In this document: positions 1-64,000 of the stretch, one piece after another | Layout: the number at the start of each line of letters is the position of its first letter | How positions within the stretch are numbered: the first letter of the stretch is position 1 | IMG/VR virus record: IMGVR_UViG_3300021431_000016 | Location: 1,906-65,905 of that record | Strand: one strand, 5' to 3' | Length of the DNA: 64,000 bases | From: a virus | Taxonomy: Duplodnaviria; Caudoviricetes | The notes under the pieces: generated by a model | Database searches by the model: none | The model's input: the letters and a program-made list of their open reading frames with translations, nothing else | What the model was told of the DNA's origin: nothing | Program-made: the position numbers and the translations under genes

Positions 1-1
1 G

Positions 2-3000
2 AACGGCGGCTTAAAGGCTGGCGAAGACAAATGGATGGGTTTGAGCCAATGGCTTGAGGACAACAAGGGTAAGTCTTTGACCAAGGAAGAAGTTCAGCAG
101 TTCATTGCCGATAACGGCATTGAGATGGAAGAGACCACCTATAGCGAGGCACCTCAATCGTTTGACTCATTAAAACGTGAGTATGACCAATGGCTGCATG
201 ATGAAGGGTTCGACTACGCACAGGAGCAGCTGCGTGGGCGTTTCGGTGACGAAGCCGACATTGCCTTTGATGACCTGGGTGGAGAGTTGGTGATTGCAAA
301 CGAGGAAGCGGCTGCCGCCTTGCTTGGGAGTGACGACATAATCAATCAGACTCGCCTTGACTACACCACCGAGGGATTGGAGAACAAGCGCGAGATAGCG
401 TTTGTGGTGCCTGGCGTGGAGCCGTACCAGGAGAACGACGCGGTGCACTTCGGTCCCGAGAACGAGGGTCGTGCGGTGATGTGGGTGCGTTTTGGCGAGA
501 CGACTGACAAGGACGGCAACCGCGTGCTGGTGATTGACGAGATACAGAGCAATAGGCATCAAGATGCGAGAGAGAAGGGGTATAAGGAAAATCCCTTTGA
601 CAATCAATACAGACTTGCGAAAGAAAGATTTGAGCAATATATTAAATTTTTAGACGAAAAATATGGAGGCAAGGCAACCCCAGAAGATTTAAATCCAGAA
701 GAAAGAGCAAAAGTTTTAGAACTAAGCAGAGAAAAAGGTCGATTAAATAATGCACGCATAGCGCAGAATGAAGAGAATTGGAGAAATAAAAAAGTTCCCT
801 CTGCTCCCTTCGAGAAGAACTGGCACGAGGTGGCTATGAAGCGCATGCTTCGTCTTGCCGCGGAGGAAGGCTTCGACAAGGTGGCATGGACTACAGGCGA
901 GCAGCAGGCCGAGCGTTACGGCATCGGCGGCGTGGTGGAAAGCATCACCAAGGGCAAAACCCGCGGCGAGAACACGCTGGTGTCGGTACAGTACAAGAAC
1001 GGCAAGCATGACAGCTGGGTGGTCGCCACCGACGGCAAAGTGGTGGACGGCGGTATCACCACAGGCGAGAACCTGTCAGACCTTATCGGCAAAGAACTGT
1101 CGGAGAAAGTGATTTCGCTGGACGAGAACGGCTCTATTGAGGGTGACGGTTTGCGCATCGGTGGCGAGGGCATGAAAGGCTTCTACGACCAGATGCTGCC
1201 GAGGTTTATGGACAAGTACGGCAAACGTTGGGGTGTTAAGACTGGCACTGTAGAGCTACCTAACGTAGAAGAAGCAGGAAGAACCATGCACTCGGTAGAC
1301 GTTACTCCCGAGATGAAGGAGAGCGTAATGCAGGGTCAGCCGTTGTTCCGTCAGAAAGAGCCTATGGGCGAGCGTGGTGTAAAGAAGGTCACAGTGGTTA
1401 GCGAGCCTGAATACCGTGAAGGCACGGACTACTTCGGCAGGCCTATGACGCACAGGGTAAGACCTGGTCAATACAAGGTAGAAGGTTACGACGACATTTT
1501 CAACAGCGTTGAGGAAGTCGCAGACTTCATGCGAAAGAAAAATCCAGACTATTGTGTATACATTGATGAGGACGGCAACATCGGTTACGAGACATGGAGT
1601 AATATTCTTCCCGAGGGGATGAAGCCCAACACTTACGCAAAGATATTAGCGTCAAACGGTGGTAAGCTGAGCTCTGCCATGAGGAAGCGAATTGAGCGTT
1701 ATACACAACGCGAGATGCAACAGGCAAGGGTTCGCGCCGAGGAAATCACCAAAGAGTTAGGTCTTGATGTGGAGTTCCACGATGATCCAAGCGAGTTCAC
1801 TGGTCGCAAAGCAAAGGCAAAAGGGTGGTATGACCCAAAGACTGGTAAGATTCACATTGTGATGGGCAACCACAGCGGCGTGAGCGACGTGATGGCCACC
1901 ATGCTTCATGAGGGCGTAGCACATCACGGCTTGCGTAAACTCTTTGGAGAAGACTTCGACACATTCCTCGACAACGTTCACAACAATGTAAGTGAAGATA
2001 TTCGCACAGATATAAACGACAGGATAGAGAAGATGCGTACTGCCGACGAGAAGAACAACGTGACACGCAGCGACGATTACTACCGTCGTGCCGCCACCGA
2101 GGAATATCTTGCCGACCTTGCAGAAGATGGGCTCTATAATGGTGAGAAGAACACAGGATATGCCTCAAGGGCTTGGCAGTGGATAAAAGAGAACTTCATC
2201 AACATGCTTCGTAAAGCAGGCATCAACATTGAGTTGAGTGATGATGAACTGCGCTATATCCTGTGGAGTTCTCATAAGAATTTGCGTCGTGGTGCCGAGG
2301 CAATGGCCGAGGACGCAGTAATGCGTGAAAAGGCAGGCATCAAGGATTATGTAGAGGACGGCGAGCCTGTGAGGACTGTTGCAGAAAACAATGTGCGGTA
2401 TGGTGACGAGGAAGCTATGCGCAAGCAGCAGGAATCCAAGAATTTCAAGGATTGGTTCGGTGATTGGGAGAACGACCCAGAGCATTCAAGCAAGGTGGTT
2501 GACAAGGATGGTAGACCGTTGATTATGTCGCACAACACCAGCAACGAGTTCTACACCTTTGACCGAGAGAGAATAGGCACAGGGCAAGGACAAGCATATC
2601 TTGGCGTAGGATTCAATTTCTCACGCACAGGAAATGGCGTATACGGCAACAACGAGATGAAAGTCTATCTTGATGCCCGCAATCCACTTGAGAGCGACGG
2701 GCATAAACTGACGCGCCGTGATGTAGAGAGCGTTCTTCGCCAATTAGACGAAGGACAATCAGACACCATTGCCGCAGAGTTCGCAGGCGAGTATGCCCCT
2801 TATGGCTCTGCCGAATACAACAGGGCCTTGAGGAAAGCAGTGCAGAATCTTATGGATAATGATGACTTGGGCATAGTAGGTTCAATAAGTGTTGTCGCTG
2901 GCACGGCAAGAGCCAATGATATCATTGATGCTTTCAAGAAATTAGGTTTTGACTCAACCATTGAGAAAGACAATGACGGCAGAATTATGAATGCGGTGGT

Positions 3001-6000
3001 TTTCGACACCACCCAAATCAAGTCAGCCACCGACAACAACGGCGACTTCTCACGGGAGAATCCTGATATTCGTTTCCGTGACGGTGAGGAAGAAGCTACT
3101 CCTGCCAATGACTTGGCGGCGCGTTTGCGTGAGAGGATGCGTGAGCGCATGGAGCGTGCGAGGGCGGCGGCTGGCGGTGCGGAGCCTCCTGTAGAACCCC
3201 CTACTCCACCGGCACCTGCCACTCCAGAGCCTGCGCCCGAACTACCACCGACAGGTTATGACCGCCCAATGACTCCTATAGAGATGGCACAGGAGGCGGC
3301 GATAAAGGCAGTCGCTGACACCAAGGCCAACCTTGAGCAGCGCAACACGGCGAGACGTGAGCTTGACGCCTCGTTGAAGAATCTCCACAAGGCAATGCGT
3401 TTGCAGAAGGAATACGACAGGGCTACAGTAGAGAACGTGGTCACACTTGCAAAGATGATGGTCAAGAGTGGATTGATAGACCGCAGATACATCAGCAACC
3501 TCACCCCATTGTTCACTAAGTTGAAGGATGCGACAGGGAAGGAAGACCTCACGTCGACCGTCAACGGCATCATGGACGTGATGCTCAAGAGCCAGGAGCG
3601 CAGCATACGTAACGAGCTCGCCAAGTTGATGAAAGTCACAGGGACAAAGGTCGATGAAAACGGCGTTGTGAAGCAGGCGGGTCTTGATATTAGGGGTCAG
3701 CATACCATGCAAGAATTGTCTGAATATATGAACAAGGGCAGTAAGATTATCGACAAACGCATTGAGAGGCTTGAGGAGATGAGGAGTCGTATCCCTGAAG
3801 ATTCCACCGACAGGCTGAATGAGATTGACGATAAAATACTTGGGTGTCAGCTTGCAAAGCAATATTCGGAGATAGAAGAGACCCATGGTGTGAACATTAG
3901 CGAGGCAGAGGGCGACCTTGATTTTTTAAAGGAGAGGTATAAGTCTGGTGAAATGGGTATAAAAGAATATACCGAGCAGAAGCACGCCCTTGAGAATCTC
4001 ATTCGTAGCTACCGAATGTCGCAGGTTGATGCCTTATGGAACCAAATTAAAGCGATTCATTGGGTTATCACAGACAGCAAGGAAGATTCAAGGAATTGGA
4101 TAGAGCAGCAGAAAGAACACAAGGGAGAGATTCTTCATGATGCGTATAGTGATATGCAGGGTGTTCCATCTTACACACAGGGAGACAACACCAAAATGCA
4201 GGAGATTGCGAATAGCGCCCTGCCTAAGTTCTTCTCGTCTTCGTTGTTTACTCTACAGACAATGCTCAAGAGCCTCGGCAACAAGCATGCTCTGGGCGAA
4301 GGATACAGCTACAACCGCTTCTTCCGCGGCTGGATGGAGAACCGTGATGCGGAGATAACGGAGTATCGTGACGACATGAAAACTCTAAACGCAAAGGCTA
4401 GGGAGTTGACAGGGCACAGCTACTTCGGCATCTACAACATGATACAGAAACTTCCTAAAATGACCGTTGACTATTACGATGGTGGAGAGATGCGCCCACA
4501 TGACTTAGACCAGGGACAACTTGGTTACGCCTATATGGTCAATAAGATGGAAGACGGCGCGGCAGCGTTGCGTAATATGGGAATCACAGAGGAGAAGATG
4601 CAGGAGATAGCGAATTTCCTTGACCCGAACCTCAAGAGGTTCTATGATTGGTTGCAAGACGATTTCCTTGCAGGCAAGTGGGACGGCATGAATGAAGTTC
4701 ACAAAAGGCTGTTCGGCGCTGATATGGACCGTGTAGAGAACTACATACCATTAATACGAGACAGGGAAGCTGGCATTCAAAAGGTAGACATCTCACAAGA
4801 GGGCGAGACACCGTTGCAGTCAACTGTTGTAGGAAGCGTCATTCAGCGCGTTCACAGCAATCTTGGAGTCGACCTTAAGCACAGTAATGCTATTGATGTA
4901 GTGGCAAATCACTTGTTAGAGGCGACCCATTGGAAACATTTCTCTGAGTGGAAGCGTGACTCAAACACACTGCTTAGTGACACAAAATTCCGTAACAAGG
5001 TAAAGAACAGCACTACCATTTACGGAAGTGGCAAAATCTTGTGGGAGAGACTTAATCAGGTGTTCCAGATAGCAGGCGGCGATTATAAGCCAAGCGCGAA
5101 ATCGTCAAGCATAGATAAGGCTATTGTTGATATGGCGCGCACCGTCAATACGGCGAAAGTTAGTTTACGTGTGTTTACGGCGACCAAGCAGTTGCTCTCT
5201 CTGCCTGTATTCGCAACGGAGTGTAATCCCGCCATATTGATGAAGAACCTTGCGTTCCTATTGTCGCCGAACAAGACTAGTGGAGACGCAACGCAGAACA
5301 GTTTCGTCTGGTGTATAGAGAACCTTCCTCAGTTCCGTGAGCGTTGGGTGAGCCGAATAGCAGGAGAGACTCGCCTTGAGAACGGCGATTTAGGATGGGG
5401 TTACTCACGTCAGAAAGTCCTTGAGGCGGCAGCGCGCGTCGGTCTTACGCCAAATGCGTTCATTGACGCTTGCACTGTTGCCGCTGGCGCCAAGAGCATC
5501 TACGAGAAACGTTTTGCTCAGTACAAGAAAGACGGATTCAGCGAGGAGAAGGCAGACCACAAGGCAAAGATAGATGCCGAGATTGCTTTCAACGAGAGTC
5601 AGCAGTCGAGCGAGAAAGCCTTTGTGTCGCCTATACAAGTAGACCGAACAGCAGTTGCTTTAGGCCTGTCTACTTTCCGTAATGCGTCTATGGGCTATGA
5701 ACGCAAGTTTGTAGATTCCATAAAAACATTCCGGCACCTCACTGACCATAAGGAAACGGTAGAGTTTATGAAGAAGCAATTGGTGCGTGAAGGCCTCACG
5801 GAGACACAGGCCAAGGATGCAGCAGAGCGCATGTATCGACGTGCATTATGGCGCAGCACCTTGAACTTTCTGATGTTTGGTTTCGGCGCACAGATGGCGT
5901 GGAACGTGGGTGGCAAGCTTCCATATCTTATCTTTGGTGACGACGACGAGGAGAAGAAGAAAATTGTGAACGAGGCTGCCGTACATGCAGGTATCGGTGG

Positions 6001-7300
6001 ATGGGTAGAAGGTCTGCCTACAGGCGACATGCTCAGCGAGGGAATGACGAATTGGGCTATGAACCTCATGGAAAGCGGCAATCCGTTTGGGGGGAAGAGT
6101 TTCTTTGAGTTTGACCCGGACCTGCTCACGGTGACGAGTGATGCCGTAAAGGTTACTAAATATCTTGAGGGGAAGAACCCGTTAAAGGGTGCGACTGCGT
6201 TTGTAAACCTCTTGGGGCAGATTTATACCGGCGTGAATCCAGAGACATTCACGGACGCAGGAGTAGCAATCTATGATGCTTGCAATGGCGACCCCAAGGT
6301 GGGGAATGAGGCGCTGATGTGTGTACTCCGTATCATGCAGTGCCCACAGTCACAGCTTGACCAGATGTATATCGACGAGCTGAAGATGTCGGCGCGTGAG
6401 GCGCAAAAACTCACTCCCGAAGAAGTTGCTCGCCGCTATGCGTATTACAAGGCGCACAAGGACACTCCTTACATGTGGTGGATGTATAACCAGGACAAGA
6501 AAGATGAGATAGTGAAGAAGTACGAAGGTGACTTCAACAAGAAACTCAACGAGGATGTGAAAAAGGCTGGCGGCACCCCCGAGGACTATCACGACCTGAT
6601 GGAAAGTTCTACCACCAACAAGGAACACGACAAGTACAAGAGCAAGGAGATAGACGCCCTTTCGGAGCAAGGCCCCGAAGCATTGATGAAGGCGTGGGAG
6701 AAGGAACGCAACAAAGGCGCTGCCGCCGACTACAAGTATATGAAGTCGTTGATGACGAGATACCAGAAAGACGTGTACGGCAAGGGCAAGACCCCCGACG
6801 ATGCAGACGAAGCAGAACTCTATCAAGAGACACATGGCGAGGACATTAAAGAACAGGCTCAGAAGATAGGCCGTGACCTGGGTTTCGGTGCCCAGGACTC
6901 CTACTTCCAGCTGTCGCACTACAAGGCACAGCACACGTCGGCGAAAGACCCTGTGATGAAGGAATTCAAGGGCACTGATGCGGAATTCAAATACTCCAAA
7001 GACGGCAAGTTTTACAAGATGGAGGATTATAACTATAAAGTGCCTGTCAAAGACCCAGCGAAGCGCGCGAAAGCCTTGAAGGTCATAAAAGGCCACAAAG
7101 AAGAGCTTCGGCGCAACTATCGAAACGGTTGGCGCATGGCAAAGATTAAGGCCCTGTACAAGGACATCGAAGCCGAGTCGCTGAAGAAAGAGCGCGACTA
7201 TGACAAGATGAAGGCCCATTTCGCTGAGATCATCCAGATTCTTGAAGATGAGCGCAAGGACGCTGCCGAGTGGGAGAAGAAGCACCCAGCCAAGAAATGA
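2..7300 (+). CDS. Giant polyvalent virion/ejection protein, 5'-truncated (zincin metallopeptidase, ADP-ribosyltransferase-like domain, long helical C-terminal region)
   Basis: Frame is open from base 2 (NGGLKAGEDKW precedes the ORF-track Met), so the true start is upstream of the window. HEGVAH(H) zinc motif at about 1907-1927 with downstream EEYLA. ART-like block (FKDWFG..MSHNT..GFNFS..YLDARNP..GFDS..VVFDTTQIKS..NNGDF) at about 2430-3075. Pro-rich linker at about 3170-3260. Confidence 0.8.
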   Translation, partial: NGGLKAGEDKWMGLSQWLEDNKGKSLTKEEVQQFIADNGIEMEETTYSEAPQSFDSLKREYDQWLHDEGFDYAQEQLRGRFGDEADIAFDDLGGELVIANEEAAAALLGSDDIINQTRLDYTTEGLENKREIAFVVPGVEPYQENDAVHFGPENEGRAVMWVRFGETTDKDGNRVLVIDEIQSNRHQDAREKGYKENPFDNQYRLAKERFEQYIKFLDEKYGGKATPEDLNPEERAKVLELSREKGRLNNARIAQNEENWRNKKVPSAPFEKNWHEVAMKRMLRLAAEEGFDKVAWTTGEQQAERYGIGGVVESITKGKTRGENTLVSVQYKNGKHDSWVVATDGKVVDGGITTGENLSDLIGKELSEKVISLDENGSIEGDGLRIGGEGMKGFYDQMLPRFMDKYGKRWGVKTGTVELPNVEEAGRTMHSVDVTPEMKESVMQGQPLFRQKEPMGERGVKKVTVVSEPEYREGTDYFGRPMTHRVRPGQYKVEGYDDIFNSVEEVADFMRKKNPDYCVYIDEDGNIGYETWSNILPEGMKPNTYAKILASNGGKLSSAMRKRIERYTQREMQQARVRAEEITKELGLDVEFHDDPSEFTGRKAKAKGWYDPKTGKIHIVMGNHSGVSDVMATMLHEGVAHHGLRKLFGEDFDTFLDNVHNNVSEDIRTDINDRIEKMRTADEKNNVTRSDDYYRRAATEEYLADLAEDGLYNGEKNTGYASRAWQWIKENFINMLRKAGINIELSDDELRYILWSSHKNLRRGAEAMAEDAVMREKAGIKDYVEDGEPVRTVAENNVRYGDEEAMRKQQESKNFKDWFGDWENDPEHSSKVVDKDGRPLIMSHNTSNEFYTFDRERIGTGQGQAYLGVGFNFSRTGNGVYGNNEMKVYLDARNPLESDGHKLTRRDVESVLRQLDEGQSDTIAAEFAGEYAPYGSAEYNRALRKAVQNLMDNDDLGIVGSISVVAGTARANDIIDAFKKLGFDSTIEKDNDGRIMNAVVFDTTQIKSATDNNGDFSRENPDIRFRDGEEEATPANDLAARLRERMRERMERARAAAGGAEPPVEPPTPPAPATPEPAPELPPTGYDRPMTPIEMAQEAAIKAVADTKANLEQRNTARRELDASLKNLHKAMRLQKEYDRATVENVVTLAKMMVKSGLIDRRYISNLTPLFTKLKDATGKEDLTSTVNGIMDVMLKSQERSIRNELAKLMKVTGTKVDENGVVKQAGLDIRGQHTMQELSEYMNKGSKIIDKRIERLEEMRSRIPEDSTDRLNEIDDKILGCQLAKQYSEIEETHGVNISEAEGDLDFLKERYKSGEMGIKEYTEQKHALENLIRSYRMSQVDALWNQIKAIHWVITDSKEDSRNWIEQQKEHKGEILHDAYSDMQGVPSYTQGDNTKMQEIANSALPKFFSSSLFTLQTMLKSLGNKHALGEGYSYNRFFRGWMENRDAEITEYRDDMKTLNAKARELTGHSYFGIYNMIQKLPKMTVDYYDGGEMRPHDLDQGQLGYAYMVNKMEDGAAALRNMGITEEKMQEIANFLDPNLKRFYDWLQDDFLAGKWDGMNEVHKRLFGADMDRVENYIPLIRDREAGIQKVDISQEGETPLQSTVVGSVIQRVHSNLGVDLKHSNAIDVVANHLLEATHWKHFSEWKRDSNTLLSDTKFRNKVKNSTTIYGSGKILWERLNQVFQIAGGDYKPSAKSSSIDKAIVDMARTVNTAKVSLRVFTATKQLLSLPVFATECNPAILMKNLAFLLSPNKTSGDATQNSFVWCIENLPQFRERWVSRIAGETRLENGDLGWGYSRQKVLEAAARVGLTPNAFIDACTVAAGAKSIYEKRFAQYKKDGFSEEKADHKAKIDAEIAFNESQQSSEKAFVSPIQVDRTAVALGLSTFRNASMGYERKFVDSIKTFRHLTDHKETVEFMKKQLVREGLTETQAKDAAERMYRRALWRSTLNFLMFGFGAQMAWNVGGKLPYLIFGDDDEEKKKIVNEAAVHAGIGGWVEGLPTGDMLSEGMTNWAMNLMESGNPFGGKSFFEFDPDLLTVTSDAVKVTKYLEGKNPLKGATAFVNLLGQIYTGVNPETFTDAGVAIYDACNGDPKVGNEALMCVLRIMQCPQSQLDQMYIDELKMSAREAQKLTPEEVARRYAYYKAHKDTPYMWWMYNQDKKDEIVKKYEGDFNKKLNEDVKKAGGTPEDYHDLMESSTTNKEHDKYKSKEIDALSEQGPEALMKAWEKERNKGAAADYKYMKSLMTRYQKDVYGKGKTPDDADEAELYQETHGEDIKEQAQKIGRDLGFGAQDSYFQLSHYKAQHTSAKDPVMKEFKGTDAEFKYSKDGKFYKMEDYNYKVPVKDPAKRAKALKVIKGHKEELRRNYRNGWRMAKIKALYKDIEAESLKKERDYDKMKAHFAEIIQILEDERKDAAEWEKKHPAKK

Positions 7301-7328
7301 CATATTGATTCAACTGGCGCATAGATGC

Positions 7329-7368
7329 GAGAGGGACTGTCCGTCACGGATGGCCCCTCTCTTTCTTT
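7329..7368. terminator. Hairpin between convergent genes, probable bidirectional terminator
   Basis: GAGAGGGACTGTCCG-tca-CGGATGGCCCCTCTC followed by TTTCTTT. Confidence 0.6.
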
Positions 7369-7402
7369 ACAAACTAAAATCAAATGCTTATGAGTAAAAG
7401 AA

Positions 7403-9619
7403 TCAGAATGTAGCCTCGTTCGGCCTGTACTTTTGTGTGAATCGGCTGCTTGACTTGAACTCGTCACCTGTTATTCCTCGTGGCAGAGGCATCGTCTGCG
7501 AGATGTAGAGACCTATGGCGCGTGCCATCAGGCGGTCGTCGTGGTATCCCTCTGCCGCTTCGAGAGTGCCCTTCTCGTTGCGCTGGTACACACGGTACTC
7601 CATAAGAGCCTCTTCCTCGCGCTCGGTGTAGAGCCGGTCGTCAATCATCGTTATCAGGTTGTCGATGATAAGCGCCTTGGTATGGACATTCGTCTGGAAT
7701 CCCCACATCTTGCGGCGTGTCTTCTTTATCTTGTCGGGCGTAGACTGTCGGGCGTACATGTTCTTGTAGGTGCGTCCTATCTGCTCAAGGATAAAGGCGC
7801 TGTGGTCGCCTTCGGTGTCCATATCCTTCGTCTCATAGGTGTTGGACTCCACGACAAGCAGCGCATTGTTGTAGAAGGCGGCAATCTGCGCCATCTTCCA
7901 TGCTAGCCTGTCGTGTCGGCAATGGCCGTGCCACTCTGCGACCACCACGTCGCCCTCTCCCTCGGTGCGCCACCACCTGTCAAGGACAAGGATAACGGAG
8001 TAGTCGGCACGTTCGCTCCTGCCGCCGACGTCGGTAGCGACTATGTATCGGTTGCTCGCCCGGAACGAGGTGTCGGGCATCTCCCATATTCTGAGGTTCC
8101 CCGACTTGTCGTCAACGAAGCGCAGTTTCTTCAGTGCGTTCTTGCCACTCGGTTCCTGCCCTGCCACCTCGCCGACCCATTTAGCCGGCATGCAGGATTG
8201 GCGCAGAAGCTCCACCTTGTCACGGTCGAAGACGTTCTGTCCGCTGTGAGCGAATGCCTCGTCATCATCGGAAGGGTACTCCGAAGCCATCGCGTCGTGA
8301 GAACGGTAGGTGCGCCGTTTCTCTATGTACCAATGGATAGCCTCGAGCGAGGCGCCTTTCTTCCACAGTCCGTAGAGATAGATTCCACACTCCTCACGCA
8401 CCGATTTGTAGGTAGACTGCTCACGGTTCACAAAGAGGTCGTAGGCGAACTCCTCGCGCTTCTCATCGTTCTCGAACGGCATGGAGTATAGTTCAATCTC
8501 GTACCATGGGACAAATACCGGGACACGCTTGCTACGTCCGTTCTTCGCGTCGAGCCATTCATGGTGGAACAGGTTATTCTCGCCTTTCGCCGTAGACTCC
8601 ATTACGTCCATAGTGAGAGGCACCTCAAGGATAGAAGAAGACACTGCCTGTATCACGTCCTCGGGCGTCTTGCCCTCGGTCTGCCGCCACAGGCCCACCT
8701 CGGAGAAATGTGCCAGGGCGATGTCGGCACCACGTACCGACTCAGGCGACTGCATGGAGCCGATTGAGATGACAGTGTCTCTCGCCTGCTGCTTGTTCTG
8801 CGTGATGGTTACCTCGGTGCGGGAGCCGCCGTAAGGGGTGAGCTGCAAGGCCGGGGAAGGCTCCCTTCCGAGCAGGGACGGTGGGTATTTCTTCAGCATG
8901 CGTGAATACATGGAGCGGATATTCATCGCGCTTGAGGACTGATGCGCCACGATGGCGCTGTTGAGACCTTCGCGGTGTACAAGCTGAATCCACGCCATAT
9001 ACATCTGCACAAGTGTAGAGCCGCCCCACTGTCGCGCTTTAAGGATAATCATTCGTATAGGCTTCTCGTTAAGGCGCATGTCCTCAAGTTTCTCAAGCGT
9101 CTTGCGCTGAGGCCTGTTGAGCACGAACTTCATGTCGGCGCCGAGGTTGGCGGTGCTTGCGTCCTGTTTGCGCTTGATAGTCACGAACGATGCCGCCCAG
9201 AAGCAGAAATCCTCCTTGATGCGCACCTCTATCAGTTGGCGCATGACGCGCTGTCGGTTCTCGCTGTTGTCCTCAATCTTGTTCTTCTTGAGGAACTTCT
9301 TTATCGAGCCACACTCCTCAAGAACCTTTATCAGTTTCACGTCACGGAGTTTCATGGGCAGATACCACTCGAGTTCCTTTATCTTGAACATGAAACGCTC
9401 AAGCGGCGCTCCATGTCCCGATATGGGGTCGAACGGCTCCTTGAGTACGGCGAGACGCCTCTCGTTCTCCTCAAGCATCTCTTCCACGCATTTCTTCCTT
9501 TTCTGCTTGATGAGATGCCCCATGGACTTCGACGCAGATTCTCGTTTCCTCACTTCAACGTCCTCGCGCCCCTTGGCGACAATCTCCAGCCATTGTTCTC
9601 TTGTCGGGTGTTTTCTCAT
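7403..9619 (-). CDS. terL: Terminase large subunit
   Basis: LKARQWGGST Walker A-like motif, ESTAKG coupling motif, C-terminal RNase H-like nuclease (ATDVGG, VVESN, HDDRLMA). Confidence 0.9.
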   Translation of the reverse strand: MRKHPTREQWLEIVAKGREDVEVRKRESASKSMGHLIKQKRKKCVEEMLEENERRLAVLKEPFDPISGHGAPLERFMFKIKELEWYLPMKLRDVKLIKVLEECGSIKKFLKKNKIEDNSENRQRVMRQLIEVRIKEDFCFWAASFVTIKRKQDASTANLGADMKFVLNRPQRKTLEKLEDMRLNEKPIRMIILKARQWGGSTLVQMYMAWIQLVHREGLNSAIVAHQSSSAMNIRSMYSRMLKKYPPSLLGREPSPALQLTPYGGSRTEVTITQNKQQARDTVISIGSMQSPESVRGADIALAHFSEVGLWRQTEGKTPEDVIQAVSSSILEVPLTMDVMESTAKGENNLFHHEWLDAKNGRSKRVPVFVPWYEIELYSMPFENDEKREEFAYDLFVNREQSTYKSVREECGIYLYGLWKKGASLEAIHWYIEKRRTYRSHDAMASEYPSDDDEAFAHSGQNVFDRDKVELLRQSCMPAKWVGEVAGQEPSGKNALKKLRFVDDKSGNLRIWEMPDTSFRASNRYIVATDVGGRSERADYSVILVLDRWWRTEGEGDVVVAEWHGHCRHDRLAWKMAQIAAFYNNALLVVESNTYETKDMDTEGDHSAFILEQIGRTYKNMYARQSTPDKIKKTRRKMWGFQTNVHTKALIIDNLITMIDDRLYTEREEEALMEYRVYQRNEKGTLEAAEGYHDDRLMARAIGLYISQTMPLPRGITGDEFKSSSRFTQKYRPNEATF

Positions 9620-9996
9620 CTCCTCTTTCTCTTCTTAATGGTCCTGTAGATGATGTCACGCGCCGCCGAGAGCGAGAGGAAGAAAGACGGCGCAGGGCCT
9701 TCCACCACGTCACGCACCCTGCTGTTGGAGAAATCTCCGTCGCAGAGTTCTATTATGGTGTCAATCTTCCTTATCTGCATAGTGTGCTCGTTCCCCTTGT
9801 CGCCCCACTCGCCATTGAGCCGCGCCTTGATAAAGCGCATGGCGTTCTGTGGCGTTATCCAGAAGCGTGAACACGGCGATGAGGCCGCGGAAGATATAAC
9901 ATCTCTCGCGAGCCGTCCTCCACCCAGCATAGCCAGGAAGACAGACGTCAGTTCCTCATTCCGTTGCGCGGCGAGTTCGCCGACAGATTCATCCAT
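9616..9996 (-). CDS. Hypothetical protein upstream of terL (start re-set to MDESVGE)
   Basis: Overlaps the terL start by 4 nt, basic C-terminus, minus-strand TATTTTTG promoter at 10023-10030. Confidence 0.6.
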   Translation of the reverse strand: MDESVGELAAQRNEELTSVFLAMLGGGRLARDVISSAASSPCSRFWITPQNAMRFIKARLNGEWGDKGNEHTMQIRKIDTIIELCDGDFSNSRVRDVVEGPAPSFFLSLSAARDIIYRTIKKRKRR

Positions 9997-10039
9997 AAAT
10001 TTAATCCCGCAAAATATTTTCGCAAAAATACATAATAAA

Positions 10040-10083
10040 TTCGTTGGTTGCAAGGATTTCGGGGATAAAAATCTATAAATTTG
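10040..10083 (+). promoter_or_regulatory. Late promoter, copy 1 (TTCGTTGGTTGCA-N23-TAAATTTG)
   Basis: 13-bp motif at 10040-10052, Bacteroidetes -7 element at 10076-10083; identical layout at three other loci. Confidence 0.8.
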
Positions 10084-10122
10084 CACAGAATAGAAAAAAA
10101 TTTGTACATAGAATAGATTTGT

Positions 10123-10917
10123 ATGGCAACAGAAGAAAAAGACAACAAGCCTTTAGAGGCCACTGAGGAGCAGCAGACTCCCGTCACGAGCAGCCGCCAG
10201 GCGTTCGTGGACCGCATAAAGACCCGCCATCCGGAGCTCGACGACAGCGATGAGGAAGGGTTCTATAGCGCCGTCAACGCCGACTACGATGAGGACGATG
10301 AAGGGCGTGAGGAACTAAAGCGCTACAAGGAAGACGATGAGCGCCTGCGTGACATTTTCCAGAATGACCCACGCATGGCTAACATCTTCTTGGGTATGGC
10401 ACGTGGAGAGAACGTCTTGGAGTATCTCATTGACAACTTCGGTCAGGACTTCCTTGACGCCATTAACAATCCCGAGAACGAGGAAGCGCGCCAGCGCATC
10501 GCCGAGAAACAGAAGCAGTGGGTAGAGAAGCAGGCCGCCTCACGCGACCTCGAGCGCCAGGCCAGCGAGAACCTCGACAAGGCATTAGACGCGTTTGACG
10601 CAGTGGCCGAGGAGACTGGAGCCACCGATGAGGACAAGGAAGATGCCTTCAAGAAGTTCACCGAGTTCCAGCAGCGCGCCATCGTCAATGATATTGATGA
10701 GGACATGTGGAGGCTGTTCTTTAACGGAGTGACCCATGATGCAGATGTAGAGCAGGCAGGCATTGAGGGTGAAGTGCGTGGACGCAACGCGAAGATACGC
10801 GAGCGCCTGCGTGGCGAGAGCGAGAAGAACCCAATGGATATGGGTGGCGCGACAACGCGCAATGAGGCCCCCCGCCGTGCCAGCAGCATCTTTGACCTCG
10901 CGGCAGAAGCGAAATAA
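10123..10917 (+). CDS. Probable capsid scaffolding protein
   Basis: Very acidic, helical/coiled-coil, directly upstream of the putative capsid gene. Confidence 0.6.
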   Translation: MATEEKDNKPLEATEEQQTPVTSSRQAFVDRIKTRHPELDDSDEEGFYSAVNADYDEDDEGREELKRYKEDDERLRDIFQNDPRMANIFLGMARGENVLEYLIDNFGQDFLDAINNPENEEARQRIAEKQKQWVEKQAASRDLERQASENLDKALDAFDAVAEETGATDEDKEDAFKKFTEFQQRAIVNDIDEDMWRLFFNGVTHDADVEQAGIEGEVRGRNAKIRERLRGESEKNPMDMGGATTRNEAPRRASSIFDLAAEAK

Positions 10918-10949
10918 ACTGATTATAAACTTTAAATTTGTGAATAGAA

Positions 10950-12536
10950 ATGGCAGTGACAAACATTAAAGAGAGCGGCGCTGATGTAGCAAAAGTTGCA
11001 GGCGTCGACACTCAAGTACAAGGAGACCTCGATACCTCTAAGGGTTCAGCAGGTCTTGATTCTCAGGTTCCCGGCCAGCCAGCGACCGTCAGCGGTCTGG
11101 CAAGTGCCACAGGCGGAATTGGCTCAGGCAATTTCGTACAGCCCGACCTCGATGAGGAGCTTTTTAAGTTTCAATCGGACGACACCCCTCTGATGCAGTT
11201 GATGCTCAAGGCAAAGAAGGTGAAGGTTAAGTCGCCCGAGGTGAAGCACTACATGATTGACGAGCCCGCGTACTACGTTACCACTTCGACTGCTTTCACC
11301 GCAGCCGCAACCGTACAGGGCGTTCTTCCATTGGTGACCAACGACCAGCAGATTCCACGCCCCTTCACCACTCTTTTGGTTAACGGCGTAGACGGTTACG
11401 ATGAGAGCGGCACCCAGACCCCTGGCAAGCCCCTCATGCTTTTCGTTGTAGACCATGACGCAAGCACCGGCAACCCCATTGTGCGTGCCATCAACGGCAC
11501 CAAGGCTAACGCCAGCGACGAGTTCTGCGGCATTCCTGCTATCCCAGCAGGCACCAAGTGCACCATCCTCGGCAACGCCCTGTATGAGACCCAGAAGGAG
11601 GTTGATCCCGACCTCATCGTTCCCCAACCAAGTCTGATTTACCTTCAGAAGCGTGGTATGAACCAAGTGGTAAGCGACTACTTCGATGCTCAGAAGAAGG
11701 AGATTCCTTTCACCAAGAGCGTTATCGCAGAGGCCGCCATCGCCAACTTCAAGACCCGCGGCAACCGTACCCTTTGGGCAAGCCGTCAAGGCAAATTCAA
11801 ACTCAACGTTCCCAAGATGGGATTGCAGTATGTATATTCTACCGAGGGCGTGCGTTGGCAGTTCAAGCGCGAGTTGCAGCATAGCGGCGCATGGACCGTG
11901 GAGAAGCTCATCGCACTCGCCAAGATGTTCTTCACAGGCGAGGATGTGCCCAAGACAGGTATCGTATTGGCAGGTAAGAACTTCCTCGAGGGTATCCAGT
12001 GCATCGACTACTCGAAGCACCCAGAGATTCAAATCTCTACCGCTATCAACCCTGTAGGTTGGGAGGTGACCCGAATCCATACCGTTTTCGGCAACTTCGA
12101 CATCAAGCGCGAGCCCACCCTTGACCGCCTTGGCTGGAGCAATTCGGCTGGCATCTTCGGTGAGGACCGCCTCGTTCACTACACCTACTCGGCAGAACAT
12201 TCGTTCAACGACCGAGTGGACGGCGAGGAAGCCACCCGCACCGGCATCCTTATTTGGGATGCTTTGGCACTCAAGGGCTCTTGCCACATCTGGGTAGACG
12301 GTGAGGAAGGCAATGAGAGCGGCAACACAGGCGCCGTCACCTTCGAGTTCTGGGACAACAGCAAAGACCCCAGCGACGCAGGCGATGTAACTGATGGCGT
12401 AGCATACTACTTCCTTGAGAACACCGTGCTTGACAGCACCAACGATGTCACCGCAGAGGCAGGCAGCATTTGGGTTGCTTCCGTAAGTGGCAGCACCGTG
12501 ACATGGAAAGAGTACAACGGTCTGCTCAACGCGTAA
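10950..12536 (+). CDS. Probable major capsid protein
   Basis: 528 aa after the scaffold, low-complexity N-terminal arm, motifs typical of HK97-fold capsids (NQVVSDY..QK, EGVRWQ, IHTVFGNF), strong codon bias. Confidence 0.7.
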   Translation: MAVTNIKESGADVAKVAGVDTQVQGDLDTSKGSAGLDSQVPGQPATVSGLASATGGIGSGNFVQPDLDEELFKFQSDDTPLMQLMLKAKKVKVKSPEVKHYMIDEPAYYVTTSTAFTAAATVQGVLPLVTNDQQIPRPFTTLLVNGVDGYDESGTQTPGKPLMLFVVDHDASTGNPIVRAINGTKANASDEFCGIPAIPAGTKCTILGNALYETQKEVDPDLIVPQPSLIYLQKRGMNQVVSDYFDAQKKEIPFTKSVIAEAAIANFKTRGNRTLWASRQGKFKLNVPKMGLQYVYSTEGVRWQFKRELQHSGAWTVEKLIALAKMFFTGEDVPKTGIVLAGKNFLEGIQCIDYSKHPEIQISTAINPVGWEVTRIHTVFGNFDIKREPTLDRLGWSNSAGIFGEDRLVHYTYSAEHSFNDRVDGEEATRTGILIWDALALKGSCHIWVDGEEGNESGNTGAVTFEFWDNSKDPSDAGDVTDGVAYYFLENTVLDSTNDVTAEAGSIWVASVSGSTVTWKEYNGLLNA

Positions 12537-12638
12537 GAGAATAGAAACGGAGATTAATTAATCTTTGTCTTTAGAATGAGAGGCGGACGGTCGCGCACCG
12601 CACCGCCTCTTGTGATAAAGGCGAAAAACAAAGACAAG

Positions 12639-13094
12639 ATGAAGAACCAATTCAAGAAGACATACGGAGTATCGGGGCTTATAGACTGGCAGGCGCAAAT
12701 CAAGGCCGGCAAGGCAAGCCTCATCGTGACATTCACAGGTGGCGGATTGACAAGTTACGGCGTGACCCCCGCCCAATACACCACCGAGAACATCCTGTTC
12801 CAGAAGATTATCGAGAACAGCAAGGAGTTCAAGAAAGGAAAGATTAAGCTGTTGCGCACCATCCCGTTGAACCCAACGGCAGACGTGAACGCCAACACCG
12901 TCACCGACCTTGCAGACGTTCGCAAGGTGGTGCCCAAAGAGAATCTTCGTGCGATAGAGGGAGTTCAGAACTGTTCTGACGCGCGCATCTGGCTCAAAGA
13001 GCACAAGAATGTGAGTGTGGTGGGCAAGAGCAAGCAGGAGATTGTAGAGATTGCAGCCGCCAACGGTGTGTCATTCCCTAACCTCATGAAGTGA
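12639..13094 (+). CDS. Hypothetical virion-module protein (start at MKNQFKK)
   Basis: In operon after the capsid gene; C-terminal helix-extension-helix-like segment (KSKQEIVEIAAANGVSF). Confidence 0.6.
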   Translation: MKNQFKKTYGVSGLIDWQAQIKAGKASLIVTFTGGGLTSYGVTPAQYTTENILFQKIIENSKEFKKGKIKLLRTIPLNPTADVNANTVTDLADVRKVVPKENLRAIEGVQNCSDARIWLKEHKNVSVVGKSKQEIVEIAAANGVSFPNLMK

Positions 13095-13789
13095 TGAAAA
13101 TTGCTGTCGCCGACATAGTAAGACAGGTGCGCGTAATCCTCGACCAGAATCAGGAAGAGAACAGCATCATCTCCGCCGAGGACAACACCCTTGAGCTTGA
13201 CGTGGTTATCCGCCAGAAGATTATCCACGCTGCGAGGTTACTCTTAGAGACCAGCGACGTGAGCGTGATAGACTGCGGAAAGTCTTCGACCCTCACGCTG
13301 GAAGAGATAGAGGGCGTCGGGTGGGGTGAGCTTTCGGCTTGGAAAGCTACCCTGCCGAGCGACTATCTGCGCCTGCTGACGCTCAAGATGAGTGACTGGA
13401 AACGGGGAGCGCATGGGACAATACCAGTGGAGAGTGCTGAATACTCGCAGTTGCAGAGCTCATCCATAGGCATCACAGGAAATCCCATACGTCCTGTCGT
13501 TGCGGAAGGCCAGCATATAGGCACAGTTAACAATGCGTTGACGGAGTGGCGCGAGCTGGAGATATACACCAGTGCTACAGGCGAATGTGACGAGTTTAGA
13601 TATTGTCCCATCCCCAAACCGTATACGGAGGGAAATGTGGATTATCTTGACTTTCCCGAGAAGCTGTACCGCCACCTGCTGTACCAGGCAGGTTCGCTTG
13701 TCGCGGCGACATACAAGGACAGCGCATTGGCGCAGCTATTGATGAACATGGTCTATGAAGGAGAACCCGAAAGCAAAGACGAGCAATGA
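13091..13789 (+). CDS. Putative head-tail connector protein
   Basis: Overlapping start/stop in the structural operon; C-terminal YRHLLYQAGSLV helix typical of adaptors. Confidence 0.5.
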   Translation: MMKIAVADIVRQVRVILDQNQEENSIISAEDNTLELDVVIRQKIIHAARLLLETSDVSVIDCGKSSTLTLEEIEGVGWGELSAWKATLPSDYLRLLTLKMSDWKRGAHGTIPVESAEYSQLQSSSIGITGNPIRPVVAEGQHIGTVNNALTEWRELEIYTSATGECDEFRYCPIPKPYTEGNVDYLDFPEKLYRHLLYQAGSLVAATYKDSALAQLLMNMVYEGEPESKDEQ

Positions 13790-14190
13790 GAGTGACGATT
13801 TCAAGGAGCGAGATAGAGAAGGCGGCGATTCAGCTAAGCGAGTACATCGGCGAAAAAAGCGGGGCCTACGAGCAGGTGCGCGCAATCACCTACGACCGCC
13901 CGCTGTTGGACGGCTGGATAGCGCAGGCCATGACAGAGATTGGCGACCTTCTCGACCGCGTTACAAAGTTCGTGTATCGTGACGGCGACCACATGAGCAT
14001 AGAGCTCAAGGAGACCGTCACAAGACCACAAGAGGTGGAAGCATTGATGGTGCGCTACGCCAAGTACAGCGTTGTCGCCCACTGGCTGAACCTCGTACTA
14101 CCACAGGCTGCGGCGACCTATGAGGCCGACCGCCAGAGAGAATTGACAGAGTTAGTGAATTTAGCATATTATCGTAAAATGCCAAAATGA
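13786..14190 (+). CDS. Putative helical adaptor protein (paralogue of 45885-46457)
   Basis: Translationally coupled; visible similarity to the post-portal gene. Confidence 0.5.
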   Translation: MRVTISRSEIEKAAIQLSEYIGEKSGAYEQVRAITYDRPLLDGWIAQAMTEIGDLLDRVTKFVYRDGDHMSIELKETVTRPQEVEALMVRYAKYSVVAHWLNLVLPQAAATYEADRQRELTELVNLAYYRKMPK

Positions 14191-15878
14191 GCAGAACAAG
14201 AGTAAATTACAAATCAGACTTGCCGCCTGTAGCGGTTAAGTTTAAAATAAACGGCAGTGTGGTTGATGTCCCTAGCCATGATTTCGTTATCCGCTTCTTT
14301 GTGGACGGTGCGCCAGGCACAAGTTTTGAGTGCGCCCATAAGGGGGATGAGTATATCAACTGCGCCAAGACTGCTGACGACACCTTAACGTGCTACATCA
14401 ACAATCATAAGTTTGGGTGTGGGCGTTTGTGTTGTGAGTTCATAGACCTTTCGGCAGACAGCAGATACGAAGACAAGGTTCTTAAAACCGTCACTCCCTC
14501 TGCTCTTGATGTCGTTCTTGTGGAAGGGGCAGGCGACTCCAACGTTGAGGTGCTTAATATCATTTTCGGTTATGAGATTAACGAGATTGCAGAAATAACA
14601 GCAGTAGAAAGCTCGGAGGATGGCGGCAACAATGTAATCACTATCACACAGACTAACGGCGAAGAGTTTTCTTTCAACGTAAAAAACGGCACAAAGGGTT
14701 CAACAGGCGAAATGGGGCCAGAAGGACCTCAAGGACCAACAGGGCCTCAAGGACTAACAGGGCCTCAAGGACCAAAAGGCGACAGCGGTGTCCACCTCGG
14801 CGATGTGGTTCTCGTCAACAACCTCTCAGAAGGTGGAGAGGAGTCAGCCCTAAGTGCCGAAATGGGCATTGCCATTCGTGACATTATTGAACAAATCTTC
14901 AATGCTCTGGGAGAATATTCCTTTCCAAACGGCAAACCAACCATTGATTGGACAGGTGGTTTTGTCTCAATAAATCTTAACCTTTCCGACTTTACAAGCA
15001 GCAATATGAGCGACACGACCAAAAGGGGAGACGCATACACAACAACATTAACCCCCGCTCATAGCAGCAACCTTTATGTTAATGAGGTTGTCATTATGAT
15101 GGGAGATGAGGATATAACCGCCACCGCATACAATGAAAGCACTGGAGTTGTGAGTATCGCAGAAGTGACTGGCGCAATAGAGATAACCGCATCGCAGGAA
15201 ACTTATGTGCAGGATGGGCTTGTGCTGCATCTTGACGGAAAGAATAGAGGTGGCACGGCTGGGCATTGGGTTTCACTTGTTGACTACAATGGGGCACCAA
15301 TAGACTTCACCCTCACAGATTGCGATGAGACGCATGATGACTATGTAGCATTCAATGGGACAACCTCGAAAGGTGTTGGCAGTGTAAGTCTGCTTGATGT
15401 GTCAGCGGAAAGCGGGACAATTGAGGCAGCATATAACGGAGGTGAGTTGAACTCCAATCAGTTTGGCATTATGTACAACGCACTTGGCTCTAATAAGCGA
15501 ATATGTCTTGCATCGTGGAATCAAAATAGTGATGCAAACAACAACCTAATTGTGATATGTGCAGCATCTTCTAACACCTCATACGTTCCTTCAGACATAG
15601 GCGCAAAGTTTTCTAAGGCATCTATCACAAGTGGTGGTGTTATAAGTTGTTCTAAAGGCAACTTTAAAATAAACCAACAAAGTCAACTGTCCTATGCTGA
15701 CGCCTACCAAACAACTGACAGTGAATCTATGTTGTCATTGTTTTGGCGAAAACTATCATCAAGCGAAAGATTCTTCAAAGGCAACCTGCAATCATTGAGG
15801 GTATACAATCGCATCTTAACTAATGCAGAGAGAGCGCAAAATTATCGTGTTGATTCTATACGATTTAATCTTACATAA
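14187..15878 (+). CDS. Tail fibre / receptor-binding protein with collagen repeat, Ig-like and LamG-like domains
   Basis: About 11 G-X-Y triplets at about 14690-14790; VNNLSEGGEESALSAEMG hinge; C-terminal YVQDGLVLHLDG...LRVYNRILT motif of LamG/ConA domains. Confidence 0.75.
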   Translation: MSRTRVNYKSDLPPVAVKFKINGSVVDVPSHDFVIRFFVDGAPGTSFECAHKGDEYINCAKTADDTLTCYINNHKFGCGRLCCEFIDLSADSRYEDKVLKTVTPSALDVVLVEGAGDSNVEVLNIIFGYEINEIAEITAVESSEDGGNNVITITQTNGEEFSFNVKNGTKGSTGEMGPEGPQGPTGPQGLTGPQGPKGDSGVHLGDVVLVNNLSEGGEESALSAEMGIAIRDIIEQIFNALGEYSFPNGKPTIDWTGGFVSINLNLSDFTSSNMSDTTKRGDAYTTTLTPAHSSNLYVNEVVIMMGDEDITATAYNESTGVVSIAEVTGAIEITASQETYVQDGLVLHLDGKNRGGTAGHWVSLVDYNGAPIDFTLTDCDETHDDYVAFNGTTSKGVGSVSLLDVSAESGTIEAAYNGGELNSNQFGIMYNALGSNKRICLASWNQNSDANNNLIVICAASSNTSYVPSDIGAKFSKASITSGGVISCSKGNFKINQQSQLSYADAYQTTDSESMLSLFWRKLSSSERFFKGNLQSLRVYNRILTNAERAQNYRVDSIRFNLT

Positions 15879-15880
15879 TT

Positions 15881-16867
15881 ATGTCAATCCAAACACTGTA
15901 CAAAACCGACAAGGGCAATGATTTTATTGCTAAATTGAATACAAATTTTGCCGATATAGGCAATCTTGCTTTTAGTGACAATGATTGCAGAGCAAGATTC
16001 ATTCAAGAGATGAACAAAAAAGCGCAATTATTGGGGATGTTTAACACGACATTCTATGACCCTGCTGGAAATCAACCAGCAACATTGTATTTACCGAACT
16101 ACCAACAGCAATATCCGCAAATGTTTTTGAGTGAGAATGCCAACACCATGTCGGCAATTGATGCGCTTAAAATGTTGCTATTTGCAAGTGGGATTAGGCA
16201 AATCAATAGTGCGTGGTCATTGGCTACATACACACTTAACTATACCAATGGAGAAACTGAAAAAACTGCAACAATTACATCCTCTGTTATGGGCAAAAGT
16301 GATGCACTTGCAACAAGTTATCAAATATTGGGAGGCAAGACTGGTTCAATGCTTTTTGCCCCTCTTAATGCAAAAACACTTGTTGTGGTTGCTCGTTCAA
16401 TTGCAACGGGTAAAATATTCATCTGTGCTGATTTCAGCACTTCTACTACAGCTATAAGGGACAATGTTAAAAGCATACTTGATGCCGCAGATAACAATAC
16501 TGCTGCGCCACAATATTCACAAGGTGCTTATTGTGTCGGTGAATTGCCAGCCATCACACCATCGTTATATTGCAGAACTGACATCCCTCTTATATATACA
16601 TTCAATAGCGAAAATGTTTCTTATCCTGCGTCTGTCACCAAGATAATGACTGCAATCTTGCTATGTGAAAGCAACCTTGACCTTGAGAAAAAAATCGCTG
16701 TCAAAGAGAGTGACCGACAGCCACCGACTGGCACAAACTTTGTCGCTGGTGACACTTTGCGCTTGCGTGAATACTTGCAATGTATGCTAATGGAGAGCAG
16801 CAACACAAGCGCACAAGTAATTGCGAGGTATGTGGGAAATATCCTGCTTAACAGAGATAACTTTTAA
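15881..16867 (+). CDS. Circularly permuted serine DD-carboxypeptidase / penicillin-binding-protein-fold protein (peptidase S11-like)
   Basis: Contains PASVTK (SxxK), SSN (SxN), GGKTG and FIQEMNKKAQLLGMFNTTF, but in the order MN..KTG..SxxK..SxN. Confidence 0.8.
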   Translation: MSIQTLYKTDKGNDFIAKLNTNFADIGNLAFSDNDCRARFIQEMNKKAQLLGMFNTTFYDPAGNQPATLYLPNYQQQYPQMFLSENANTMSAIDALKMLLFASGIRQINSAWSLATYTLNYTNGETEKTATITSSVMGKSDALATSYQILGGKTGSMLFAPLNAKTLVVVARSIATGKIFICADFSTSTTAIRDNVKSILDAADNNTAAPQYSQGAYCVGELPAITPSLYCRTDIPLIYTFNSENVSYPASVTKIMTAILLCESNLDLEKKIAVKESDRQPPTGTNFVAGDTLRLREYLQCMLMESSNTSAQVIARYVGNILLNRDNF

Positions 16868-16950
16868 ATTGCCCAGGGAGTGACTTGCGGATAGAATACA
16901 TGAGCGACAACATAAGAACTATGGAAAGATTAACGAGATAGAGGCGCAGT

Positions 16951-16978
16951 AAAAAAAGAGGCGACCTCTGTCGCCTCT
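16951..16978 (-). terminator. Intrinsic terminator
   Basis: AGAGGCGAC-ctct-GTCGCCTCT with an A7 tract on the left, i.e. a U-tract on the minus strand. Confidence 0.7.
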
Positions 16979-17122
16979 ACCCACAATGGGGATTTAAAAG
17001 TCCCCTACTAAAATAAATCTTAATTACCACAAAAAGATTCTCCCAGATGGAAGCGTAGGGGACGTAATATCCTTAACCTTCCAAGTGGGAGATTATTGTA
17101 TAATCGCATATCTTTTTGTGGT
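16951..17122 (-). ncRNA. Candidate structured ncRNA with long hairpin and potential pseudoknot
   Basis: Minus-strand TACCTTTG promoter (17126-17133), 14-bp and 6+7-bp nested inverted repeats, 9-nt loop complementarity, intrinsic terminator at 16951-16978. Confidence 0.6.
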
Positions 17123-17146
17123 ATGCAAAGGTAATAATAAAATACT

Positions 17147-17380
17147 ATGCTTGCAATAGATTTGGTAAGATTTTGTGGTGAGATGCTGAAACGTCTTTCA
17201 GATTGTGACATATTGCTCGACGATTACAAACGAGTGGGAATGTGTGACGAGTACTGCAAACTGATTGACGAGGGACATAAAAAGGAATATGCCATTGCTG
17301 TGGTGACTGAGAAGTATAAGGTTAGTGAAAGCACTTTGAGACGAGCGTTGAAGCGGTTGTGCCGACCTGTCACGACGTGA
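17147..17380 (+). CDS. Small protein with C-terminal HTH-like segment
   Basis: KKEYAIAVVTEKYKVSESTLRRALKRL resembles an HTH recognition pattern. Confidence 0.55.
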   Translation: MLAIDLVRFCGEMLKRLSDCDILLDDYKRVGMCDEYCKLIDEGHKKEYAIAVVTEKYKVSESTLRRALKRLCRPVTT

Positions 17381-17425
17381 AAGATTAATAAGAAGGAAAT
17401 AATTGCGAAGTCATTTTGGAGTGGC

Positions 17426-17433
17426 TAACTTTG
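17426..17433 (+). promoter_or_regulatory. Host-type -7 promoter element for the 17503-20352 cassette
   Basis: TAACTTTG, without the late 13-bp motif upstream. Confidence 0.6.
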
Positions 17434-17502
17434 CGGTACCTTAAATCGCGATAAAAGGAATAACGAAAACAATCTTTATTAACTCTTAAATCTACTACAA
17501 CA

Positions 17503-18417
17503 ATGGCAGATACAAAAGTATTTAGCTTCCCAGACAACGGGAACAACGGCGGTCTCTTCGGCGGCAATGGTGGCTGGGGCGGCGGCATACTCGGTTTCCT
17601 GCTGGGCTTGATGTTCGGCAACGGTGGCTGGGGCGGTTTCGGCGGCTTTGGCGGCGGCAACAATGGTGCAGGATTCCTCGCCAACCAGATGAACAACGAC
17701 AACGGCCGTGACCTCTTGATGCAGGCAATCACATCACAAGGCGAGCAGAGCCGCCAGGCAATCTCGACCTTGAGCACCATGCTCGGCCAAGACTTCAACT
17801 TGGTTAACTCAAGCATTCAGACCATCGGCACAGCGGTCAACAACATCGCCAACCAGCAAGGCATGAACGCATTGCAGGTTATCAACGCAATCCAGAGCGG
17901 CAACGCATCGCTCTCGAGCCAGTTGTGCCAGTGCTGCTGCAACATGCAGGCTACCGTGAACAACGGCTTCGGTGATGTGCAAAGAGCTATTGCCGACAAG
18001 GCGGCAGCAGATCAGCTCGGCACATGCCAGCAGACCTATGCTCTCACCGACACGATGAACCGCAACAACCAGAGCATCCTCGACAAGCTCGCCTCGATGG
18101 AGACAAGAGCCCTCCAGGATAAGCTCGAAGCGGCCCGTGAGAAGAACACCCAACTCAGCGGTGAGATTTCGCAGCTCAACCAGAACCAGTACATCGCCGG
18201 TGTGGTAGGTCAGTCAATGGCTCCCCTCAATGCGCAGCTCGCCGCCTTGAACAAGGAGGTTGACGACATCAAGTGCAAGCTGCCCAACACCGTGAACGTT
18301 GAATACCCCAACCTTGTGGCCGTGAACGCCACCCCCTACGTCAATGGAGGCTTCTATGGCAACAGTGGCTACAACTACTACGGCGGCAACGGCTTCGGCG
18401 GTGGTATCGTGTTTTGA
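17503..18417 (+). CDS. Gly-rich membrane-anchored coiled-coil protein of unknown function
   Basis: Gly/Asn-rich N-terminus with hydrophobic ILGFLLGLMF, Gln/Asn coiled coil, LCQCCC motif, aromatic/Gly tail. Confidence 0.8.
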   Translation: MADTKVFSFPDNGNNGGLFGGNGGWGGGILGFLLGLMFGNGGWGGFGGFGGGNNGAGFLANQMNNDNGRDLLMQAITSQGEQSRQAISTLSTMLGQDFNLVNSSIQTIGTAVNNIANQQGMNALQVINAIQSGNASLSSQLCQCCCNMQATVNNGFGDVQRAIADKAAADQLGTCQQTYALTDTMNRNNQSILDKLASMETRALQDKLEAAREKNTQLSGEISQLNQNQYIAGVVGQSMAPLNAQLAALNKEVDDIKCKLPNTVNVEYPNLVAVNATPYVNGGFYGNSGYNYYGGNGFGGGIVF

Positions 18418-18442
18418 TTAAAGCATAGAAGGAGGATAGGAT

Positions 18443-18778
18443 ATGGCATGCTTTAACAACATCACCACCAACGCTGGCGGTATTCCCTACCTCAGCGTGG
18501 GCAACGTTACCGTAGGCACCGATGCAGTTGACCTGGCACTCGGTTTCCGCCGCATCGCTCCAGTGGGCTATATGACAATCCGTCTTGCCACTGCGATTCC
18601 CGCGGACACCACTACCACATTGCCAGTGACATTGACCCTCAACGGCACAACGAGGAATCTGACATTGTATGACGGCACCCAGGCCACCGTGGCCGACCTT
18701 ATCGGCGGTGGTGTGTTCACCGTCTTCAACGACCGCTTCAACGGTGTGCTGCAAGTGGTGTCACTAACAGCAGCGTAA
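18443..18778 (+). CDS. Hypothetical beta-rich protein
   Basis: Clean ORF in the cassette, Thr/Val-rich alternating pattern. Confidence 0.7.
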   Translation: MACFNNITTNAGGIPYLSVGNVTVGTDAVDLALGFRRIAPVGYMTIRLATAIPADTTTTLPVTLTLNGTTRNLTLYDGTQATVADLIGGGVFTVFNDRFNGVLQVVSLTAA

Positions 18779-18807
18779 CGGATTAATCAACTTTAAATTT
18801 AAAAACC

Positions 18808-19281
18808 ATGTTTCAGAATCTAAGACCAGGCAATATTTTCTATATCGTTGAGAGAGACAAAGTGCCCACAGTGAAGACCGGGCAAGTGTTGAAGACAAGC
18901 AGCCCGATGCCAGTGTACGGCAGCGGCTACCAGCCGCAGTATGAGATGACGGTGCGCGCCAAAGTGGGCGACAACGAGGGTGATTTCGCCCATCTGCCAG
19001 CCAGTGGCGACACCCATGACTACGGCAACATGATAGTAGCCAGCAACCGTGAGGCATTACTCGGCGTAATCGACAATATCGAGCAGGTGGCAGACGGTGA
19101 GTTGAGCCGCACCGAGCAGAACAAAGCCACTAAGGCGGCGTGCGTGGAGATAAGGAAGAGCCTTAACCCCAGCTATGCCAAGGAGCAGGAGCGCGACGAG
19201 GCCATCAGCAACCTGAGCGGACGCCTCGACGGGATAGAGAACTCAATGGCCGAGGTACTGAAACTCTTAAACAAGAAATAA
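18808..19281 (+). CDS. Hypothetical protein (N-terminal beta domain, C-terminal coiled coil)
   Basis: Clean ORF with AT-rich leader. Confidence 0.7.
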   Translation: MFQNLRPGNIFYIVERDKVPTVKTGQVLKTSSPMPVYGSGYQPQYEMTVRAKVGDNEGDFAHLPASGDTHDYGNMIVASNREALLGVIDNIEQVADGELSRTEQNKATKAACVEIRKSLNPSYAKEQERDEAISNLSGRLDGIENSMAEVLKLLNKK

Positions 19282-19285
19282 CATT

Positions 19286-19534
19286 ATGGCATACGTTTTA
19301 GAATTTCGTGACGAGCAGGAGCTTGACAACGTGATGGAGAAGATGCACAAGGCGAAGAAGGCCGTGTGCGAGGCTATGGAGGCCATGGAGCAGGCCGACG
19401 GCGGCAACACCATGAGTGAGCGCGGCATGTACCGCAACGGTATGAGTTACCGCAGAGGCGGTGGCCGTTACCGCGAGGCATACCGTGACGGCAACGACAT
19501 GGAAGGCCGCGGAGAGGGACGCTACAGTTATTAA
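19286..19534 (+). CDS. Small hypothetical protein with Arg/Gly/Tyr-rich tail
   Basis: Helical N-terminus, then RGMYRNGMSYRRGGGRYR. Confidence 0.7.
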   Translation: MAYVLEFRDEQELDNVMEKMHKAKKAVCEAMEAMEQADGGNTMSERGMYRNGMSYRRGGGRYREAYRDGNDMEGRGEGRYSY

Positions 19535-19585
19535 TAACCCAAGGGGTGGGTGTGTCGCCTGCCCCTTTCAATTTCTTGAAATACT

Positions 19586-19981
19586 ATGGACATGACACAA
19601 TATGACAAGAAACCCGAGGCGATGATCAACTACCTGCGCTACAACGGCCCTCACTTCTCGAAGAAACTGTGCGAGTTCGCCGTGGGCAAGATGCGCAAGA
19701 AGGAAGGGCGAATCACCCCTTGGAGCAAGGCGGAGGTGGATGACATCCTCAAAAGCGCCAACGTGGAGATAGAGAATGACAACCTTCATGATGCCGTTTT
19801 CGTTGCCAACATGTGCAAGGCCGACTACTACAAGAGCAGCATCGCCGACAAGGAACATGTGGCGAGATACATCAAGGACTACCTCGACGACGAAGACGGA
19901 TATGACGGCATAGCGTTCAACCGCTGGCTCGCTGACTGCGCCCGTAAAGGCGTCGCCATCCCCTGGGGCGACGTGCTATGA
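19586..19981 (+). CDS. Hypothetical helical protein
   Basis: Clean ORF, coupled to the next gene. Confidence 0.7.
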   Translation: MDMTQYDKKPEAMINYLRYNGPHFSKKLCEFAVGKMRKKEGRITPWSKAEVDDILKSANVEIENDNLHDAVFVANMCKADYYKSSIADKEHVARYIKDYLDDEDGYDGIAFNRWLADCARKGVAIPWGDVL

Positions 19982-20352
19982 AGAAGCACTACATTGACAT
20001 AGTGGGGAAGTGGGCTTTTGTCTTCGCCTATGACATCGGTGAGGATGATGTCGACGAGATGGGCGACTGGCTAGAAGCTCTTGGCGCAAGACGCAAGGAG
20101 ATAGAGCACGCCTGTGATGTGATACTCGGGAAGAACAAAGGGTTCACTTACAGCAACCCCGACCTGCGCATGAGCCTGATGTGCGTCGGCAGAGCATCTT
20201 CCATAGACCAGTGGTTTGACAGCATGACTCACGAGGTGGACCATCTGCAATGGGAGATTATGCAGTACTACGACGTTGATCCCGGCACGGAAGAGGCGGC
20301 GTGGCTCCAGGGATACATCGTGAGGATGATAATCAAGGCGATTGCCAGATAG
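19978..20352 (+). CDS. Small putative zincin metallopeptidase
   Basis: THEVDH (HExxH) followed by EEAAWLQG. Confidence 0.55.
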   Translation: MKKHYIDIVGKWAFVFAYDIGEDDVDEMGDWLEALGARRKEIEHACDVILGKNKGFTYSNPDLRMSLMCVGRASSIDQWFDSMTHEVDHLQWEIMQYYDVDPGTEEAAWLQGYIVRMIIKAIAR

Positions 20353-20376
20353 GCAGTCGCTTTTTTTTGTTTGTAG

Positions 20377-20420
20377 TTCGTTGGTTGCAGAATAAGGTTA
20401 TCTGTCAATAACTAAATTTG
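20377..20420 (+). promoter_or_regulatory. Late promoter, copy 2 (lysis operon)
   Basis: TTCGTTGGTTGCA at 20377-20389, N23, TAAATTTG at 20413-20420. Confidence 0.8.
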
Positions 20421-20444
20421 TAGGTTAATAAAAAATCAAGCGAA

Positions 20445-20741
20445 ATGGAAAAGACATACGACACAAACAAAGACGGACATGTCGGTTGGAAAGAGCTGGA
20501 CTTCCGTGATAAAGTTGCATACACGATGGCGATTATCCTCATTGCCAGTGGTATCATCATGGCGTTCTTGTGCTTCTTCCTGACAGGTGACTACAACGTG
20601 ACGGACGGAGTGCTATTCTATTGTAGCGAAGTGTTCGTGACAGGTGGCGCGCTGTTAGGTATAGCCACCTACGTCAAGGGAAAATTTGGAGAGATTAGTA
20701 GTTATATACACAATAAACTTGACCATGATGAGGACTCTTAA
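20445..20741 (+). CDS. Holin candidate
   Basis: 98 aa, two hydrophobic segments, directly before the endolysin. Confidence 0.7.
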   Translation: MEKTYDTNKDGHVGWKELDFRDKVAYTMAIILIASGIIMAFLCFFLTGDYNVTDGVLFYCSEVFVTGGALLGIATYVKGKFGEISSYIHNKLDHDEDS

Positions 20742-21546
20742 GACAGGATGCAATGGTGACGAGGTCAAGACCTTGCAGAAACTTCTTAACAAGGAGGGAT
20801 ATAATCTTGTTGTCGATTCGGACTTTGGCCAAAAGACGCACGATGCTCTTGTAGCATGGCAGAAGGCTCACGGCTTAGTTGCCGACGGCATCGTTGGCCC
20901 CAAGACATGGGCAGCGCTGATGACTGTTGCAAAAAACGCAACAGTCGTTGACCCAAGTGTGATATACATGCCCTTGAAGTCTTGCATCACAAAGACACCG
21001 AACAGGACAATCAGGTACATTGCCATCCACTACACGGCTGGTGCGAGTTCTGCCCCTGGGAGCGCCAAGACCATGAAAGCTGGCTGGGAGAAGGCGAAGC
21101 GTGCCTCTGCCGATTTCGGGGTTGATGACGGTACAATAGTTCAGTTCAATCCTGACCTGAAGGGCTACAGATGCTGGTCGGTCGGTGACAAGAAGAACCC
21201 TTACAGTGGCGGCGGTCAGCTCTACAAGATCGCTACCAACAGTAACACTCTCTCCATTGAGATTTGTTCTAACCTAAGGGCGGGCTTTGACAGGAATGTT
21301 CTCAACCACGGCGGCTGGTATTTCACCGAGGAATCACTTGCAAATGCTGTAAAGTTGACGAAAATTCTCATGAAGAAGTTCAACGTGCCCATTGAGAGAG
21401 TAGTCAGGCATTATGACATCTCTGGCAAGGTGTGCCCATCTGTATTGGGATGGAACAACGCTGCCATCTACACCAAGGACGGCAAGCGCACGGCAGAGAA
21501 GAGCAACAGTTCAGAGTGGGAGAAATTCAAGAACAGGCTTAAATAA
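20725..21546 (+). CDS. Endolysin: peptidoglycan-binding domain plus N-acetylmuramoyl-L-alanine amidase (Amidase_2-like)
   Basis: LKTGCNGDEVKTLQKLL..DGIVGPKTW PG-binding repeat; IAIHYT, SIEIC, RHYDISGKVCP amidase motifs. Confidence 0.9.
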   Translation: MMRTLKTGCNGDEVKTLQKLLNKEGYNLVVDSDFGQKTHDALVAWQKAHGLVADGIVGPKTWAALMTVAKNATVVDPSVIYMPLKSCITKTPNRTIRYIAIHYTAGASSAPGSAKTMKAGWEKAKRASADFGVDDGTIVQFNPDLKGYRCWSVGDKKNPYSGGGQLYKIATNSNTLSIEICSNLRAGFDRNVLNHGGWYFTEESLANAVKLTKILMKKFNVPIERVVRHYDISGKVCPSVLGWNNAAIYTKDGKRTAEKSNSSEWEKFKNRLK

Positions 21547-21618
21547 GATAAGGTGGTCGCACTTGGTCAGCGGGTTTGAGGAATGCGACCGCCCATCTTT
21601 CAACAACACAATGATGAT

Positions 21619-22206
21619 ATGAAGAACGAAAGCGAAAATCTGCGTGGATGTACATCGGTGGGTGTATGTATGCTGCTGATTGTGGTGATATGCCTTCTTT
21701 TGGCTGTGTGCTCTTGCAAGCCGCAGCAGAAAATCGTGGAAGTGGAAAGGCTGGTGCACGACACAACAACCGTGGTGGATACTGTACACGTCAAAGGCAC
21801 CGTCACTCTGCACGACTCAATCTACGTCACGGAGACGGTGACGGAATACGTCAAGGACTCCACACAAACCAACGTGGCATTCAAGTACTACACGTTCGAC
21901 AGCATAGGCAACATATCGAGTCTTCTGGACTACACCTCAAACACACAGCGCGGCACAACGGCTCATACGGCCACGCAGAGCGCTTCAACCAACGTGAGCG
22001 AACAATCCGCCATGCATGAAGAGAAAGGCGCCCACAGCGAAAGCACAGGGCACACAGAGGCATTGCAGTCGAAGGAGCAGGTAAAGCCAGGACTTACAGG
22101 GTGGCAGAAGTTCGTGATGGGGATGGGATACATCTTCATAATTGTCCTGGCACTTGGCCTGATGCTCGGAGGGGCTCTGCTCTACGGCAGATGGAGAAAA
22201 TTGTAA
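21619..22206 (+). CDS. Putative unimolecular spanin
   Basis: N-terminal lipoprotein signal (LLLAVCSC) and C-terminal transmembrane helix, last gene of the lysis cluster. Confidence 0.6.
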   Translation: MKNESENLRGCTSVGVCMLLIVVICLLLAVCSCKPQQKIVEVERLVHDTTTVVDTVHVKGTVTLHDSIYVTETVTEYVKDSTQTNVAFKYYTFDSIGNISSLLDYTSNTQRGTTAHTATQSASTNVSEQSAMHEEKGAHSESTGHTEALQSKEQVKPGLTGWQKFVMGMGYIFIIVLALGLMLGGALLYGRWRKL

Positions 22207-22239
22207 TTGTTCATAAAATAAGTGTTTAATTGAATCGCA

Positions 22240-22268
22240 GCCGTCCCGTTCGTGATGAGCAGGGCGGT
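22240..22268. terminator. Hairpin between spanin and integrase (convergent)
   Basis: GCCGTCC...GGGCGGT stem with inner GTTC-GTGAT-GAGC. Confidence 0.5.
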
Positions 22269-22273
22269 TCCTT

Positions 22274-23368
22274 TCACATCTTCCCTTCGAGGATGTCGAA
22301 CCCCTCGTCGACATCTTTCTGGAGGACTTTTGCGTATATCTGCGTCGTCTTTATGTTGGAGTGGGCGAGCATACGGCTCACGGTCTCAATCCTTATTCCG
22401 CTGGATAGTGCGATGGTGGCGAATGTGTGGCGCCCGACATGCATGGATATATGTTTCTTTAATCCTGTGATTTTCTCAATTTTCCTCAACTCCACATTGG
22501 CGTGTGGGTTGGACAGGATGTTGAGGTTGTAGTCATATTTCTTGAGTATAGCCATCGCTTTTGGAAGAAGGCGCAGCTTGTACATCGAGCCTGTCTTTCT
22601 GCGGCGGTCTATGATGTACGGTTTGCCTTCGGTCATAAAGATGTCGTCCTTGCGAATCTTCACGAGGTCTACATATGCGAGGCCAGTATAGCAGGCGAAG
22701 AGAAAAAGGTCACGCGCCTGCACCTTGCGCCCTGTGAGTTTCACGTTCTCCACCTTCTCGAGTTCTTCCTGTGTAAGATAGCATATCTCCTTCCCCTTGC
22801 CTTTGGGTAGCTCCACCTTTAAGAGAGGGTCATTGGATATGAGGTTCTCTTTCATCGCAAGACGCACATACTTGCTGAACACGGCGTGGTAGTTTCTCAC
22901 AGAAGTAGGCACCATTCCTTCAGAGACCATCTTATCCACGGCCCTCTGTATTTTAGAGTGCGTTAGGTCGGCGAAATCGTTGATGCCGTTCGTGTGGTAT
23001 TTGCGCAACACGTCGAGCTGCGCGTCCTTTGTGGATTGGCGCAGGTTGGACTTCTCGGCGGCGGCTGTTGCCCATTCGTAGAAGTTCGCCTTGTTGTAAG
23101 TAATCGATAGAGAGAACGACGAGAGGTCGAAGCTGTCTTTCTCTATCTGCTGCTGGAGTTGGTTGAGCAGAATGTTCATTGACGAGGATAGCACCTTGTT
23201 AAGCGATGGCGCAGTCTTGCACCCGCTGATGATGCCCTTGGAGAATGTGGCGCCCTCGGGAACCTGGACGCCTGTGGAAAGGTACCGGCGCTTCCCTTCA
23301 TAATATACACAAGCCTCAACCTTACGGTTGTGTTTTCTGTTGTAGATGTAACTGATTTTTGGCAGCAT
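22274..23368 (-). CDS. int: Tyrosine integrase, Bacteroidales type
   Basis: RDLFLFACYTGLAYVD, RRKTG, HVGRHTFAT, MLAHSNIKTTQIYAK catalytic motifs; N-terminal arm-binding domain. Confidence 0.95.
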   Translation of the reverse strand: MLPKISYIYNRKHNRKVEACVYYEGKRRYLSTGVQVPEGATFSKGIISGCKTAPSLNKVLSSSMNILLNQLQQQIEKDSFDLSSFSLSITYNKANFYEWATAAAEKSNLRQSTKDAQLDVLRKYHTNGINDFADLTHSKIQRAVDKMVSEGMVPTSVRNYHAVFSKYVRLAMKENLISNDPLLKVELPKGKGKEICYLTQEELEKVENVKLTGRKVQARDLFLFACYTGLAYVDLVKIRKDDIFMTEGKPYIIDRRRKTGSMYKLRLLPKAMAILKKYDYNLNILSNPHANVELRKIEKITGLKKHISMHVGRHTFATIALSSGIRIETVSRMLAHSNIKTTQIYAKVLQKDVDEGFDILEGKM

Positions 23369-23388
23369 ATTGTATAATTTTTAGATAG

Positions 23389-23648
23389 TGGTAACAAAGA
23401 TTGGTAGCATTTCGGTAGCAAAGATATACTAATAATTTCGTATAATTGCGCATAATTGCGTTAAATAAAGTTAACAGCGAATTTCGCAACTCGCTGATTA
23501 TCAGTTAAACCGTTGTTAATTACCACATTCCTTTCAATACTATTGCAAATAAAAAGAGTAAATTTTTCTGTTGTCGGGGATGTGTGAGGGTCAGCGAGTT
23601 GTGTCATATATATAATAATGTGGTAGCAAAAAAGTAGCATCAGTAGCA
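23389..23648. other. attP-like region with arm-type direct repeats
   Basis: NGGTA(G/A)CA three times at 23389-23420 and NNGTAGCA three times at 23621-23648; inverted CAACTCGCTGA (23487-23497) / TCAGCGAGTTG (23591-23601). Confidence 0.7.
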
Positions 23649-23876
23649 CCATCCGCAGGGTGTGCGCCCCATGCGTTTGGCTTTTTCGAGTGAAACGGCG
23701 ATGACTTCTTTGGAGCATGAGCTGAGCCCTCGGCAGTACCTGTCGCAGTGGTAGCGTTTGGACTGCGGTCCTGTACAGATGTATACCGTGCCGCCTGCCT
23801 GCGGTGTGGATGGTTGTTCACTTGTGCTGAAAGCGCAGCACATGATTGTCGCTAATATTAATAATGTGTGTTTCAT
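23640..23876 (-). CDS. Small secreted Cys/His-rich metal-binding protein
   Basis: Signal-peptide-like N-terminus; VYICTG..KRYH..C..L..C...RTPCGWCY. Confidence 0.7.
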   Translation of the reverse strand: MKHTLLILATIMCCAFSTSEQPSTPQAGGTVYICTGPQSKRYHCDRYCRGLSSCSKEVIAVSLEKAKRMGRTPCGWCY

Positions 23877-23892
23877 AAATTTCCTTATTTAC

Positions 23893-24267
23893 TTAAAAGG
23901 TTTCTTTTATCTCTTCAAGTTCGCCATAATCATCTTCTTTTGCTCGGTCTCTTATATAATGAAGGACTTTAGCGGCATACCTGCCAACATCTTGGGGTGT
24001 CTCGTCCTCAATATACACATCGTCGCCATCTCCATAAATAAATTGTCTCTTTTCTTCAAAATAAAAAGCCATTGTGTCGCAGAAGGCGACAAGAGCTGAG
24101 TCTTTCTTATGAAGTCTTTGCTCAAGGCTGTCAACGGCAGCAAGGACAGCATCTTCTTTGTCGCCTGCTGCACAACCTTTTGCGAAGTAGCCAACACCGA
24201 AATACAAAGCAACTACGAATATTAAGGCCTCAAGCATGCTCTGCCTATCACTTTTGACTTTTCCCAT
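23893..24267 (-). CDS. Hypothetical membrane protein co-transcribed with the repressor
   Basis: N-terminal TM helix ending KGC, overlaps the repressor stop. Confidence 0.65.
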   Translation of the reverse strand: MGKVKSDRQSMLEALIFVVALYFGVGYFAKGCAAGDKEDAVLAAVDSLEQRLHKKDSALVAFCDTMAFYFEEKRQFIYGDGDDVYIEDETPQDVGRYAAKVLHYIRDRAKEDDYGELEEIKETF

Positions 24268-24947
24268 TATAGTATTTGCATGTTGATGATTGCTGTTACG
24301 CGGGCGAAGCCTGTGATGTCACTCATATTTATATAATAAGGTGCGAAGTTCTCGCCTTTGTTGGCGGGGACGCATTTCACATATCCATCCTTTTCGCTCT
24401 CGGCGATGTATTTCACGGTGAAGCCTGAGCGTGTGGCGATGGCGTATCGCTCTCCGTACTCTATAAAGTTCTCGTTCCAGGGGCGCAGGCAGACTATCGC
24501 CCCGTCGTTGATGGAGAGCTCGGGATGCTCGGTGTCGATCATCGAGCGCCCATGGACCTGCACTGCGAAGTCTCCGTCCTTGACTTTGAGGAACGGAAGT
24601 TTCACATCGTCTACTTTCTGGGCACTCATGATAGGCGCACCTTCTCCTTGCAGATAGCCGCCTGTGAAAATCTCCTCGTCGAAGAATGGAAGAGCGTTCT
24701 CATTTTTGTTACCGTTGGTATCAACTATCTCACCGTTCCCATCAAGATAAGGTTCTCCTTCTCCATCTTTCAACCAGTTGTAGTTTACACTGAAGGCGTC
24801 ACTGATTTTCGCCAATGTTCTGTCCGTTATATTTTGTTCTCCCGAAAGCATTTTTCGGAAGTTTGAGGGTGCTATACCTGCCTGATTAGCAAAGGCATTG
24901 GGGTTCATTCGTGCATCCCTGACAAGTCTTTTTAGCCGTTCTTTCAT
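24267..24947 (-). CDS. CI-like repressor (XRE HTH plus S24 peptidase)
   Basis: N-terminal HTH (NAFANQAGIAPSNFRKMLSG); VHGRSM catalytic Ser and TVKY catalytic Lys. Confidence 0.9.
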   Translation of the reverse strand: MKERLKRLVRDARMNPNAFANQAGIAPSNFRKMLSGEQNITDRTLAKISDAFSVNYNWLKDGEGEPYLDGNGEIVDTNGNKNENALPFFDEEIFTGGYLQGEGAPIMSAQKVDDVKLPFLKVKDGDFAVQVHGRSMIDTEHPELSINDGAIVCLRPWNENFIEYGERYAIATRSGFTVKYIAESEKDGYVKCVPANKGENFAPYYINMSDITGFARVTAIINMQIL

Positions 24948-25013
24948 ATCTTTATTAATGTTAAATTATCTTTTATTATCTTTAATTATTTGGAATTATC
25001 TCACGGCAGGTAT

Positions 25014-25021
25014 TAACTTTG
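25014..25021 (+). promoter_or_regulatory. Rightward lytic promoter -7 element
   Basis: TAACTTTG divergent from the repressor gene. Confidence 0.65.
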
Positions 25022-25105
25022 TCACCGAAAGTAACAAGCAAGTGAAAAGATTGTTGTTACCGATTGCGACATTTTGAGTTAAGTTCGCAAAGATAAAAAA
25101 TAAAA

Positions 25106-25315
25106 ATGGAAATAGCAAAAATACATACCGAAAAAGTTTTGAGCCTGCCGAACACGTTGCGCAACATGCCCATTGGCAGAGAGCAGGTGATTCCGAGTCG
25201 CGTGTTCTCGACTGGCAGCATCCGCAAGACGGCGAGCAAGCTCAAGGCAGAGGGCTATCTCTTTGAGGTAAGTTCCAAGGGTATTGTAGACACTTGCGTT
25301 ACAAGGCTGAGATGA
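25106..25315 (+). CDS. Small protein in the Cro position
   Basis: First gene divergent from the repressor, basic. Confidence 0.6.
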   Translation: MEIAKIHTEKVLSLPNTLRNMPIGREQVIPSRVFSTGSIRKTASKLKAEGYLFEVSSKGIVDTCVTRLR

Positions 25316-25545
25316 CACAGGAACAGCAGATACGGCAGCTAACCGCCAAGGTCAACAAGTTGACGGCGATGGTGGAGAAGTTACTCGACGAGCGTGGCCA
25401 GGAGAACAACCTGATGACCGTTACCGAGTTTGCCAAGGCTGTGGGTTGCTCGAAGGGTACGGTTCTTAACCGCATCAAGGCAGGCATCTACGGAGCCGAG
25501 CGCCACGGCAAGCTGTGGTATCTCCCTGCTCCAAGCCGCAAGTAG
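25312..25545 (+). CDS. Excisionase-like HTH protein
   Basis: LMTVTEFAKAVGCSKGTVLNRIKAG..GKLWY pattern. Confidence 0.75.
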   Translation: MTQEQQIRQLTAKVNKLTAMVEKLLDERGQENNLMTVTEFAKAVGCSKGTVLNRIKAGIYGAERHGKLWYLPAPSRK

Positions 25546-25794
25546 TTCATTGACATTGTTGTTATGTGACTGCCCACACTGCACGTTAGGGAAACAGGGC
25601 ATCCTGCCGCAAAGCGGCGGGGGTTGAACCCACAGGCACTGCGTGTAGAGGTAAAAAGGCAGAGGAGCAAAGTCGCTGGTATCTGGTGATCCAGACGAAG
25701 GTACGGTCCCAATTAGCGGTGAAGGGATAATCAAGAAGTTAGGGGTGATTCACGCTTCCCCGAACGGCACGCCAGCGCAAAGGTGAAGACTACT
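25541..25794 (+). ncRNA. Candidate multi-branched structured RNA
   Basis: At least eight mutually nested stems in an ORF-free gap (see findings). Confidence 0.45.
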
Positions 25795-25989
25795 AATCGT
25801 TTCTTCATGATAAATATTGAAAGAGCCGTGGCCCAATGGCTGAAGAGAGGTTTGCCGCCTCCCACGGCTCCAATGTTTGTTTTCTAATTTTAGATTATTT
25901 TTTTAAGTTAAGCACATTAGGATGCACTCATTAATTTTTGTGATTTATTTGCCCCCTTCATCCGTAAGGACCAGGGGGATTTCTCTTAT

Positions 25990-26038
25990 GGTGGCGTAAT
26001 ACTGGACTAAGGTAAGCGGTTCGACTCCGCACGCCGCC
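25990..26038 (+). ncRNA. tRNA-like half element (acceptor stem plus T-arm, no anticodon arm)
   Basis: GGTGGCG/CGCCGCC stem with GCGG-TTCGACT-CCGC arm; only 18 nt between the arms. Confidence 0.6.
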
Positions 26039-26141
26039 GCGATTTATACATCATTATATTACATTCCTTTTTAGTTGTGATGGCCAGTGGTCCGTGAGGA
26101 TAACTGGTCTTCCTTTTGAATACAAATAAATCTATATAATT

Positions 26142-26417
26142 ATGGCAAAGACGTTACAAGTGGCCAAATGGGTGGTGAATATCATCCTCGGCCTGGGCTG
26201 CTGGCTCATCGTCAACGAGGGCAGCAGCATTATCCCGAACCTGGTGGGGCTGGCATGTGCCGCCCTGCTGATAGTAATCAACCGCAAGGCGATGCCTGCG
26301 ACACAAACTAACAACAAAACAGAAAGACATGGAAGAGTTAATCAAAATCCAATCAGAATTAAAGGCACCGAAGAACAAGTACAACTCTTTCGGCAAATAT
26401 TCTTACCGTTCATGTGA
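26142..26417 (+). CDS. Small membrane protein
   Basis: Two hydrophobic helices; the 3' part overlaps erf, so the end is uncertain in function. Confidence 0.5.
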   Translation: MAKTLQVAKWVVNIILGLGCWLIVNEGSSIIPNLVGLACAALLIVINRKAMPATQTNNKTERHGRVNQNPIRIKGTEEQVQLFRQIFLPFM

Positions 26418-26913
26418 GGATATTCTTGAGGCGGTAAAGCCGCTACTGAAGAAACATGGTTGCTACATGACAATTACCGACGACGTATTTGTAGCAGGCG
26501 ACAGGTTCTATATCAGAGCAACTGTATCCCTCGTCAACAAGGATGGCAAGAGCGTGATTGGCGTAGGTTTGGCGCGTGAAGACAAGAGCAAGGCTGGAAT
26601 GAGTGAGTCACAGATAACCGGCACGGCAAGCAGCTATGCGAGGAAGTATGCGCTCAACGGCCTGTTCCTCATCGACGACACCAAGGATGCCGATACCGAC
26701 GAGTATAAGGTAGAGAACGAAGCAAGGGCGAAGAAATCCAAGAAGGACAATTCGGCAATCAGCATCATCTCTCCTCTCACTGCCGCCATCGCCGAGTGCA
26801 ACGCCGCCAAGAACAAAGATGAACTGATGGCAGTGTGGAATAACCACGCCGACCTTCACAGTGACAAAGATTTCATGCTCGCCATGAGCACTAAAAAGAA
26901 GGAGGTAGTATGA
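26329..26913 (+). CDS. erf: ERF-family single-strand annealing protein
   Basis: IQSELKAPK..NSFGKYSYRSCEDILEAVKP..QITGTASSYARKYALNGLF..DDTKDAD. Confidence 0.9.
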   Translation: MEELIKIQSELKAPKNKYNSFGKYSYRSCEDILEAVKPLLKKHGCYMTITDDVFVAGDRFYIRATVSLVNKDGKSVIGVGLAREDKSKAGMSESQITGTASSYARKYALNGLFLIDDTKDADTDEYKVENEARAKKSKKDNSAISIISPLTAAIAECNAAKNKDELMAVWNNHADLHSDKDFMLAMSTKKKEVV

Positions 26914-27842
26914 CAGCACTGAAAGAACCAATAGGCGTTTCCTTCGATGAAACCAACCATGTGTACACATACGAAAAAAAAGGGAACGGCGCCATTCAGG
27001 TCACACAGCTAAGTGGTGTTACTGCTCTGCTTGGTCGTCAGCTTTTCAAGGACAAGTACGATGGCATCAGCAAAGGCATCATGGAGAAAGCTGCCGAGCG
27101 TGGAAACCTTATCCACCGCCAGATAGAGATGTTTGAGACCTTCGGCGGCGACAACCTCGCCCAGGAAGTGGACGCCTACAAGAAGATGAAGGCGAAGAAC
27201 GAGTACGAAACGGTTGCCACCGAGTGGCTTGTGAGCGACAGGGAGCATGTTGCCTCAAGCATCGACGTGGTATTCGAGAAGGACGGCGAGATAATCCTGT
27301 GCGACATCAAGACAACGAGCAAGCTCGACATGGAATATCTGTCATGGCAGCTGTCCATCTACAAGTATCTGCTGCTGCTCGACAACCCTAAAGTGAAGGT
27401 CGGCAAACTCGTCGCCTGTTGGCTTCCTAAAGAGCAGTACGGCAAACCCAAGATGGTAGAGGTGGAAGAGAAACCCGCCATGTGGATAAAGGAACTGATA
27501 GCATGCGACGCCAGGGGTGAGCAATGGCAGATGCCCGAGGACGCCCTTGAGATTCTCAAAGGTCAGGCGCTTGTCGTTCCACAGGAACTCACCGAAGCAA
27601 TCTCACAGGTTCTCATCATGGAGAACATGGCAAAGGCCTGCAAGGAGAGACTGAGGGCACTGATGGAAGAGCACGGCATAACCAAGTGGGAGAACGAGGA
27701 CTTTGTCGCTTCACTCAGTCCAGACACCGAGATGACCACGTTTGACAGCAAGGCGTTCAAGGCCGACAACCCTGAGGAGTACGAGAAGTATCTCAAGACT
27801 TCCACACGCAAAGGGGCGTTCAAGGTCAAGTTAAGAAAGTAA
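26910..27842 (+). CDS. PD-(D/E)XK exonuclease (Cas4/RecB-like)
   Basis: SGVT, RGNLIH, SSIDVV, CDIKTT, WQLSIY motifs; next to erf. Confidence 0.8.
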   Translation: MTALKEPIGVSFDETNHVYTYEKKGNGAIQVTQLSGVTALLGRQLFKDKYDGISKGIMEKAAERGNLIHRQIEMFETFGGDNLAQEVDAYKKMKAKNEYETVATEWLVSDREHVASSIDVVFEKDGEIILCDIKTTSKLDMEYLSWQLSIYKYLLLLDNPKVKVGKLVACWLPKEQYGKPKMVEVEEKPAMWIKELIACDARGEQWQMPEDALEILKGQALVVPQELTEAISQVLIMENMAKACKERLRALMEEHGITKWENEDFVASLSPDTEMTTFDSKAFKADNPEEYEKYLKTSTRKGAFKVKLRK

Positions 27843-27953
27843 ACTCCGTCCCTGTCACGGAGAAAAAGAACTTTTTTCATATTTCGGTTTTGTGAATAAT
27901 AGTGGCGCGGACAGGGCGCGCCTTTTGAATATTAATTTTAAAACTACATAACT

Positions 27954-28367
27954 ATGCAGCAGATTTTATTGCACGGCAATATAGGCCGTGACGCGGAGCT
28001 CGTGACATTCGGTGAGCGCCAGCAAGTGAAGTTCACTCTTGCCTGTACCGAGGGCAAGGGAGAAAAGAAAGTGACAACATGGTATGACGTACTGTCGTAT
28101 GCCACAGCCGTCCAGCCATATCTTTTAAAAGGCAAAGACGTGGTGGTTACGGGGAGGTTGAGTGTGCGCACAAGCCAGGGAAAGGACGGCAAGACCTACA
28201 CCAACCTCAACGTTTATGCCGACGGCTTAGAACTGTGCGGCAGGCGCGACGACAGCCAAACGACTACCGACCCGAAAGTAGAATACCATCCCAACTATGA
28301 GGGTTACAATGGTCCCGCCAACGCACAACCCCAGCCAGTCCCTGAAAACGACGGACTGCCATTTTAA
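27954..28367 (+). CDS. ssb: Single-stranded DNA-binding protein
   Basis: GNIGRDAE, KGKDVVVTGRL, acidic DGLPF tail. Confidence 0.9.
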   Translation: MQQILLHGNIGRDAELVTFGERQQVKFTLACTEGKGEKKVTTWYDVLSYATAVQPYLLKGKDVVVTGRLSVRTSQGKDGKTYTNLNVYADGLELCGRRDDSQTTTDPKVEYHPNYEGYNGPANAQPQPVPENDGLPF

Positions 28368-28443
28368 TTGTTTTTTTATACGTCCCCTGTTGTGCGTCGA
28401 GACAGTTTGCTTGGCGCACAACTTTTCATTTGAGACATGAGAC

Positions 28444-28875
28444 ATGGAACTTATTCTTATGAACACCGCCCAGGGGTTGAAGCCCATGTATGACGAGGAC
28501 TACGACGAGAAGAAGCGGTTGAAGATAGGTCAGGTATACAAGGCGAGGATTGTGGTGCCGAGAAATATTGATCTGCACAGGAAATATTTCTCCATGATTA
28601 GCTGCGCCTGGGACCTGCTAACTGAACGCCAGAGAGAGTTCTTCGGCACAAAGGAGAGTTTCCGCAAGACCTTGCAGGTCGCCGCAGGATATTGCGAGAG
28701 GGTGTTCAACCTTGAGTTGAGGGCATGGGTGGAGGTGCCCAAGAGCATCGCCTTCGACAAGATGAAGGGCGATGAGTTCGATGCTCTGTATAAAGGCGTT
28801 AGAGACGTGCTCTTCAAGGTTTTCTTGAAGCACATCACAATAGAGCAGTTTGAAGAGACTTTGATGAATTATTAG
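28444..28875 (+). CDS. DUF1367/NinB-like protein
   Basis: PRNIDLHRKYF..VPKSIAFDKM..EFDALY. Confidence 0.7.
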   Translation: MELILMNTAQGLKPMYDEDYDEKKRLKIGQVYKARIVVPRNIDLHRKYFSMISCAWDLLTERQREFFGTKESFRKTLQVAAGYCERVFNLELRAWVEVPKSIAFDKMKGDEFDALYKGVRDVLFKVFLKHITIEQFEETLMNY

Positions 28876-28878
28876 ACT

Positions 28879-29163
28879 ATGAGCAAGAGCAAGGATTTCG
28901 ACAACACAGTTCTCGCCATGAGCGAGTGGCTGGACGAGAGGATGGACGCCTACCTTATGCTCCTCACGAAGGACGGGGTAAGCGGCATGATAATGAACGG
29001 CGAATCCGATGATGTGATAGATGCTCTCGCGTCGGGCATGGTGGACCATGAGGAGTTGCGCGCCATCGTCCTCAAGGCTGTGGGCGTTGCCATGCACGAG
29101 ATAGAGGAGCAGCATCACTGCGGCGACGACGTGAACGACATCAACAACTTCAACATGAACTGA
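28879..29163 (+). CDS. Hypothetical acidic protein
   Basis: Clean ORF in operon. Confidence 0.6.
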   Translation: MSKSKDFDNTVLAMSEWLDERMDAYLMLLTKDGVSGMIMNGESDDVIDALASGMVDHEELRAIVLKAVGVAMHEIEEQHHCGDDVNDINNFNMN

Positions 29164-29164
29164 C

Positions 29165-29746
29165 ATGGCAAATAAGTTTTTCGCAAAGAAGGTGTGGATA
29201 GTGCCAGGAAACGAACACAGGTTCCGAAGCGAACACGACGCAAAGTACTACTGTGAGCAGAACGGCATAGACTTCTCCACCGTTGAGAAGTACGACAGCA
29301 TCAAGGAGTACGAGCGTTGGCTGGAGCTACAGGAGCTTGAGCGGCAAGGCAAGATTAGCGAGTTGAAACGACAGGTGGAGTTCGAGTTGACTCCCAAGCA
29401 GTACCGTCGGGAGAAGGTGAGGGAGAAGGAAGTGAAATACTATTATGTCCCTGATGAAAACGGCTTTGGCAACTGGAGATTTAACACTAAGAAGAATGCC
29501 GTAAGTTACACGAAACTTCACAACTTGAGTGCTAAATTAATCTTCTCGCAGACTGTCACCGAACCAGTCTACAAGGACGTGACGATACTCGACCGCTCTG
29601 TCTACACCGCCGACTTCACCTACATCGAGGACGGCGAGTTCATCATCGAAGACTGCAAGAGCGACTACACCAAGAAAGAGGCAGACTATGTGTTGAGGAA
29701 GAAATTCCTCTACTACAAGTACAGGATATTAATTCGTGAGACATGA
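29165..29746 (+). CDS. DUF1064-like PD-(D/E)XK endonuclease
   Basis: DSIKEYERWLEL..ISELKRQVEFEL..YTADFTY..IEDCKS. Confidence 0.75.
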   Translation: MANKFFAKKVWIVPGNEHRFRSEHDAKYYCEQNGIDFSTVEKYDSIKEYERWLELQELERQGKISELKRQVEFELTPKQYRREKVREKEVKYYYVPDENGFGNWRFNTKKNAVSYTKLHNLSAKLIFSQTVTEPVYKDVTILDRSVYTADFTYIEDGEFIIEDCKSDYTKKEADYVLRKKFLYYKYRILIRET

Positions 29747-29955
29747 CACCAGAGCAATTGGAGTTTGAGGTGGCGATGATTATCGCCGACAAAGAGGCAC
29801 AGGGAAAGATGGCGCAGTGCGACATGCTCGAGCTCCACAAGGCTACGGGTGTTGACTGCAGCGAGTTGCTTCCCTTGATGCGCCACCTTGTGAGGGCGGG
29901 CAAGTTTGTTGCCCACATCAGCATCAACAAGATACCGATATTGACGAGACAATGA
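29743..29955 (+). CDS. Small hypothetical (winged-helix-like) protein
   Basis: Coupled ORF. Confidence 0.55.
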   Translation: MTPEQLEFEVAMIIADKEAQGKMAQCDMLELHKATGVDCSELLPLMRHLVRAGKFVAHISINKIPILTRQ

Positions 29956-30809
29956 AAGAGACCATATTAGGCATAGAACAGAAGCGCGCCGTTGAGTTAG
30001 GACTCGACGTGACAGACGTGGTGCTTCTCGACGTGATAGGACACAAGCTCGCCAGCGAGAGCACCGAGAAACAGGAGATAGAAGGGCGCCAATATGTATG
30101 GGTGTGCTATCAGTCTATCATCGAGTGGCTCCCTATCCTTGGGCTCAAAAAGCGCGCTCTTGCATTACGCCTCGACAAGCTTGTTGGCAAGGGCATTTTG
30201 AAGAAATTCGTAGCCAAAGAAAAAGGCAATTTCACCTTCTTTGCCCTATGCGATCTCAATGACATACCTATGCCATCAGAATTGCAAAGGGTATGTAATG
30301 CCAATGACAAACCTATGTCAACGAAATTGCATACAAAGAGTAACCGAGATAAAGTAACCGAGATAAGAGAGAAAGAAAAAGATATAACTAAAGTTATATC
30401 CAAAAAGAAAGAAACCACAACGGCGGATTTCAACAACGAGATAGAGGTGTTCAAGAATTATGTTGACAGCGACCAGGAGTTCGCCTACAGCCTGCGGCAC
30501 TACCACATCAAGAGCGTCAGTAAGCTCGTCGAGAAATTCAAGCTGCACATCCTCAACAACGGACTTGTCGGCGACTTTATGAGCAACGGCTACCAGCGCA
30601 ACAAAGGATGGATGCTGCGTGTAATACCCAAACTTGACGTGAGCGACATTACAGGTGTGACACTCGGTAAAGGAGAATACCTCAAAGACGGACGGCGCTG
30701 GTATCTCAACCGCAACGGCAAAGAGATTGAGGTGCCGATGGACGCCCCACCAAGACGGCAAGGCACTATCTGGTACAAAGAGCAGGGTCGCTGGGGACCT
30801 GATATTTAG
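29952..30809 (+). CDS. Putative replication initiator (N-terminal winged helix)
   Basis: YVWVCYQSIIEWLPIL..RALALRLDKLVGKGIL wHTH; located before the helicase. Confidence 0.65.
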   Translation: MKETILGIEQKRAVELGLDVTDVVLLDVIGHKLASESTEKQEIEGRQYVWVCYQSIIEWLPILGLKKRALALRLDKLVGKGILKKFVAKEKGNFTFFALCDLNDIPMPSELQRVCNANDKPMSTKLHTKSNRDKVTEIREKEKDITKVISKKKETTTADFNNEIEVFKNYVDSDQEFAYSLRHYHIKSVSKLVEKFKLHILNNGLVGDFMSNGYQRNKGWMLRVIPKLDVSDITGVTLGKGEYLKDGRRWYLNRNGKEIEVPMDAPPRRQGTIWYKEQGRWGPDI

Positions 30810-30834
30810 AGTTATCAGTTTTGAGTTATGAGTT

Positions 30835-33800
30835 ATGAGTTGTCAGAATGACATGGAGAAAAGAAAAGAGACATTTGAGGAATATGGCATAAAGATTCCT
30901 TACAGACGGCGCAACGGAAATGTGAAGTGCGTCTGTCCCAACTGCAAGACATCGGGGCGCTCGCATCCCGAGGACAGGAGCCTGAGTGTGAATCTCGACA
31001 CAGGGCTGTGGCACTGCCACTACTGCGGATGGAGCGGAGCCCTGAAAGGCTATGAGGGACGTCGCCCAGAGAGGAGAAGAAACTACAACAAGCCCAAGCC
31101 CCTTGAGGAGCACGGCCTGAGCCAGAAGCTCATCAACTATTGCTCGTTAAGAGGCATATCCCTTGATACTCTCAAGGCAATGCACATCGCCGAGGGGCTG
31201 GAGTTCATGCCACAGGCGAACAAGGAGATGAACACTGTGCAGTTCCCCTACTTTCTTGAGGGCGAGCTGATCAACATCAAATACCGAACAGGCGACAAGA
31301 AGTTCAAGATGTGTGCAGGTGCTGAGCTCATTCCCTACAACATCGACGGTATCAAAGACAAAGACACGGCCGTGATAGTTGAAGGAGAGTGGGACGCGCT
31401 GAGCTTCATAGAGGCAGGCATCGACAACGTGGTGAGCGTTCCCAACGGCGCCAATGCAAACCTTGAGTGGCTGGACGATTTCCTGGAGGGGTGGTTCGAT
31501 GATAAGCAGACAATCTACATTGCCGTCGACAACGACGAGAAGGGCTTACTGCTGAGAGAGGAGCTTGTGCGTCGCTTCGGCGCAGAGCGGTGCATGGTTG
31601 TGGAGTGGTCGCAGGGCTGCAAGGACGCCAACGACCAGTTGAAGGAGTTCGGCAAGGAATCCCTGCGCAACTGTCTCACAGGCGCCCATGAAGTGAAGGT
31701 GGGCGGCATCTATTCCCTTTCCGACTACGAGAGCGAGCTTGACGCCATGTGGCGTCACGGCCTGCGGCGCGGCAAGACCATCGGCCATGAGAATTTTGAT
31801 AAGCTCGTGAGCTTCGAGACGAAGCGTCTTATGGTAGTTACAGGTGTGCCAGGCTGCCTTGACGGTGACAGCGCAGTGCTTATGTCTGACGGCACCACAA
31901 AGCCTATACGCGACGTTCAAGTCGGCGATGATGTTATGGCACTTGATAAAGACTATCGTCTCGTTACGCGCCCTGTAGTGACGAAATGGGACAGCGGAGA
32001 GAAGATGTGCTACAAGCTCACAACAAACAAGGGGCGCACGTTGATTGCCACAGGCGACCACAAGATACTTTCCTTTGACGGCATGAAGCCATTGAAAGAG
32101 TTGAAGGTGGGAGAGTTTGTCGGTTCGGCTGGTAATTATGACCCGTTTTATGGGAGCTATCTCACCGAAGACATGCTTAGACTTGTGGCGATATGGATAG
32201 CAGAAGGCAACAAGAGCCAGAACACCTACATCGTGAGCAACGGCAACCCTAAAATCGTTGAGCTGATGCAGGAAATCTGCGAGAGGAACTGCCTCAATTT
32301 CCACCACGGCGCAAAATATGAGTACATCATATCTACTCGCAAGCCATTGAAGTGTGACCGCAAGAGATATATTAGCTCCATGTCATACTATTTCAGGCAG
32401 AAGCTCGGCGTAGATACAGAGGCCTCTATCAAGATGGCCTCCGAGAAGTATGAGAAGAAGATGGCCGAGGGGTTAAGTGCTTTTAATCCTATGGAGATTA
32501 TAAAGCGCTTGGGGTTCAAAGGCTCAACCACAAACTCCTTGTTTGTGCCAGATGAGATAAAGAGGATGCCCAATGACAGTGTGGCCCTGTTCTTGAATGT
32601 GCTGTTCTCCTGTGACGGGTGTATCAGCACACAAGGCATTGAGTACAGCAGTAACAGCCAGCATCTGTGCCGCGACATTCAAGACATGCTCGCAAGGTTC
32701 GGTATCAATGCAACAATACACCATAAGAGCGTGAAGTATAATGGCACAACAAGAGACCATTATGTCCTTAATGTTTATCACTACTCTGGCGTTTTTGACT
32801 TTGCCATAAAGATTGGGCTTGTGGGACATACGGAGAAGCTGAAACGTTATCTGCAAGAACATTGTGAGGCATACAGAGGAGATTATCTCCCTGCTTCATG
32901 TAAGGATTTGCTGCCTCATGGCGACAAGTACTACAAGGAGGCCCTCGGCTTCACAATCGGCAAGAACTCTACCGACAAGAAAAGAGTGAGCAGAAAGAAG
33001 ATTGTCGAGATAGCAAGGCTCGAATGTATGACGGACTTGTTTTACAAGACGACAGGCTCCTGTATGTGGGAACAGGTCAAGAGCATTGAGGTTGTAGGCA
33101 TGCGACACACTTACGATATTCAAGTGGCAATAGACCATAACTTTGTGAGTAACAATATGTTAGTAAAAAATAGCGGGAAGTCGGAATTCATCGACGAGAT
33201 GGTGGTGAGGCTCAACGTTCGCTACGGTTGGAAGGCGGCGTTCTTCTCGCCCGAGAACCTCCCGATGAAGTATCATGCAAGCAAGATAATCGAGAAACTT
33301 ACAGGTAAGAAGTTCAGCGAGAACACGATGTCGGCTGTGGAGTATGAGGCCGCCAAGCACTACTACGCCTCGAACTTCAAGCACATATTGCCTGAAGAGA
33401 AATATACACTTGAAGCGATATTAGACAAGGCGAAATTCCTTGTACGCCGAAACGGCATAAAGGTCCTTGTGATAGACCCATACAACCGCATCGAGAGCGA
33501 CATAGGCACACAGAGCGAGACGAACTACATCTCCAAGATACTAGACCAGCTGACGAACTTCGCGCAGCGTAACGACGTGCTTGTGTGCCTCATGGCGCAC
33601 CCCCGCAAGATCAACAGGAGCGAGAACGCTGATGGCATACCAACGTTCTACGATATCAACGGCTCGGCGAACTTTTACAACAAGGCTGACTTTGGTCTGA
33701 TAGTGCACCGCAACCGCGACGAGGGCTATACCCTTGTGAGGGTGGCGAAAGTGAAGTTCCGACACCTGGGAGAGAACGGTGACGCCCTGTTCAAGTACAA

Positions 33801-33972
33801 CACCGAGAACGGCCGCTACACTCCATTTGTGGAGGGCCAACCGTGCGTGTTTGACAACAGGAGCTATATCATGGATGGAGAAAGCGCGCCCCATGTGCAA
33901 CATGAGACGGCGCCACCAGAGAGTAACTATAATTTTTTAAGTGACGTGGGCGATGGATATTGCCCATTCTGA
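30835..33972 (+). CDS. Primase-helicase (T7 gp4/Twinkle-like) interrupted by an intein
   Basis: Zn ribbon (CPNC..CHYC), TOPRIM (EGEWDA, DNDEKG, CKDAND), split Walker A GVPG|SGKS, VIDPYN, AHPRK, KVKFRHLG. Confidence 0.92.
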   Translation: MSCQNDMEKRKETFEEYGIKIPYRRRNGNVKCVCPNCKTSGRSHPEDRSLSVNLDTGLWHCHYCGWSGALKGYEGRRPERRRNYNKPKPLEEHGLSQKLINYCSLRGISLDTLKAMHIAEGLEFMPQANKEMNTVQFPYFLEGELINIKYRTGDKKFKMCAGAELIPYNIDGIKDKDTAVIVEGEWDALSFIEAGIDNVVSVPNGANANLEWLDDFLEGWFDDKQTIYIAVDNDEKGLLLREELVRRFGAERCMVVEWSQGCKDANDQLKEFGKESLRNCLTGAHEVKVGGIYSLSDYESELDAMWRHGLRRGKTIGHENFDKLVSFETKRLMVVTGVPGCLDGDSAVLMSDGTTKPIRDVQVGDDVMALDKDYRLVTRPVVTKWDSGEKMCYKLTTNKGRTLIATGDHKILSFDGMKPLKELKVGEFVGSAGNYDPFYGSYLTEDMLRLVAIWIAEGNKSQNTYIVSNGNPKIVELMQEICERNCLNFHHGAKYEYIISTRKPLKCDRKRYISSMSYYFRQKLGVDTEASIKMASEKYEKKMAEGLSAFNPMEIIKRLGFKGSTTNSLFVPDEIKRMPNDSVALFLNVLFSCDGCISTQGIEYSSNSQHLCRDIQDMLARFGINATIHHKSVKYNGTTRDHYVLNVYHYSGVFDFAIKIGLVGHTEKLKRYLQEHCEAYRGDYLPASCKDLLPHGDKYYKEALGFTIGKNSTDKKRVSRKKIVEIARLECMTDLFYKTTGSCMWEQVKSIEVVGMRHTYDIQVAIDHNFVSNNMLVKNSGKSEFIDEMVVRLNVRYGWKAAFFSPENLPMKYHASKIIEKLTGKKFSENTMSAVEYEAAKHYYASNFKHILPEEKYTLEAILDKAKFLVRRNGIKVLVIDPYNRIESDIGTQSETNYISKILDQLTNFAQRNDVLVCLMAHPRKINRSENADGIPTFYDINGSANFYNKADFGLIVHRNRDEGYTLVRVAKVKFRHLGENGDALFKYNTENGRYTPFVEGQPCVFDNRSYIMDGESAPHVQHETAPPESNYNFLSDVGDGYCPF
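31855..33171 (+). mobile_element. Intein (439 aa) with LAGLIDADG homing endonuclease
   Basis: Starts CLDGD after PG, has TGDHKIL block B, LAGLIDADG-like IWIAEG and LFSCDG, ends YDIQV..HNFVSNNMLVKN before the Ser +1. Confidence 0.9.
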
Positions 33973-34027
33973 TAATTTACGCCGCGGTGCGGCGCACTAC
34001 AAGACACGACAAAAGAAAAGATATATT

Positions 34028-34327
34028 ATGGCGACATTGAGAGAGAACATGCTCAACAGGGAGTTGAGCGGTGACACGGCGAGGCTGTGGTACAACGAGG
34101 ACATGACGAGGCGCACCGGCACGATGCAGCTGCGCCTGAGCGAGGAATATCAGGCACAGGAGACCTTTGAGGCTTCCCTGCAAGCAGGCTGGGAGCCAGT
34201 GCGAGCCGATGAGATAGGCGTGATGCGTGACTTCGGCAGGTGGCTGGAGTTGAGACACAAAGACGTCCCCGACCGCGACACGCTGCGCCGTGAGTGGTTT
34301 GACTATATTAAGACACGAGAGCGATGA
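34028..34327 (+). CDS. Hypothetical protein
   Basis: Coupled ORF in the rightward operon. Confidence 0.55.
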   Translation: MATLRENMLNRELSGDTARLWYNEDMTRRTGTMQLRLSEEYQAQETFEASLQAGWEPVRADEIGVMRDFGRWLELRHKDVPDRDTLRREWFDYIKTRER

Positions 34328-34548
34328 TTACATTAGACGAACTAAAGACGACAGACGTGTATGGTTGGATGGATGAGCTTGACCACATCATGTGCCAGCC
34401 CAGCTTCAACAGCATGAAATTCTCCCAGCGCGTGGCAGTGCGCCGCATGCGCACCGGCCTTGACTATGTGGCGAGCGGCCTGAGAATGATGCAGGGCGGC
34501 GACTATGAGCCACACAACATAGCGTTGCATAACAGGAGGAGGATATGA
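34324..34548 (+). CDS. Hypothetical protein
   Basis: Coupled ORF (ATGA overlaps at both ends). Confidence 0.55.
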   Translation: MITLDELKTTDVYGWMDELDHIMCQPSFNSMKFSQRVAVRRMRTGLDYVASGLRMMQGGDYEPHNIALHNRRRI

Positions 34549-35147
34549 GAGATTTGTTCAATGACCGAGACAGAGTGATTCCTGTGGTGTGTGAGGTGCT
34601 GGGGAATGTTACCCCGGTTGTGGTGATGGGCAAGAGCCGCAAGTCCAATGCGGTGCTCGCAAGGCAGCTAGTGATGTGGGTGATGAACCAGGTGCTCGGG
34701 TACAGCTCGACACAGGTGGGGCTCGCCATGGGCCGCAACCACGCCACAGTGCTCCATAGCATTGGTGCTGTGAGAGACATGTCCACGAAAACCGTGCGAG
34801 ACTTCTACCACAGGGAGAACAAGGCTCGTGAGACACTGGAGATCAGGTTCGGAGAGAAGGTTCTTGAGAACAGGATAATCGAGCTGCTGCGTGATGCCAG
34901 AGGCGAGTTCGAGGGCGAGTCCTACACCAAGCATGTGGAGGTGGATTACGGCAATGTAAAAGGCACGGCATACGCCGCCATGAGCTGGCACAGCGAGGAG
35001 GATGTGCAGACCTTCGACTGGGGACAGAGCGTGGTCCAGACCGAGCGTGTAGTGGACGGCATCAAGGGACTCGAGGTGGAGTGCTGGGATGCCGATACCG
35101 AGGAAGACATAAAGGTGGACACGGACTACATCTCCCGCCACCTGTGA
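34545..35147 (+). CDS. Protein with DnaA C-terminal-like HTH domain
   Basis: RKSNAVLARQLVMW..YSSTQVGLAMGRNHATVLHS matches the DnaA domain IV signature. Confidence 0.7.
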   Translation: MRDLFNDRDRVIPVVCEVLGNVTPVVVMGKSRKSNAVLARQLVMWVMNQVLGYSSTQVGLAMGRNHATVLHSIGAVRDMSTKTVRDFYHRENKARETLEIRFGEKVLENRIIELLRDARGEFEGESYTKHVEVDYGNVKGTAYAAMSWHSEEDVQTFDWGQSVVQTERVVDGIKGLEVECWDADTEEDIKVDTDYISRHL

Positions 35148-35404
35148 ATATATGAAACGGGCACATGACGGAGAGCGGTTTTTTATAGTTAACACAAATA
35201 TTAATCCGTAGTTAGTAAGATAGTAAAAAGAATGCTCCGTTCTCCCGACCCTTGCTGCCCGCCATGGGCAGACCTCCACTGTGAGGACTGAGCAGAAAGG
35301 CGGTTGTCGAGTGAAAGAGATACTAATTATTAACCCAAAATGATTGAAAACGTTAAGATGGGCGACCGCCTTTTTTAAAAAGACAACCAAAGAGATACAA
35401 AGAT

Positions 35405-35614
35405 ATGGACGAAGAATTAAGAAAAAAAGGCTGGGTATCGATCAAGGAGCAGATGCCGCCCATGGGAGAGGAAGTCGTCGTGATGCGCGTCCATTCCTAT
35501 TGCCATCAGGAGGCGTGGTGGGCGAAATTCAGAAGCGAAGCCGAGGTGTTCGCCAGTGGCGTGACACACTGGGGGAAGATTGAGAACAAGGAGAGAAAGG
35601 AGATTGAGATATGA
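35405..35614 (+). CDS. DUF551-like small protein
   Basis: WVSIKEQMP...VTHW. Confidence 0.65.
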   Translation: MDEELRKKGWVSIKEQMPPMGEEVVVMRVHSYCHQEAWWAKFRSEAEVFASGVTHWGKIENKERKEIEI

Positions 35615-35808
35615 AGACAGTTATAATTGTTCTTTTTATAATAGTTGTAATTTTATTTTTGTTGGCAATGGGGAAACCTCTCAATGAATGGTGTGATAAA
35701 CATATATTTAACAAGGATATTAACAATCCAAAAGTTAAAGAAAAAGTAAATGAAATTGAGAGAAATCTTAAAGAGAAATATTCTCATCTTAAAGAGAAAG
35801 GAGATTGA
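35611..35808 (+). CDS. Small membrane protein
   Basis: N-terminal hydrophobic helix. Confidence 0.6.
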   Translation: MKTVIIVLFIIVVILFLLAMGKPLNEWCDKHIFNKDINNPKVKEKVNEIERNLKEKYSHLKEKGD

Positions 35809-35811
35809 GAT

Positions 35812-36270
35812 ATGACAACAAAACAAAAAGAATTAAGATTTTGTATTGAGTATGTTTGCCCAACCCATCCGTACAATGATGATGGCAGTGTGAACGTAAG
35901 ATATTTTAGAACACTCGGCGAGGAAGAGGCAGAAAATGCTCTTGTCCTCTTGCTTGAATGCGGCTGTAAATTGATTGACCTTTACAGAGGAAATGTGCAA
36001 GACGGCAAACTTGCCGAGTGGATTACTCCCATGATAGTAAGTCCAGATGACTGGTGGAAGGGAGACTACTTTCCTTATAGGAAGTTGGTTGGGAATATAA
36101 GTCTTGCTTTTATGGATTATCTTGACAAAATTAAACCAGACGGCAAAATGTGTTTATCAAACATGGAGTGTGCTGATATTGATAAGGCTTTTTATGAAAT
36201 GGATTGGGCGAAACTATATCGCTATCTTAAAAAATATTCTAAAGATATAAATGATGGAACAGAAGGATAA
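35812..36270 (+). CDS. Hypothetical protein
   Basis: Clean ORF in the accessory array. Confidence 0.6.
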   Translation: MTTKQKELRFCIEYVCPTHPYNDDGSVNVRYFRTLGEEEAENALVLLLECGCKLIDLYRGNVQDGKLAEWITPMIVSPDDWWKGDYFPYRKLVGNISLAFMDYLDKIKPDGKMCLSNMECADIDKAFYEMDWAKLYRYLKKYSKDINDGTEG

Positions 36271-36637
36271 AGACTTACTACTTAAAGACCTCTGTGCGAG
36301 GTTAGCGTATGGGGTGAAAGTTAAATGTGACAATTACATAATGAAAGTGCTTGGTGTCCACGCACCAGGGATGACGGTTGATATAACTGACGGCGAACAT
36401 CGGTTTTCGGCTGTAAGGATTGAAGAGGTCAAACCCTACCTTCGCCCAATGAGTTCTCAAACTAGCGAAGAAAGGGAAGAACTTAACAACATCCTTGAAT
36501 ATCAATATTACTCAGATGACAGTTGTATGTGTGAAGCAAGTGACTGGCTCAACGCCCATCACTTTGACTATCGAGGCCTCATTGAGAAAGGCCTTGCTAT
36601 TGAAGTAACAGAAGAAAATAACCCTTATAAAGGTTGA
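36251..36637 (+). CDS. Hypothetical phage protein (LLKDLCARL..KPYLRPMSS type)
   Basis: Clean ORF in the accessory array. Confidence 0.65.
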   Translation: MMEQKDKDLLLKDLCARLAYGVKVKCDNYIMKVLGVHAPGMTVDITDGEHRFSAVRIEEVKPYLRPMSSQTSEEREELNNILEYQYYSDDSCMCEASDWLNAHHFDYRGLIEKGLAIEVTEENNPYKG

Positions 36638-36640
36638 GTA

Positions 36641-36862
36641 ATGAAAACTCCAAGATGTACCAAATGTAAGTGGTTTAGACGTTCCAAAGCAAGAGTAAGA
36701 ATTTATGACCACGGAAACGGAATTAGAATGGAGGCACCCAGCCCTATAGAACTGCTTGGGACATATTACTGTAAGAACAGGTGGTGGAACTACCCATCAC
36801 AATCCTATTTCAAGAACAATGACGTTTGCGAAGATTTTGAATTTAAAACAAATAAAGATTGA
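36641..36862 (+). CDS. Small Cys-containing protein
   Basis: CTKC, YYC and VCEDF. Confidence 0.55.
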   Translation: MKTPRCTKCKWFRRSKARVRIYDHGNGIRMEAPSPIELLGTYYCKNRWWNYPSQSYFKNNDVCEDFEFKTNKD

Positions 36863-36866
36863 GATT

Positions 36867-37043
36867 ATGAGAGGAACGGAATATAAACACGTTTATACCC
36901 TACGAAATAAGGACACAGGCAACTACTTGTTAACTTATTGGGCAAGTAGTCAAAAGCATAAGGCTTTGTTTTCTACTCGCAAGAAAGCAGAAGATGCAGT
37001 TAAACGGATTGGTGATACAAACATTGAAATTGTTGAACTATGA
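36867..37043 (+). CDS. Small hypothetical protein
   Basis: ATG with A-rich leader. Confidence 0.5.
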   Translation: MRGTEYKHVYTLRNKDTGNYLLTYWASSQKHKALFSTRKKAEDAVKRIGDTNIEIVEL

Positions 37044-37083
37044 AATAATATTGGAGTTACACGAACAAAAACTAATATAAATC

Positions 37084-37494
37084 ATGGATTACAAAGAAAA
37101 ATATGAACAGGCTCTTGAAAGAGCAAAGAAATTATATGAGCAAGGCACTATAACTGAAAGTCTTGGTTATGTGTTTCCCGAACTCCAAGAGAGTAAGGAT
37201 GAGAGGATAAGAAACTTTCTTATTGATTTCATCAAGATATGCACTTGGACTGAGAAGAAAGACCAAGGTTGGCCATCAAGAGAAGATTGTCTTGCTTGGC
37301 TTGAAAAGCAAAGTGAGAAGAAACCTGCCGAGGATGCTAAGGCCCTTGATGCAGATAAGGTGATTGAGTGGTTGAAAATTACAATAAATGAGAGGGCAGA
37401 AAATTATGGTGTATATAACGAAACTCGTTTAATCCTGTCTTATAATTCTATTGAAGACCTTATTAATGATTTTAAGGAAGATTTCGGATTATGA
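37084..37494 (+). CDS. Hypothetical phage protein (MDYKEKYEQALERAK type)
   Basis: Clean ORF in the accessory array. Confidence 0.65.
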   Translation: MDYKEKYEQALERAKKLYEQGTITESLGYVFPELQESKDERIRNFLIDFIKICTWTEKKDQGWPSREDCLAWLEKQSEKKPAEDAKALDADKVIEWLKITINERAENYGVYNETRLILSYNSIEDLINDFKEDFGL

Positions 37495-37868
37495 CACTTG
37501 ACGATTTTCTAAAACTGGTAAAGAATTATTCCAAAAGTTTACCAATGGAAATGGTACTGTCTGACTTAATGTTTAAAGGTAAGTTGGACACCAACACCAT
37601 TCTATTGAGCTACACTGGTGCTCTTGAAAAAGAGCGACATATCCTTAACAGCCGCTTTAATGAGGCTGCTATTAATCTCACCCAAATTCTCAGCGGTAAT
37701 TTCAAAAAGAAAGAGCAGAAGGAAGATGTCTATAAAAGGGCAATCCACACTTATAATCTTAATAAGTCCATTGTTCCACATATCCATGACACTAAATATG
37801 GATACACGGAAGAAGATGAGAAGAAGTGGGATGAGTTTTGTGAAACAATATACGGAGTAAAGTTATGA
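37491..37868 (+). CDS. Hypothetical protein
   Basis: Coupled ORF. Confidence 0.6.
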   Translation: MTLDDFLKLVKNYSKSLPMEMVLSDLMFKGKLDTNTILLSYTGALEKERHILNSRFNEAAINLTQILSGNFKKKEQKEDVYKRAIHTYNLNKSIVPHIHDTKYGYTEEDEKKWDEFCETIYGVKL

Positions 37869-38260
37869 CACGAGAAGAATTTATTGGCTGGTGTGAGGAA
37901 AGATTTGCCCTCACCAAGAATGACATTTACGACCTTGGACAGTTATATAACGAGGTGACAAAACCTCACTGGATAAGTGTTGAGGATGAGTTGCCACCCA
38001 CAAGCGACAAAGACGATGAGTCGGATGATTATCTCATTGTAGATAGTGATGGAGATAAGAAAGTAGGGTATTACAACAAAATGGATGAACTTTGGTTTTC
38101 TTATGATGGCTATATATTGGATGTTACCCACTGGATGCCGTTGCCACAAGCACCATTAGTCACTGATTTAAACAAAAAAGATTTGCCACCATTGGGTCAT
38201 CAAGAAGGCAATATACTTGTAGAAAAGAAAGGAGGCGAAAATGAACAAAAAGATAGCTGA
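37865..38260 (+). CDS. DUF551-like protein
   Basis: HWISVEDELP...VTHWMPLP. Confidence 0.7.
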   Translation: MTREEFIGWCEERFALTKNDIYDLGQLYNEVTKPHWISVEDELPPTSDKDDESDDYLIVDSDGDKKVGYYNKMDELWFSYDGYILDVTHWMPLPQAPLVTDLNKKDLPPLGHQEGNILVEKKGGENEQKDS

Positions 38261-38534
38261 GATAAGTATAGACCTCTACCAAAGGGGTCTGCTCGCAAGA
38301 TGCGAGGAGCTTGAGATGGAGGCGATGTGCTCAAGCGGAGAGGAGCTGATGGACTTCCTGAATAATGTGCAATGTGCTGTCGACCCCGATGTTATATTCA
38401 AGCTCTCAGAAAAAGGAGAGGCTGTTGCGAAAGCCCTTAGAGAGAACCCTGAGTTGACTTTTGAGGAGGCTTGCTCCATTGCCGACAAAGTGAAGAAAGG
38501 AGGCGAGGTTAGAGCAACTCAAAAAACAATTTGA
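38241..38534 (+). CDS. Hypothetical protein
   Basis: ORF in the array. Confidence 0.55.
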   Translation: MNKKIAEISIDLYQRGLLARCEELEMEAMCSSGEELMDFLNNVQCAVDPDVIFKLSEKGEAVAKALRENPELTFEEACSIADKVKKGGEVRATQKTI

Positions 38535-38540
38535 AGAGCT

Positions 38541-38906
38541 ATGACACAGGAAAGATACAACGAACTTAACGAGGAGTATAAGAATCTCCCCGACACAGAC
38601 GAGGCGTTTGACGAGTGGCGCGAGTCGCTCGGCAAGGAATACGACGAGTGGAACGACTTGGACGTTGAACTTGAGAACTATATAGACTTGAAGATTTTTG
38701 AGTATCATGTTAATATTATAATGGGGCTTGCCGCGATCTATGGTTTTGACGCGAAGAAGATAGACCCGCTCCTGAAAGACGGCGATTTCTTGCGCTTCGC
38801 CCACACGATATTCATTGCAGGCAGTCTTCACATCAAACCAGAAGAATACCACCAGAGAGAAGGGTGGATAGCGGATTTTTTTGAAACGAAAGGAGAGAAA
38901 GAATGA
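38541..38906 (+). CDS. Hypothetical acidic protein
   Basis: ORF in the array. Confidence 0.55.
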   Translation: MTQERYNELNEEYKNLPDTDEAFDEWRESLGKEYDEWNDLDVELENYIDLKIFEYHVNIIMGLAAIYGFDAKKIDPLLKDGDFLRFAHTIFIAGSLHIKPEEYHQREGWIADFFETKGEKE

Positions 38907-39002
38907 CAGCACTATATTGTTTATTGGCATTTGGCGCGGGTTTCTTCTTTGGAATCTTCGCCATTGCTTTAATAGTCTTCTGTGGAGACAAGGAGAGGAG
39001 AG

Positions 39003-39242
39003 ATGGGAAATAAACCAAAGCAGTATGTTGCCCAAGACTTTAATGGTGAATGGGTAAAAGGATGGTACGTAGAGCTCCATATTGCCAACACCGATGACCA
39101 CGACAGGCTGATAGGCTATAAGACTGTGCCGAGTATATTTAACGACGAAGCCGGGGAGCGCACGAAAGGGAGCTACTGGCGCACTATTATACCCAGCACA
39201 TTGAGAGAAGTGCCACAGCAGAAAAGGTTGTTTGAGGAATGA
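39003..39242 (+). CDS. YopX-like small protein
   Basis: GEWVKGWYV..IIPSTL resembles the YopX N-terminal pattern. Confidence 0.45.
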   Translation: MGNKPKQYVAQDFNGEWVKGWYVELHIANTDDHDRLIGYKTVPSIFNDEAGERTKGSYWRTIIPSTLREVPQQKRLFEE

Positions 39243-39820
39243 AGGGCAAGAAGACGGAGCTTTCCGATGAGCAGCGGCGGTGGCTGATGGAGCACTTTGC
39301 CGACACGAAGAATGAGGACTGCGCACGGCGCTGCGGATGCTCCCCACGGACAATCGTGCGCCTTGCCAAGAGCATGGGCCTTGCCAAGAGCCGAGAGTTC
39401 ATGGTGGCGTCGCGGCGCAAAGGACAGGAGTTGGCGGCAATTATGAACCGGGGCGAGGGCAACCGTGGCAAGGAGAACCTGCTGAGACATGGGCCTCGGT
39501 ACCAGTTCCAGAAAGGCATCACATCGCTCCAGCGCATCGGTGAGGAACGAGAACGGGAGCGTGTGAGGAAAGCCCACGAGACGCGCAACAAGACCATAGC
39601 GAGCGAGCGTGTGCGCATCAAGTGGGGCTTCGAGCAGAAGACACGGCTGCGGCTGGTGCGCCAGCCCAAGCAATGGATTTCTTACCGCAACACGATGAAG
39701 CGGCGGGGCTACATCGCCAGCCGTGGATCAAGAGAGATTTACTATAACGAGACCACCAACCGCTCCGCTGCCGTGGAAAACAACGCCACGAAGGCGGGGC
39801 TGATAATTAAAGCACTATGA
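39239..39820 (+). CDS. Basic HTH-containing protein
   Basis: KNEDCARRCGCSPRTIVRLAKSMGL HTH; RYQFQKG minor-groove-like motif. Confidence 0.6.
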   Translation: MKGKKTELSDEQRRWLMEHFADTKNEDCARRCGCSPRTIVRLAKSMGLAKSREFMVASRRKGQELAAIMNRGEGNRGKENLLRHGPRYQFQKGITSLQRIGEERERERVRKAHETRNKTIASERVRIKWGFEQKTRLRLVRQPKQWISYRNTMKRRGYIASRGSREIYYNETTNRSAAVENNATKAGLIIKAL

Positions 39821-40131
39821 GCAAGAGGATTAAAATAGAACATGTCGTTGTACATTGCAAGAAAGTACCGACAATAAGAGACAGAAGCAATGAAGCAGAG
39901 GCGCATGCTATTGTGTTCACGGAACGGCACTACTACCTTTTCGGCTTGTTGCACCGTGATATAAGATATAGCTATACTGCATCAGGTAAAAAAGAGGTTT
40001 TCCATGAGCCGACGAATAGAGCGGAATTTATGTGGAGCCTCACCTATTGGTCCATGAATTATGACGAGGCAAAAGCTCACTTTATTGATTGTGAGAAAAG
40101 TGAATGTGAAACAAAATATTATGAGCTATGA
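39817..40131 (+). CDS. Hypothetical protein
   Basis: Coupled ORF. Confidence 0.5.
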   Translation: MSKRIKIEHVVVHCKKVPTIRDRSNEAEAHAIVFTERHYYLFGLLHRDIRYSYTASGKKEVFHEPTNRAEFMWSLTYWSMNYDEAKAHFIDCEKSECETKYYEL

Positions 40132-41462
40132 GCAGAGAGGAAGACAAATATAACTTCCGCATTGAGACAGAGCATTGCCCTGAGTTTGACGATGCTCTAA
40201 AATGGAAGGGAAACGCCTCACACATAGAGAGCATAAGACAACAAGCGGCAATGCGACATTTAGGGTGTCTGCTTGTGCTGCCTGACGCAGAAATAGGCTC
40301 TAAGGTTCTACAAGAGTGGGAAAGATATGACGGCGTAATAGAATATCAAGAAGAGAAAATAATAACCACAAATCCAATTTTTAAAGCTATGAGAGATGAT
40401 GCATTCAAGATAGCCATAGACGACAGTTCGCCTGTGACTATACAAGACTGGCTTGACTACATCAACGCCAGTAAGTATGACGGCTACATCAAGGAGTTCA
40501 AGACACGGACTGGCGCAATTTACTGCGACACGGAAGACCAATTGGAATACCTTTATGTGGGTGACTACGGTAAGGAGAACAACATCAAAGCAGACTTCCT
40601 TGGGTTTACCAACGAGATAAATTCTGTACCGCACCATGAGGTGGACTTGGCAGAGAAAATGGTTGTGACAATCTCCACGCAGAAAGGTTGCCCCATGAAC
40701 TGTATGTTCTGTGGCTGCCCCAAGGTCCCATTTAGCGGCAACGCATCGTTGGGAGAGCTTGCGGAGGAGGTGGCGAGAGCCATTCAATTCAGCGGCTGCA
40801 AGTACACCAAGCGGTTCAATCTGCACTTGGCACGAATGGGAGAGCCATCATTGAACGCAAAGAACGTGCTTTATTTTCTTAAACACGGATTGAGAAAGAT
40901 GGTTGACAGCATGATGAAAGCCGACACTATCCATCCAGTGTTCACCACCATGTGTCCTAAGATGAGGAAAGAGGCGTTGCGCAACATCCTTGTGGAGTTC
41001 TGCAACATCAAGAACGAGGACTACGACGGAGAGGCAGGGTTGCAGTTGTCTATTAACTCCACCGATGAGAAGCAGAGGAACGAATTGTTCAGAGGCAACT
41101 CAATGTCGCTAGAAGACATTTCGGAGATAGCGAGGCAACTCCCCTTGGCGAAAGGCAGGAAATACACGCTGAACTTCCCTATCACGGACAAGACAATCCT
41201 TGACCCAAAAGAGTTGAGCAGACTTTTTGAGAAAGAGAAATTCATCGTGAAGATTACTCCCATACATGAGACCAACGAGGCAAACGCCAATGGTCTAAGC
41301 ACGGAAGAAGGCTATTACAAGTATGACGTGTACCGAAAGTTTGAGCAGCCTTTATTGGAAGAAGGTTGGGAAGTAATAGTATTCGTTCCGTCAAAGGAAG
41401 AAGATGAAGACCGCATCACTTGCGGCAATGCGTTGTTAAGTTTTAATCAAGATTGGCTATGA
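40128..41462 (+). CDS. Radical SAM enzyme, RlmN/Cfr-like, with an extra N-terminal region
   Basis: ISTQKGCPMNCMFC (CxxxCxxC), RMGEP, LQLSINS, C-terminal RITCGN. Confidence 0.8.
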   Translation: MSREEDKYNFRIETEHCPEFDDALKWKGNASHIESIRQQAAMRHLGCLLVLPDAEIGSKVLQEWERYDGVIEYQEEKIITTNPIFKAMRDDAFKIAIDDSSPVTIQDWLDYINASKYDGYIKEFKTRTGAIYCDTEDQLEYLYVGDYGKENNIKADFLGFTNEINSVPHHEVDLAEKMVVTISTQKGCPMNCMFCGCPKVPFSGNASLGELAEEVARAIQFSGCKYTKRFNLHLARMGEPSLNAKNVLYFLKHGLRKMVDSMMKADTIHPVFTTMCPKMRKEALRNILVEFCNIKNEDYDGEAGLQLSINSTDEKQRNELFRGNSMSLEDISEIARQLPLAKGRKYTLNFPITDKTILDPKELSRLFEKEKFIVKITPIHETNEANANGLSTEEGYYKYDVYRKFEQPLLEEGWEVIVFVPSKEEDEDRITCGNALLSFNQDWL

Positions 41463-41761
41463 GCAGAGAGACGGTATTTAAGGAAGGCGCATGGATTGGA
41501 GGCTATGAGTACTCCGACGAGCGCACACTGAAAGAGGACATCGCGAAGAAAGAGAACGATGTGCTGTGGTACAAGGAGAAGCTGCTGGCCCTTGCGATGG
41601 CGACACCGAAGGACATCACGCCCGACGGTGACGACCCGCTGGAGCATGTGAAGCTGACTTTCGATGAGCTGTGGGATGAGCTTCAAGATGAGCTGTTCCG
41701 CTTGAGTGATATGTACTTGATTGAGATGAACAAAGAACACATTGACAATGGAGAGGATTAG
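41459..41761 (+). CDS. Hypothetical acidic protein
   Basis: Coupled ORF. Confidence 0.55.
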   Translation: MSRETVFKEGAWIGGYEYSDERTLKEDIAKKENDVLWYKEKLLALAMATPKDITPDGDDPLEHVKLTFDELWDELQDELFRLSDMYLIEMNKEHIDNGED

Positions 41762-42260
41762 CCCCTATATGGTTGTAGACCTCGCCAAGATTGGCGAGAT
41801 AGAGAGTGAGATTAAGGAGCTGACGACGATACGCAACAACATGCCGCGTGAGGTGTGGCCGCACATCGAGGAAAAACTTGCCGACAAGAGAGAAGAGCTG
41901 AAAGTTGTGAAAGCCGATGCCCTGCGGAGACAGCAGGCGGCCAAGCGTGCTATGGTGAAGGCTATCCTGGTGTGCGACTATATCACCGATGTTGCGGAGG
42001 AGTTTGCCGACGCGTCGAAGAAGATGACCTACTCGGGCACTGCCGGTGACACCTTCCGTGACATGGTTAAGGCCTGCTCGGACCGCCACGAGATTTGCAT
42101 GCGTGAGTGGAACGAGATTGTGCAGTGCATCGACAGCAAGGGCCGCAAGGTGAGCGACATGTACATTGAGTGGTATGATGAGTTCCGCGAGGAGATAGAC
42201 CCCATAGTGGACAAGTTTATTGAGAAGATCAGGAACACGAAAGGATGGGGAAGGATATAG
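41748..42260 (+). CDS. Hypothetical coiled-coil protein
   Basis: Coupled ORF. Confidence 0.55.
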   Translation: MERISPYMVVDLAKIGEIESEIKELTTIRNNMPREVWPHIEEKLADKREELKVVKADALRRQQAAKRAMVKAILVCDYITDVAEEFADASKKMTYSGTAGDTFRDMVKACSDRHEICMREWNEIVQCIDSKGRKVSDMYIEWYDEFREEIDPIVDKFIEKIRNTKGWGRI

Positions 42261-43237
42261 GGCTGATAGATGTGGACGGCAACAACACACAGAAGAAATG
42301 GGGAGCCACGGTGTTCCCCAATTTAGCACTTGCTAAACTCTCACGTCACCACAAAGAGAGAGGTGACCATGTAGAGTGGTACACGCCGTTCAGCCATTAC
42401 GACATTGTTTACATGGCGAAGGTGTTCACCTTCACTCCCGACTATGGTTATATGACAACCAATGCCGATAAGGTTGTAAAAGGAGGAACTGGCTACGATA
42501 TTCACAGCAGGCTACCTGATGATGTGGATAGGTTGCAGCCCGACTACTCGATATATCCAAGCATAGACAAGGACACCGCTTATGGTTTTCTCACTCGTGG
42601 TTGTCCCAACAAGTGCTTCTGGTGTGTTGTGCCGAAAAAAGAGGGTGTAGTAAAACCTTATATGGACGTGGACGAAATTGCCATTGAGGGGCGAAAGAAC
42701 CTTGTGCTGATGGATAATAATATCCTCGGTGCCGGTGACTATGCGCTTGAGCAATTCGCCAAGATCATAGAGCGTGGCTACCGTGTAGATTTCAACCAGG
42801 CACTTGATGCTCGTCTGGTGGACGAGACGAATGCCGAATTGTTGGCAAAGATGAAATGGATAAACCGCATACGTTTCGGTTGCGACACCCACAAGCAGAT
42901 TGAGGATTGCGAGAGAGCTATCTCGCTTCTCAACGAGCACGGCTACAAGGGAGAAATTTTCCTCTACACCATGATTGGTGGCAGTAACGGATTTGACGAG
43001 TGTTTTGAGCGCATAAACTACTGGCGAGGACGCATGTTAGAGGAAAGGGCGAGGCACGGCAATGTGATGTATGCTTACGCCCAGCCTTACCGAGACCCCG
43101 CCAAAAGCCATCACGAGATACCGATGTGGCAGAAAGACATGGCGCGATGGTGCAACAAGCGGATGATATTCACAACTACTGAGTTCAGAGATTTCTCACC
43201 CCGCAAAGGTTTCCGATGCGAGGAGTATTTTCAATAA
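42245..43237 (+). CDS. Radical SAM enzyme (phage type)
   Basis: LTRGCPNKCFWC (CxxxCxxC), LMDNNIL, DFNQALDAR; N-terminal PNLALAKL..GGTG domain. Confidence 0.85.
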   Translation: MGKDIGLIDVDGNNTQKKWGATVFPNLALAKLSRHHKERGDHVEWYTPFSHYDIVYMAKVFTFTPDYGYMTTNADKVVKGGTGYDIHSRLPDDVDRLQPDYSIYPSIDKDTAYGFLTRGCPNKCFWCVVPKKEGVVKPYMDVDEIAIEGRKNLVLMDNNILGAGDYALEQFAKIIERGYRVDFNQALDARLVDETNAELLAKMKWINRIRFGCDTHKQIEDCERAISLLNEHGYKGEIFLYTMIGGSNGFDECFERINYWRGRMLEERARHGNVMYAYAQPYRDPAKSHHEIPMWQKDMARWCNKRMIFTTTEFRDFSPRKGFRCEEYFQ

Positions 43238-43264
43238 CATTTTAAACGTTTAAATTTTTATTTT

Positions 43265-43726
43265 ATGTTGACATTTTTGACTATTGTAATGGCGGTGGTT
43301 ATCGCCGTCAACGTGTGGCTGATGATTAGCGCAACCAAACGAGAGAAACAACGCAGGAAACTCCTGCAAGAGAGGATGGATGAGTTTGACGAGACCATCG
43401 GAGAACTGACTAACAACCTGGGCAGAGCCAAGGAGCGAGTAAGAGAGGGTCAAAGCCTGCTCGCCTCAATGAAGAAGGACTACCAGAGGCTGCTCGCCGA
43501 GCATGAGGACCTGAAGCTTAGCTACCAGAGGGCGGTGAAAGAGCGTGACGATGTGAAGGAAAAATATAGCGCTCTGCTCATCAAGCGCGCGGATCTGCTT
43601 GCCGAGATTGAGCGGTTGAAAGAAAATCCTGTGGATGGCGGCGAGCCGACTGTGCATGACCAGCCCAGCGAGCCAGCGGGCAAGCCGCTAAAGCCAAAGA
43701 AGGCTACCAGGAAAGTGAGGAAGTGA
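43265..43726 (+). CDS. Membrane-anchored coiled-coil protein
   Basis: N-terminal TM helix, long heptad region, basic tail. Confidence 0.65.
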   Translation: MLTFLTIVMAVVIAVNVWLMISATKREKQRRKLLQERMDEFDETIGELTNNLGRAKERVREGQSLLASMKKDYQRLLAEHEDLKLSYQRAVKERDDVKEKYSALLIKRADLLAEIERLKENPVDGGEPTVHDQPSEPAGKPLKPKKATRKVRK

Positions 43727-43756
43727 AAGTGCTATTCATCACGGTTTTGATTTTTT

Positions 43757-43791
43757 AAAGGGCGACGCCTGAGAAGGTGCCGCCCTTTTTT
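43757..43791 (+). terminator. Intrinsic terminator ending the middle operon
   Basis: AAAGGGCG..CCT-GAGA-AGG..CGCCCTTTTTT. Confidence 0.7.
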
Positions 43792-43803
43792 GTTTGGTAT
43801 AAG

Positions 43804-43847
43804 TTCGTTGGTTGCAAGCAAGTTGTGGCGCTTGTGTGTTAACTTTG
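43804..43847 (+). promoter_or_regulatory. Late promoter, copy 3 (portal operon)
   Basis: TTCGTTGGTTGCA at 43804-43816, N23, TAACTTTG at 43840-43847. Confidence 0.8.
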
Positions 43848-43869
43848 CGGAAATAGAATCTGTACAGAG

Positions 43870-45888
43870 ATGAATACTAAGAGCAAGATTATACCCAAAC
43901 ATCGGCTGGTGTCGGGGCGTGGCGAGCGTAAGCGCCTTGACAGCGTGCGGTGGATAAAGGACCGCAACAGAGCCGAGGACGTGCTGTATCAGGCGAAGCT
44001 GTGCTGGGACGCCCTTGAGGGCTTCCGCCGTGAGCGTGAGCGTTGCCTGCGCTACACCTACGGCGACCAATGGGGCGACAAGATAATGCGCGACAACGAG
44101 TGCATCAGCGAGAAGGAGGAGATAATGAAGCGCGGCGATGTGCCGCTGACGAACAACCTCATCAGACGACTGGTGCGCACAGTGGTGGGTGTGTACCGCA
44201 ACCAGAACAAGATACCCGCCTGCACGGCGGTAGACCGTGACGAACAGTCGCTTGGCGACATGATGAGTGTTGCGCTCCAGGTGAACTGGAAGAACAACGT
44301 CAAGAAAGAGCTCGACGCACGGGGCTTCGAGGAGTACCTCATCAGCGGTTTCGCCTGCCAGAAGGAGCTGTGGGGCTGGCGCAAGGACAGATGGGATGCC
44401 TGGACACGGCAGCCCAACCCCAACAACATATTCTTTGATGCCGCCGCCACCGACCACCGCGGCTGGGACCTGAGCATGATAGGCGAGATGCACGACCTGA
44501 CGTTCAAGCAGGTGTGCAGCTATTTTGCCCACAGCGGGCGCGACTTCGACAAGCTGAGCGCCATCTACGCCAGCCAACGTGACGCGGAGTATTTTCAGAC
44601 CTACGTGGAGCGCGGCAAGGAGCGCAACGAACAGCGCAACCTTGACTTCTTCCTGCCTTATGACAGGAGCCTGTGCCGTGTGATAGAGGTGTGGAGCAAG
44701 GAGACCAAAGCGCGCTACCGTTGCCATGACTGGCTGACAGGCGAGCTGTTCAAGATAGAGCTCAAGGACAAGGCGAAATATGAGGCCATCAACGCCGAGC
44801 GCATAGTGGAAGGCCTCGCCAACGGCATGACAGAGGAAGACATTCCGCTGATTGACATGGAGTGGATGGTGGATGACTTCTGGTACTACCGCTTCATGAG
44901 CCCCGGTGGTGACATCCTCGACGAGGGCGAGAGCGACTTTGACCACGGCGAGCATCCTTACTCGCTCAAGCTCTACCCATTCATCAACGGCGAGATACAC
45001 AGCTTTGTGAGCGACGTGATAGACCAGCAGAGATATGTAAACCGCCTCATCTCGCTTAACGACAAGCTGATACAGTCGAGCGCGAAAGGTGTTCTACTCT
45101 ACCCCATGAGCATGCTGCCACCGGGCAAGAGCATCGAGGATGTGCAGCGCGAATGGACCCGCCCCGACAGTGTGATGTTCTATGACGACTCGGCGATGAC
45201 AGGAGCGCGACCCGAGCAGATTGCCAACAAGCTGACACGTATCGGCACTGAAGAGCTGCTTCAGCTTGAGATTGGGCTGATGGAGGAGATTACGGGCGTG
45301 AACGGCGCGCTGCAAGGCAAGCCGGGTTTCAGCGGGCAGAGCGCAGCGCTCTACGCCCAGCAGACACAGAACTCCACGGCGTCCATCATGGACCTGCTGG
45401 AGAGCTACGATGCCTTCATCATCGATGGGGCGAGCAAGAAGGTGAGCAATATCCAGCAGTACTATGATGAGAAGAAGAAACTCAGCATTGTTGGGCGTCG
45501 CTACGCAATCACCTATGACCCAGAGCTTGTGGGCGGTGTGACCTACGACCTGAACATCACGGAGAACGCCGAGAGTCCCGCCATACGTCAAATCAACAAC
45601 GAGATGATGCTGCAGTTGTTCCAGATGGGCGCCATCAACGTGATGCAGCTGCTCGAATTTGGCAATTTCCCATTCAGCGACCGACTCCTTGAGGCATTGA
45701 AGGCCGACCAGGAGCGAATAGCGCAGGGGCAGGCGCCACAGGGCATCCCCGACGAGGTGCAGCAGCAGATAGCGCAGAGCGGCAACCAGGCCGCGGTACG
45801 GCAGGCCCAATGGGCTATCATGAACCCCGAGAGAGCCGCCTGGCAGAAGGCGCGGGCAGAACAAGGACTTCAAAACGCAATGGCATGA
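43870..45888 (+). CDS. Portal protein (P22/podovirus-like)
   Basis: 672 aa; YTYGDQW, PLTNNLIR, IDQQRYVN, EEITGVN..LQG..SG motifs; Gln-rich C-terminus. Confidence 0.85.
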   Translation: MNTKSKIIPKHRLVSGRGERKRLDSVRWIKDRNRAEDVLYQAKLCWDALEGFRRERERCLRYTYGDQWGDKIMRDNECISEKEEIMKRGDVPLTNNLIRRLVRTVVGVYRNQNKIPACTAVDRDEQSLGDMMSVALQVNWKNNVKKELDARGFEEYLISGFACQKELWGWRKDRWDAWTRQPNPNNIFFDAAATDHRGWDLSMIGEMHDLTFKQVCSYFAHSGRDFDKLSAIYASQRDAEYFQTYVERGKERNEQRNLDFFLPYDRSLCRVIEVWSKETKARYRCHDWLTGELFKIELKDKAKYEAINAERIVEGLANGMTEEDIPLIDMEWMVDDFWYYRFMSPGGDILDEGESDFDHGEHPYSLKLYPFINGEIHSFVSDVIDQQRYVNRLISLNDKLIQSSAKGVLLYPMSMLPPGKSIEDVQREWTRPDSVMFYDDSAMTGARPEQIANKLTRIGTEELLQLEIGLMEEITGVNGALQGKPGFSGQSAALYAQQTQNSTASIMDLLESYDAFIIDGASKKVSNIQQYYDEKKKLSIVGRRYAITYDPELVGGVTYDLNITENAESPAIRQINNEMMLQLFQMGAINVMQLLEFGNFPFSDRLLEALKADQERIAQGQAPQGIPDEVQQQIAQSGNQAAVRQAQWAIMNPERAAWQKARAEQGLQNAMA

Positions 45889-46457
45889 GAAAGATAACGG
45901 TAAAACTGAGTGAGCCTGTGCTGCTGAAGCAATTAGCGAAAACAGCGTACACTATAGGCGAGAATATGGGCGATGACGAGGCGAAGATGCGCCATTTCAT
46001 CCAAGGGGCAACGGATGAGGGGCACCTTGACATCATCCTCGACAGGATGGACGAGGCCTGGGCCGATATCCTCAACACATTGAGCGCCTACACGATAGAG
46101 AACCCACGCTTTCCCTGTGGTGCGCAAGAGGCATGCTGCTGCACGAACTGGAAGACAGGCAGCGAGCAGGAGAACAGCAACGAGGACGAGAATGTGCGCT
46201 ATGAGGTGACGCTATGGTTCCCGAACAACACGTTCCCCGACCTGGGCAACCAGCTCGTGACGCTGATGGGGCGCTACCTGGTGCTCAACGGTAAGGCAGA
46301 GTGGCAGGCCATCACGAGGCAGACGCACAGCATAGGGCGTGGCTACGGCCAGGACTACACCATCAGCGAAGCGAGAGCGGCGAAGCTGCTTCACCAGATA
46401 AAGGTGACTGCGAATATGAGAACAACCAACGCGAGGCTGAAAGGCTTCCAATACTGA
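45885..46457 (+). CDS. Putative head-tail adaptor
   Basis: Coupled to the portal; similar to 13786-14190. Confidence 0.5.
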   Translation: MRKITVKLSEPVLLKQLAKTAYTIGENMGDDEAKMRHFIQGATDEGHLDIILDRMDEAWADILNTLSAYTIENPRFPCGAQEACCCTNWKTGSEQENSNEDENVRYEVTLWFPNNTFPDLGNQLVTLMGRYLVLNGKAEWQAITRQTHSIGRGYGQDYTISEARAAKLLHQIKVTANMRTTNARLKGFQY

Positions 46458-46462
46458 ATACT

Positions 46463-46699
46463 ATGGCGAAGAATAAGGACAAGAACTTACAGAAGGAGAT
46501 TGCGGACCTGATAGATTGGGACGACTTCCGCGACAACATAAAGAAGATAGACAACCCTATCTCGAAAGTTAATGTGTACCTCGGCATACTCCCATATGTG
46601 CTTCCAAAGCTGCAAAGTGTGTCACAGGACATCACCACCACGCAGAAGGACGCCATGGGACAGTTGCTTGAATCGTTGAGCGCGATAGATAAAGACTGA
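46463..46699 (+). CDS. Small protein, possible terminase small subunit
   Basis: ILPYVLPKLQSV motif followed by a short helical tail; position in a late operon. Confidence 0.4.
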   Translation: MAKNKDKNLQKEIADLIDWDDFRDNIKKIDNPISKVNVYLGILPYVLPKLQSVSQDITTTQKDAMGQLLESLSAIDKD

Positions 46700-46703
46700 T
46701 GTC

Positions 46704-49700
46704 ATGAAGAAGGATATAGCATTCGGTGGTGTGACCCGCATCCCTGGGGGAGCGTTGAGCAGCGACGGTGACCTGATGACCGCCGTTGATGTGTGCAATG
46801 ACGGCATGGGCCTTGAGATGCTTGAGAAACCAGAGCTGCTGTTTGGGCTCGAGGACGGCGAGGAACTGCTGTGCGTGCATGACCCCGAGGGAGACGAGAA
46901 GCACTACATCACGCAGATGGTGGTGGCAGGCGGGGATGCCCCCGCCGAGGAAGATGGCGACAGCTCTGGAGGGGCATCGGTGGAGCCCGACACTCCTGAA
47001 GAGACAGTGCCGGTGAGTGATGACCCCGCAGAAATCATAGACCCATATATAGAGCCTGTGGTGCCATCGGGCGACCCTGCTGGACAAGACGAGGAGAGCG
47101 CCTCGGCCGACGTGGTCCCATACCAGCCACCTTCGGGTGACGAGCTCGTGGTGATCGAGACCGTGATAGCGGGGGAAACGACACGCCACATAGACAACGG
47201 CGGCACTGTGGTGAACCCTCCAGGAGGTGGCGGCGGCACGGTAGACCCACCAGAGGAGTCAGGCGTGTTCCTGATTTTCCGTGACAAGGACGGCAACATG
47301 AAGCAGCACATAGACATCACGGCGTATGGTAAAGTGACGGCGGTGCAGCCCATGGGCAACACCCTCGTGTGCAACCATGCCGGCACCGCAGAGAATGCCG
47401 CAGCGGTGCGCTACTACCTGTTCAAGCTTGACAAGGGCCTGTACTCTCCCCTGGGGAGCGCTCCCCCTATGGTAGACATCAGGTTCGGGTTGCAGAGCAC
47501 CTGGGAGTACTACCCGAAGACCAAGAGCACGTTTGACGGCTCGGAGTACAAGACATATGGTGGCGTGAGCATTGACAGATGGTTCTATACCGACACCGTG
47601 CCGGTGTGGTGGGCCAGAAAAGCGTCGGAGGCCTATGTGCCGCCCTATGACCTTGCGGTAAACGCCACGCACGGCAGCGATGACTCGGGTTATCACTACA
47701 ACGCGAGTGAAGAGGAGGTGACATCCACCACCCGCCGCATGGAGCACTTCCAGACGACCTACAGCGTGGAAGGTGTGGTGAGCCCCGACAACAAGACCGA
47801 CGTGGCGGGTGCGAAGATAGATTGGACAACAAGGGTGCTGGGCAGCTACAACAAGTTCATCGCCGAGCAGCACAAGGAGAACAAGTTCGTGTTCCCCTTC
47901 TATGTGCGCTATGCCTACGAGCTTTATGACGGAAGCCTGATAATGCACTCCTACCCTGTGCTGATGATTCCCAACTCAAGAGGCCCCATCTTCGCCCTCG
48001 ATGGGCGGTATGGGCTATTTGCCGACATGAATGACAACAACCAAACATACGAGAAAGTGCGCCTGTACTTCAGGGGCCGCACCTACGGCTTCGCCAGCAC
48101 ACTGATGCACAAAATAGCGGCGCTGACGACCGAAGAGCAGGAGCGCCTTGAGAACTGGAAAGACCTGATAAGGGGCATCGCAATATATGTCACTCCACCC
48201 ATCTACAACTACAACCAGGGCGGACAGGTGCTTGGCTGGCACTCGATGCACTCGGCCGACCCCGCCAACAATAACGAAGACCCCTGGGAGAAGCACTACA
48301 CCGTGGGGAAGGTGGTGGATGCCAACGGCACCCGCCTGACCTCGGGCGAGACGAAGATGGACTACGCCTTCGCCCACTGGCTCACCAATGACACCTTCGT
48401 GCCGTGGGACAGCACCTCACAGCACAAGGCCCCAGGCTACTGCATGACGGTGCCGATGAAGGAAGACAAAGAGGTGCTGGAGTTGCATGAGAGTGCTGGG
48501 CAATTCTTCAAACTCGCGGAGATAGAATATGACAAACTCATAGAGATGACCCGCAACGGCACCACTGACGGCAAAGTGGAGATAGGCAAGCGGAAGCTAA
48601 TGTCCATCGCCAGTCAGGACCAGATGCAGGATGACAATGGGAGCCACGACACGAAGAGCGCAGAGGTGCTGTATGGCTACAACAGGCGGCTGAACATGGC
48701 TGGCGTGGAAAAGGTGCTGCACTCACCAATAGCCCTGGAGAGCCAGTGGGCTCACGACTATAACCTCGACAACCACGGCAAGATGTATCAGGAGATAGTG
48801 AGTGTGGCGAATGGCGGCCGAACCGCGACGCTGCGCACCACCGGCAACAACATGGCGGTGTCATCGCCAAAATACCTGTTCTACCCCAACACCTATGCCC
48901 GCGAGATAGTGCTGGTGAAGGACGGCACCACACTGAAATACAGGTTCAAGCTCAAGGAGCACAAGGCGCTTAACGGCATGTTCTGGTTGGGCGACTTCAT
49001 GAACAGTGCAGACTGCATCAACGACAGCCTGCTGACAGGAAGCGCGGCGGCGGCGATAGACGTGAGTGGCGGCGAGGAGAATAAGAGCGTGGACGAGAGC
49101 AACAAGATATACACGAGCGAGACCGACAACCCCTTCGTGATACCCTTCGGGAACATCAACATTGCGGGCGGTGGTGAGGTGCGTGCCCTGTGCAGCGCAA
49201 CGCAGGCGATGAGCCAGGGGCAGTTCGGCCAGCACCCGCTTTACTGCTTCACGAGCGAAGGAGTATGGGCTCTAACGGTGAACGACACAGGCGGCTGGGC
49301 AACGATACAGCCTGTGACAAGAGACGTTATCAGTGAGCAGACAAAGCCCCTGTCGCTTGACAGCACCGTGGTTTTCCTCACTGAACGAGGCCTGCTTCAA
49401 CTCGCAGGCTCGGACGTGAAGGTGCTCAGTGACGTGCTGCAAAACGCTGACCCGCTCACAGGACTGAATAAATTGACGGCACTGTGTGACGCGACAGGCA
49501 ACGAGGGCCTGCTCGGCATCGCCACGGCACTCGCAGAGGGCAAGTTTGGCGAAAAGGCATGGCTCGGCTACGATTACGACAACGCGCGCATATATGTCAC
49601 TCCATGGGACGACGGCAAGACCTACGGCACCCACGGAAGCTGGGTGTATAACCTCAAGAGCGGACTGTGGACGCAGGCGAGCACCACAATAGACCGACAA

Positions 49701-50099
49701 GTGCCTACATATCCCGAGCTTGAGACGCAGAGTGACGGCAAAGTGGTGAGAATAAGCGTAGACAGGGCCGTACAGGGCAATTTGCGCGAGAAAGGCCTGG
49801 TTATATCACGCCCGATTAAACTCGCTGATATGGGGCTTTTAAAGCGTTGGCGCGAGATTGCTGTGAGAGGCCGCTTCAAACCTTATTCAACCGCTGTGCA
49901 GGTGGCGTTGTGGGGTACTCGTGACTGGATTGATCTTGCCCTTGTGGCGAGCTCGACACGCAACAGGCTGACGCGCTGGAGCGGGAGTCCCTACTTTGGC
50001 CACTCGGTGGGCCTATTCCTCACGCGCCCAGACTACGCCATGCAGGTGGCGGGGATGGACGTGGAGGTGGACGCAGAACACGACAACAAACTACGATAA
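46704..50099 (+). CDS. Tail nozzle / stabilisation protein candidate (beta-propeller-like)
   Basis: 1131 aa beta-rich protein in the portal operon; IYTSETDNPF, FGQHPLYCFTSEGVWAL, VVFLTERGL motifs typical of short-tail nozzle proteins. Confidence 0.65.
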   Translation: MKKDIAFGGVTRIPGGALSSDGDLMTAVDVCNDGMGLEMLEKPELLFGLEDGEELLCVHDPEGDEKHYITQMVVAGGDAPAEEDGDSSGGASVEPDTPEETVPVSDDPAEIIDPYIEPVVPSGDPAGQDEESASADVVPYQPPSGDELVVIETVIAGETTRHIDNGGTVVNPPGGGGGTVDPPEESGVFLIFRDKDGNMKQHIDITAYGKVTAVQPMGNTLVCNHAGTAENAAAVRYYLFKLDKGLYSPLGSAPPMVDIRFGLQSTWEYYPKTKSTFDGSEYKTYGGVSIDRWFYTDTVPVWWARKASEAYVPPYDLAVNATHGSDDSGYHYNASEEEVTSTTRRMEHFQTTYSVEGVVSPDNKTDVAGAKIDWTTRVLGSYNKFIAEQHKENKFVFPFYVRYAYELYDGSLIMHSYPVLMIPNSRGPIFALDGRYGLFADMNDNNQTYEKVRLYFRGRTYGFASTLMHKIAALTTEEQERLENWKDLIRGIAIYVTPPIYNYNQGGQVLGWHSMHSADPANNNEDPWEKHYTVGKVVDANGTRLTSGETKMDYAFAHWLTNDTFVPWDSTSQHKAPGYCMTVPMKEDKEVLELHESAGQFFKLAEIEYDKLIEMTRNGTTDGKVEIGKRKLMSIASQDQMQDDNGSHDTKSAEVLYGYNRRLNMAGVEKVLHSPIALESQWAHDYNLDNHGKMYQEIVSVANGGRTATLRTTGNNMAVSSPKYLFYPNTYAREIVLVKDGTTLKYRFKLKEHKALNGMFWLGDFMNSADCINDSLLTGSAAAAIDVSGGEENKSVDESNKIYTSETDNPFVIPFGNINIAGGGEVRALCSATQAMSQGQFGQHPLYCFTSEGVWALTVNDTGGWATIQPVTRDVISEQTKPLSLDSTVVFLTERGLLQLAGSDVKVLSDVLQNADPLTGLNKLTALCDATGNEGLLGIATALAEGKFGEKAWLGYDYDNARIYVTPWDDGKTYGTHGSWVYNLKSGLWTQASTTIDRQVPTYPELETQSDGKVVRISVDRAVQGNLREKGLVISRPIKLADMGLLKRWREIAVRGRFKPYSTAVQVALWGTRDWIDLALVASSTRNRLTRWSGSPYFGHSVGLFLTRPDYAMQVAGMDVEVDAEHDNKLR

Positions 50100-50166
50100 C
50101 AGTTGCATATTAGTTCTTTAACCAAAAAAGAAAGGAGGCTTTGATTCTACACATTTTTTGGAGGCG

Positions 50167-50199
50167 CGGCGGGGCTTGTGAAAGTGCCGCCGTTTTTTT
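50167..50199 (+). terminator. Intrinsic terminator of the portal operon
   Basis: CGGCGG..CTT-GTGA-AAG..CCGCCG followed by T7. Confidence 0.75.
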
Positions 50200-50227
50200 G
50201 TTTATTGGGAAGAAATGTATACCTTTG
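50197..50227 (+). promoter_or_regulatory. Consensus Bacteroidetes promoter with no downstream ORF
   Basis: TTTG (50197-50200), 19 nt, TACCTTTG (50220-50227). Confidence 0.7.
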
Positions 50228-50230
50228 TAG

Positions 50231-50297
50231 TGTAATTTTTAGATAGTGCCCCGGTTGGGCACAAAAAAAGGACGACCTGTGAAGGCCGTCCTTTCTT
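50231..50297 (+). ncRNA. Candidate ~65-nt trans-acting antisense sRNA
   Basis: Begins just after the promoter with TGTAATTTTTAGATAG, then a GTGCCC/GGGCAC hairpin, then a terminator hairpin. Confidence 0.55.
50263..50297. terminator. Bidirectional terminator closing the leftward operon
   Basis: A7-GGACG..CCT-GTGA-AGG..CGTCC-TTTCTT. Confidence 0.75.
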
Positions 50298-50308
50298 ATG
50301 GGCAGATG

Positions 50309-50527
50309 TCATTTCCATTTGACCGACAACCGGCATCCAAGTCCGTCAACGATGCGGACAATGTTCTCAAGTGACACGTTGCCGCCGTTCTCAAGCCGCA
50401 GCACTGATGGGTGGCTCATCCCTGCCTTTTCGGCGAGTTTGCGGGCGCCCCACCCTTTTTGCTGGCGTCGCTCTCGTATGAGCGCGCCGAACTCTTCCAT
50501 TGCTTTCTTTATTTCCTCTTCGTTCAT
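50309..50527 (-). CDS. XRE-family HTH protein (Aca-like position)
   Basis: LIRERRQQKGWGARKLAEKAGMSHPSVLRLENG. Confidence 0.85.
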   Translation of the reverse strand: MNEEEIKKAMEEFGALIRERRQQKGWGARKLAEKAGMSHPSVLRLENGGNVSLENIVRIVDGLGCRLSVKWK

Positions 50528-50892
50528 GGGATAATTATTTTTGCGCCGAGCGCGTTAAGTAACTTGTTTGCCACATCAATAGTGGGCGAGAAGCGCCCTG
50601 CTTCGATGTTGACGACTGTTGACTTGCTGACCCCTGCGAGTTCAGCGAGTTGTCTCACGGTGTAGCCTTTGGCGCGCCTGTGCTGTGCTATCTCATTGCC
50701 GATGCGCACCCTTGTTCGGTAAGGCTCGTCAAGCACGATGTCGTAGAGCGGGGTGATAGAGCCTACCTGTAAGTAGGCGTTGTTCTGTTCGTCCACCCAC
50801 ACGGCCTTACCGTAAGACGATGTGGGGTGTTCGGTAGTGGAGTGGACTTTGATTTCCTCTCCTGTGGATTTGATGATTAGTGTTGCTGTCAT
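50524..50892 (-). CDS. Two-domain protein with C-terminal XRE HTH
   Basis: IAQHRRAKGYTVRQLAELAGVSKSTVVNIEAG; N-terminal TTEHPTSSYGKAVWVD domain. Confidence 0.8.
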   Translation of the reverse strand: MTATLIIKSTGEEIKVHSTTEHPTSSYGKAVWVDEQNNAYLQVGSITPLYDIVLDEPYRTRVRIGNEIAQHRRAKGYTVRQLAELAGVSKSTVVNIEAGRFSPTIDVANKLLNALGAKIIIP

Positions 50893-51365
50893 AGTAATGT
50901 CAAATCTTCGCTAAAACATATAGTAAGTTCGCCGTTAGGAGTTTCGTAGATTGCATCAATATTATACTTGTCTGCATCGGCAAGGTCAAGTTTGACTGCG
51001 GCATTGGTATAGTCTCTTGCGGGTATCAGGCCGTAGGACTTGATAGTTTGCGCCACATCTTCGATACATGGCTCTTCTTCACAGATGAATGGGTCGCCGT
51101 TGTAGGTTGCTATACTATTGTAAACCTTTTGTTTAAGACTAACGAAGATAGCTTCATCTAAATACTCCTCAAGGATTTCGGCGTGACGGCGGTTTGCTTC
51201 ATATGCCTTGTTTCCTGTTATCTCTCCCTCGCTGTTGACGTGGAACGTCTCGCCGTATTCTTCCATAGTCTGCTCAAGAGCATCTTGCACCATGTTGTTG
51301 AGTTCGTCTAACAGGTCGTTCTCTCTTGCCTTTTGCTCAAGGCGAATGTAATCGGTTGTGTACAT
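50889..51365 (-). CDS. Acidic hypothetical protein
   Basis: Clean ORF with A-rich leader. Confidence 0.65.
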   Translation of the reverse strand: MYTTDYIRLEQKARENDLLDELNNMVQDALEQTMEEYGETFHVNSEGEITGNKAYEANRRHAEILEEYLDEAIFVSLKQKVYNSIATYNGDPFICEEEPCIEDVAQTIKSYGLIPARDYTNAAVKLDLADADKYNIDAIYETPNGELTICFSEDLTLL

Positions 51366-51377
51366 AGTTGTAAATGT

Positions 51378-51674
51378 TTAGAGTGTTCTACGATAGGTGT
51401 TGATGTCAATGTAGCGAATGCCTGTACGGCGCGTTTTGCGGTAGTTGTAGTCCATGAACTTGCCTTGGCTATGGGCATACCAACCAAAGCGACTTGCGCC
51501 CCTGTCGGTAGCGTGTTTCAAGAGCAGCTGCCTTGTATATCTGGGCATTTCAACCACCTCAAAGACATGGATGCAATAGTTGCCTTCGTTGAGGTCGCGG
51601 AAATACTTGCTCTTGTTACCTCTTACTTTGATTGGGAAATCTTTCCCAAGTGGATAAATCTCAAAAGTTGTCAT
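51378..51674 (-). CDS. Hypothetical protein
   Basis: ORF preceded by GGGGCAA hairpin copy A. Confidence 0.65.
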   Translation of the reverse strand: MTTFEIYPLGKDFPIKVRGNKSKYFRDLNEGNYCIHVFEVVEMPRYTRQLLLKHATDRGASRFGWYAHSQGKFMDYNYRKTRRTGIRYIDINTYRRTL

Positions 51675-51814
51675 AGTTCTGTTGCGGAATTTAGCGAGTT
51701 GCCCCCTCGCGAATTTGTTTGCAAAGATAGTGAAAGTTTTGAATGTACCAAAAGATTGGTACGGAAATTTTGTAGAGTGGGACAGGCTCGCCCTGTCCTT
51801 GCGCAGTCGTTAGA

Positions 51815-52018
51815 TTAGTGAATGAAATAAAGCCAATAGCCATCAATGTTGATTGTTTGGTCGTTGAGTGCATCGCTTAACTCCTCAAGGGTTAAAACTT
51901 GTGTCTCGTGTTCCTCGCCTCTCATAGCAAGTCCGTACAATTCGTACTCGTTCATTCGGTCAAGATTGTACCTGTCGTACTTGTCAATGTCGAATAATAA
52001 TGCTTTTGCCGCTTTCAT
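51815..52018 (-). CDS. Small acidic hypothetical protein
   Basis: ORF with TATCTAAAAATTACA leader. Confidence 0.65.
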   Translation of the reverse strand: MKAAKALLFDIDKYDRYNLDRMNEYELYGLAMRGEEHETQVLTLEELSDALNDQTINIDGYWLYFIH

Positions 52019-52064
52019 AATGTTGTAATTTTTAGATAAATAATTAAGTTGATTAACTCATTGT

Positions 52065-52108
52065 GGGGAGTGTTGGTATCGCTCCAACTGCGGTCATTCC
52101 TACTCCCC
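52065..52108 (-). ncRNA. tRNA-like half element E1
   Basis: GGGGAGT/ACTCCCC stem stacked on GTTGG-AGCGATA-CCAAC, 3' ACAA. Confidence 0.55.
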
Positions 52109-52115
52109 TGTGCCG

Positions 52116-53387
52116 TTATGCCACGGCTTTCAACAAGTGCATGTTGTCGTTGCACAGGGCAACAATCTCGTTGTGCTTGTCGGTATACTTGTTGCACACG
52201 CCACGCGACTGCATGACTTTGTAATGCTTGGTGTCAATCTCAATGGTCTCAAGACGCGCCCCTGTGTGCTTGTCGCGGGCAAACAATATGAGGGTGTCGG
52301 CCTCTTTGTAGTACTCGTTCGCGAAGACGCAATGGTGCATGTGCTTGCCCTCAAGGCGTATGTCCTCAACAGACTGGGCGACCTTAATCTCAATGTCCTC
52401 GTTGCCGAAATAGACAGAGAGGTATTTCTCATGCAACTTGCGGTAAATCTCTTCGTACCGCTTTGCCTTTTCTTTGTCGGCCTTTTCCTTTAACTTCGCC
52501 TTTGCTCGCTCCAAGCGGGCAGTTGTGCGCGTGTGCGCCTGTGACAGGTCGGACGGGCAGACGTAATGGGCGTTGTGGGTGTCAAGTCCTAACGCCTCTA
52601 AGTCGCGGATGTAGTCGCACCACTCATCGGCATTCTGCACGATGTAGTTGTTGCGGTTGCAGATGCGCACCGCATGAAGCGGTATGTCACTGCGGTATCC
52701 TCGGACGTGCCTTGCTACCAATGAGTGTTGCCCTGTCTTGAGGAGTTCCTCGGTGATGGGGTCGGTGAGCAGATGGGTGTAAAGCGACACAGGCGATGCG
52801 CCAATGTCCTTGCGGGTCGCTCCCTTGGTTCTAAGCACAGGGAGCAATGACTCCCATCGGTTGTACTGCGAGTAGATGTCATACTTGCCCCAACTCCTTG
52901 TATAGGGCGCGGGGTCGTGCTTGATGCTCATGGGAACTGAAAACACCCAAATATCGTAATACCATGAGTGCATATTGACAGGGCGCGCCATGATGGTGCG
53001 TTGCCCCTTTTCGTTTATCCACACCTGTACCGCCTCGTTGACTTGGTATTGTGTGGGTTTGCCCTTGCGGGCGGTGCGCCACACAACGAAATGGCGTGCC
53101 ACTTGATAACCTCTAAACGTGGTGTGGATGGTGGCGTAGTCCTTGCGGTCTTCGGTCGTGTAACGCGCGCTCTTGATGGTGTCAAACTGGCGCCCGCAAT
53201 GTGGACACGTTGTTGCCCCTGTCTCCATCACTCCACCACAGGACACACACCATTGTTGGTGCTTGGTGTGGTAGGCGGTGGCGGGGTTGGCGTTTCTCTT
53301 TAGTGCTCGCTCCTGTGTCTGTGTCAGGGCGGGCAAAAGAGGTGACAAGCTCGCCACTTCTTTCTCTGTTCTTGTCCTTGGTCTCAT
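52116..53387 (-). CDS. PcfJ-like protein
   Basis: Zn ribbon CVSC..CPHC; C-terminal EGKHMHHCV..Y..LILFAR..RLETIEI..QSRG..N. Confidence 0.85.
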   Translation of the reverse strand: MRPRTRTEKEVASLSPLLPALTQTQERALKRNANPATAYHTKHQQWCVSCGGVMETGATTCPHCGRQFDTIKSARYTTEDRKDYATIHTTFRGYQVARHFVVWRTARKGKPTQYQVNEAVQVWINEKGQRTIMARPVNMHSWYYDIWVFSVPMSIKHDPAPYTRSWGKYDIYSQYNRWESLLPVLRTKGATRKDIGASPVSLYTHLLTDPITEELLKTGQHSLVARHVRGYRSDIPLHAVRICNRNNYIVQNADEWCDYIRDLEALGLDTHNAHYVCPSDLSQAHTRTTARLERAKAKLKEKADKEKAKRYEEIYRKLHEKYLSVYFGNEDIEIKVAQSVEDIRLEGKHMHHCVFANEYYKEADTLILFARDKHTGARLETIEIDTKHYKVMQSRGVCNKYTDKHNEIVALCNDNMHLLKAVA

Positions 53388-53394
53388 GGCGCAA

Positions 53395-53871
53395 TCAACT
53401 GAATGGGTCAAACTCTGCGAAATCGGCAAATAAGTCCATTTGCTTGCTCTCTACAGGCTTTTTCGCCTTTGGTTGGGTTGTCGCCTTGGTGGGGGCAGCA
53501 GGCTTCGTTACAACGGCTTTCTTGGGCGCGGGTTGTGCCTTGGGCGCGGTCTTCTTGGGTTGCGCCTTGGCGGTCTTGTTGGTGTCCTCGGGTTTCTCCA
53601 ACTTGGTGTTAACGATGGTGCGCACATTCTTTACCTCTTTGAGGTCTTCCTGTGGCAACTCGGTTGCCTCGTAGTAGGTAACCGCCATGCCAAAAATCTC
53701 TGAGTCATCAAAACCGATGCGGTCGGTTTTGCGTACTTGGTTGAGGATGTAATAGCAACACTCCTCAACTGATTTGTCGGGGTTGTGGTACTTGAGAGCA
53801 AACTGCTCATCGTGCTTTGCGAGCGCGTCAAGATAGGCGCGGATTGCGATTTGGAAAATGTCATCTGTCAT
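53395..53871 (-). CDS. PcfK-like protein (family recalled to include the Cas9 inhibitor AcrIIA9)
   Basis: FQIAIRAYLD..DEQF..K..KSVEECCYYILNQV..GFDDSEIFGMAVTYY; Lys/Pro tail, QMDLF end; adjacent to pcfJ-like gene. Confidence 0.8.
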   Translation of the reverse strand: MTDDIFQIAIRAYLDALAKHDEQFALKYHNPDKSVEECCYYILNQVRKTDRIGFDDSEIFGMAVTYYEATELPQEDLKEVKNVRTIVNTKLEKPEDTNKTAKAQPKKTAPKAQPAPKKAVVTKPAAPTKATTQPKAKKPVESKQMDLFADFAEFDPFS

Positions 53872-53929
53872 AATGGTTCTACGGAATTTTAGGTGTTGCC
53901 CCCACCTCTATAGTTAGAAAAATAATTGT

Positions 53930-53974
53930 GGGTGCGGGAGTCGCGAACTCCCTGTCGGCTGAACCGAAGCACCC
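53930..53974 (-). ncRNA. tRNA-like half element E2
   Basis: GGGTGC/GCACCC stem, TCGG/CCGA arm, GGGAG-TTCGCGA-CTCCC arm, 3' ACAA. Confidence 0.55.
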
Positions 53975-53980
53975 TGCGCC

Positions 53981-54217
53981 CTAAAGGGCAATAGTGAGTT
54001 GTGTTGGCTCGTTGGTTAACAACGGCGCGAAATCAAAAAGCCAACCACGGAGCAGCACGCCTGTAGTGCCGTGCGCTATGTGGTTCTTGATGTAAGCGGT
54101 ATCGCGCTTGCTCGGTCGCTTGCCGTTCTCCCACAGGGCGAAACACAAGCGGTAAATGTCGGTATCACGCAACGTGTCAAGGCTCGGCACGTTGTCAGAA
54201 TATTGAACTACTCTCAT
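53981..54217 (-). CDS. Hypothetical protein (start re-set to MRVVQY)
   Basis: ATG 11 nt after the upstream stop. Confidence 0.55.
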   Translation of the reverse strand: MRVVQYSDNVPSLDTLRDTDIYRLCFALWENGKRPSKRDTAYIKNHIAHGTTGVLLRGWLFDFAPLLTNEPTQLTIAL

Positions 54218-54228
54218 AGCGGTAAGGA

Positions 54229-54585
54229 TTATGCGCCAAAACCTAACGCGGTTGCTACCTCTTTGCCCCTCTTCTTGCTGAAAATCCAGCCTGCGCCACA
54301 TTTTAGTTTGGGGTTGAATCGGCCACCCAATTTCTTGAGTTGCGCTTTGTGTGCCTTGGTGTCGCCCACGATGGCGAAAGCCTTTTCGCTATAGTCCACG
54401 AAGCGAAGCACAGGCTTCTCGGTGGTACGTTGCGCCGTCTCGGTCTCGGCGTGGAGATCTCCACCCTCGCCCCCGTCCTCGGTGGCTACAGGGGTGGCGT
54501 GGTCGCTTAAACGCGCCTTGCCTGTCTCCTTTAACTCGGTAAATAACCCCTCTACATTGACCTTTTGAATCGTTGCTTTACTCAT
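54229..54585 (-). CDS. Protein with VDYSEKAFA..GDTK..LGGRFN domain (seen in polyvalent and leading-region proteins)
   Basis: C-terminal motif VDYSEKAFAIVGDTKAHKAQLKKLGGRFNPKLKCGAGWIFS. Confidence 0.7.
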   Translation of the reverse strand: MSKATIQKVNVEGLFTELKETGKARLSDHATPVATEDGGEGGDLHAETETAQRTTEKPVLRFVDYSEKAFAIVGDTKAHKAQLKKLGGRFNPKLKCGAGWIFSKKRGKEVATALGFGA

Positions 54586-54708
54586 AGTTCGTTTGCAGAA
54601 TTTTTCGTGTTGCCCCCACGTTTAAAAGTTATTGCTACCCTCGCCCTGTGTGTAGGGCGAGACGCTCACGGCTTAAAGCCTGTTTTACATCGCCGTGACG
54701 ATGAAGGG

Positions 54709-54930
54709 TTAATCTTCAATTGCGATAGGCGAATCCTCTGCACCACACATTTTTGCACCATCTGCAAGTTTTTGTATCTCATCAATAGTCGTTTTATACA
54801 ATACAATAGTGTGGGAAGTATCACAGGTATAACGAACAAAGAACGAGTGGCGTGTAATGGTTAAATACCTTACCATTGCCAAAAAGTCATTGTAATAAGT
54901 GTATTTAACTTGATAGCCTTTTGTTTCCAT
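54709..54930 (-). CDS. Small hypothetical protein
   Basis: A-rich leader; resembles the neighbouring 54942-55163 product. Confidence 0.55.
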   Translation of the reverse strand: METKGYQVKYTYYNDFLAMVRYLTITRHSFFVRYTCDTSHTIVLYKTTIDEIQKLADGAKMCGAEDSPIAIED

Positions 54931-54941
54931 AGTCGTAAATG

Positions 54942-55163
54942 TTAGAATGTTAAGTAATCTGCTTCAACTCTAATAGGGAATTCCGTACCCCACATTTTTG
55001 CGCCCCGTGCGATTTTGTCGGCTTTGGTCTCATCAATGCCATCAATCATTATTCGCTCGGTGTCTCCATCATAGAAGAATGAAATTTGCATAGTAAGTAA
55101 ATGCTTTACTAATGCTCTGCGGTCTTGCATTGAACTCGCAATGAAATAAAATACAATGTCCAT
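54942..55163 (-). CDS. Small hypothetical protein
   Basis: TATCTAAAAAATTACG leader. Confidence 0.55.
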   Translation of the reverse strand: MDIVFYFIASSMQDRRALVKHLLTMQISFFYDGDTERIMIDGIDETKADKIARGAKMWGTEFPIRVEADYLTF

Positions 55164-55212
55164 AATCGTAATTTTTTAGATAGTTATTAATTAGGTTGGT
55201 TGTAATTGAGTT

Positions 55213-55257
55213 GTGGCGGGCGGTGTCGCTCCACCTTACAGGGTCTGCCCTCGCCAC
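55213..55257 (-). ncRNA. tRNA-like half element E3
   Basis: GTGGCG/CGCCAC stem, AGGG/CCCT arm, GGTGG-AGCGACA-CCGCC arm. Confidence 0.55.
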
Positions 55258-55265
55258 ATTGGGGG

Positions 55266-55508
55266 TTATTGTAACTCCTTAACTTTGATATAAAAATGGT
55301 GCGTGTTGCTTTTGGTCTCTATCCTGTAGCAATTTTCCATTTCCTCGCGCCCTTCCTTGAATGTCGGCAATTGCCTGTATTCTTCAATGATTTTGTTATA
55401 GGCTTCTTTGGCTTTCTTTGCGCTGCTATATGCGCCCACAATGGTAGTATATTCGCAACTTACATATTTAGCCAAATGCATCAATATGTGAACTCGTTTT
55501 ATAGCCAT
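55266..55508 (-). CDS. Small hypothetical protein
   Basis: IVGAYSSAKKAKEA pattern common in small phage proteins. Confidence 0.6.
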   Translation of the reverse strand: MAIKRVHILMHLAKYVSCEYTTIVGAYSSAKKAKEAYNKIIEEYRQLPTFKEGREEMENCYRIETKSNTHHFYIKVKELQ

Positions 55509-55511
55509 ATT

Positions 55512-55799
55512 TTAGGGGTTGTTTAATATATTATTATCTACTCGCAGAACTGAATCTACACTATCACAAGCGAACATAAAATCGTCCGTCTCGCTCCATG
55601 CGTCGTCCCAAACAACGTCAAGTTGCTTGGTTGTCATGTTGTAGTAGTCGTAGCCGTTGGCAATACACCACGCCCTGAAGCGAGGTTCAAGCATCTCTAA
55701 CTTTTGGTCGCGGTTGTGGTCTCGTTGGGATTGTATGCCCGCTACTAATGACGGCACACAGGGCGTGAGTAACGCCACAAGTAAAATTAATTTCTTCAT
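55512..55799 (-). CDS. Secreted or periplasmic hypothetical protein
   Basis: MKKLILLVALL signal-peptide-like N-terminus. Confidence 0.65.
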   Translation of the reverse strand: MKKLILLVALLTPCVPSLVAGIQSQRDHNRDQKLEMLEPRFRAWCIANGYDYYNMTTKQLDVVWDDAWSETDDFMFACDSVDSVLRVDNNILNNP

Positions 55800-55852
55800 G
55801 ATTGTAATTTTTAGATATTAATAATATTAGGGGGATTGCTCCCCCTGTGTGG

Positions 55853-56212
55853 TTAGTCCTCGTCTTGCTCTAACTCGTCTAACACTTGAGCTAAGCATTG
55901 ACCCAACAGGTAACAACGTATTGTTACATCACAGGCCTCTGCGCCAATCTTAAGCACGTCTATTTCCCCGCCAAACTCATCGCTTGCCTCTGCAAGTAAA
56001 TCTAAATTGTGGCAAAGATTCTCTTCTGCTTGGTAGGCGCTAAACGTGTAGCTACCACTCGCGTTTCCTGTAACTGAATCACTAACAAACAGGTCGTCAT
56101 AAAGTTCTTGGCATAAGTCCTCTTTGTTGTCGCTTGTAACTTTGATGTCGTTCTCGTTAATGTAGTCGCGAATGTCATTACTAACGGCTTTGTAATAATT
56201 ATATTTACTCAT
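55853..56212 (-). CDS. Highly acidic protein, possible Ocr-like DNA mimic
   Basis: 119 aa with 27 D/E against 7 K/R by hand count; first gene after the early promoter. Confidence 0.55.
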   Translation of the reverse strand: MSKYNYYKAVSNDIRDYINENDIKVTSDNKEDLCQELYDDLFVSDSVTGNASGSYTFSAYQAEENLCHNLDLLAEASDEFGGEIDVLKIGAEACDVTIRCYLLGQCLAQVLDELEQDED

Positions 56213-56270
56213 AATAATTGTGCTGAATTTTAAGTGTTGCCACCACTTTTAAAGTGAATAAAAAAGTAGT

Positions 56271-56317
56271 GGGTGTTGCGGTCTCGCTCCGCTCGTCTGC
56301 CGTTAGCAGATACACCC
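56271..56317 (-). ncRNA. tRNA-like half element E4
   Basis: GGGTGT/ACACCC stem, TCTGC/GCAGA arm, GCGG-AGCGAGA-CCGC arm. Confidence 0.55.
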
Positions 56318-56465
56318 AAAATAATTTGGTTGTCGGTCGGTTGCTTAACAAGCTATGTCCGTTGCCCGCTTAACGACTTATCGGCTGCTCGTGAGCCGTG
56401 CGCTCGAAGCGAAAATCGCCCCCTCATGCTATGTCCAAAAGGCGCATTGCTAAACGATTTCGCTG

Positions 56466-56496
56466 CAAAGTTAGTGGTATTTTCGGTAATACCAAA
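56466..56496 (-). promoter_or_regulatory. Early leftward promoter with an operator-like palindrome in its spacer
   Basis: Minus strand TTTG-19 nt-TAACTTTG; TGGTATT-N6-AATACCA at 56475-56494. Confidence 0.75.
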
Positions 56497-57739
56497 ACTT
56501 TTTGCCAAAAAAATGCACTTTTTTTGAAAAAAATTTTCGCCACCTTATTATAAAAGAAAATGAAAATGACCGAAATGACCAGAATCTAAATGCCAATGCG
56601 CTGTAAACCACCGATTTAATTAAGGAAATTTTTCCGTAATTAGAAAAAATGTTGAAGTGGAAGAAAAATGTGGGGGTGACAACATGGCCAAAACCTTTCT
56701 AGCGGGGTGGGTGTGCAACAAAATTGCCCACGTTTTGTTTGGAATCGTTCCAAATAAGGGGTGTGCCGTACGTTTGACAAATGACCGATTCACAGGTATT
56801 TAAGCACCAAGGAATAATATTTTATGCGCCAAATAGAATAAATTAAGCGCCAAGATAATTAATCACGCGTATAGATCTAGAGATTTAAACGCATAGAAGT
56901 ACAATTATACGCGTATAGATTAATATATATAAGCGCAAATATATTATCATTTAGCGCCGTTCTCGGTGGCAATGCTACCCATTTGCTACCGACCTATCGA
57001 CAGGCGAGGCACAACCGACTAAAGAACAGGTGGTTAAGTGCCGTTATTGCAAATAGTGACCCTATTAACAACCCCATGCGAGGTAATTATTTTGTCGCCG
57101 TCGGCCCTGTGATTTTTTTTGTGGTGCTATCCCCCATCCGCCACCGCCACCGCCACGGCGTGCCGTGATTCCCTGTGGCGCACCGACCCACCGCCAGCCG
57201 TGGCGAGCCGACCCCCGACCACGCACCCACCCCGAGGGCGAGGGCAAGGCGCCGAAAGGAACTCCATATCCTCCGCGCGCGAGGACCCGGCTTTGGCCTC
57301 TTTTGCACTCCCTTACCATTTTTTTGTTCATTGCTTTCAGGGTCGGTCATGGTTACCTATACTTTTTGGGACTCCTGGCATCTCTTGGATTTCCGTGGCG
57401 CATATAAATTTTTGATTAGCGCCGTGCATTTGAGGTAGATTAGGGTACCCATAGATAGTACCCTTTTTACGCGCGTCAGACGAAATTCAGTTTACTGCCG
57501 TTGTGTTCATGTGCGTAGAACGCTCGATTTGCCGTCTCTCGTTCGTTCTGCGGGCATTTCTCCCCTCCGCTGATAACTTCTTCATCTTTGTTCCAAAACT
57601 CGCTTATATCGCCTTATTTGAAGTTTGTTGGATTCAGGTACTTTTTAGGAGTCCCAGAGTCATGGATTATTTCATTGGCGCAAAAAAATAAAAAATCTTC
57701 CTTTCTTTCTTTGGAGTATAGATATATATAAGATTATTT

Positions 57740-57775
57740 GAGTATACTGAGTATACGTAGTATACGAAGTATACG
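57740..57775 (+). repeat. Four tandem AGTATAC units (9-bp period) in an AT-rich tract
   Basis: gAGTATACtgAGTATACgtAGTATACgaAGTATACg. Confidence 0.7.
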
Positions 57776-57887
57776 AGAATAAGATTATATATAGATATAC
57801 TCTTTCTTATATGGTATCTCTAATGAAGTGAGTAATGTATAACCTTTAGGTTATATATTACGAACGTAATGGGTGTGTCATTTTAGT

Positions 57888-57986
57888 GACATACCCTATG
57901 TAACTCCAGTGACATACCTATGCTATTTTGCTTACATACCTATGTCGTTTTATTGACATACCTATGTAAGTGGAGTGACATACCCC
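57888..57986 (+). repeat. Five iteron-like direct repeats at 22-23 bp period
   Basis: (G/T)ACATACC at 57888, 57911, 57933, 57955 and 57977, mostly followed by TATG. Confidence 0.8.
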
Positions 57987-58042
57987 ATTTAGGTAGTATA
58001 GTGGTGTTCCGTTTTTCTTTACGGCGTTATAGTCTTTGAAAG

Positions 58043-58086
58043 TTCGTTGGTTGCAGAAGGTGTGCGGATTATAAATATTACCTTTG
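58043..58086 (+). promoter_or_regulatory. Late promoter, copy 4 (ejection-protein operon)
   Basis: TTCGTTGGTTGCA at 58043-58055, N23, TACCTTTG at 58079-58086. Confidence 0.8.
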
Positions 58087-58115
58087 GCGAGATATTAACT
58101 TGAATAGAAACAGAT

Positions 58116-58634
58116 ATGGGATTATTTTCAGATATAGCTGGTGTCGCTACTGCGGGCATAGGTGCTGGTCTTTCTGCATTAGGCGGTGCTCGTGCTGCTC
58201 GTCAGAAGCGTCGTGAGTTGGCGAAGCGAGAGGCGGACAACAATGCGTGGTATGACCAGAGGTATAACGAGTTGGGCACGGAGCGTGCCGATGCGCAGGC
58301 GGCGTTGAGTGCCATGCGTGCGGCGCAGGCACAGAGGATGAGTTCGGCGCGTGGTGCTTCGGCTGTTATGGGTGCGAGTGCGGGTTCTGTCGTCGCTGAG
58401 AAGAACGCCGCCAACCAGGCGATGGGTCAGACCATCGGGCAGATAAACGCCAACAACGAGAATAACAAGATGGCGATAGAGAACACCTACCTTCAGAAGA
58501 AGGACGACATATCGAACCAGCGTTTGAACATGTACGAGCAGCAGGCGCAGAACCTTGCGCAGGCTGGTTCACAGTTAAGTTCATTGGGCGCAGGCATGAT
58601 GGGCAAGGTCCTGTCTGGCAAAAAAAGCACTTAA
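58116..58634 (+). CDS. Putative DNA pilot / ejection protein
   Basis: MGLFSDIAGVATAGIGAGLSALGG Gly/Ala hydrophobic N-terminus and Gln/Ala coiled coil, typical of podovirus ejection proteins. Confidence 0.65.
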   Translation: MGLFSDIAGVATAGIGAGLSALGGARAARQKRRELAKREADNNAWYDQRYNELGTERADAQAALSAMRAAQAQRMSSARGASAVMGASAGSVVAEKNAANQAMGQTIGQINANNENNKMAIENTYLQKKDDISNQRLNMYEQQAQNLAQAGSQLSSLGAGMMGKVLSGKKST

Positions 58635-58640
58635 TTGATT

Positions 58641-61085
58641 ATGTCACTTGAGCAGAAGAGGAGATACCGTGCTGACGGCACGTTGATAGACGAGAAGGGC
58701 GACCGTTCTGTGGTGGATGACGTCGCCGTCGAGGAGCAGGGCGGGTTATCCGTTCCGAAGAAGAGCATACCTCCCACACGAGAGCAGCAGGCTCGTCCTG
58801 TTGTTCAGCCGCAGGTAGTGCAGGCACCTTCCGTAGATAACACGGCGGTACAGCCCACGCAGGTTGTCGCTCAGCCCCAGCCTGTGAACGTGGCGCCTGT
58901 AGAGACCGCACCGCAGAATGTTGGGGGCGCAACTTTGCCACAGCCACCAGCGCAGGCGAGCGTTCCAGCGGCGTCCGTTGATGGTGGCAGTACCGGGAGC
59001 GCCACACAGGGTGGTGTTGTCCAGGGCGCTGCACCAGAGGTGGCAAGTGATGCCAATGCGTCATCGGTCCCCACACCACAGGCGCAGAACGTAGAGCAGC
59101 AGACGGCCACAACGGAAGAGACACCAAAGGCGCCTCTATTCAAGAGCGACCCTGCGTTGCAGAAGCAGTACGAGACCGAGGTCAACAGCTGGGGGCTCAA
59201 CGGCAACGTCGACATGTACAACCGCCCCATGGTCAGCGGCAGGGATATGCGCAAGATGGGGTGGCGTGACTTTGGCAGTCCAGAGGCACAGGCAAGCACA
59301 GCGACCATCTACACAAGCAGATGGTCGTACAAAGGTGGCGGTAGGAACCATGATTTGGTCGTGACCCCCATTGCTGCTAACGGCAGGGTGCTCAGCCCCG
59401 AGAAACTTGAGGAGTACGTGGACTACCTTATAGCCAACGGCAAGACCCCTGAGGGCATCATAGCTCTCGACAAGAGGAAAGGGAATCTTCTTGTGGGCGT
59501 AGACCTTCCCGAAGACATCGAAGGAAAGATACATCAGGCGCACGAGAAGTACTACCTTGGCGGTGGCCAGCCTGAGAATGGTAAAAATACCACAAGCGCA
59601 GGCGCAACCCAGCCACATGAATACAGTGGGGTAAAGAGTGCTAACGACCTCAACAACCTCAGCGACGAGGCGCTGCAGAAGCTGTACACCGTCAACTCCG
59701 GCAAGGAAGGCTCCAATGCCAGGCTCGTGGCCGACAAGACCGCCGAGATATTGGGTCAGCGTGGGAAGGCTCCACAGGGTGATGTGAGGTTGCAGAGCCC
59801 ATTCGACAACAAGACCTCGATAAACAAGTTGGCGTTAGACCCCAACGCAGGCACAGCGCCAAAACAGACATTACCAGAACAGGAGGAAGAGAAAGAAGAA
59901 GCGACCTCCACCCCATCGGCAGAAGACGTACAGCGTAACATCGACATCCTTGAGCAGCTCATCAACGACAAAGATTCCACAGAGACCGCGAAAAAGGAAG
60001 CGGAGCAGCGTCTTGCCGAGTGGAAGAAGGTTGCTGAGAGTATGCCCCAAAAGACGGCATCGCGGAGCGGGCTGAAGGATGACGACAAGCTCCATGACGG
60101 CATCACTGTGAAGGACTACAAGGAGATGCACAAGGGCTCGTCGAAGGAGACAATCAAGATGATCCTCGACGCGACGAGGGGGCTTGACGGTTACGAAAAC
60201 GACATAAAGGTGCTTGAGGACCTTTACCGGGAGAAAGGCGGTGTCCTTGAGCCACCGAAGAAAGCCGAGGCCCCGGAGGCGAAACTCGAGGACATGCCCA
60301 ACTACAAAGACGCGATAGCCGACAGGGACAAGAAGCAGGCAGAGCTTAATGCCGTCCTCAACAACAAAGGGTCGTACAGGGCTCTAGCTATTGAAGAGCG
60401 TGACAAGTGGAGAAAAGAAGAAGGCCTGACCGAAGAAGACGAGAAGCGCATCGAGAAGCGTCATAGGACCCAGCGCATCATCGCCAACATCGGCGACATC
60501 CTCCAGGGTTTCGCCAATCTCGCAGGCACATGGTATGGCGCAAACAGCTCAAAGCTAACATCCTTGAGTGGTGCAGTGGGCGAGGCGCAGAAAGAGGAGC
60601 GGACAGCACGCGAGAAGCGCAGGGAGAAATTAGAGAAGAACTACCAAGACCTTTTGGCGCAGCTCAAGAAAGACGGTGACACCGACATCGCCCAGCGCGT
60701 CGCCGCGTTGAAGGCCGCCAACGACCGTCTCAACAAGATTTCCGACAACTTCTACACAGAGCAGAACAAGTCGAGAAACAGAAAGAAAGAGCAAGAGCAT
60801 GCCACCGAAGAATACGGAAAGCGACAGACCAAGCTTACTGAAGAGAGCGGCAAGCGCGCCGAGAAGACGACCCAGGAGAGGATAAAGCAGCAGAACAATC
60901 AGGGCAAGATCAAGCAGGCAGAGGTTGCCGCGAGAGGTGCAAACGCTGTCCATTTGGCCAAGGTCAGAGGTGAAGAGCAGAGAAAGACCGCCTCTTACAG
61001 AAAAGCCCTTGGCGGCACAGGTAAAGGCTCAAAGAAAGGCAAGAGTGGCGGCAAGCGCAAGAGCAAAGGCACAGTTCACGGATAA
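58641..61085 (+). CDS. Putative ejection protein 2
   Basis: Pro/Gln/Ala low-complexity N-terminus, small globular insert, IIANIGDILQGFANLAG amphipathic segment, Lys-rich tail. Confidence 0.65.
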   Translation: MSLEQKRRYRADGTLIDEKGDRSVVDDVAVEEQGGLSVPKKSIPPTREQQARPVVQPQVVQAPSVDNTAVQPTQVVAQPQPVNVAPVETAPQNVGGATLPQPPAQASVPAASVDGGSTGSATQGGVVQGAAPEVASDANASSVPTPQAQNVEQQTATTEETPKAPLFKSDPALQKQYETEVNSWGLNGNVDMYNRPMVSGRDMRKMGWRDFGSPEAQASTATIYTSRWSYKGGGRNHDLVVTPIAANGRVLSPEKLEEYVDYLIANGKTPEGIIALDKRKGNLLVGVDLPEDIEGKIHQAHEKYYLGGGQPENGKNTTSAGATQPHEYSGVKSANDLNNLSDEALQKLYTVNSGKEGSNARLVADKTAEILGQRGKAPQGDVRLQSPFDNKTSINKLALDPNAGTAPKQTLPEQEEEKEEATSTPSAEDVQRNIDILEQLINDKDSTETAKKEAEQRLAEWKKVAESMPQKTASRSGLKDDDKLHDGITVKDYKEMHKGSSKETIKMILDATRGLDGYENDIKVLEDLYREKGGVLEPPKKAEAPEAKLEDMPNYKDAIADRDKKQAELNAVLNNKGSYRALAIEERDKWRKEEGLTEEDEKRIEKRHRTQRIIANIGDILQGFANLAGTWYGANSSKLTSLSGAVGEAQKEERTAREKRREKLEKNYQDLLAQLKKDGDTDIAQRVAALKAANDRLNKISDNFYTEQNKSRNRKKEQEHATEEYGKRQTKLTEESGKRAEKTTQERIKQQNNQGKIKQAEVAARGANAVHLAKVRGEEQRKTASYRKALGGTGKGSKKGKSGGKRKSKGTVHG

Positions 61086-61111
61086 GACAACAGCAAAAGA
61101 ATAGAATCAAT

Positions 61112-64000
61112 ATGGCAGACATAGAAAAAATCCAGCAGACAGAGGATTTAGTAGACAAGAAGAAGGCAGATGCCGAGCAGGTGTATAACCAGGCGAATGA
61201 CGTCAGCGGAGACTCATGGGCCGACGAGCTCATGAGTGATGATGTCCGTAAGCAACCCAAGGCACCAAAGAAGGTGCAGTCTGCGCCGAAGGGTACAGGC
61301 GACACATGGGCCGATGCTATGATGTCGGACGACGTGCGTAACGTCAAGCAACCTGTAAATGTGGAGCAGCCTGTTGAGCAGAACACCCCACCTGCCCCTG
61401 TGCAGCAGGTGGAGAATGTCGACAATAACCTGTACAAAGGAGAAGACCTTGGACAGATAACTGTCACTTACGACAAGAGCACCAACAAGCAGAGCACGTC
61501 TGTTGAGCGACCCGCAGCACAGCCGCAGAGCCTCGTCGACTACACCAAAGCTCCAGAGTGGAGAGGCGAGCCAGACTCATGGAGGTACACCAGGACCATC
61601 AAGACCTACGACGAGGGTCACCCCCTCGCCCAGGCGGCACGTCATGCGAAGCAGTATGGCTCCCTCTTGAGTGCGGATGAGTTGTCTGCCGTATATGCAA
61701 ACAAGGATTGGGATGACCTCAACCGTCAGTCACAGGAGCTGATGAGGGACAATCCTTCAAAGCAGAACACCCCGCAGTTCGAGCATGACGCACAACTTCT
61801 CTCGGCAATCCACAATCAGATGGTTGCGCTGGAGTACAACTTCGCCGACAGAAACGACATGTACCGCAACATCGGGCAGAAGAACTACCGGATGTTCCTT
61901 GAGCCGATGCGCAAGGGAAACAAATACACGGAGTTCTATGAGAACCTGTACAACAGCGGCGCGAACCTCAGAAACTCCAATCCCCTGCTCCTGGATCTCC
62001 CCGACAAGGTAGAGGCACAAAAGGCAGCAGACGAGAAGGCTGGCAAGAAAAAGCCCGACAACTACTACTTCAACATGGCGCTCAAGGACAAGGACTTCAA
62101 GGAGCGTTACCATGCGTGGTCGTTCTTCGGTTCCATACAGGACAACATGGGCTGGAACGAGTACAAGAACCTCGGTGCCAAGGTCAGCGACCTGCGTAAA
62201 GAACGCTACAAGGAAGAGTCAGCGAAGCGATTCGCCGAAAGTTCACTGTATGCCCCTGTATCTGCCCTGCTCGACAACAGCGTTGCTCAAGCCGTAATGG
62301 CGGTAGGTAATGCATATGACGTCATTAAAGGTCAGCCGTTGAGAAGTGAATCCGTAAACGATTTGCTTCAGCGCTCCATGAAGTATGCAGGCGAAGGCAA
62401 TAACGTCACCCGTGGCGTGTTGTCCTTCATCCCAGAGGCTGTGTCAATAATGCCTGTGACGGGAGTAGCCGCGACGAAGACCGTCGGCGCATTGTCTAAA
62501 GTCTTCACATTCACACCCCGAGCCATGAAGATAACCACAGGCGGTTTGTCGTTCATGGGCTTTGAGATGGCGAAGTCTGCCCTCGGTTCATGGTCGCAGG
62601 GTAGAGAGATTGACTGGGCAGAGATGGCAGGCAATAGTGCGAAGGGTTTCCTTTTAGGTGCAGGTGGCTCGCTCATCAGCGAAGGTGTTGCAGGCGTCAA
62701 GCCAAACATAAACAGCACAGTTGCCAACTACGCCATACAGGGCGCAGGCAAGGTTGCTGAGACAGGGCTGTTCGCAAGCACCGAGATGGCGATGGCGTAC
62801 CTCGGCAACGATAAGGAAGCCACTTGGACTTCAAGTCTGCTCAACAACGGCGCCCTTATCATAAGCATGGCAATCGGTCATGGCATCGGGAACGGATTTG
62901 GGTTCAAGAGCCGCATCGGCAACGCTACGATAGAGAAAGTCCGCAAGGCGGGGTACAACACCCTTGCCAACGAGATGGCGAAACACACACAGGCTGTGGA
63001 GCGCGGGGCTATGCCCAAGGGATATTCCCAAGCCGCTATAGAGGAGATGCAGTCCATGCAGCAGAACATGGGCAGCAACGGTCTCTCTTGGAGTGACTAT
63101 GCAGAGGTGCTGAAGCCCACTAACTCCAAAATGACCAAGCCTGGCACCAACTCGATAGAGAAAGTTGAAGATGGCAAAGGTTACCGAATCGTCAGTTACG
63201 ACGTGAACGGCGTGGAGATAGAGCGCAGCAAGGTCTATGACGAGTGGGATGTCGACAAAGAGCTCGCCAAGCGTCAGCGTGCGGTTGAGAAGAAGCGCGA
63301 GGAAGCCAACGTCAAGTCCTTCGACCTCATGCGTGACAGCACCATCAAGGCAAAGGCGGCACGTTCCGTAGCAGACAGGATTAACTTTGACGATGGAAAG
63401 TCGGTATACAACGGCGACGGTACCGTGAATGAGGCCTTTGACGGCATTACTGCTGACGATGTTCTCTATGCCTACGAGGTGCTGAGTGAAAAGCCAGCGG
63501 AGCAGCGTAGCAGTGATGAGGCGAGAGTCGTGGCGCTTTTCGACGAAGCCGTAAGAGACTACGGAGCAGAGATGCCCGACAGCAACGCCGTCAAGAAGAC
63601 ACTCTGTGAGCGTTACGGAATTGAAGAGAGTGCCTTTGACGCAGCGTGGAAGGCAGACGCCAAAGACCGAAAGGGTAGAGAGGCAGAAATCTGCGCCACA
63701 TATAACTCTATCATGTCGCGCCCATACGAAGTGGCGTTAAATGGTGGAGAGGCAGGCACGGTCGACGGCCGTCAGGTGTCGATAAAGAGCGCCGTAAAGA
63801 CAGATGCAGAAGGGATGCCGCTTAATCCGAACCAGAGAGTCTACTACGACGACGGCACAGGAGTCAAGGTAACAACGGCCGAGCATGTACTGATGGAGCC
63901 TACAGTGGAAGACCCAGGCACCCTTGGTGACAGGATTGCCAATGAGAATTTGAGAAAGGCGCTTGAGGCGAAGAAAGAGGCGTTGAAGTCTATGTTTGCC
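61112..64000 (+). CDS. Large putative ejection/polyvalent protein, 3'-truncated (absent from the ORF track because no stop falls in the window)
   Basis: ATG at 61112 (MADIEKIQQ), 963 codons to the window end with no stop noticed; Gly/Ala-rich amphipathic region at about 62280-62900. Confidence 0.75.
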   Translation, partial: MADIEKIQQTEDLVDKKKADAEQVYNQANDVSGDSWADELMSDDVRKQPKAPKKVQSAPKGTGDTWADAMMSDDVRNVKQPVNVEQPVEQNTPPAPVQQVENVDNNLYKGEDLGQITVTYDKSTNKQSTSVERPAAQPQSLVDYTKAPEWRGEPDSWRYTRTIKTYDEGHPLAQAARHAKQYGSLLSADELSAVYANKDWDDLNRQSQELMRDNPSKQNTPQFEHDAQLLSAIHNQMVALEYNFADRNDMYRNIGQKNYRMFLEPMRKGNKYTEFYENLYNSGANLRNSNPLLLDLPDKVEAQKAADEKAGKKKPDNYYFNMALKDKDFKERYHAWSFFGSIQDNMGWNEYKNLGAKVSDLRKERYKEESAKRFAESSLYAPVSALLDNSVAQAVMAVGNAYDVIKGQPLRSESVNDLLQRSMKYAGEGNNVTRGVLSFIPEAVSIMPVTGVAATKTVGALSKVFTFTPRAMKITTGGLSFMGFEMAKSALGSWSQGREIDWAEMAGNSAKGFLLGAGGSLISEGVAGVKPNINSTVANYAIQGAGKVAETGLFASTEMAMAYLGNDKEATWTSSLLNNGALIISMAIGHGIGNGFGFKSRIGNATIEKVRKAGYNTLANEMAKHTQAVERGAMPKGYSQAAIEEMQSMQQNMGSNGLSWSDYAEVLKPTNSKMTKPGTNSIEKVEDGKGYRIVSYDVNGVEIERSKVYDEWDVDKELAKRQRAVEKKREEANVKSFDLMRDSTIKAKAARSVADRINFDDGKSVYNGDGTVNEAFDGITADDVLYAYEVLSEKPAEQRSSDEARVVALFDEAVRDYGAEMPDSNAVKKTLCERYGIEESAFDAAWKADAKDRKGREAEICATYNSIMSRPYEVALNGGEAGTVDGRQVSIKSAVKTDAEGMPLNPNQRVYYDDGTGVKVTTAEHVLMEPTVEDPGTLGDRIANENLRKALEAKKEALKSMFA

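Follow-up and report, generated by a model that had tools for sequence, protein, structure and literature searches.

A predicted, circularly permuted S11-type DD-peptidase paired with the tail-fibre gene in temperate Bacteroidales phages

The window analysed in the present study is a stretch of 64,000 nucleotides from the genome of a tailed gut phage (IMG/VR record IMGVR_UViG_3300021431_000016). On its plus strand, an open reading frame of 328 aa plus a stop codon (15881..16867; ATG at 15881, stop ending at 16867, as originally listed) is occupied over its whole length by a predicted stand-alone, circularly permuted DD-peptidase of the S11 type. The gene immediately upstream on the same strand (14187..15878) was assigned to tail-fibre PHROGs and encodes a fibre of 563 aa with a collagen-like repeat and a weak C-terminal match to LamG/ConA-like domains; 2 nt separate its stop codon from the ATG of the S11 gene. 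The gene context also includes an endolysin six genes 3' of the S11 gene (20686..21546, plus strand), and an integrase (22274..23368) and a CI-like repressor (24267..24947), both on the minus strand, which mark the phage as temperate. A P22-like portal, the large terminase subunit, and a primase-helicase with an intein are also encoded by the phage, the genome of which is closed (65,905 bp with a 127-bp terminal overlap).

The canonical collinear order of S11 enzymes, namely, SxxK, SxN, MN helix, and KTG, is absent from the ORF, along which the MN helix (residue 44) is followed by KTG (153), SxxK (251), and SxN (306). The motif residues are M44-N45..L51-G52-M53, K153-T-G155, S251-V-T-K254, and S306-S-N308; the presence of all four elements had been proposed in the initial annotation, and they are conserved among relatives. 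Residues 31-206 (15971..16498; this and the following features are on the plus strand) are the counterpart of the canonical C-terminal half, with the MN helix, the KTG strand, the strands that follow it, and the last helix, as judged from an alignment with residues 112-262 of 1es2 and a match to positions 121-207 of the Pfam profile; the KTG box (K153, T154, and G155) lies at 16337..16345. Residues 237-328 (16589..16864) correspond to the canonical N-terminal half and comprise a strand, the SxxK helix, and the SxN helix, an assignment made from sequence matches and from the structural match of this part of the model described below. The SxxK box (the nucleophile S251 and K254) is located at 16631..16642 and the SxN box (S306 and N308) at 16796..16804. 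The intervening residues 207-236 (16499..16588), a loop plus the first strand, join the former canonical C- and N-termini according to the secondary-structure order of the model and the alignment ranges.

The Pfam family PF00768 (Peptidase_S11) matched the ORF with 50.2 bits (cut-off 27.6, E 3.2e-13) in two stretches, residues 238-318 being aligned with profile positions 26-115. A separate search with each half had been suggested, and it placed residues 31-215 on profile positions 121-207 (E 1.1e-4) and residues 216-328 on positions 26-115 (E 4.2e-8), i.e., out of order. NCBIfam also returned two out-of-order pieces, with no family above its cut-off for the ORF. In phmmer comparisons with PDB chains, residues 245-321 of the ORF matched residues 30-106 of Bacillus subtilis DacB (3mfd) and residues 40-65 matched residues 110-135 of the same chain, and the PBP7-type endopeptidases 6azi and 6muq and Staphylococcus aureus PBP4 gave a similarly swapped pattern. 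Residues 237-321 represent the SxxK-SxN half, and residues 38-66 the helix that lies directly 3' of this half in normal enzymes. The C-terminus of the ORF falls within about 3 residues of the canonical position, in 3mfd, at which its N-terminal core resumes; the earlier statement that the chain ends at the canonical entry to the MN helix was, thus, accurate. By reading of the sequence, residues 1-30 contain no hydrophobic run and no lipobox, and six of them are charged. The missing hydrophobic run indicates that the ORF carries neither a Sec nor a lipoprotein signal, in agreement with the lack of a signal peptide noted previously.

The fold was predicted by AlphaFold2 with the family alignment (pLDDT 88.8, pTM 0.86), and the predicted monomer is one compact domain of the PBP fold. 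The order of elements in the model is the MN helix (33-50), a helical subdomain, the KTG strand plus the following strands (147-185), and a helix (192-204), followed by strands 216-222 and 237-241, the SxxK helix (250-264), and the SxN helix (308-327). In comparisons with VIA-align, S11 enzymes ranked at the top: residues 31-206 of the model were superposed on residues 112-262 of the K15 DD-transpeptidase 1es2 (Z 10.3, rmsd 1.9 A over 148 residues), DacB 3mfd gave a Z of 10.2, and residues 249-323 separately matched the N-terminal part of beta-lactamase-fold chains. Single superpositions were also obtained between residues 129-323 and the TEM-1 part of the MBP-TEM-1 fusion RG13 (4dxb, Z 7.3), which carries a permuted TEM-1, and between residues 177-326 and 1alq (Z 6.3), a PC1 beta-lactamase permuted by engineering. 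Both superpositions run across the joined termini, and such single alignments to permuted beta-lactamases take in KTG, SxxK, and SxN.

When the PDB was searched with the ORF model by Foldseek, nothing was matched at E <= 0.001, and 6azi and 6muq were aligned over half the length only. Since a collinear aligner fails on a permutation in the middle of the chain, this result is not evidence against the fold, and the shortfall was resolved by the VIA-align matches and by a positive control, the related protein P0128. In the ESM Atlas, another permuted, mostly viral cluster was aligned over residues 21-328 with a TM of 0.79, and canonical clusters covered half of the model only. The monomer prediction called for in the initial annotation, thus, gave a confident single domain, the halves of which each match S11 structures. 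Activity through domain swapping in an oligomer had also been put forward; the compact monomer model suggests that a monomer would suffice and that swapping is unneeded.

Regarding the reality of the permuted order, a search of 5.8 billion proteins yielded approximately 67 clusters from many samples that cover the full length (38-99% identity), every one of which has the permuted order, and the circular permutation originally proposed from the order of the motifs was, thus, retained throughout the near family. A profile search of 1.84 billion representatives gave 256 matches at E <= 1e-30, and approximately 125 of the best 147 of these matches were permuted; counted at the 50% identity level, the permuted representatives number more than 120. 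A Niallia chromosomal protein of 294 aa (P0068) is also permuted and, similar to the bacterial copy P0037, has no Sec signal peptide. A scan of genome contigs returned canonical S11 enzymes almost exclusively and no extra bacterial contexts, its sole permuted match being from a Prevotella MAG (30% identity); the scan of viral contigs gave 6 loci. The notion that faulty assembly, which the initial annotation had named as decisive against the permutation, or faulty annotation swapped the halves of an ordinary dac gene has a negligible probability, and nothing was found in its favour. The identical order recurs in approximately 67 clusters from independent samples and sources, in Staphylococcus phage isolates, on the Niallia chromosome, and in the more than 120 representatives, and the contig is a closed genome of 65.9 kb; chance or mis-assembly is excluded because all of the clusters share one order.

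The catalytic boxes are similarly well retained. S251/K254, S306/N308, and K153/T154/G155 are invariant in the near-family alignment, and among 126 distant permuted representatives the SxxK serine and lysine are present in 125 and 126, the SxN serine and asparagine in 126 and 125, and the KTG lysine and glycine each in 125. This near-invariance argues for an active enzyme. We consider it almost certain that the ORF encodes a genuine permuted S11 enzyme that is probably active.

A tree in which the two halves were aligned separately and which was rooted on cellular S11 enzymes placed all permuted forms in one clade with a support of 1.0; some forms with an apparently canonical order are nested inside it. 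Most of these canonical-looking forms stop just past the strand that follows KTG. In the model of one of them, P0128 (pLDDT 92.5), a strand plus a long helix precede the first canonical strand, and this model was aligned with K15 over about 238 columns (E 1.8e-15) and also matched the engineered permutant 1alq. P0128 is, on the basis of its model, a second natural permutation that is broken between the last two strands, and P0127 and P0152 appear to be truly canonical. At least three chain orders coexist in the clade. A single permutation event was rejected; parsimony gave approximately eight changes of topology, a part of which arises from the second permutation type having been scored as canonical.

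The genomic surroundings of the phage genes were compared in eight contexts, i.e., the present phage and seven others (L005, L008, L010, L011, L101, L103, and the IMG/VR locus L093). In all eight, the S11 gene is immediately preceded by a homologue of the last approximately 380 aa of the fibre (30-61% identity in the seven further contexts), and the gap between the two genes is 2 nt in six of the seven junctions that were read. The N-termini of the fibres vary across these phages, as do their endolysins (Amidase_2, Peptidase_M15_3, and GH108), and the constancy of the fibre-peptidase pair amid varying neighbours indicates that the pair behaves as a mobile cassette. The GC content of the cassette is 0.36-0.44 and that of its flanks about 0.54, a dip that marks the cassette as acquired. 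All of the phage contexts that extend far enough are temperate (besides the window, L008, L010, L011, and L103) and contain the S11 gene within a few kb of the integrase. Thus, the S11 gene is the distal member of a conserved mobile two-gene cassette in temperate Bacteroidales phages.

A consensus scan of the plus strand from 14416 to 17156 found no TAnnTTTG, the Bacteroidetes-type -7 element, and, by this consensus argument alone, co-transcription of the S11 gene with the fibre gene is likely. A scan for sigma-70 promoters was set aside as uninformative for a Bacteroidales phage.

Of the distant permuted representatives, 88 of 126 are multidomain proteins of more than 360 aa in which the domain is located at or near the C-terminus, and some of them have N-terminal regions of the tail-fibre type. 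P0191 consists of a collagen repeat and Phage_fiber_rpt followed by the permuted S11 domain, P0131 and P0121 match tail PHROGs, and P0108 has an additional M14 carboxypeptidase. The fused proteins also contain short stretches that match the N-termini or shafts of the upstream fibres; in P0094, for instance, residues 1-47 correspond to residues 1-47 of the L008 fibre with 51% identity. These fused forms may be taken as Rosetta-stone support for a physical link between the fibre and the peptidase. The association of the domain family with the tail module, which had been proposed in the initial annotation, was, therefore, substantiated from two sides: some distant relatives are fibre proteins with the domain at their C-terminus, and in phages the gene is always paired with a fibre gene.

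The permuted order is also found in cultured isolates, i.e., the Staphylococcus phages UHP46 and ZCSS1 (Herelleviridae, Sciuriunavirus), which encode a "serine hydrolase" of 439 aa, the C-terminal approximately 270 aa of which are collinear with residues 31-325 of the ORF (27.5% identity, E 1e-17). This protein differs from the ORF in its N-terminal extension of approximately 165 aa, the absence of the KLN.NF motif described below, and its Gram-positive host, and its gene lies in a region of non-structural appearance beside a transglycosylase fragment.

Three bacterial members of the near family, P0052 (L004), P0037 (L007), and P0056 (L099), are 51-55% identical to the ORF and are all found in one type of capsule-like locus. 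The genes of this locus encode an ACP, KASIII, an SDR, acetyltransferases, a Wzx flippase, one to four ATPgrasp_ST ligases, and a Mur ligase that always adjoins the peptidase in the three loci. The adjoining ligase passes the murF model TIGR01143 (350 and 337 bits versus a cut-off of 288.6). Members of the murF subfamily add D-Ala-D-Ala to a peptide, and a ligase that adds D-Ala-D-Ala and a DD-peptidase are coherent neighbours. No signal peptide is present in the bacterial copies, and the L099 copy overlaps an ATP-grasp gene by 4 nt. Copies from bacteria and from phages are interspersed in the tree; P0037 shares 81% identity with phage P0028 and 79% with phage P0034, whereas the bacterial copies share 70-76% with each other. 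The closer similarity of P0037 to phage copies indicates repeated exchange between phages and bacteria. Peptidoglycan had been proposed as the target; considering the MurF-type and ATP-grasp neighbours in bacteria, the substrate would instead seem to be a peptide that ends in D-Ala-D-Ala and is carried by a surface polymer.

The first 30 residues of the ORF (15881..15970, plus strand) form a motif specific to the near family, with the consensus G..F..KLN.NF in the near-family alignment, in which G12, K18, and F23 are nearly invariant; a Pfam scan found nothing for this segment. P0067 contains three tandem copies of the motif, and it is missing from the Niallia protein P0068. The initial annotation compared the first approximately 28 aa to tail-attachment peptides, a view that was not sustained: a motif HMM matched no other gene in the window, the whole genome, or 12 related loci, no other gene of the seven related phage loci contains the motif, and it also occurs in the bacterial capsule-like loci (P0037 and P0056). 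A peptide common to tail genes was, hence, rejected. The motif was also considered as the neck of the fused fibre forms, and this was rejected since the HMM matched only 4 of 146 distant representatives, weakly, nearly all fused forms being without the motif. In L004, two frameshifts that compensate each other interrupt the motif, and the gene as called begins 3' of it; the motif of P0056 has a Leu-to-Pro change. These two cases, a small sample, hint that the motif is dispensable in the bacterial setting.

In the reading that we tentatively favour, the fibre and the permuted peptidase would be made together from the late transcript, and the peptidase would act at the fibre as a receptor-binding or receptor-processing enzyme that binds, and probably cleaves or transfers, a D-Ala-D-Ala-terminated peptide on a host surface polymer. 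We infer a surface peptide as the substrate because bacteria keep closely similar copies beside MurF-type and ATP-grasp ligases in capsule-like loci. The chance of this fibre-associated role, with its putative virion location and putative activity, is in our estimation close to even. The ORF contains no recognisable fibre-docking domain, and its N-terminal motif is common to no tail protein, which speaks against the role. Sites within a few kb of an integrase are typical for conversion genes, and this observation also counts against a role at the fibre. A possible but rather doubtful alternative is a cytoplasmic enzyme that modifies the receptor in lysogenic conversion or superinfection exclusion: the D-Ala-D-Ala end of a capsule or glycan precursor that the host assembles with its MurF-type and ATP-grasp enzymes would be trimmed or transferred, and the matching fibre would no longer recognise the surface. 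The specificity of such an enzyme would have to correspond to that of the fibre. This mechanism would explain the joint travel of the enzyme and the fibre tip, and it is consistent with the missing signal peptide of the ORF, with the temperate nature of the phages (the integrase and CI-like repressor here; also L008, L010, L011, and L103), and with the low-GC, moron-like composition. Copies that are at most 81% identical to other phage copies (51-55% to the ORF) also reside in operons beside cytoplasmic ligases; since they have no signal peptides and overlap ATP-grasp genes, these relatives of the ORF presumably work in the cytoplasm, and the phage copy could do so by analogy. However, the start codon 2 nt after the fibre stop and the lack of an own promoter-like element suggest that the gene is expressed late rather than in the lysogen, physical fusions to fibres occur in the wider family, and the motif looks degraded in bacterial copies (L004 and P0056), which hints at a phage-specific purpose.

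We regard it as improbable that the protein is an accessory DD-endopeptidase of lysis, which would assist the endolysin by cutting the cross-links of peptidoglycan once the holin has acted. DD-endopeptidases of the PBP7/PbpG type (6azi, 6muq, and NF008668) are among its best sequence matches, all phage contexts place the gene between the tail and lysis modules, and the missing signal peptide would fit holin-dependent release; however, it does not consistently adjoin the lysis genes. The present phage has six genes in between, and L010 has a gene of 701 aa plus two minus-strand genes, one of them an integrase, in between. Conversely, the adjacency to the fibre is invariant, the type of endolysin changes while the fibre-peptidase pair persists, and a lysis function leaves the fused fibre forms and the copies in capsule loci unexplained. 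Considering its position directly 3' of the fibre gene, the product may be a non-catalytic partner of the fibre, namely, a chaperone of fibre assembly or an adhesin, in which the PBP fold would serve for binding only. This position is typical of such genes, e.g., T4 gp38/gp57A and Mu/P2 Tfa. The retention of the SxxK, SxN, and KTG residues in 125-126 of 126 distant representatives is unexpected for a pure binding scaffold, and a non-catalytic function appears very improbable.

The ORF shares SxxK, SxN, KTG, and MN..LGM with the low-molecular-mass PBPs of family S11 (Escherichia coli PBP5/DacA, PBP7/PbpG 6azi/6muq, B. subtilis DacB 3mfd, S. aureus PBP4 1tvf, and Streptomyces K15 1es2), on which each half of its model is superposed with Z values of 9-10. 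In contrast to these enzymes, it is permuted, with the chain break between the SxN helix and the next helix, and has no signal peptide, membrane anchor, or PBP5_C domain; moreover, S11 PBPs perform periplasmic housekeeping, whereas the ORF family is found in phages, as a neighbour or a part of tail fibres, or beside MurF-type ligases. Engineered permutants of class A beta-lactamases (S. aureus PC1 cp254, 1alq; TEM-1 in RG13, 4dxb) show that the fold tolerates new termini, but they are artificial and come from a different family of this fold, and the breakpoint of 1alq, between the last two strands, corresponds to that of the second natural topology (P0128) and not to that of the ORF.

Capsule depolymerase tailspikes and the poly-gamma-glutamate hydrolase PghP of Bacillus phages are virion-associated enzymes that process receptors. 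Similar to the role proposed for the ORF, an enzyme is here linked to the receptor-binding apparatus and acts on a surface polymer, including capsules of the peptide type; however, the folds and chemistry of these enzymes (beta-helix glycanases or lyases and a zinc hydrolase) are different, and the activity of the ORF is predicted. To our knowledge, no PBP-type serine DD-peptidase is known among virion-associated receptor-processing enzymes. The gtrABC genes of P22 and oac of Sf6 are receptor-modifying conversion genes that adjoin tailspike genes, and in P22 the gtr genes also adjoin int. They resemble the S11 gene in their location beside a receptor-binding gene and near an integrase in a temperate phage, and in their kinship to host surface-polymer enzymes. 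They differ from it in having their own promoters and in encoding membrane glycosyl- or acetyltransferases, whereas the S11 gene starts 2 nt after the fibre stop and encodes a DD-peptidase of the soluble type.

In a literature search, no description of a natural permuted S11/PBP domain was found, and the permutations discussed in the papers retrieved concern Lipocone and NlpC/P60 domains; Pfam, NCBIfam, and PHROGs contain no dedicated model for the permuted S11 domain. The authors of the initial annotation knew of no described example, and the present search agrees with them. Few enzyme folds have been studied as much as the PBP/beta-lactamase fold, and the permuted order is the majority topology of a large clade linked to phages. 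Pfam, NCBIfam, and PHROGs present these proteins as two out-of-order fragments; consequently, generic labels such as "serine hydrolase" or "D-Ala-D-Ala carboxypeptidase" are assigned, and the link to the fibre is missed.

Taken together with the bacterial loci, a wider scenario may be envisaged, which we offer as a speculation that is possible but not probable. A permuted DD-peptidase would shuttle between phage fibres and bacterial MurF/ATP-grasp loci, a capsule-like polymer of some gut Bacteroidales would bear peptides that end in D-Ala-D-Ala, and phages would read or cut these peptides with an enzyme that was acquired from the host pathway or passed to it, with at least two rearrangements of the order and, thus, three topologies. 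If this is true, the clade represents a natural experiment in how the penicillin-binding fold can be circularly permuted. The bacterial loci, in which the gene adjoins a MurF-type ligase, suggest the presence of an unexplored, peptide-decorated surface polymer in gut Bacteroidales and of a matching mechanism of recognition or evasion in their phages.

The peptidase gene (15881-16867, plus strand), which encodes a 328-aa protein with a circularly permuted peptidase S11 domain, lies in a region of distinct base composition. Between window positions 15500 and 17500, the GC content drops sharply to 0.36-0.44, as against approximately 0.54 in the flanks, and this dip spans the 3' end of the upstream tail-fibre gene (14187-15878), the peptidase gene, and a gene for a 77-aa HTH-like protein. 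At 16957-16978, 90 nt past the peptidase stop codon, there is a G+C-rich hairpin whose 9-bp stem is perfectly paired, with a run of T on the minus strand; it may be the terminator of the fibre-peptidase transcript or that of a convergent minus-strand transcript. Elsewhere in the window, a primase-helicase gene (Toprim and DnaB_C; 30835-33972, plus strand) is split by an intein that carries a LAGLIDADG homing endonuclease, a giant protein of 2421 aa (35-7300) matched only PHROGs of unknown function, a weak radical-SAM match was found at 40128-41462, and a PcfJ-like protein is encoded at 52116-53429.

Regarding longer proteins with the permuted domain, the closest example among cultured phages is a 439-aa 'serine hydrolase' of Staphylococcus phage UHP46 (locus L001, record positions 19487-20806), in which the permuted S11 domain is C-terminal. 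Its gene adjoins a 64-aa transglycosylase fragment, and the surroundings do not appear to be structural. In the metagenomic relative P0108 (1584 aa), a weak N-terminal match to DUF4815 is accompanied by both an M14 zinc carboxypeptidase and the permuted S11 domain, so that a single putative tail protein bears two different peptide-trimming enzymes.

The KLN.NF-type motif that forms residues 1-30 of the window peptidase acts as a repeatable module, since another metagenomic relative, P0067 (407 aa), carries the approximately 27-aa motif in three tandem copies ahead of the permuted domain. In the bacterial capsule-like locus L004, the KLN.F motif (7923-8016) is out of frame with the remainder of the peptidase gene because of two compensating frameshifts, and the called gene starts downstream of it, a pattern suggestive of motif decay in the bacterial setting. 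L004 and two similar loci, L007 and L099, contain genes for a MurF-subfamily ligase, one to four ATPgrasp_ST ligases, PGA_cap-GDSL fusion proteins, an ACP, KASIII, an SDR, and Wzx. This gene content suggests a surface polymer that is both acylated and peptide-decorated, and our literature search found no description of a polymer of this type.

The chain order of the window peptidase (MN helix, KTG, SxxK, SxN) is not the only one among its relatives. In P0128, P0199, P0178, P0069/70, P0130, P0162, and others, the S11 domain is naturally permuted in a second way: the chain opens with the last strand and helix and stops after the strand that comes next after KTG. It is thus broken at the point used in the engineered PC1 beta-lactamase permutant 1alq. 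The order in P0127 and P0152 looks truly canonical. Taken together with the second permutation, these apparently canonical proteins place three chain orders side by side in one clade.

Follow-up and report, generated by a model that had tools for sequence, protein, structure and literature searches.

A structured non-coding RNA gene with a probable loop-to-tail terminator helix in temperate phages and prophages of rumen and gut Bacteroidales

The window analyzed here is a stretch of 64,000 nucleotides from a virus of the Caudoviricetes (IMG/VR record IMGVR_UViG_3300021431_000016, positions 1,906 to 65,905). On the minus strand, 16951-17133 encodes a folded non-coding RNA about 130-175 bases long, and the plus strand holds, at 17147-17380, a divergently oriented gene for a 77-residue, four-helix HTH protein of Mor-like character (phrog_17790, E = 1.7e-13). 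The RNA gene lies at the border between a late/structural operon, which converges on it, and an accessory operon, which is headed by the HTH gene. The element is present as a single copy per genome, with no second copy in this phage, and a tRNA/tmRNA scan returned no such gene.

Read in the direction of transcription, the locus opens with an exact -7 promoter box of the Bacteroidota type (TAnnTTTG; TACCTTTG, 17133-17126, minus strand), and the spacing to this box suggests that the transcript probably starts at about 17119-17125. The 5' arm of the outer helix P1 (UACCACAAAAAGAU, 17110-17123) forms a 14-nt perfect inverted repeat with the 3' arm (17025-17038). It is followed by J1/2 (17093-17109), an A-rich asymmetric internal loop on the 5' strand that is unpaired in the minimum free energy (MFE) fold, carries a semi-conserved ACAAnAA motif in the consensus of the final family alignment (A9, described below), and may act as a hinge. 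The inner helix P2 (17078-17092 paired with 17039-17053; 7 + 6 bp with a 2-nt bulge), also part of the MFE fold, closes an apical loop region (17054-17077) that includes a G-rich segment, g1 (17069-17072), and a C-rich segment, c1 (GUCCCCUAC, 17055-17063). Beyond P1, an A/U-rich linker that is un- or weakly paired in the fold (17009-17024) leads to the tail segment g2 (GUAGGGGAC, 17000-17008), which is complementary to c1 at nine of nine positions (duplex dG -16.0 kcal/mol) and is directly followed by a first U-run (UUUU, 16996-16999). A C-run downstream of g2, termed c2 (UCCCC, 16988-16992), forms an alternative hairpin with g2 (GGGGA/UCCCC) in the MFE fold. Finally, a terminator scan places a canonical intrinsic terminator at 16950-16978 (9-bp GC-rich stem within 16978-16957, loop of 4, U7). 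The promoter box, both stems, the loop complement, the competing hairpin, and the terminator (at 16951-16978) had all been proposed in an earlier, sequence-only reading of this DNA, and each of them was recovered here.

At the canonical terminator, a GC-rich helix precedes a U-tract on the transcribed strand, and the U-tract lies 3' of the stem on the minus strand only. The first U-run is the predicted first termination point and would yield a probable first end, with an RNA of ~127-130 nt; the canonical terminator, also present in the related loci L004, L056, and L005, is proposed as a back-up 3' end that would yield an RNA of ~172 nt. The minus-strand RNA, with an MFE of -69.7 kcal/mol, lies far below a set of 200 dinucleotide shuffles (-39.2 +/- 4.1 kcal/mol; z = -7.5). 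Because an equally good fold is open to the plus strand, the strand was assigned from the promoter, the U-tracts, and the excess of G-U pairs among homologues. One metatranscriptome from the phage's own sample has contigs on 16278-16948 and 17457-17882 and none on 16949-17456, and two other RNA runs have contigs over parts of the cassette only; these data consist of contigs alone and are thus uninformative, in either direction, on expression, ends, and strand.

MAFFT alignments of the divergent members were structurally inconsistent and were replaced by iterative covariance models (R1 to R3), of the kind the earlier reading had called for, with which homologues were gathered. The final alignment (A9) comprises 38 distinct sequences, taken from phages in IMG/VR and from prophages found in MAGs of Prevotellaceae/Bacteroidales. 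Models R1 to R3 located the RNA, once per locus and in the syntenic position, in about 28 of the 57 related IMG/VR loci, and further matches were found in prophages of Prevotellaceae/Bacteroidales MAGs; a blastn search of 16000-18500 against a phage GenBank collection gave no match. Its carriers are thus temperate phages, and prophages, whose hosts are Bacteroidales of the rumen and gut (Prevotellaceae and their relatives).

Base pairing is strongly conserved across this set. Compensatory (double) changes occur in all 27 modelled pairs of A9, those of P1 included, and the pairs of P2 are 94-97% paired, every one of them covarying; a lack of covariation, named earlier as a result that would speak against an RNA, is the reverse of what the alignment holds. 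Overall, 93.0% of pair cells are paired, against 36-42% with the partners slid, and the covariation score of 0.995 (vs. 0.11-0.16) was reached by none of 500 shuffles. Loop nucleotides (G-G, UA, and CCC) are conserved in the A9 consensus. The other result named in advance, a conserved 29-codon ORF (17020-17109) in place of conserved pairing, was not obtained either: the pairing is kept, and the ORF is found in only two of the 38 members, the window and the 97%-identical L004, being absent at that position in the other 36, whose longest ORF, on either strand and anywhere, has 1-39 codons. The claim of a stand-alone non-coding RNA with a long hairpin and with its own promoter and terminator is therefore backed by the 38 homologues.

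The Rfam search that had been proposed gave no family match. A gathering-threshold scan of the whole window found nothing relevant, a cmscan of 16700-17500 against Rfam 15 at E <= 10 returned two chance-level matches only (ncr1241, 17.8 bits; FopS, 17.2 bits), and a scan of 16 other members at E <= 1, toxin-antitoxin and abiF models included, gave no relevant match. The gene is confirmed as real and is apparently uncatalogued, a word that here refers to Rfam and not to the list of some 8,500 unnamed candidate RNAs from IMG/VR (PMC10690425).

Equal folding of the two strands is also what a DNA-level element would display—that is, a recombination hotspot, a set of HTH operators, or a boundary cruciform of which the RNA is a by-product. 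The junction is mosaic, with flanks and core of different histories and a variant core in the same sample, and TTTTGTGGT occurs twice, at 17114-17122 and 17171-17179, on either side of the promoter, both of which are in keeping with such an element. Nevertheless, we attach little credence to it, since the signals are strand specific: 37 of 38 members have an exact TAnnTTTG at a distance of 0-7 nt upstream of the model start (other strand, 1 of 38), and a 3' U-run of at least four residues is likewise present in 37 (other-strand control, 1 of 38). In addition, G-U pairs outnumber A-C pairs by 46 to 17 across the homologues, a loop-tail complement beside a U-run has no obvious meaning in DNA, and the copy of the repeat within the HTH gene was not seen in L016, the sole other member checked, by eye.

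The most distinctive property of the family is the complementarity between the C-rich apical loop and the G-rich tail segment, which was detected in 38 of 38 members, is 7-16 nt long, and has a dG of -12 to -26 kcal/mol. Column-wise counting of pseudoknot pairs was replaced by per-sequence tests against shuffled and non-cognate tails, because the covariance model put loop and tail out of register; relative to shuffled tails, the helix is significant at p <= 0.01 in 35 of the 38 members. Both of its sides change between lineages (GUCCCCUAC/GUAGGGGAC, CCCCACAGCUAU/GUAGUUGUGGGG, and GGUCUCUCGGU/ACCGGGAGACC). The sequence-only reading had described this element as a pseudoknot or a switch, and the comparative data back a loop-to-tail pairing in either form. 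A U-run begins 0-3 nt after the helix in 34 of the 38 members; among the four members without a U-run within 3 nt, L016 has no U-run, and in L011 and L097 the longest contiguous loop-tail helix ends a few nucleotides before it.

A GC-rich helix placed directly before a U-run is probably an intrinsic terminator stem, and the loop-tail pairing would then be a pseudoknot that doubles as a terminator. The resemblance to Rho-independent terminators lies in this GC-rich helix directly before the U-tract; unlike in ordinary terminators, the 5' half of the helix sits in the apical loop of a ~28-bp stem, ~55 nt upstream, and with its two halves not contiguous the structure would be an atypical form of terminator. 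A hairpin loop that pairs with a 3' tail is also seen in the H-type/HLout pseudoknots of the preQ1-I, SAM-II, and fluoride riboswitches, from which the phage RNA differs in that no downstream gene is regulated in most loci and no riboswitch model matches. The linker between P1 and the tail is ~11-19 nt family-wide (by our own reading of the A9 rows) and would have to bridge the distance between the foot of P1 and the apical loop, so that an intramolecular pseudoknot would require a sharp bend at the internal loop; for this reason, loop and tail may instead pair between two molecules, or their pairing may be one of several alternative folds.

One rival account is a ligand- or factor-responsive switch, a riboswitch-like small RNA in which a metabolite, a protein, or an RNA sets the ratio of short to long transcripts: c1:g1 pairing would permit read-through followed by the g2:c2 hairpin, and c1:g2 pairing would cause termination at the first U-run. 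The segments g1, c1, g2, and c2 are mutually complementary and laid out as in attenuators, conserved nucleotides concentrate in the loops and the junction and not in the helices, and a second terminator lies 3' in the window, L004, L056, and L016. However, the g1:c1 helix comprises only 3-4 bp, compared to 7-16 bp for c1:g2. Of 32 members tested, 31 could form a helix of 5 bp or more between g2 and downstream sequence, but this pairing beats shuffles in only three of them, so that its significance is not established. A gene downstream on the RNA strand that could be regulated, the mark of a riboswitch or leader, is absent in most loci: the downstream neighbor on that strand converges in about 25 of 28 loci and in most of the host-genome loci listed, with L010, L029, and L062 as the exceptions. 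Together with the lack of an Rfam riboswitch match, these observations make the switch a distinctly unlikely account.

The short linker also bears on the idea of a self-assembling or protein-scaffolding RNA, in which loop-tail pairing would join molecules head to tail into dimers, rings, or chains, or in which the fold would sequester a host or phage protein. The loop-tail complement reaches 16 nt, and, with ~28 bp of stem to be crossed, the linker is short for an H-type pseudoknot within a single molecule. The retention of a fold while the sequence diverges widely recalls the pRNA of the phi29 family, which the phage RNA (~120-170 nt in this comparison) also resembles in size and in its covarying, single-stranded complementary segments. 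In pRNA, however, the pairing is loop-loop and intermolecular, whereas here it is loop-tail; moreover, pRNA genes are found at the genome end of protein-primed Bacillota phages, and the present family has no tie to packaging genes or genome ends and no Rfam match, although Rfam includes a phi29 pRNA model. A U-run directly after the helix favors a co-transcriptional, intramolecular role, and we consider self-assembly or scaffolding very improbable.

The RNA had been described as an orphan, a label that the homologues contradict. A divergent ORF (within a search range of 60-110 residues), the gene for a Mor-like HTH protein of 75-85 residues (phrog_17790), is present in 35 of the 38 members; the genes that follow it differ among loci. 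Mor (PF08765) matches 19 of 28 partner proteins at E <= 0.1, with a best value of 1.1e-4, all of them below the Pfam gathering threshold, and a comparison of the partner profile with PDB 1rr7 (Mor) gave only E = 1.5. The AF2 model of the partner (pLDDT 94.4) has four helices with the HTH at the end, a generic fold, and its best Foldseek matches are generic HTH domains (E >= 0.4). A match of the partner profile to designer PPR proteins was rejected as an artefact, being the sum of nine insignificant repeat matches. PADLOC returned nothing significant for the cassette proteins and window neighbors.

The association of RNA and HTH gene is not rigid. In L056 the HTH gene is 92% identical and the RNA core 62-75%, in L004 the RNA is 98-100% and the HTH gene 62% identical, and in some phages (L005 and L034) the HTH gene is kept without the RNA, L005 having neither the RNA core nor its promoter. 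The two are thus exchanged independently, and the HTH gene sometimes stands alone, which indicates that the partnership is neither sequence-specific nor obligatory. Predicted pairing between the RNA and the HTH mRNA showed no cognate preference (cognate and non-cognate duplexes alike at -35.8 kcal/mol), in a test that is weak because long interior loops inflate the duplex energies. A search for trans targets within the phage found chance-level matches of 11-14 nt only, none of them convincing. Hairpin loops with GGGGCAA before early genes were also considered as targets of the C-rich loop and were set aside, since by eye they offer only 4 bp, in this phage.

From what is observed, namely the gene and how it folds, the complementary loop and tail, a promoter and a U-tract, and a partner gene, we favor, at slightly better than even confidence, a stand-alone structured RNA gene of a phage and prophage family, with a loop-tail terminator and a regulatory role at the operon border. 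Host RNA polymerase would initiate at the consensus TAnnTTTG promoter, and the transcript would fold into a long hairpin made of P1, the A-rich internal loop on the 5' side, and P2. The emerging G-rich tail segment could then pair with the C-rich stretch that the apical loop exposes, and this helix, placed before the U-run, would act as terminator stem and leave a compact RNA of ~130 nt held by a pseudoknot. The canonical terminator 35 nt downstream would, in this phage, serve as a back-up and release an RNA of ~172 nt.

As for function, our best guess is that the RNA is a regulator at the boundary of the late operon and the HTH operon. No exact plus-strand TAnnTTTG lies between 15844 and 17157, upstream of the HTH gene, so that plus-strand transcripts reaching this gene would have to cross the RNA gene; the RNA would be perfectly antisense to such transcripts, and competition between the divergent promoters, which overlap, may play a part as well. 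A -7-like box seems to stand immediately ahead of the HTH start codon in many family members, and where it is present, read-through transcripts are not required. The closest parallels for such a border RNA are the cis-antisense and immunity RNAs, i.e., IS10 RNA-OUT, lambda OOP, P22 sar, P1/P7 c4, and the P4 CI RNA, which are stable, structured RNAs expressed from constitutive promoters. The phage RNA shares with them its character as a short structured RNA with its own promoter and terminator, its position at a regulatory border beside or opposite a regulator gene, and a sequence free to vary as long as structure is kept. It differs from them in being larger (130-175 nt), in showing no overlap with a mapped target transcript, in lacking any similarity of sequence or model (Rfam), and in that its exposed loop is matched by its own segment beside the U-tract, an arrangement not known from any of those RNAs.

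A different function, suggested by the sequence-only reading, was that of a decoy antitoxin RNA or antitoxin mimic, of the pseudoknotted kind (type III ToxI-like or AbiF-associated), which would neutralize a host abortive-infection toxin. The RNA is phage-encoded, pseudoknotted, and equipped with a host-type promoter that would allow early expression, and it resembles the type III antitoxin RNAs (ToxI, CptI, and TenpI) in being small, able to form a pseudoknot, and tied to phage-host conflict. Those antitoxins, however, are tandem repeats of ~34-36 nt directly upstream of a toxin gene on the same strand, neither of which applies here: no internal direct repeats occur in 16850-17250, where the sole direct repeat is a 10-nt pair 241 nt apart, and no toxin gene stands beside the RNA in the window or in the annotated homologue loci, as the earlier reading had itself remarked for this phage. 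A proposed link to host Abi/HEPN genes fared no better. Among 151 host genomes sampled, all homologues lie in phage context beside an HTH gene, with no Abi, HEPN, or toxin gene among their annotated neighbors. Hypervariable helices would also be unexpected in a mimic of a fixed host antitoxin. In the absence of an Rfam match, tandem repeats, a toxin gene, a reverse transcriptase (RT), or UG27 motifs, the decoy reading is unsupported, and we give it almost no weight. A related candidate, a CRISPR-repeat mimic acting as an RNA anti-CRISPR, was rejected: the helices are hypervariable, and no Rfam CRISPR-DR model matches.

The UG27 motifs just mentioned belong to RT-associated RNAs that are superficially close to the present family. 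UG27 ncRNA units of Bacteroidota phages measure ~135-167 nt, form a hairpin with an asymmetric internal loop and a pseudoknot, and occur as arrays beside an RT and two accessory genes, with AUCN7UANAG and UUYA bracketing the central hairpin (bioRxiv 10.64898/2026.09.22.753630). The phage RNA shares with these units its size, an interrupted main hairpin with an asymmetric internal loop, a pseudoknot, a conserved structure with high sequence diversity, and Bacteroidota phage hosts, and in five prophages it adjoins an RT gene, so that a template or scaffold RNA for an RT, or a part of a diversity-generating retroelement (DGR), was considered. Against this, the RNA is single-copy and not arrayed, has its own promoter and terminator, and resides in a complete 65.9-kb phage genome in which a PF00078 search of the full record found no RT. 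None of the 17 distinct members tested contains AUCN7UANAG, and two of them lack UUYA, which in the others is present at scattered positions only. In L098, the RT beside the RNA lies on the opposite strand and is part of an ordinary DGR, whose own TR/VR pair is elsewhere, and the genome of the present phage holds no second, A-mismatched copy (VR) of the element. An RT template or DGR part is, accordingly, hardly to be expected.

A bolder form of the preferred border-regulator reading, which we put forward tentatively and regard as unlikely, is that the family represents a new class of phage RNA: a long-range pseudoknot would make up the intrinsic terminator, the knot would itself be a specific effector, and RNA and Mor-like regulator would form a previously unknown RNA-protein switch. 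If so, the apical loop of a bent 28-bp hairpin would pair with the nascent 3' tail, and whether the RNA terminates would depend on its being correctly folded as a whole; once complete, the knot would bind a host or phage factor or assemble head to tail, and RNA and regulator would together govern the border between late and accessory (DNA-modification or conversion) operons in Bacteroidales phages. Confirmation of a pseudoknot as terminator stem would widen the accepted forms of intrinsic termination and improve the prediction of terminators and small RNAs in Bacteroidota. In the viromes of rumen and gut, phages of Prevotella and other Bacteroidales predominate, and to our knowledge almost nothing is known of their gene regulation; the pairing of this RNA with a Mor-like gene may flag operon boundaries and regulatory switches in uncultured phage genomes. 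With unusually clean covariation, a defined promoter and end, a fixed partner gene, and no matching Rfam model, the family lends itself readily to an Rfam entry and to experimental work. It is also common, the RNA being present in 15 of the 151 sampled genomes of the host family (Prevotellaceae/Bacteroidales), or about one in ten.

The window covers nearly all of an IMG/VR phage record of 65.9 kb, which is complete and bounded by direct terminal repeats, and the RNA element lies in a 279-nt gap separating two plus-strand genes. The upstream gene, the last of the capsid/tail block, encodes a 328-aa protein, part of which is peptidase S11-like; the downstream gene (17147-17380) encodes a 77-aa helix-turn-helix (HTH) protein of phrog_17790 (E = 1.7e-13), beyond which lie a gene for a 304-aa coiled-coil protein (phrog_16490), further genes, and then lysis genes and an integrase. 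On the minus strand, the element opens with an exact -7 box of the Bacteroidota type (TACCTTTG, 17133-17126), followed by the outer stem P1, found by repeat search as a 14-nt perfect inverted repeat (17123-17110 with 17038-17025). A 17-nt A-rich stretch, unpaired on the 5' side only, separates P1 from the inner stem P2, which has 7 + 6 bp in the minimum free energy (MFE) fold and is capped by an apical loop with the C-rich segment GUCCCCUAC (17063-17055). The 3' arm of P1 is joined by a 16-nt A/U linker to the tail segment GUAGGGGAC (17008-17000), identified in the repeat search as the perfect complement of the loop segment and followed by UUUU. A C-run 3' of the UUUU is able to pair with the tail G-run, and a terminator scan placed a canonical terminator at 16978-16950 (9-bp stem, then U7). 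The promoter, long hairpin, loop/tail complement, competing C-run pairing, and terminator noted in the sequence-only reading were thus all confirmed on the minus strand between 17133 and 16950.

The RNA has an MFE of -69.7 kcal/mol, compared with -39.2 +/- 4.1 for shuffled sequences (z = -7.5); the plus strand of the locus folds equally well, and the strand is therefore not identifiable from folding alone. The reading as a minus-strand RNA is well supported by sequence features, because the promoter box, U-run, and excess of G-U pairs are strand-specific. Among 38 distinct homologues, an exact TAnnTTTG box was found 0-7 nt ahead of the model start in 37 (the opposite-strand control had the box in 1/38), a 3'-end U-run of at least four was present in 37, and the modelled pairs included 46 G-U against 17 A-C, an A-C pair corresponding to G-U on the opposite strand. 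An element acting at the DNA level is the alternative to be weighed here, with the equal folding of both strands on one side and these strand-specific signals on the other, and we regard it as very improbable. A small protein gene was also considered and rejected, since the 29-codon ORF at this site is limited to the window and a near-identical relative (2/38 members), with nothing comparable there in the other 36; it is the pairing that is conserved, and not the ORF.

With the 304-aa neighbour protein as the query, 57 related IMG/VR loci were collected, about 20 of which showed by eye the same order upstream of a small gene (TAnnTTTG, long hairpin, C-rich loop, complement, and U-run), with widely differing hairpin sequence. 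Because MAFFT gave no usable alignment of the divergent members, covariance models were built iteratively, from a seed of the window and a 97% relative (R1) through R2 to R3. The last of these detected one syntenic copy, in opposite orientation to the neighbour gene, in about 28 of the 57 loci and a single copy in the window phage's own genome. Rumen MAGs of Prevotellaceae/Bacteroidales carried further copies within prophages, and among 151 genomes sampled in the host family 15 were positive, a few with two copies. No family in Rfam 15 matched the window or 16 other members, and the family may stand undescribed among the unnamed IMG/VR candidate RNAs of PMC10690425. We view it as a phage-encoded structured small RNA with a conserved partner gene of Mor-like type and a putative terminator that is unusual in being of the pseudoknot kind.

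The covariance model built from homologues bore out the proposed base pairing, with compensatory, both-sided changes at all 27 modelled pairs in the 38-member alignment. Standard pairs made up 93.0% of cells, compared to 36-42% for partners shifted by 1-3 columns, the covariation score was 0.995 versus 0.11-0.16, and none of 500 shuffles equalled the observed values; this alignment was fitted to the covariance model, yet single-sequence folding recovers the helices independently. A 17-sequence alignment gave a similar picture. The conserved nucleotides sit in the junction and loops, not in the helices: ACAAnAA ahead of P2, an apical-loop pattern G-G...UA...CCC, and a tail G-GGGG with U's after it.

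A contiguous complement between the apical loop and the tail was found in 38/38 members (7-16 nt, median 10.5), with duplex energies of -12 to -26 kcal/mol, and outscored shuffled tails in 35 of them (p <= 0.01); the mean loop-tail score was 27.4 for cognate tails versus 19.2 for tails of other members. The helix has a C4-5/G4-5 core, but its flanks, and even the core, differ between lineages with both sides changed, as in the loop/tail pairs of the window (GUCCCCUAC/GUAGGGGAC) and of the compared loci L056 (CGUCCCCUGCG/CGCAGGGGACG), L019 (ACUCCCGACUC/GAGUCGGGAGU), L066 (CCCCACAGCUAU/GUAGUUGUGGGG), and L064 (GGUCUCUCGGU/ACCGGGAGACC). A U-run follows the helix within 0-3 nt in 34/38 members, and in most of the family this is the sole terminator-like feature on the RNA strand; we therefore read the loop-tail helix as an intrinsic-terminator stem, the 5' half of which would be supplied by the apical loop, that is, as a pseudoknot. 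An additional canonical terminator lies downstream in the window, L004, L056, and L016, the last of which has no U-run after the helix. Of the pseudoknot or switch proposed from the sequence alone, the complementarity holds throughout, and the knot itself is our interpretation. The linker measures only 11-19 nt against about 28 bp spanned by P1 and P2, so an intramolecular knot needs a sharp bend at the conserved, one-sided A-rich internal loop; without it, the helix would form between molecules or belong to an alternative fold. An RNA that self-assembles or binds a protein, a reading favoured by this geometry and disfavoured by the adjacent U-run, seems to us improbable. A factor-responsive switch, in favour of which stand the conserved nucleotides in loops and junction, is somewhat less so but still unlikely: the C-run beyond the U-run, as a third segment, is frequent across members and statistically not established.

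The RNA is accompanied by an opposite-strand ORF of 60-110 aa, starting no more than 90 nt from the RNA 5' end, in 35/38 members. These ORFs align as a single family of 75-82 residues, phrog_17790. An AlphaFold model (pLDDT 94.4) has four helices, the last ones forming a helix-turn-helix, and resembled only generic HTH DNA-binding domains in Foldseek (E >= 0.4); sub-threshold Pfam matches to Mor, the middle/late activator family of phage Mu, were obtained for 19 of 28 members. The genes 3' of the HTH gene vary: the window group has the 304-aa cassette, several prophages have genes for a D12 adenine methyltransferase and a thymidylate-synthase-like enzyme, and a glycosyltransferase gene is found elsewhere. 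In prophages at the host-genome loci L082-L097, detected by the RNA model alone, the place of the 304-aa cassette of the window is taken by DNA-modification-type genes (D12 N6-adenine methyltransferase, thymidylate-synthase-family enzyme, and GT2 glycosyltransferase), a layout that recalls phage Mu, in which the C activator controls the mom DNA-modification gene. On its other side, the RNA gene faces structural, lysis, or DGR modules, whose ends converge on it. The conserved unit is therefore the divergent pair of RNA gene and small HTH gene at an operon border.

Sequence comparisons indicate that the two genes are exchanged independently. Relative to the window, L056 is 88-96% identical in the promoter, HTH gene, and terminator and only 62-75% in the RNA interior, whereas L004 is 98-100% identical in the RNA and 62% in the HTH gene; in L005 and L034 the HTH gene is present and the RNA is missing. 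The related phage L005 carries a natural deletion variant (3560-3650), in which the HTH homologue and the same canonical terminator are kept and the RNA promoter and core are gone. In the source sample, a DNA contig joins 16982 to 17116 with other sequence between, and many contigs break around 16900-17620, which indicates co-occurring strains differing in the RNA core and HTH gene. Contigs of the only metatranscriptome with the window phage cover both flanks and leave a gap at 16949-17456, a result neutral on expression.

With modest confidence, we propose that this is a constitutive, self-terminating regulatory RNA insulating or gating the Mor-like gene and its operon. An exact plus-strand -7 box is absent from 15844-17157 of the window, and late-operon transcripts may therefore be what reaches the HTH gene; such transcripts would run through the RNA gene, with full complementarity to its product. 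The distance from the RNA -7 box to the HTH start codon is 13 nt in the window, ~15 nt in the prophages from the genome search, and up to about 35 nt in other phage loci, a gap so short that the two divergent promoters must overlap. Gating could thus proceed through antisense pairing with read-through transcripts, promoter competition, or both. No trans target sites were identified within the phage, a weak test found no cognate preference of the RNA for HTH mRNA, and no defence-system similarity was seen among the proteins of the window neighbours. A direct repeat, TTTTGTGGT, occurs on the plus strand at 17114-17122, within a P1 arm, and at 17171-17179, within early HTH-gene codons; the copies bracket the divergent promoter region, either as a possible pair of operators or by chance, and the repeat was not seen by eye in L016, the only other member inspected.

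The earlier suggestion of a decoy type III or AbiF antitoxin was abandoned, as there are no tandem repeats, no Rfam model match, and no toxin neighbours in the annotated loci. The description of an ncRNA associated with UG27 reverse transcriptases (RTs) is superficially close to the window RNA (bioRxiv 10.64898/2026.09.22.753630). A template RNA of this type was rejected: no RT is encoded anywhere in the complete phage, only one copy of the RNA is present, and the AUCN7UANAG motif that defines UG27 units is absent from all 17 members examined. An RT adjoins the RNA in five prophages, read as belonging to an ordinary DGR that has a TR/VR pair of its own, which was located in L098. Within 1-11456 of this Bacteroidales MAG prophage (G041:C19:214700-228700), a complete DGR lies directly beside the RNA module, with a 2351-aa target ORF (44-7099), VR (6917-7031), TR (7358-7472, 90% identical to VR), RT (7670-8983), and a DUF4376 ORF (8980-9465). 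The RNA comes next, and then the genes for the Mor-like HTH protein, a D12 adenine methyltransferase, and a ThyA-like protein. A giant ORF resembling the target ORF is also present in the window phage (2-7300), which has no RT. Elsewhere in the window, a match to the Bacteroidetes sRNA FopS on the minus strand of the spacer between the HTH and 304-aa genes (17451-17498; 17.2 bits, gathering score 56, E = 6.6) is probably due to chance, and the leftward early region contains, on the minus strand at 54633-54703, a full-length match to the Pistol self-cleaving ribozyme (RF02679; 68.1 bits, gathering score 34.5).

Follow-up and report, generated by a model that had tools for sequence, protein, structure and literature searches.

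The early region of the gut or rumen Bacteroidota phage analysed here raises the question of what short RNA segments shaped like the upper half of a tRNA do between its genes. A first-pass annotation had proposed five such elements, here called E1 to E5, in the window, that is, in the whole 64,000-nucleotide stretch of DNA under analysis (positions 1,906 to 65,905 of the IMG/VR record IMGVR_UViG_3300021431_000016). Sequences and minimum free energy (MFE) folds agree with the proposed positions and tRNA top-half geometry, and all five are indeed in sense orientation within their operon.

A structured RNA family in the early operon

A three-way junction is the MFE fold of each of the five elements as calculated by RNAfold. 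It consists of an outer stem P1 of 6-8 bp, an inner hairpin P2 of variable size and a stem P3 of 4-5 bp with a 7-nt loop, with P3 abutting and stacking on the 3′ strand of P1. The loops read TTCGACT in E1, AGCGATA in E2, TTCGCGA in E3, AGCGACA in E4 and AGCGAGA in E5; a single A·A mismatch is found at the P3/P1 junction of E5, and RNAfold closes two extra pairs within the loop of E3. The features of the leftward early operon, in the order of transcription, and the E1 element are as follows, where R2 denotes the covariance model described below.

56466-56473, minus strand: -7 box TAACTTTG with TTTG upstream, the leftward early promoter, from a pattern scan
56270-56318, minus strand: E5, in the leader at the 5′ end of the leftward early operon, a mimic of a tRNA top half; MFE fold, R2 25.4 bits, E = 2.5e-4
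55212-55258, minus strand: E4, same element as E5; MFE fold, R2 44.7 bits
54629-55210, minus strand: insertion of about 580 nt relative to the syntenic locus L044, between E4 and the next class A leader, from blastn synteny
54633-54703, minus strand: pistol ribozyme, full-length match to Rfam RF02679 at 68.1 bits (gathering score 34.5)
53930-53974, minus strand: E3, same element as E5, with loop TTCGCGA; MFE fold with z = -3.4, R2 23.3 bits, E = 9e-4
52065-52108, minus strand: E2, same element as E5; MFE fold, R2 57.1 bits
51770-51820, minus strand: sixth copy, 5′-truncated; R2 16.9 bits
51744-51763, minus strand: plain hairpin GTACCAA...TTGGTAC, just after the truncated sixth copy
25990-26038, plus strand: E1, minimal tRNA-like element with P1 of 8 bp, P3 of 4 bp, canonical T-loop TTCGACT and tail G-C-G-A; MFE fold

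Bare geometry of this kind is common, a loose geometric descriptor giving about 60 matches per strand and, with CG required in the loop, still about one match per 20 kb, and geometry alone is therefore not significant. As its matches were not enriched, the descriptor was dropped as evidence for E1-E5, and the case against chance rests on sequence comparison, namely on relatives in the same slots, recovery by a covariance model and covariation.

Between the promoter and E5 there are about 150 nt, and a T-rich stretch and a class A leader hairpin come after E5, while E4, E3 and E2 begin 7, 6 and 7 nt past a stop codon, respectively, with a class A leader next after E3 and a class B leader next after E2. 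The sixth copy keeps the 3′ strand of P2, P3 with the loop GGCGAGC and the 3′ strand of P1, has lost the 5′ strand of P1, and is 91% identical to the 3′ part of the element at 12820-12870 of L044. In a pattern scan the sole other box of the promoter type on the minus strand of the early region was that at 51722-51729; with only two host-type promoters on this strand, E5, E4, the pistol ribozyme, E3 and E2 therefore share one RNA. The end of this first early transcript is likely the plain hairpin at 51744-51763, the counterpart of which in L044 is followed by a run of T. The operon encodes small proteins of no assigned function together with PcfK and PcfJ homologues; a scan of 29 window ORFs against PHROGs or Pfam gave no tRNA-processing enzyme.

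The covariance model R2 was seeded with a subset of eight sequences that align in register; when all copies were aligned with MAFFT, the register was lost. The search for which the first-pass annotation had called yielded 28 copies when run on the window and the syntenic loci, to which 160 loci retrieved by way of the first early gene added another 15, all 43 being on the sense strand, and E3 and E5, both outside the seed, were recovered at the E-values listed above (9e-4 and 2.5e-4, respectively). No R2 match was obtained in 35 unrelated Bacteroidota-phage loci or in the two cultured Bacteroides phages BS-TP3 and C3_41T2LP. Each syntenic relative carries 4-7 copies in the same slots with different stems, and 22 of 24 family members from the relatives fold as the same three-way junction, the element size in the family being 44-55 nt. 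That the stems differ and nevertheless keep their pairing, as proposed earlier, is borne out by the R2 copies, in which 94.7% of cells are paired (shuffles 64.6%, slid controls 41-48%), with compensatory changes on both sides in 10 of 12 pairs, although the alignment used for these counts was fitted to the structure of R2 itself and favours that structure. On this comparative evidence, E2-E5 are members of a conserved structured RNA family absent from Rfam. A megablast search of the early region against GenBank phages returned no match, and close relatives were not found in IMG/VR by single-protein searches with the PcfJ-like, PcfK-like and 1131-aa proteins.

Individual slots illustrate how the elements diverge. 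Orthologues of E5 in L044, L045, L047 and L048 have a changed P2 or P3, those of E4 (L044 8947-8992 and L045 8980-9026) carry compensatory changes in P3, and in the orthologue of E2 (L045 11920-11963) P3 is entirely changed. The P1 of E3 is shared by L044 9658-9706, L045 10037-10083 and L047 9742-9792, the P2 and P3 of which differ; by synteny these lie one gene upstream of the slot of E3, which in L044 is occupied by the element at 10254-10304. REP/BIME-type repeats were ruled out, since each copy has stems of its own and pairing alone is kept.

Likeness to tRNA precursors and a ribozyme in the same position

The family reproduces the arrangement of a tRNA top half, a coaxial stack of about 12 bp in which the 3′ strand of the T-stem runs directly into that of the acceptor stem. 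Measured from the loop to the end of P1, the strand comprises 12 nt in 20 of the 32 distinct copies, with a range of 10-13 nt; a script parsed 30 copies (12 nt in 18, 11 nt in six, 13 nt in five and 10 nt in one), and two more, of 12 nt each, were read by eye. P1 and P3 trade length as 6+6, 7+5 or 8+4, the tRNA stack being 7+5, and the gap between their 3′ strands is 0-1 nt. A T-loop has 7 nt of the form T-psi-C-R-A-N-N and is closed by G53-C61. Most copies have a 7-nt loop, C-G-A at loop positions 3-5 and a G-C closing pair, but loop positions 1-2 are mostly AG rather than TT, and the commonest loop, AGCGANA, has neither U54 nor U55. E3 has a C at position 5, the position of A58; a loop TTCGAC(T/A) is found in E1 and L052 10732-10779, and TTCGACA occurs in some family members.

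The 3′ flank is likewise constrained. The ACAA tail put forward earlier is present in 11 copies, but as a general form N-C-(A/T)-A fits better and holds nearly throughout, with ACTA in seven copies and mostly N-C-A-A otherwise; CCA directly 3′ of the 12-nt stack is absent from all copies parsed. For comparison, the tRNA genes of two Prevotella metagenome-assembled genomes (MAGs) were used, selected since a contig with the element was binned with them, and serving as stand-ins for a host that is only presumed. In these, position 74 is C in 36 of 37 tRNA genes while only 18 of 37 encode CCA, the commonest other trailer being CAA, so that the tail of the elements matches the tRNA genes of these MAGs without an encoded CCA. 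Both MAGs also encode an RNase Z above the curated cut-off. At position -1, most copies have A as opposed to T in 28 of the 37 MAG tRNA genes, and the 5′ side is therefore unlike an optimised RNase P site. ARAGORN detected no tRNA genes in the window and Rfam RF00005 had no match at E ≤ 10 between 50000 and 58000; E1-E5 as full tRNAs, cloverleaves with an anticodon arm, were ruled out, as they have a single inner hairpin of variable size and neither method sees them.

A further clue is provided by the pistol ribozyme at 54633-54703, which is located directly upstream of a class A leader hairpin. According to blastn, window 56367-55210 corresponds to L044 7839-8994 and window 54629-53968 to L044 9008-9664; the insertion between them contains a class B leader, two 73-aa genes and the ribozyme. 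Because the gained cassette ends in the pistol, the order of element, class A leader and gene is restored relative to L044. A second pistol, in the relative L132, starts 1 nt past a stop codon, and 23 nt lie between its end and the next ATG. The ribozyme thus occupies the same intergenic slot in both the window and L132, although in fold and sequence it is unlike the three-way junctions: E1-E5 gave no match to RF02679, for which 54633-54703 was the only match in the window. Ten further loci with the first early gene contained no Rfam families, so that the pistol is no general feature of the wider group. A self-cleaving RNA in an equivalent slot favours processing sites, one of the two functions first suggested for the elements.

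Possible functions of the elements

From the structure, conservation, tRNA-like measures and position of the elements we infer, with about an even chance of being right, that they mimic tRNA precursors and are cut by the RNase Z and/or RNase P of the host, in the manner of the t-elements of plant mitochondria. E2-E5, the sixth copy and their relatives would stand in the early polycistronic transcript as imitations of a CCA-less tRNA precursor, of which they copy the acceptor/T-arm half, and the host tRNA-maturation enzymes would treat each as a pre-tRNA. The cut of RNase Z would fall past the discriminator-like base, and P1 might be cut at its 5′ end by RNase P. The presumed benefit to the phage is that the early message would be split into units, with the conserved leader of the next gene near the new 5′ end and the upstream piece ending in a stable fold, a task which the pistol would perform autonomously where it is present in the slot. 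The earlier suggestion of processing sites in the early mRNA gains from the finding of one punctuated early transcript and a ribozyme in the slot, while cleavage itself stays a prediction.

Several known systems follow comparable principles. In phage T7, RNase III sites between the early genes are long irregular hairpins read as double-stranded RNA. These are structured intergenic signals at which a host RNase cuts a phage early polycistronic mRNA into units, as is proposed for the present elements, but the latter have stems of 6-8 and 4-5 bp in a tRNA-like stack. In animal mitochondrial tRNA punctuation and in the MALAT1 mascRNA, tRNA-shaped units in a long transcript likewise set the cut sites of tRNA enzymes; those are full tRNAs or cloverleaf mimics, whereas the phage elements have no anticodon arm and are missed by tRNA finders. 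The plant mitochondrial t-elements are also partial tRNA mimics of acceptor stem and T-arm in mRNAs beside coding regions, where the action of RNase P and RNase Z on them generates mRNA ends (Forner et al. 2007, PMC1920247). The t-elements, however, have a canonical GGTTCRANYCC T-arm and ends mapped by experiment, while the phage elements, known here from sequence, have AGCGANA as their commonest loop and are compact three-way junctions of 44-55 nt in 4-7 copies in a phage early operon. Finally, theta (HDV-like) ribozymes beside the tRNAs of gut phages, with Bacteroidota and Bacillota as proposed hosts, have been proposed to trim 3′ trailers (PMC10879173), a self-cleaving ribozyme there standing in for host tRNA 3′-trailer processing; theirs would trim a real tRNA, in contrast to the pistol and tRNA mimic that alternate here between mRNA genes.

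Structural punctuation without tRNA enzymes, in which stable G+C-rich folds would serve as an exonuclease block, for insulation of neighbouring translation units or for binding of a phage or host protein via the conserved AGCGANA loop, would agree with the confinement of strongly conserved single-stranded bases to one loop, as expected for a protein or RNA contact, with a loop that is not a canonical T-loop, and with positions directly past stop codons that resemble those of stabilising extragenic palindromes. We nevertheless regard it as rather unlikely, as it leaves unexplained the 12-nt stack with its P1/P3 length trade-off, the N-C-A-A tail common to local CCA-less tRNA genes and the self-cleaving ribozyme in the same slot. 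The same replacement by a pistol fits cutting better than an RNA product and weighs against the quite improbable reading that excised RNAs of about 45-50 nt act in trans as decoys or inhibitors of defence or toxin proteins reading the acceptor/T-arm end. Many copies per operon, an early operon of small unknown proteins and PcfK/PcfJ homologues, a type of region in which counter-defence genes are located, and mimicry of the tRNA half that many enzymes read all suit such a role, for which anticodon nucleases are not candidate targets because the elements have no anticodon arm. A trans-acting role is compatible with cutting and not exclusive of it, and the two are joined in the broader and unlikely proposal that the host tRNA-end machinery serves as general scissors for early messages, interchangeable with the pistol, while CCA-tagged excised tops accumulate as decoys for defence toxins that attack tRNA acceptor ends; the pistol would thereby gain its first biological role.

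The remaining readings have little probability. Transcription terminators or attenuators would be in line with the G+C-rich closing stems and with the T-rich stretches beginning 4-8 nt past the stem in E3, E5 and many relatives, but such stretches do not adjoin the stem, E2 and E4 have no T run, a terminator scan picked none of the elements, the terminator-like hairpin of the operon is a plain one, and the downstream genes have no promoters of their own, which makes this reading highly improbable. Hardly more credit is due to a new small self-cleaving ribozyme, however suggestive the slot common to pistol ribozymes and the three-way junction known from several ribozymes: the junction strands are short and variable, and apart from the helices, conservation is limited to CGA in one loop and to short flanks, too little for any known type of active site. 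DNA-level boundary sites for the exchange of gene cassettes between phages, also very unlikely, would account for the insertion exactly between E4 and the next leader, the truncation of the sixth copy within the element and the varying gene content between elements among relatives. However, with stems that differ between copies there is no homology on which recombination could act, the elements have no dedicated recombinase linked to them, conservation is of pairing and not of sequence, the strand bias is strict (43 of 43), and one copy lies in the leader ahead of the first gene.

If the elements are cut by tRNA-maturation enzymes as predicted, organelle-type tRNA punctuation would also operate in phages, revealing how phages of hosts without Shine-Dalgarno-led translation split one early transcript into separate messages. 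The link of the pistol to the elements would make the long-standing question of pistol function directly testable. Whatever their function, the elements form a well-supported structured RNA family new to Rfam, and the model is usable for the annotation of gut and rumen phages.

The E1 element and its counterparts

E1 is located in the rightward recombination/replication operon, within its long structured leader. By the model, which scores it at 9.3 bits (E = 3), the level of noise, it stands apart from the other elements. The five elements are accordingly not one family, as had been thought, and E1 would seem to be a version of the same idea as E2-E5, separate from them and closer to a tRNA. 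The E1 region had no match in one related record, G001. In three relatives (L213, L214 and L215), the slot of E1 contains tRNA-like RNAs of 72-103 nt with a GGTTCGACTCC T-arm, the acceptor stems of which are changed or flipped, and one of these RNAs is labelled 'tRNA-???' by ARAGORN.

Fold and relatives of the intergenic elements

The five short intergenic elements, here called E1 to E5, lie at the positions given in the first-pass annotation, and a shared three-way junction is the minimum-free-energy structure of each. These structures consist of an outer stem of 6-8 bp (P1), a variable hairpin of 2-6 bp (P2) and a 4-5 bp stem with a 7-nt loop (P3), the 3′ strand of which continues directly into the 3′ strand of P1. 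A single A·A mismatch is located at this boundary in E5, and RNAfold closes two extra pairs in the E3 loop. The elements are as follows.

25990-26038 (+), E1
52065-52108 (-), E2
53930-53974 (-), E3
~55212-55258 (-), E4
~56270-56318 (-), E5
51770-51820 (-), a sixth copy, 5′-truncated

ARAGORN finds no tRNA genes in the window, and the elements have no match in Rfam, even at E ≤ 10, when 50000-58000 is searched. The bare geometry is frequent, with about 60 loose descriptor matches per strand and about 1 per 20 kb if CG is demanded in the loop, and therefore the case cannot rest on geometry within this single genome.

Homologues of the first early gene (55853-56212, -) number in the thousands, and four close ones are found on long contigs (L044, L045, L047 and L048) that are syntenic with the leftward early operon of the window. 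When every intergenic gap was folded, the syntenic relatives were found to carry four to seven copies of the three-way junction per operon. The stems vary throughout the relatives; the P3 loop is nearly constant as AGCGAGA, AGCGACA or AGCGATA, with GGCGAGC, AGCGAAA, ACCGACA and TTCGACA as variants. A covariance model was seeded with eight copies aligned in register and rebuilt from 17 matches. Over 519 kb the rebuilt model (R2) yields 28 matches at E ≤ 1, all of them on the sense strand and located in the window, the syntenic loci or one other contig (L052), with none at this threshold in the 35 other Bacteroidota-phage loci of the set. E3 and E5 were absent from the seed, yet both are found (E = 9e-4 and E = 2.5e-4, respectively). 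A further 1.9 Mb of loci fetched via the first early gene adds 15 matches, again all on the sense strand, which sit just downstream of genes, and one of the contigs involved is binned with a Prevotella MAG. The stems differ and the pairing is kept, as had been claimed: in the 28-match alignment 94.7% of cells are paired versus 64.6% in shuffles and 41-48% with the partners slid, and although this alignment is fitted to the model structure, the margin over the controls is nonetheless large. The pairs also covary, with both-sided changes in 10 of 12. Judged from these alignments, E2-E5 belong to a real structured RNA family.

The early transcript, its leaders and a pistol ribozyme

The window represents nearly the entire 65.9-kb virus record, which has direct terminal repeats, and its proteins place it among the Bacteroidota-type phages. 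The primase/helicase is nearest to those of Flavobacterium, Cellulophaga and human-faecal phage contigs, PcfK- and PcfJ-like proteins are present among the early products, and none of the GenBank phages is close to the window at the DNA level. The divergent early and structural arms are separated by 1.6 kb of non-coding sequence (56500-58110) with iteron-like repeats inside, probably serving as origin or control region. Two radical-SAM proteins are encoded mid-genome.

57876-57991, iteron-like repeat GTGACATACC(C)TATG, 4 copies
57741-57775, iteron-like repeat AGTATACG, 3 copies
40128-41462 and 42245-43237 (+), two radical-SAM proteins

In the early region, the minus strand carries just two promoters of the Bacteroidota type (TAnnTTTG, with TTTG upstream), at 56473 and 51729, and therefore E5, situated in the leader, E4, a self-cleaving pistol ribozyme (Rfam RF02679), E3 and E2 share one RNA of approximately 4.7 kb. 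This RNA appears to end near a plain hairpin at 51744-51763; in L044 a run of T follows the corresponding hairpin. Elements start 6-7 nt after a stop codon, and behind each lies a leader of one of two recurrent classes. The class A leader is a hairpin with a covarying 4-5 bp stem and the loop G(G/T)GGCAA, followed by AAATTC and, about 20 nt further, the ATG, whereas class B is TATCTAAAAATTAC. The class A pattern GGGGGCAACNNNNWAAATTC is also found in about 28 unrelated IMG/VR contigs directly behind a TAnnTTTG promoter, and therefore class A normally lies near a 5′ end; it is a widespread and apparently unnamed 5′-UTR motif of Bacteroidota phages.

56232-56248, 54606-54620, 53891-53907 and 51694-51710 (-), class A leader hairpins
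~52024-52045, 55168-55190 and 55803-55825 (-), class B leaders, TATCTAAAAA(A)TTAC, just ahead of start codons
54633-54703 (-), full-length pistol ribozyme (Rfam, 68 bits)

Compared with L044, the window has gained 580 nt downstream of E4, ahead of the class A leader that belongs to the next gene common to both. The insert brings in two small genes together with a class B leader and the pistol, and it is the ribozyme that restores the order of cutting or structured element, leader and gene after the insertion. Another contig that carries the E2-E5 family, L132, has a second pistol (6185-6250, +), which starts 1 nt past a stop codon, with 23 nt separating its end from the following ATG. Two Bacteroidota-type phages thus have a full-length pistol between early-operon genes, in each case right behind a stop codon. 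Given the G/U cleavage site of pistol ribozymes, about 17 nt would remain 5′ of the class A hairpin after the predicted pistol cut; were cleavage to occur past the discriminator-like base of E3 or E5, the remainder would be about 21 nt. We infer that tails of these lengths resemble those estimated for primary transcripts in other phages.

Resemblance to tRNA and the separate position of E1

The tRNA-like features were measured in 30 distinct copies parsed by script and two read by eye. Measured from where the loop ends to the end of P1, the strand spans 12 nt in 20 copies, 11 nt in six, 13 nt in five and 10 nt in one, and the lengths of P1 and P3 compensate each other as 6+6, 7+5 or 8+4, the acceptor and T-stem of a tRNA being 7+5. 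The CG noted earlier at loop positions 3-4 is in most copies part of a C-G-A at positions 3-5, as in T-psi-C-R-A, while E3 has C at position 5. The four bases 3′ of the stack are ACAA in 11 copies, ACTA in seven and mostly N-C-A-A in the rest. In two Prevotella MAGs (G006 and G007; loci L216-L245) reached through related loci and used for comparison, 36 of 37 tRNA genes have C at position 74 and only 18 encode CCA, the commonest other trailer being CAA; thus the 3′ side of the elements resembles a local CCA-less tRNA precursor. RNase Z is encoded in both MAGs. On the 5′ side, position -1 is mostly A in the elements versus T in 28 of the 37 tRNA genes, and the common loop has AG in place of the tRNA TT. 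The mimicry is partial, with the 3′ side alike and the 5′ side unlike. Some CCA-bearing tRNA clusters on contigs C6 and C2 of G006 may be phage-borne.

The first-pass annotation had treated all five elements as one family, which does not hold for E1, as R2 scores it at noise level (9.3 bits, E = 3). The rightward operon (ERF, exonuclease, SSB and primase/helicase) has a long, structured leader, and E1 lies within it. The slot of E1 in three contigs sharing the downstream small gene (L213, L214 and L215) is occupied by RNAs of 72-103 nt that combine a canonical T-arm (GGTTCGACTCC and variants) with an acceptor-like stem of 7 bp and one or two inner arms. Their acceptor stems differ between contigs and even swap strands, and the tails follow N-C-N-N (GCGA, ACGA, GCCA, ACTA, GCAC, GCTT), the exception among the eight being L214 707-778 with AACG. 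One of these RNAs is reported as "tRNA-???" by ARAGORN, and an Rfam search of them returns nothing. The E1 slot is bracketed by two conserved hairpins capped by CCGUGAGG, and in L213-L215 the RNAs lie between hairpins that share this cap and differ in their lower stems; such hairpins may bind protein or be sites of nut or put type.

25951-25979 and 26082-26109 (+), hairpins flanking E1, cap UCC-G(U/A)(G/A)A-GGA

E1 accordingly appears to be an abbreviated representative of another set, more tRNA-like and separate from the E2-E5 family, and it supports the general theme. A further conserved fold at 25824-25869 (+) has the outer stem AGCCGTGG / CCCACGGCT and the inner CCAATGGCTGAAGAG, followed by a T-rich stretch; in its L215 counterpart the stem changes are compensatory and the tail reads ACAA.

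Possible roles of the elements

That the elements are tRNA-precursor mimics serving as processing signals is the reading with the most support and, in our estimate, about an even proposition. The reader would be RNase Z, which is favoured because of the 3′ tail, and perhaps also RNase P, and the pistol would represent an autonomous alternative to such a signal. Among established systems, the t-element of plant mitochondria (PMC1920247) comes closest, and in gut phages ribozymes have been proposed to replace tRNA 3′-trailer processing (PMC10879173). A purely structural or protein-binding role is unlikely, though the best placed of the other readings. Release of the elements as decoy RNAs is compatible with processing and improbable as their function. 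We consider it very improbable that they act as DNA sites at cassette boundaries, and scarcely any weight is given to a new ribozyme or to terminators, the latter since a terminator scan finds no element terminator-like. No account of elements like these in phages was retrieved by full-text literature search; a catalogue listing 10,006 candidate viral RNAs treats tRNA-like structures in general terms only, and the E2-E5 family might be present in it unnamed (PMC10690425).

Follow-up and report, generated by a model that had tools for sequence, protein, structure and literature searches.

The gap between two convergent gene blocks of a temperate phage probably encodes a trans-acting antisense small RNA (sRNA), running from position 50232 to ~50297, that would block translation initiation of a small phage regulon. 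An earlier note on this DNA had proposed an sRNA, running from promoter to terminator, with a 5′ seed complementary to the leaders of the integrase gene (int) and of early genes, and this core claim is strongly supported by our comparison of related phages. Because RNA and leaders change together across 14 related phages, it is likely that the RNA switches int and three early genes off together.

The stretch we analyzed (the window) comprises 64 kb of a 65.9-kb IMG/VR virus record and is contained in 16 sequencing runs, none of them recorded as RNA, with DNA from animal gut metagenomes, some of them labeled sheep or bovine. Its source is a temperate phage of the gut or rumen, with promoters of the Bacteroidota type. 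The window carries genes for a tyrosine integrase and a CI-like repressor, as well as a long early operon (Table 1), and a P22-type portal is present in relatives. A blastn search with positions 49000-53000 found no match among public phage records, and the genome contigs that we searched contained no prophage relatives of the 1131-aa protein encoded upstream of the sRNA unit.

A predicted promoter-to-terminator unit in the convergent gap

The order of elements that the earlier note had read at 50197-50297, a promoter followed by a tag, a hairpin, and a terminator, is present there. The T-tract of terminator 1, which belongs to the upstream 1131-aa gene, runs directly into the −33 TTTG box of a bipartite promoter. 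When we scanned the whole window for TTTG-N18-22-TAnnTTTG, this promoter, which had been described as a consensus one, proved to be a full bipartite match, one of six in the 64 kb compared with 0.98 expected. Its −7 box is followed by the four nucleotides tagt and then, from 50232, by GTAATTTTTAGATAGTG. A −7 box, four nucleotides, and a G follow one another both in the promoter of the early operon (TAACTTTG-cagc-G) and in that of the sRNA (TACCTTTG-tagt-G); across the related phages, the 4-nt stretch between box and G reads (c/t)(a/g/c)(g/a)(c/t).

Table 1. Positions of the features of the window that are discussed in the text
Feature	Position	Strand	Remarks
Tyrosine integrase gene (int)	22274-23368	-	Pfam Phage_integrase
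Target 1: int leader	23369-23391	-	CACTATCTAAAAATTA at −23 to −8, 7 nt before ATG; 16/16 identity to sRNA locus; predicted duplex −19.3 kcal/mol, best of 84 leaders
CI-like repressor gene	24267-24947
Full promoter matches	24989 and 25088		Divergent repressor/cro-like pair
Full promoter match	30308		Not placed
1131-aa structural gene	46704-50099	+	Upstream neighbor of the sRNA unit
Terminator 1 of the 1131-aa gene	50165-50200	+	Hairpin GGCGCGGCGGGG...GCCGCCG, then T7, then G
Bacteroidota-type promoter, TTTG-N19-TACCTTTG	50197-50227	+	TTTG at 50197-50200; TACCTTTG at 50220-50227
Predicted sRNA	50232-50297	+	~65 nt, non-coding
Unpaired 5′ seed of the predicted sRNA	50232-50245(48)	+
Hairpin 1 of the predicted sRNA	50246-50262	+	6 bp, GTGCCC/GGGCAC, then A7 linker
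Terminator hairpin of the predicted sRNA	50270-50291	+	GGACGACC-TGTGAA-GGCCGTCC, then TTTCTT
XRE-type HTH gene, 72 aa	50309-50527	-	Last gene of the convergent early operon; Pfam HTH_3, 1.7e-11
Long early operon	~56496-50309	-	Includes PcfK, PcfJ, and two XRE HTH genes
Full promoter match	51722		Internal early-operon site
Target 2: leader of the 67-aa gene (51815-52018)	52019-52039	-	15/15 identity; predicted duplex −15.6 kcal/mol
GC-rich structured element	52065-52108	-	Directly upstream of a tagged early leader
Pistol ribozyme, full length	54633-54703	-	Rfam RF02679; 68.1 bits against a gathering score of 34.5
Target 3: leader of the 73-aa gene (54942-55163)	55164-55184	-	Predicted duplex −16.0 kcal/mol
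GC-rich structured element	55213-55257	-	Directly upstream of a tagged early leader
Target 4: leader of the 95-aa gene (55512-55799)	55800-55818	-	15/15 identity; predicted duplex −15.2 kcal/mol
GC-rich structured element	55822-55837	-	Directly upstream of a tagged early leader
Full promoter match	56466-56496	-	Early-operon start

The predicted RNA has a minimum free energy of −26.1 kcal/mol (z = −4.84), with its 5′ 14 nucleotides unpaired. As the earlier note had stated, the unit lacks an ORF: the window RNA contains no ATG, and no ORF is conserved among 14 homologues. We also considered a small-ORF reading and rejected it, since 8 of the 14 RNAs are without an ATG and start positions are inconsistent. 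The terminator is bidirectional, being common to the sRNA unit and the last gene of the early operon. A promoter of its own and an intrinsic terminator bound this non-coding unit, an arrangement expected of a trans-encoded base-pairing sRNA, and we infer that it is transcribed.

Leader tags complementary to the seed

The sequence TAATTTTTAGATA occurs five times on the plus strand of the window, with one copy carrying an extra T; the chance expectation from shuffled sequences is 0.00. Allowing at most one mismatch, we located the 14-mer TAATTTTTAGATAG at 23375, 50233, 52026, and 55805, all on the plus strand, and the copy with one extra T lies at 55170. The tags at 23375, 52026, 55170, and 55805 are situated 3-9 nt before the ATG of minus-strand genes. 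The fifth copy, at 50233, falls in the gap where the 1131-aa gene and the last early gene converge and is preceded by TACCTTTG and four nucleotides where the other copies have CAT. The identities of 16/16, 15/15, and 15/15 between the sRNA locus and the leaders hold as first reported. The remaining target, in front of the 73-aa gene, has an additional A in its tag, for which a 1-nt bulge is predicted.

We compared the 17-nt seed with 84 leaders of the window. Predicted duplex energies range from −15.2 to −19.3 kcal/mol for the four tagged leaders, whereas the other 80 average −4.4 ± 1.5 kcal/mol, with the next best at −10.4 kcal/mol. Seeds of 24 nt, which include a hairpin arm, produced spurious GC pairings with other leaders, and the analysis was redone with the unpaired part only. 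It had been set out beforehand that the proposal would fall if the 15-mer were a generic leader found equally before unrelated host genes; within the phage, only 4 of its own 84 leaders in the window are tagged, and to that extent the proposal stands. The seed, predicted to be accessible, is complementary to several unlinked mRNAs, four in the window and two to four in each relative.

The 67-, 73-, and 95-aa target genes are unrelated to one another, and searches of PHROGs and Pfam assigned no function to any of them. Their description as early anti-defence genes is not supported in the window, where they encode unassigned small proteins; it has a counterpart only in relatives, in which ArdC-like genes are tagged. 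The 95-aa protein has a hydrophobic N-terminal segment resembling a signal peptide, with a possible lipobox Cys in some copies, and a conserved core, WCxxNGY...W.ETD...DS(I/V)D, that matches neither Pfam nor PHROGs. From these sequence features, it may be a surface or exclusion protein.

The early operon contains further elements. The Pistol ribozyme is flanked by genes of 73 aa (54709-54930) and 118 aa (54229-54585), and its location inside the operon implies programmed cleavage of the early polycistronic mRNA. A second leader type, GTGG(G/T)GGCAACAC-N-(A/T)AAAATTC, is found ~20 nt before the ATG of the minus-strand genes 53395-53871, 54229-54585, and 55853-56212 and shows no complementarity to the unpaired seed. 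Ahead of 51365 and 54930 there is a third type, TCTAAACATTTAC(A/G)ACT-ATG. The GC-rich structured elements directly upstream of the tagged early leaders may be processing or stabilizing sites that leave the tag near a 5′ end. Two of them had been labeled tRNA-half mimics, but ARAGORN finds no tRNA in the window.

Conservation of the unit and co-variation of seed and leaders

To examine relatives, we searched with the last 400 aa of the 1131-aa protein as the anchor, which yielded 13 further contigs at 53-84% identity: L001 (= L123, L126, and G001), L124, L125, and L206-L215. Most of these genomes are partial. Together with the window, they provide 14 loci, and the unit is present in all 14, in each case in the convergent gap. 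The anchor stop codon is followed by a conserved 3′ block, terminator 1, and the −33 TTTG, which is often the end of the terminator 1 T-tract. Next come a spacer of ~19-23 nt, TAnnTTTG, four nucleotides, a G, and an AU-rich tail of 14-30 nt, and the locus ends with hairpin 1, an A-rich or ATTAA linker, a GGGGACTCGTGAGAGCCCC-type terminator hairpin, and a T-rich tail. TAnnTTTG is kept in 14 of 14 loci with a TTTG ~19-23 nt upstream (counted by eye), although the spacers diverge. Nearly all 14 loci also carry, after the 1131-aa stop codon and ahead of terminator 1, a block, (T)TCTTAACCAAAAAGAAAGGAGG (50117-50137, plus strand, in the window), that contains a strong Shine-Dalgarno-like AAGGAGG though the phage promoters are of the Bacteroidota type.

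All 14 homologues share a fold consisting of an unpaired 5′ tail, hairpin 1, a linker, and the terminator. A covariance model built on the 14 sequences scores those same sequences at 55-82 bits; the model was quickly calibrated, so that its E-values are rough. In the terminator helix, pairing reaches 93%, and 10 of the 12 pairs show compensatory changes. Hairpin 1 has many different stem sequences and was aligned poorly by MAFFT (67.6% paired after realignment with the covariance model), and support for it therefore rests on the per-sequence folds.

The unit belongs to a narrow clade, since 79 more distant loci, whose neighbor protein has 31-37% amino acid identity, lack it and gave no convincing match to the covariance model (best scores 29 and 23.5 bits). 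An unbiased scan for a −7 box plus a 12-mer recurring after the CAT of at least two minus-strand ORFs recovered no other unit than this one, which it detected in the window and in the distinct relatives G001 and L125; ~1 Mb of sequence from more distant relatives gave no match. In IMG/VR, the exact 27-mer had no match. The pattern TTTG-N3-6-TAATTTTTAGATA had at least 117 matches there, nearly all of them chance occurrences in AT-rich phages; only L001 and L018 are homologous.

Although the architecture is constant, the seed is not. The 14 phages fall into ~8 seed classes. By phage, the seeds read GTAATTTTTAGATA (window and G001), GTATTTTTTAGATAT (L208), GTAAATTTTTAAAGATT (L124), GAATTTTGAAATTAC (L125), GTAATTTTTTAAACTGTT (L206), GTATTTTTTTAAACTGTT (L213), GTAATTTTTTTATAAGT (L207 and L214), GTATTTTTTATAAGT (L215), GAATTTTATAATTAAACTTTTAG (L209), GAATTTTTAATTAAACAAATGATT (L210), GAATTTTTAATTAAACAATGATT (L211), and GTAATTTTTGAAATTAAT (L212). 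Each seed matches two to four leaders of its own phage, and in every phage with enough downstream sequence, the matching tag stands right after CAT-N2-9 in two to four genes. The homology between sRNA and targets stops no more than 1-2 nt from the predicted +1; upstream of that point lies the promoter at the sRNA locus and CAT at the target sites. Because the 14 phages are related, the independent observations number ~8 seed classes rather than 14 sequences. Some pairings are imperfect: the sRNA of L208 has two positions that do not match its targets, and several targets differ in T-run length.

The most conserved target is the 95-aa gene, whose orthologue bears the cognate tag in 13 of 13 phages. 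Duplexes with its leaders average −16.4 kcal/mol for cognate pairs versus −6.3 kcal/mol for non-cognate pairs; none of 100,000 permutations reached the cognate mean, and the cognate leader ranked first for 11 of 13 sRNAs. The proposal that int is a target likewise holds in the two phages in which int could be examined, the window and L209, where it is tagged with different tags; the two int orthologues are 58% identical and differ in position and strand relative to the sRNA. Other tagged genes include ArdC-N/MPTase-PolyVal genes in L206, L207, L212, L213, and L214 and a DUF2958 gene in L209. Gene conversion, rather than selection for pairing, could in principle also keep such short dispersed repeats identical.

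These comparisons bear on a reading in which the tag is a minus-strand translation or processing leader cassette, such as the site of a RegA-like RNA-binding protein or a phage-specific translational enhancer, and the copy at 50233 is a gene-less orphan from which no plus-strand RNA is made. A GC-rich hairpin precedes every tagged early-operon leader and, on the minus strand, the 50233 copy as well. The covariance model weakly matches a target-plus-hairpin module at 16297-16347 of L208 (24.5 bits), meaning that the sRNA locus looks like such a leader module. Read as its reverse complement, the complete unit folds at −32.1 kcal/mol, and the window terminator, which also folds on the minus strand, is stronger there: a G-U pair on that strand is an A-C mismatch on the plus strand, where the tail TTTCTT makes a weak U-tract. 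We nevertheless consider this reading improbable. An orphan would not persist in 14 of 14 phages, nor would it track ~8 tag changes, and on the minus strand neither an ATG nor an ORF follows the 50233 copy. The fusion to a conserved, opposite-facing −33/−7 promoter, with homology ending near +1, is left unexplained. Moreover, hairpin 1 is more stable on the plus strand (energy sums of −117 kcal/mol on the plus versus −97.6 kcal/mol on the minus strand), in 10 of the 14 loci and markedly so in L209, L210, and L211, which points to a plus-strand RNA. The L208 match suggests that the sRNA gene may have arisen by duplication of a leader module that then gained an outward promoter.

We also weighed whether the tag might be a double-stranded DNA operator for a phage regulator, for example, one of the neighboring XRE HTH proteins, that represses the orphan promoter and the tagged genes, with specificities co-evolving. 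Two HTH genes directly adjoin the unit, HTH type and seed class broadly go together among distant relatives, and the tag, at 50228-50245, abuts the −7 box. This explanation is very unlikely, however, given that the adjacent HTH proteins of L206 and L207 are 95% identical and have the same predicted HTH residues, yet their tags differ (AAACTGTT versus TATAAGT). The tag is also asymmetric and keeps a single orientation throughout. At the targets, within a polycistronic operon, only 3-9 nt separate it from a start codon, and there is no promoter close by; neither TTTG nor TAnnTTTG was found upstream of 52018, 55163, or 55799. Tags beside start codons that lack promoters fit control at the level of RNA rather than transcription.

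Predicted action and relation to known regulatory RNAs

If the unit is an antisense sRNA, as we favor, transcription by the host RNA polymerase would begin at G50232, 5 nt past the TACCTTTG −7 box, and end at the terminator hairpin, which would also terminate the convergent early operon. The first 14-17 nt of the sRNA, predicted to be unpaired and perfectly or near-perfectly complementary to the leader tag, would pair 3-9 nt upstream of the AUG in four mRNAs, those of int and the 67-, 73-, and 95-aa genes. The resulting duplex of 15-17 bp at about −6 to −23 should exclude the 30S subunit and may expose the mRNA to cleavage by RNase III. The expected outcome is joint repression of the tagged genes and probably also of cistrons coupled behind them. 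Bacteroidia ribosomes do not use the Shine-Dalgarno sequence, and leader structure and upstream A residues tune initiation (PMC6847099). Because initiation in this group needs an unstructured, A-rich leader, a duplex of this length should block it. Since the tagged early genes follow a GC-rich structured element and have further cistrons close behind, whole sub-operons may be silenced. The RNA may act in the lysogen or, as a shut-off, late in infection, and the proposal that it is a component of the lysis/lysogeny switch is speculative.

The sign of regulation is not fixed by sequence, and an RNA that pairs with the leaders might instead activate them, either through protection of processed 5′ ends or by melting structure that the leaders form with the upstream hairpins. 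GC-rich hairpins stand immediately before the tagged leaders of the early operon, and with such structured elements and a Pistol ribozyme elsewhere in the early operon, processed 5′ ends near the tag are plausible. Activation is unlikely nonetheless: the predicted duplex falls inside the 30S footprint, and the leaders are AU-rich, without predicted inhibitory structure to relieve. Furthermore, leader structure impairs initiation in Bacteroidia (PMC6847099), and the known seed sRNAs of Bacteroides repress (PMC11697453).

The sRNA unit functionally resembles two groups of known RNAs, c4 and FopS/GibS, but is a member of neither family. The CI RNA of phage P4 is a relative of the c4 antisense RNA of P1 and P7. 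The latter (immI) is a phage antisense RNA for which differences between phages in RNA and target set heteroimmunity (PMC12197685), as developed in the c4 work of Citron & Schuster (1990, 1992; listed in PMC12197685 and PMC8546580). Like c4, which blocks translation by pairing around ribosome-binding sites, the predicted RNA would pair with short sites at translation starts of its own phage's mRNA and block translation there, and its complementarity co-varies between related phages, here in ~8 classes and at a level reached by 0 of 100,000 permutations. Unlike the present unit, c4 is processed from an operon transcript that carries its targets and acts via loop sequences. The predicted RNA has its own conserved host-type promoter, faces the target operon, and would act through its very 5′ terminus; its targets are three to five dispersed leaders, including that of int 27 kb away, in a host phylum without Shine-Dalgarno use. 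A search of the whole window against Rfam 15 at the gathering threshold matched only Pistol and not C4, and at E ≤ 1 on 49500-58500, only Pistol was matched, with no hit to C4 or FopS/GibS.

FopS is deposited in Rfam; FopS and GibS of Bacteroides thetaiotaomicron have a sigma-ABfr promoter, a single-stranded 5′ seed, a terminator, and a length of ~65-70 nt, and they repress translation near start codons, acting on the first cistron of polycistrons (PMC11697453). The predicted phage RNA shares the sigma-ABfr-type promoter, the single-stranded 5′ seed, the terminator, and a length of ~65 nt. FopS and GibS are chromosomal and multicopy, and the conserved R1 seed that they carry is directed against PUL susC mRNAs of the host. 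In contrast, the RNA described here is single-copy and phage-borne, has an extra hairpin, and carries a fast-diversifying seed that matches genes of its own phage.

P22 sar and lambda OOP are small phage RNAs that lower the expression of phage regulatory genes by base pairing, and both are cis-antisense, transcribed opposite their single target. Unlike them, the predicted RNA is trans-encoded and would address several unlinked genes via a repeated tag. Both are listed among phage antisense RNAs in PMC12197685. In the literature we searched, there was no description of an RNA of this kind in Bacteroidota phages.

The diversity of seed classes among close relatives resembles c4 heteroimmunity and motivates a bolder, more tentative hypothesis of superinfection immunity, to which we give appreciably less credence than to the antisense sRNA itself. 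Here, the sRNA and its tags would form an RNA-based immunity or exclusion code. A prophage would make the sRNA constitutively from its host-type promoter and thereby silence its own int and early genes together with those of incoming phages with the same tag, and escape from silencing would drive diversification into ~8 orthogonal seed/tag classes. If true, phages with Bacteroidota-type promoters would possess a programmable counterpart of P1/P7 heteroimmunity that acts on multiple targets.

To our knowledge, post-transcriptional control in Bacteroidota phages is essentially uncharted. In the phages compared here, one small RNA appears to address several unlinked genes via a short, portable leader tag, and the ~8 specificity classes amount to a natural series of compensatory mutations already present in the comparative data. 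If confirmed, the finding would extend gene control in the temperate phages of a dominant gut and rumen phylum by a layer of RNA regulation, offer a possible explanation of heteroimmunity among close relatives, and provide ready-made orthogonal sRNA/leader pairs for gene control in Bacteroides or Prevotella.
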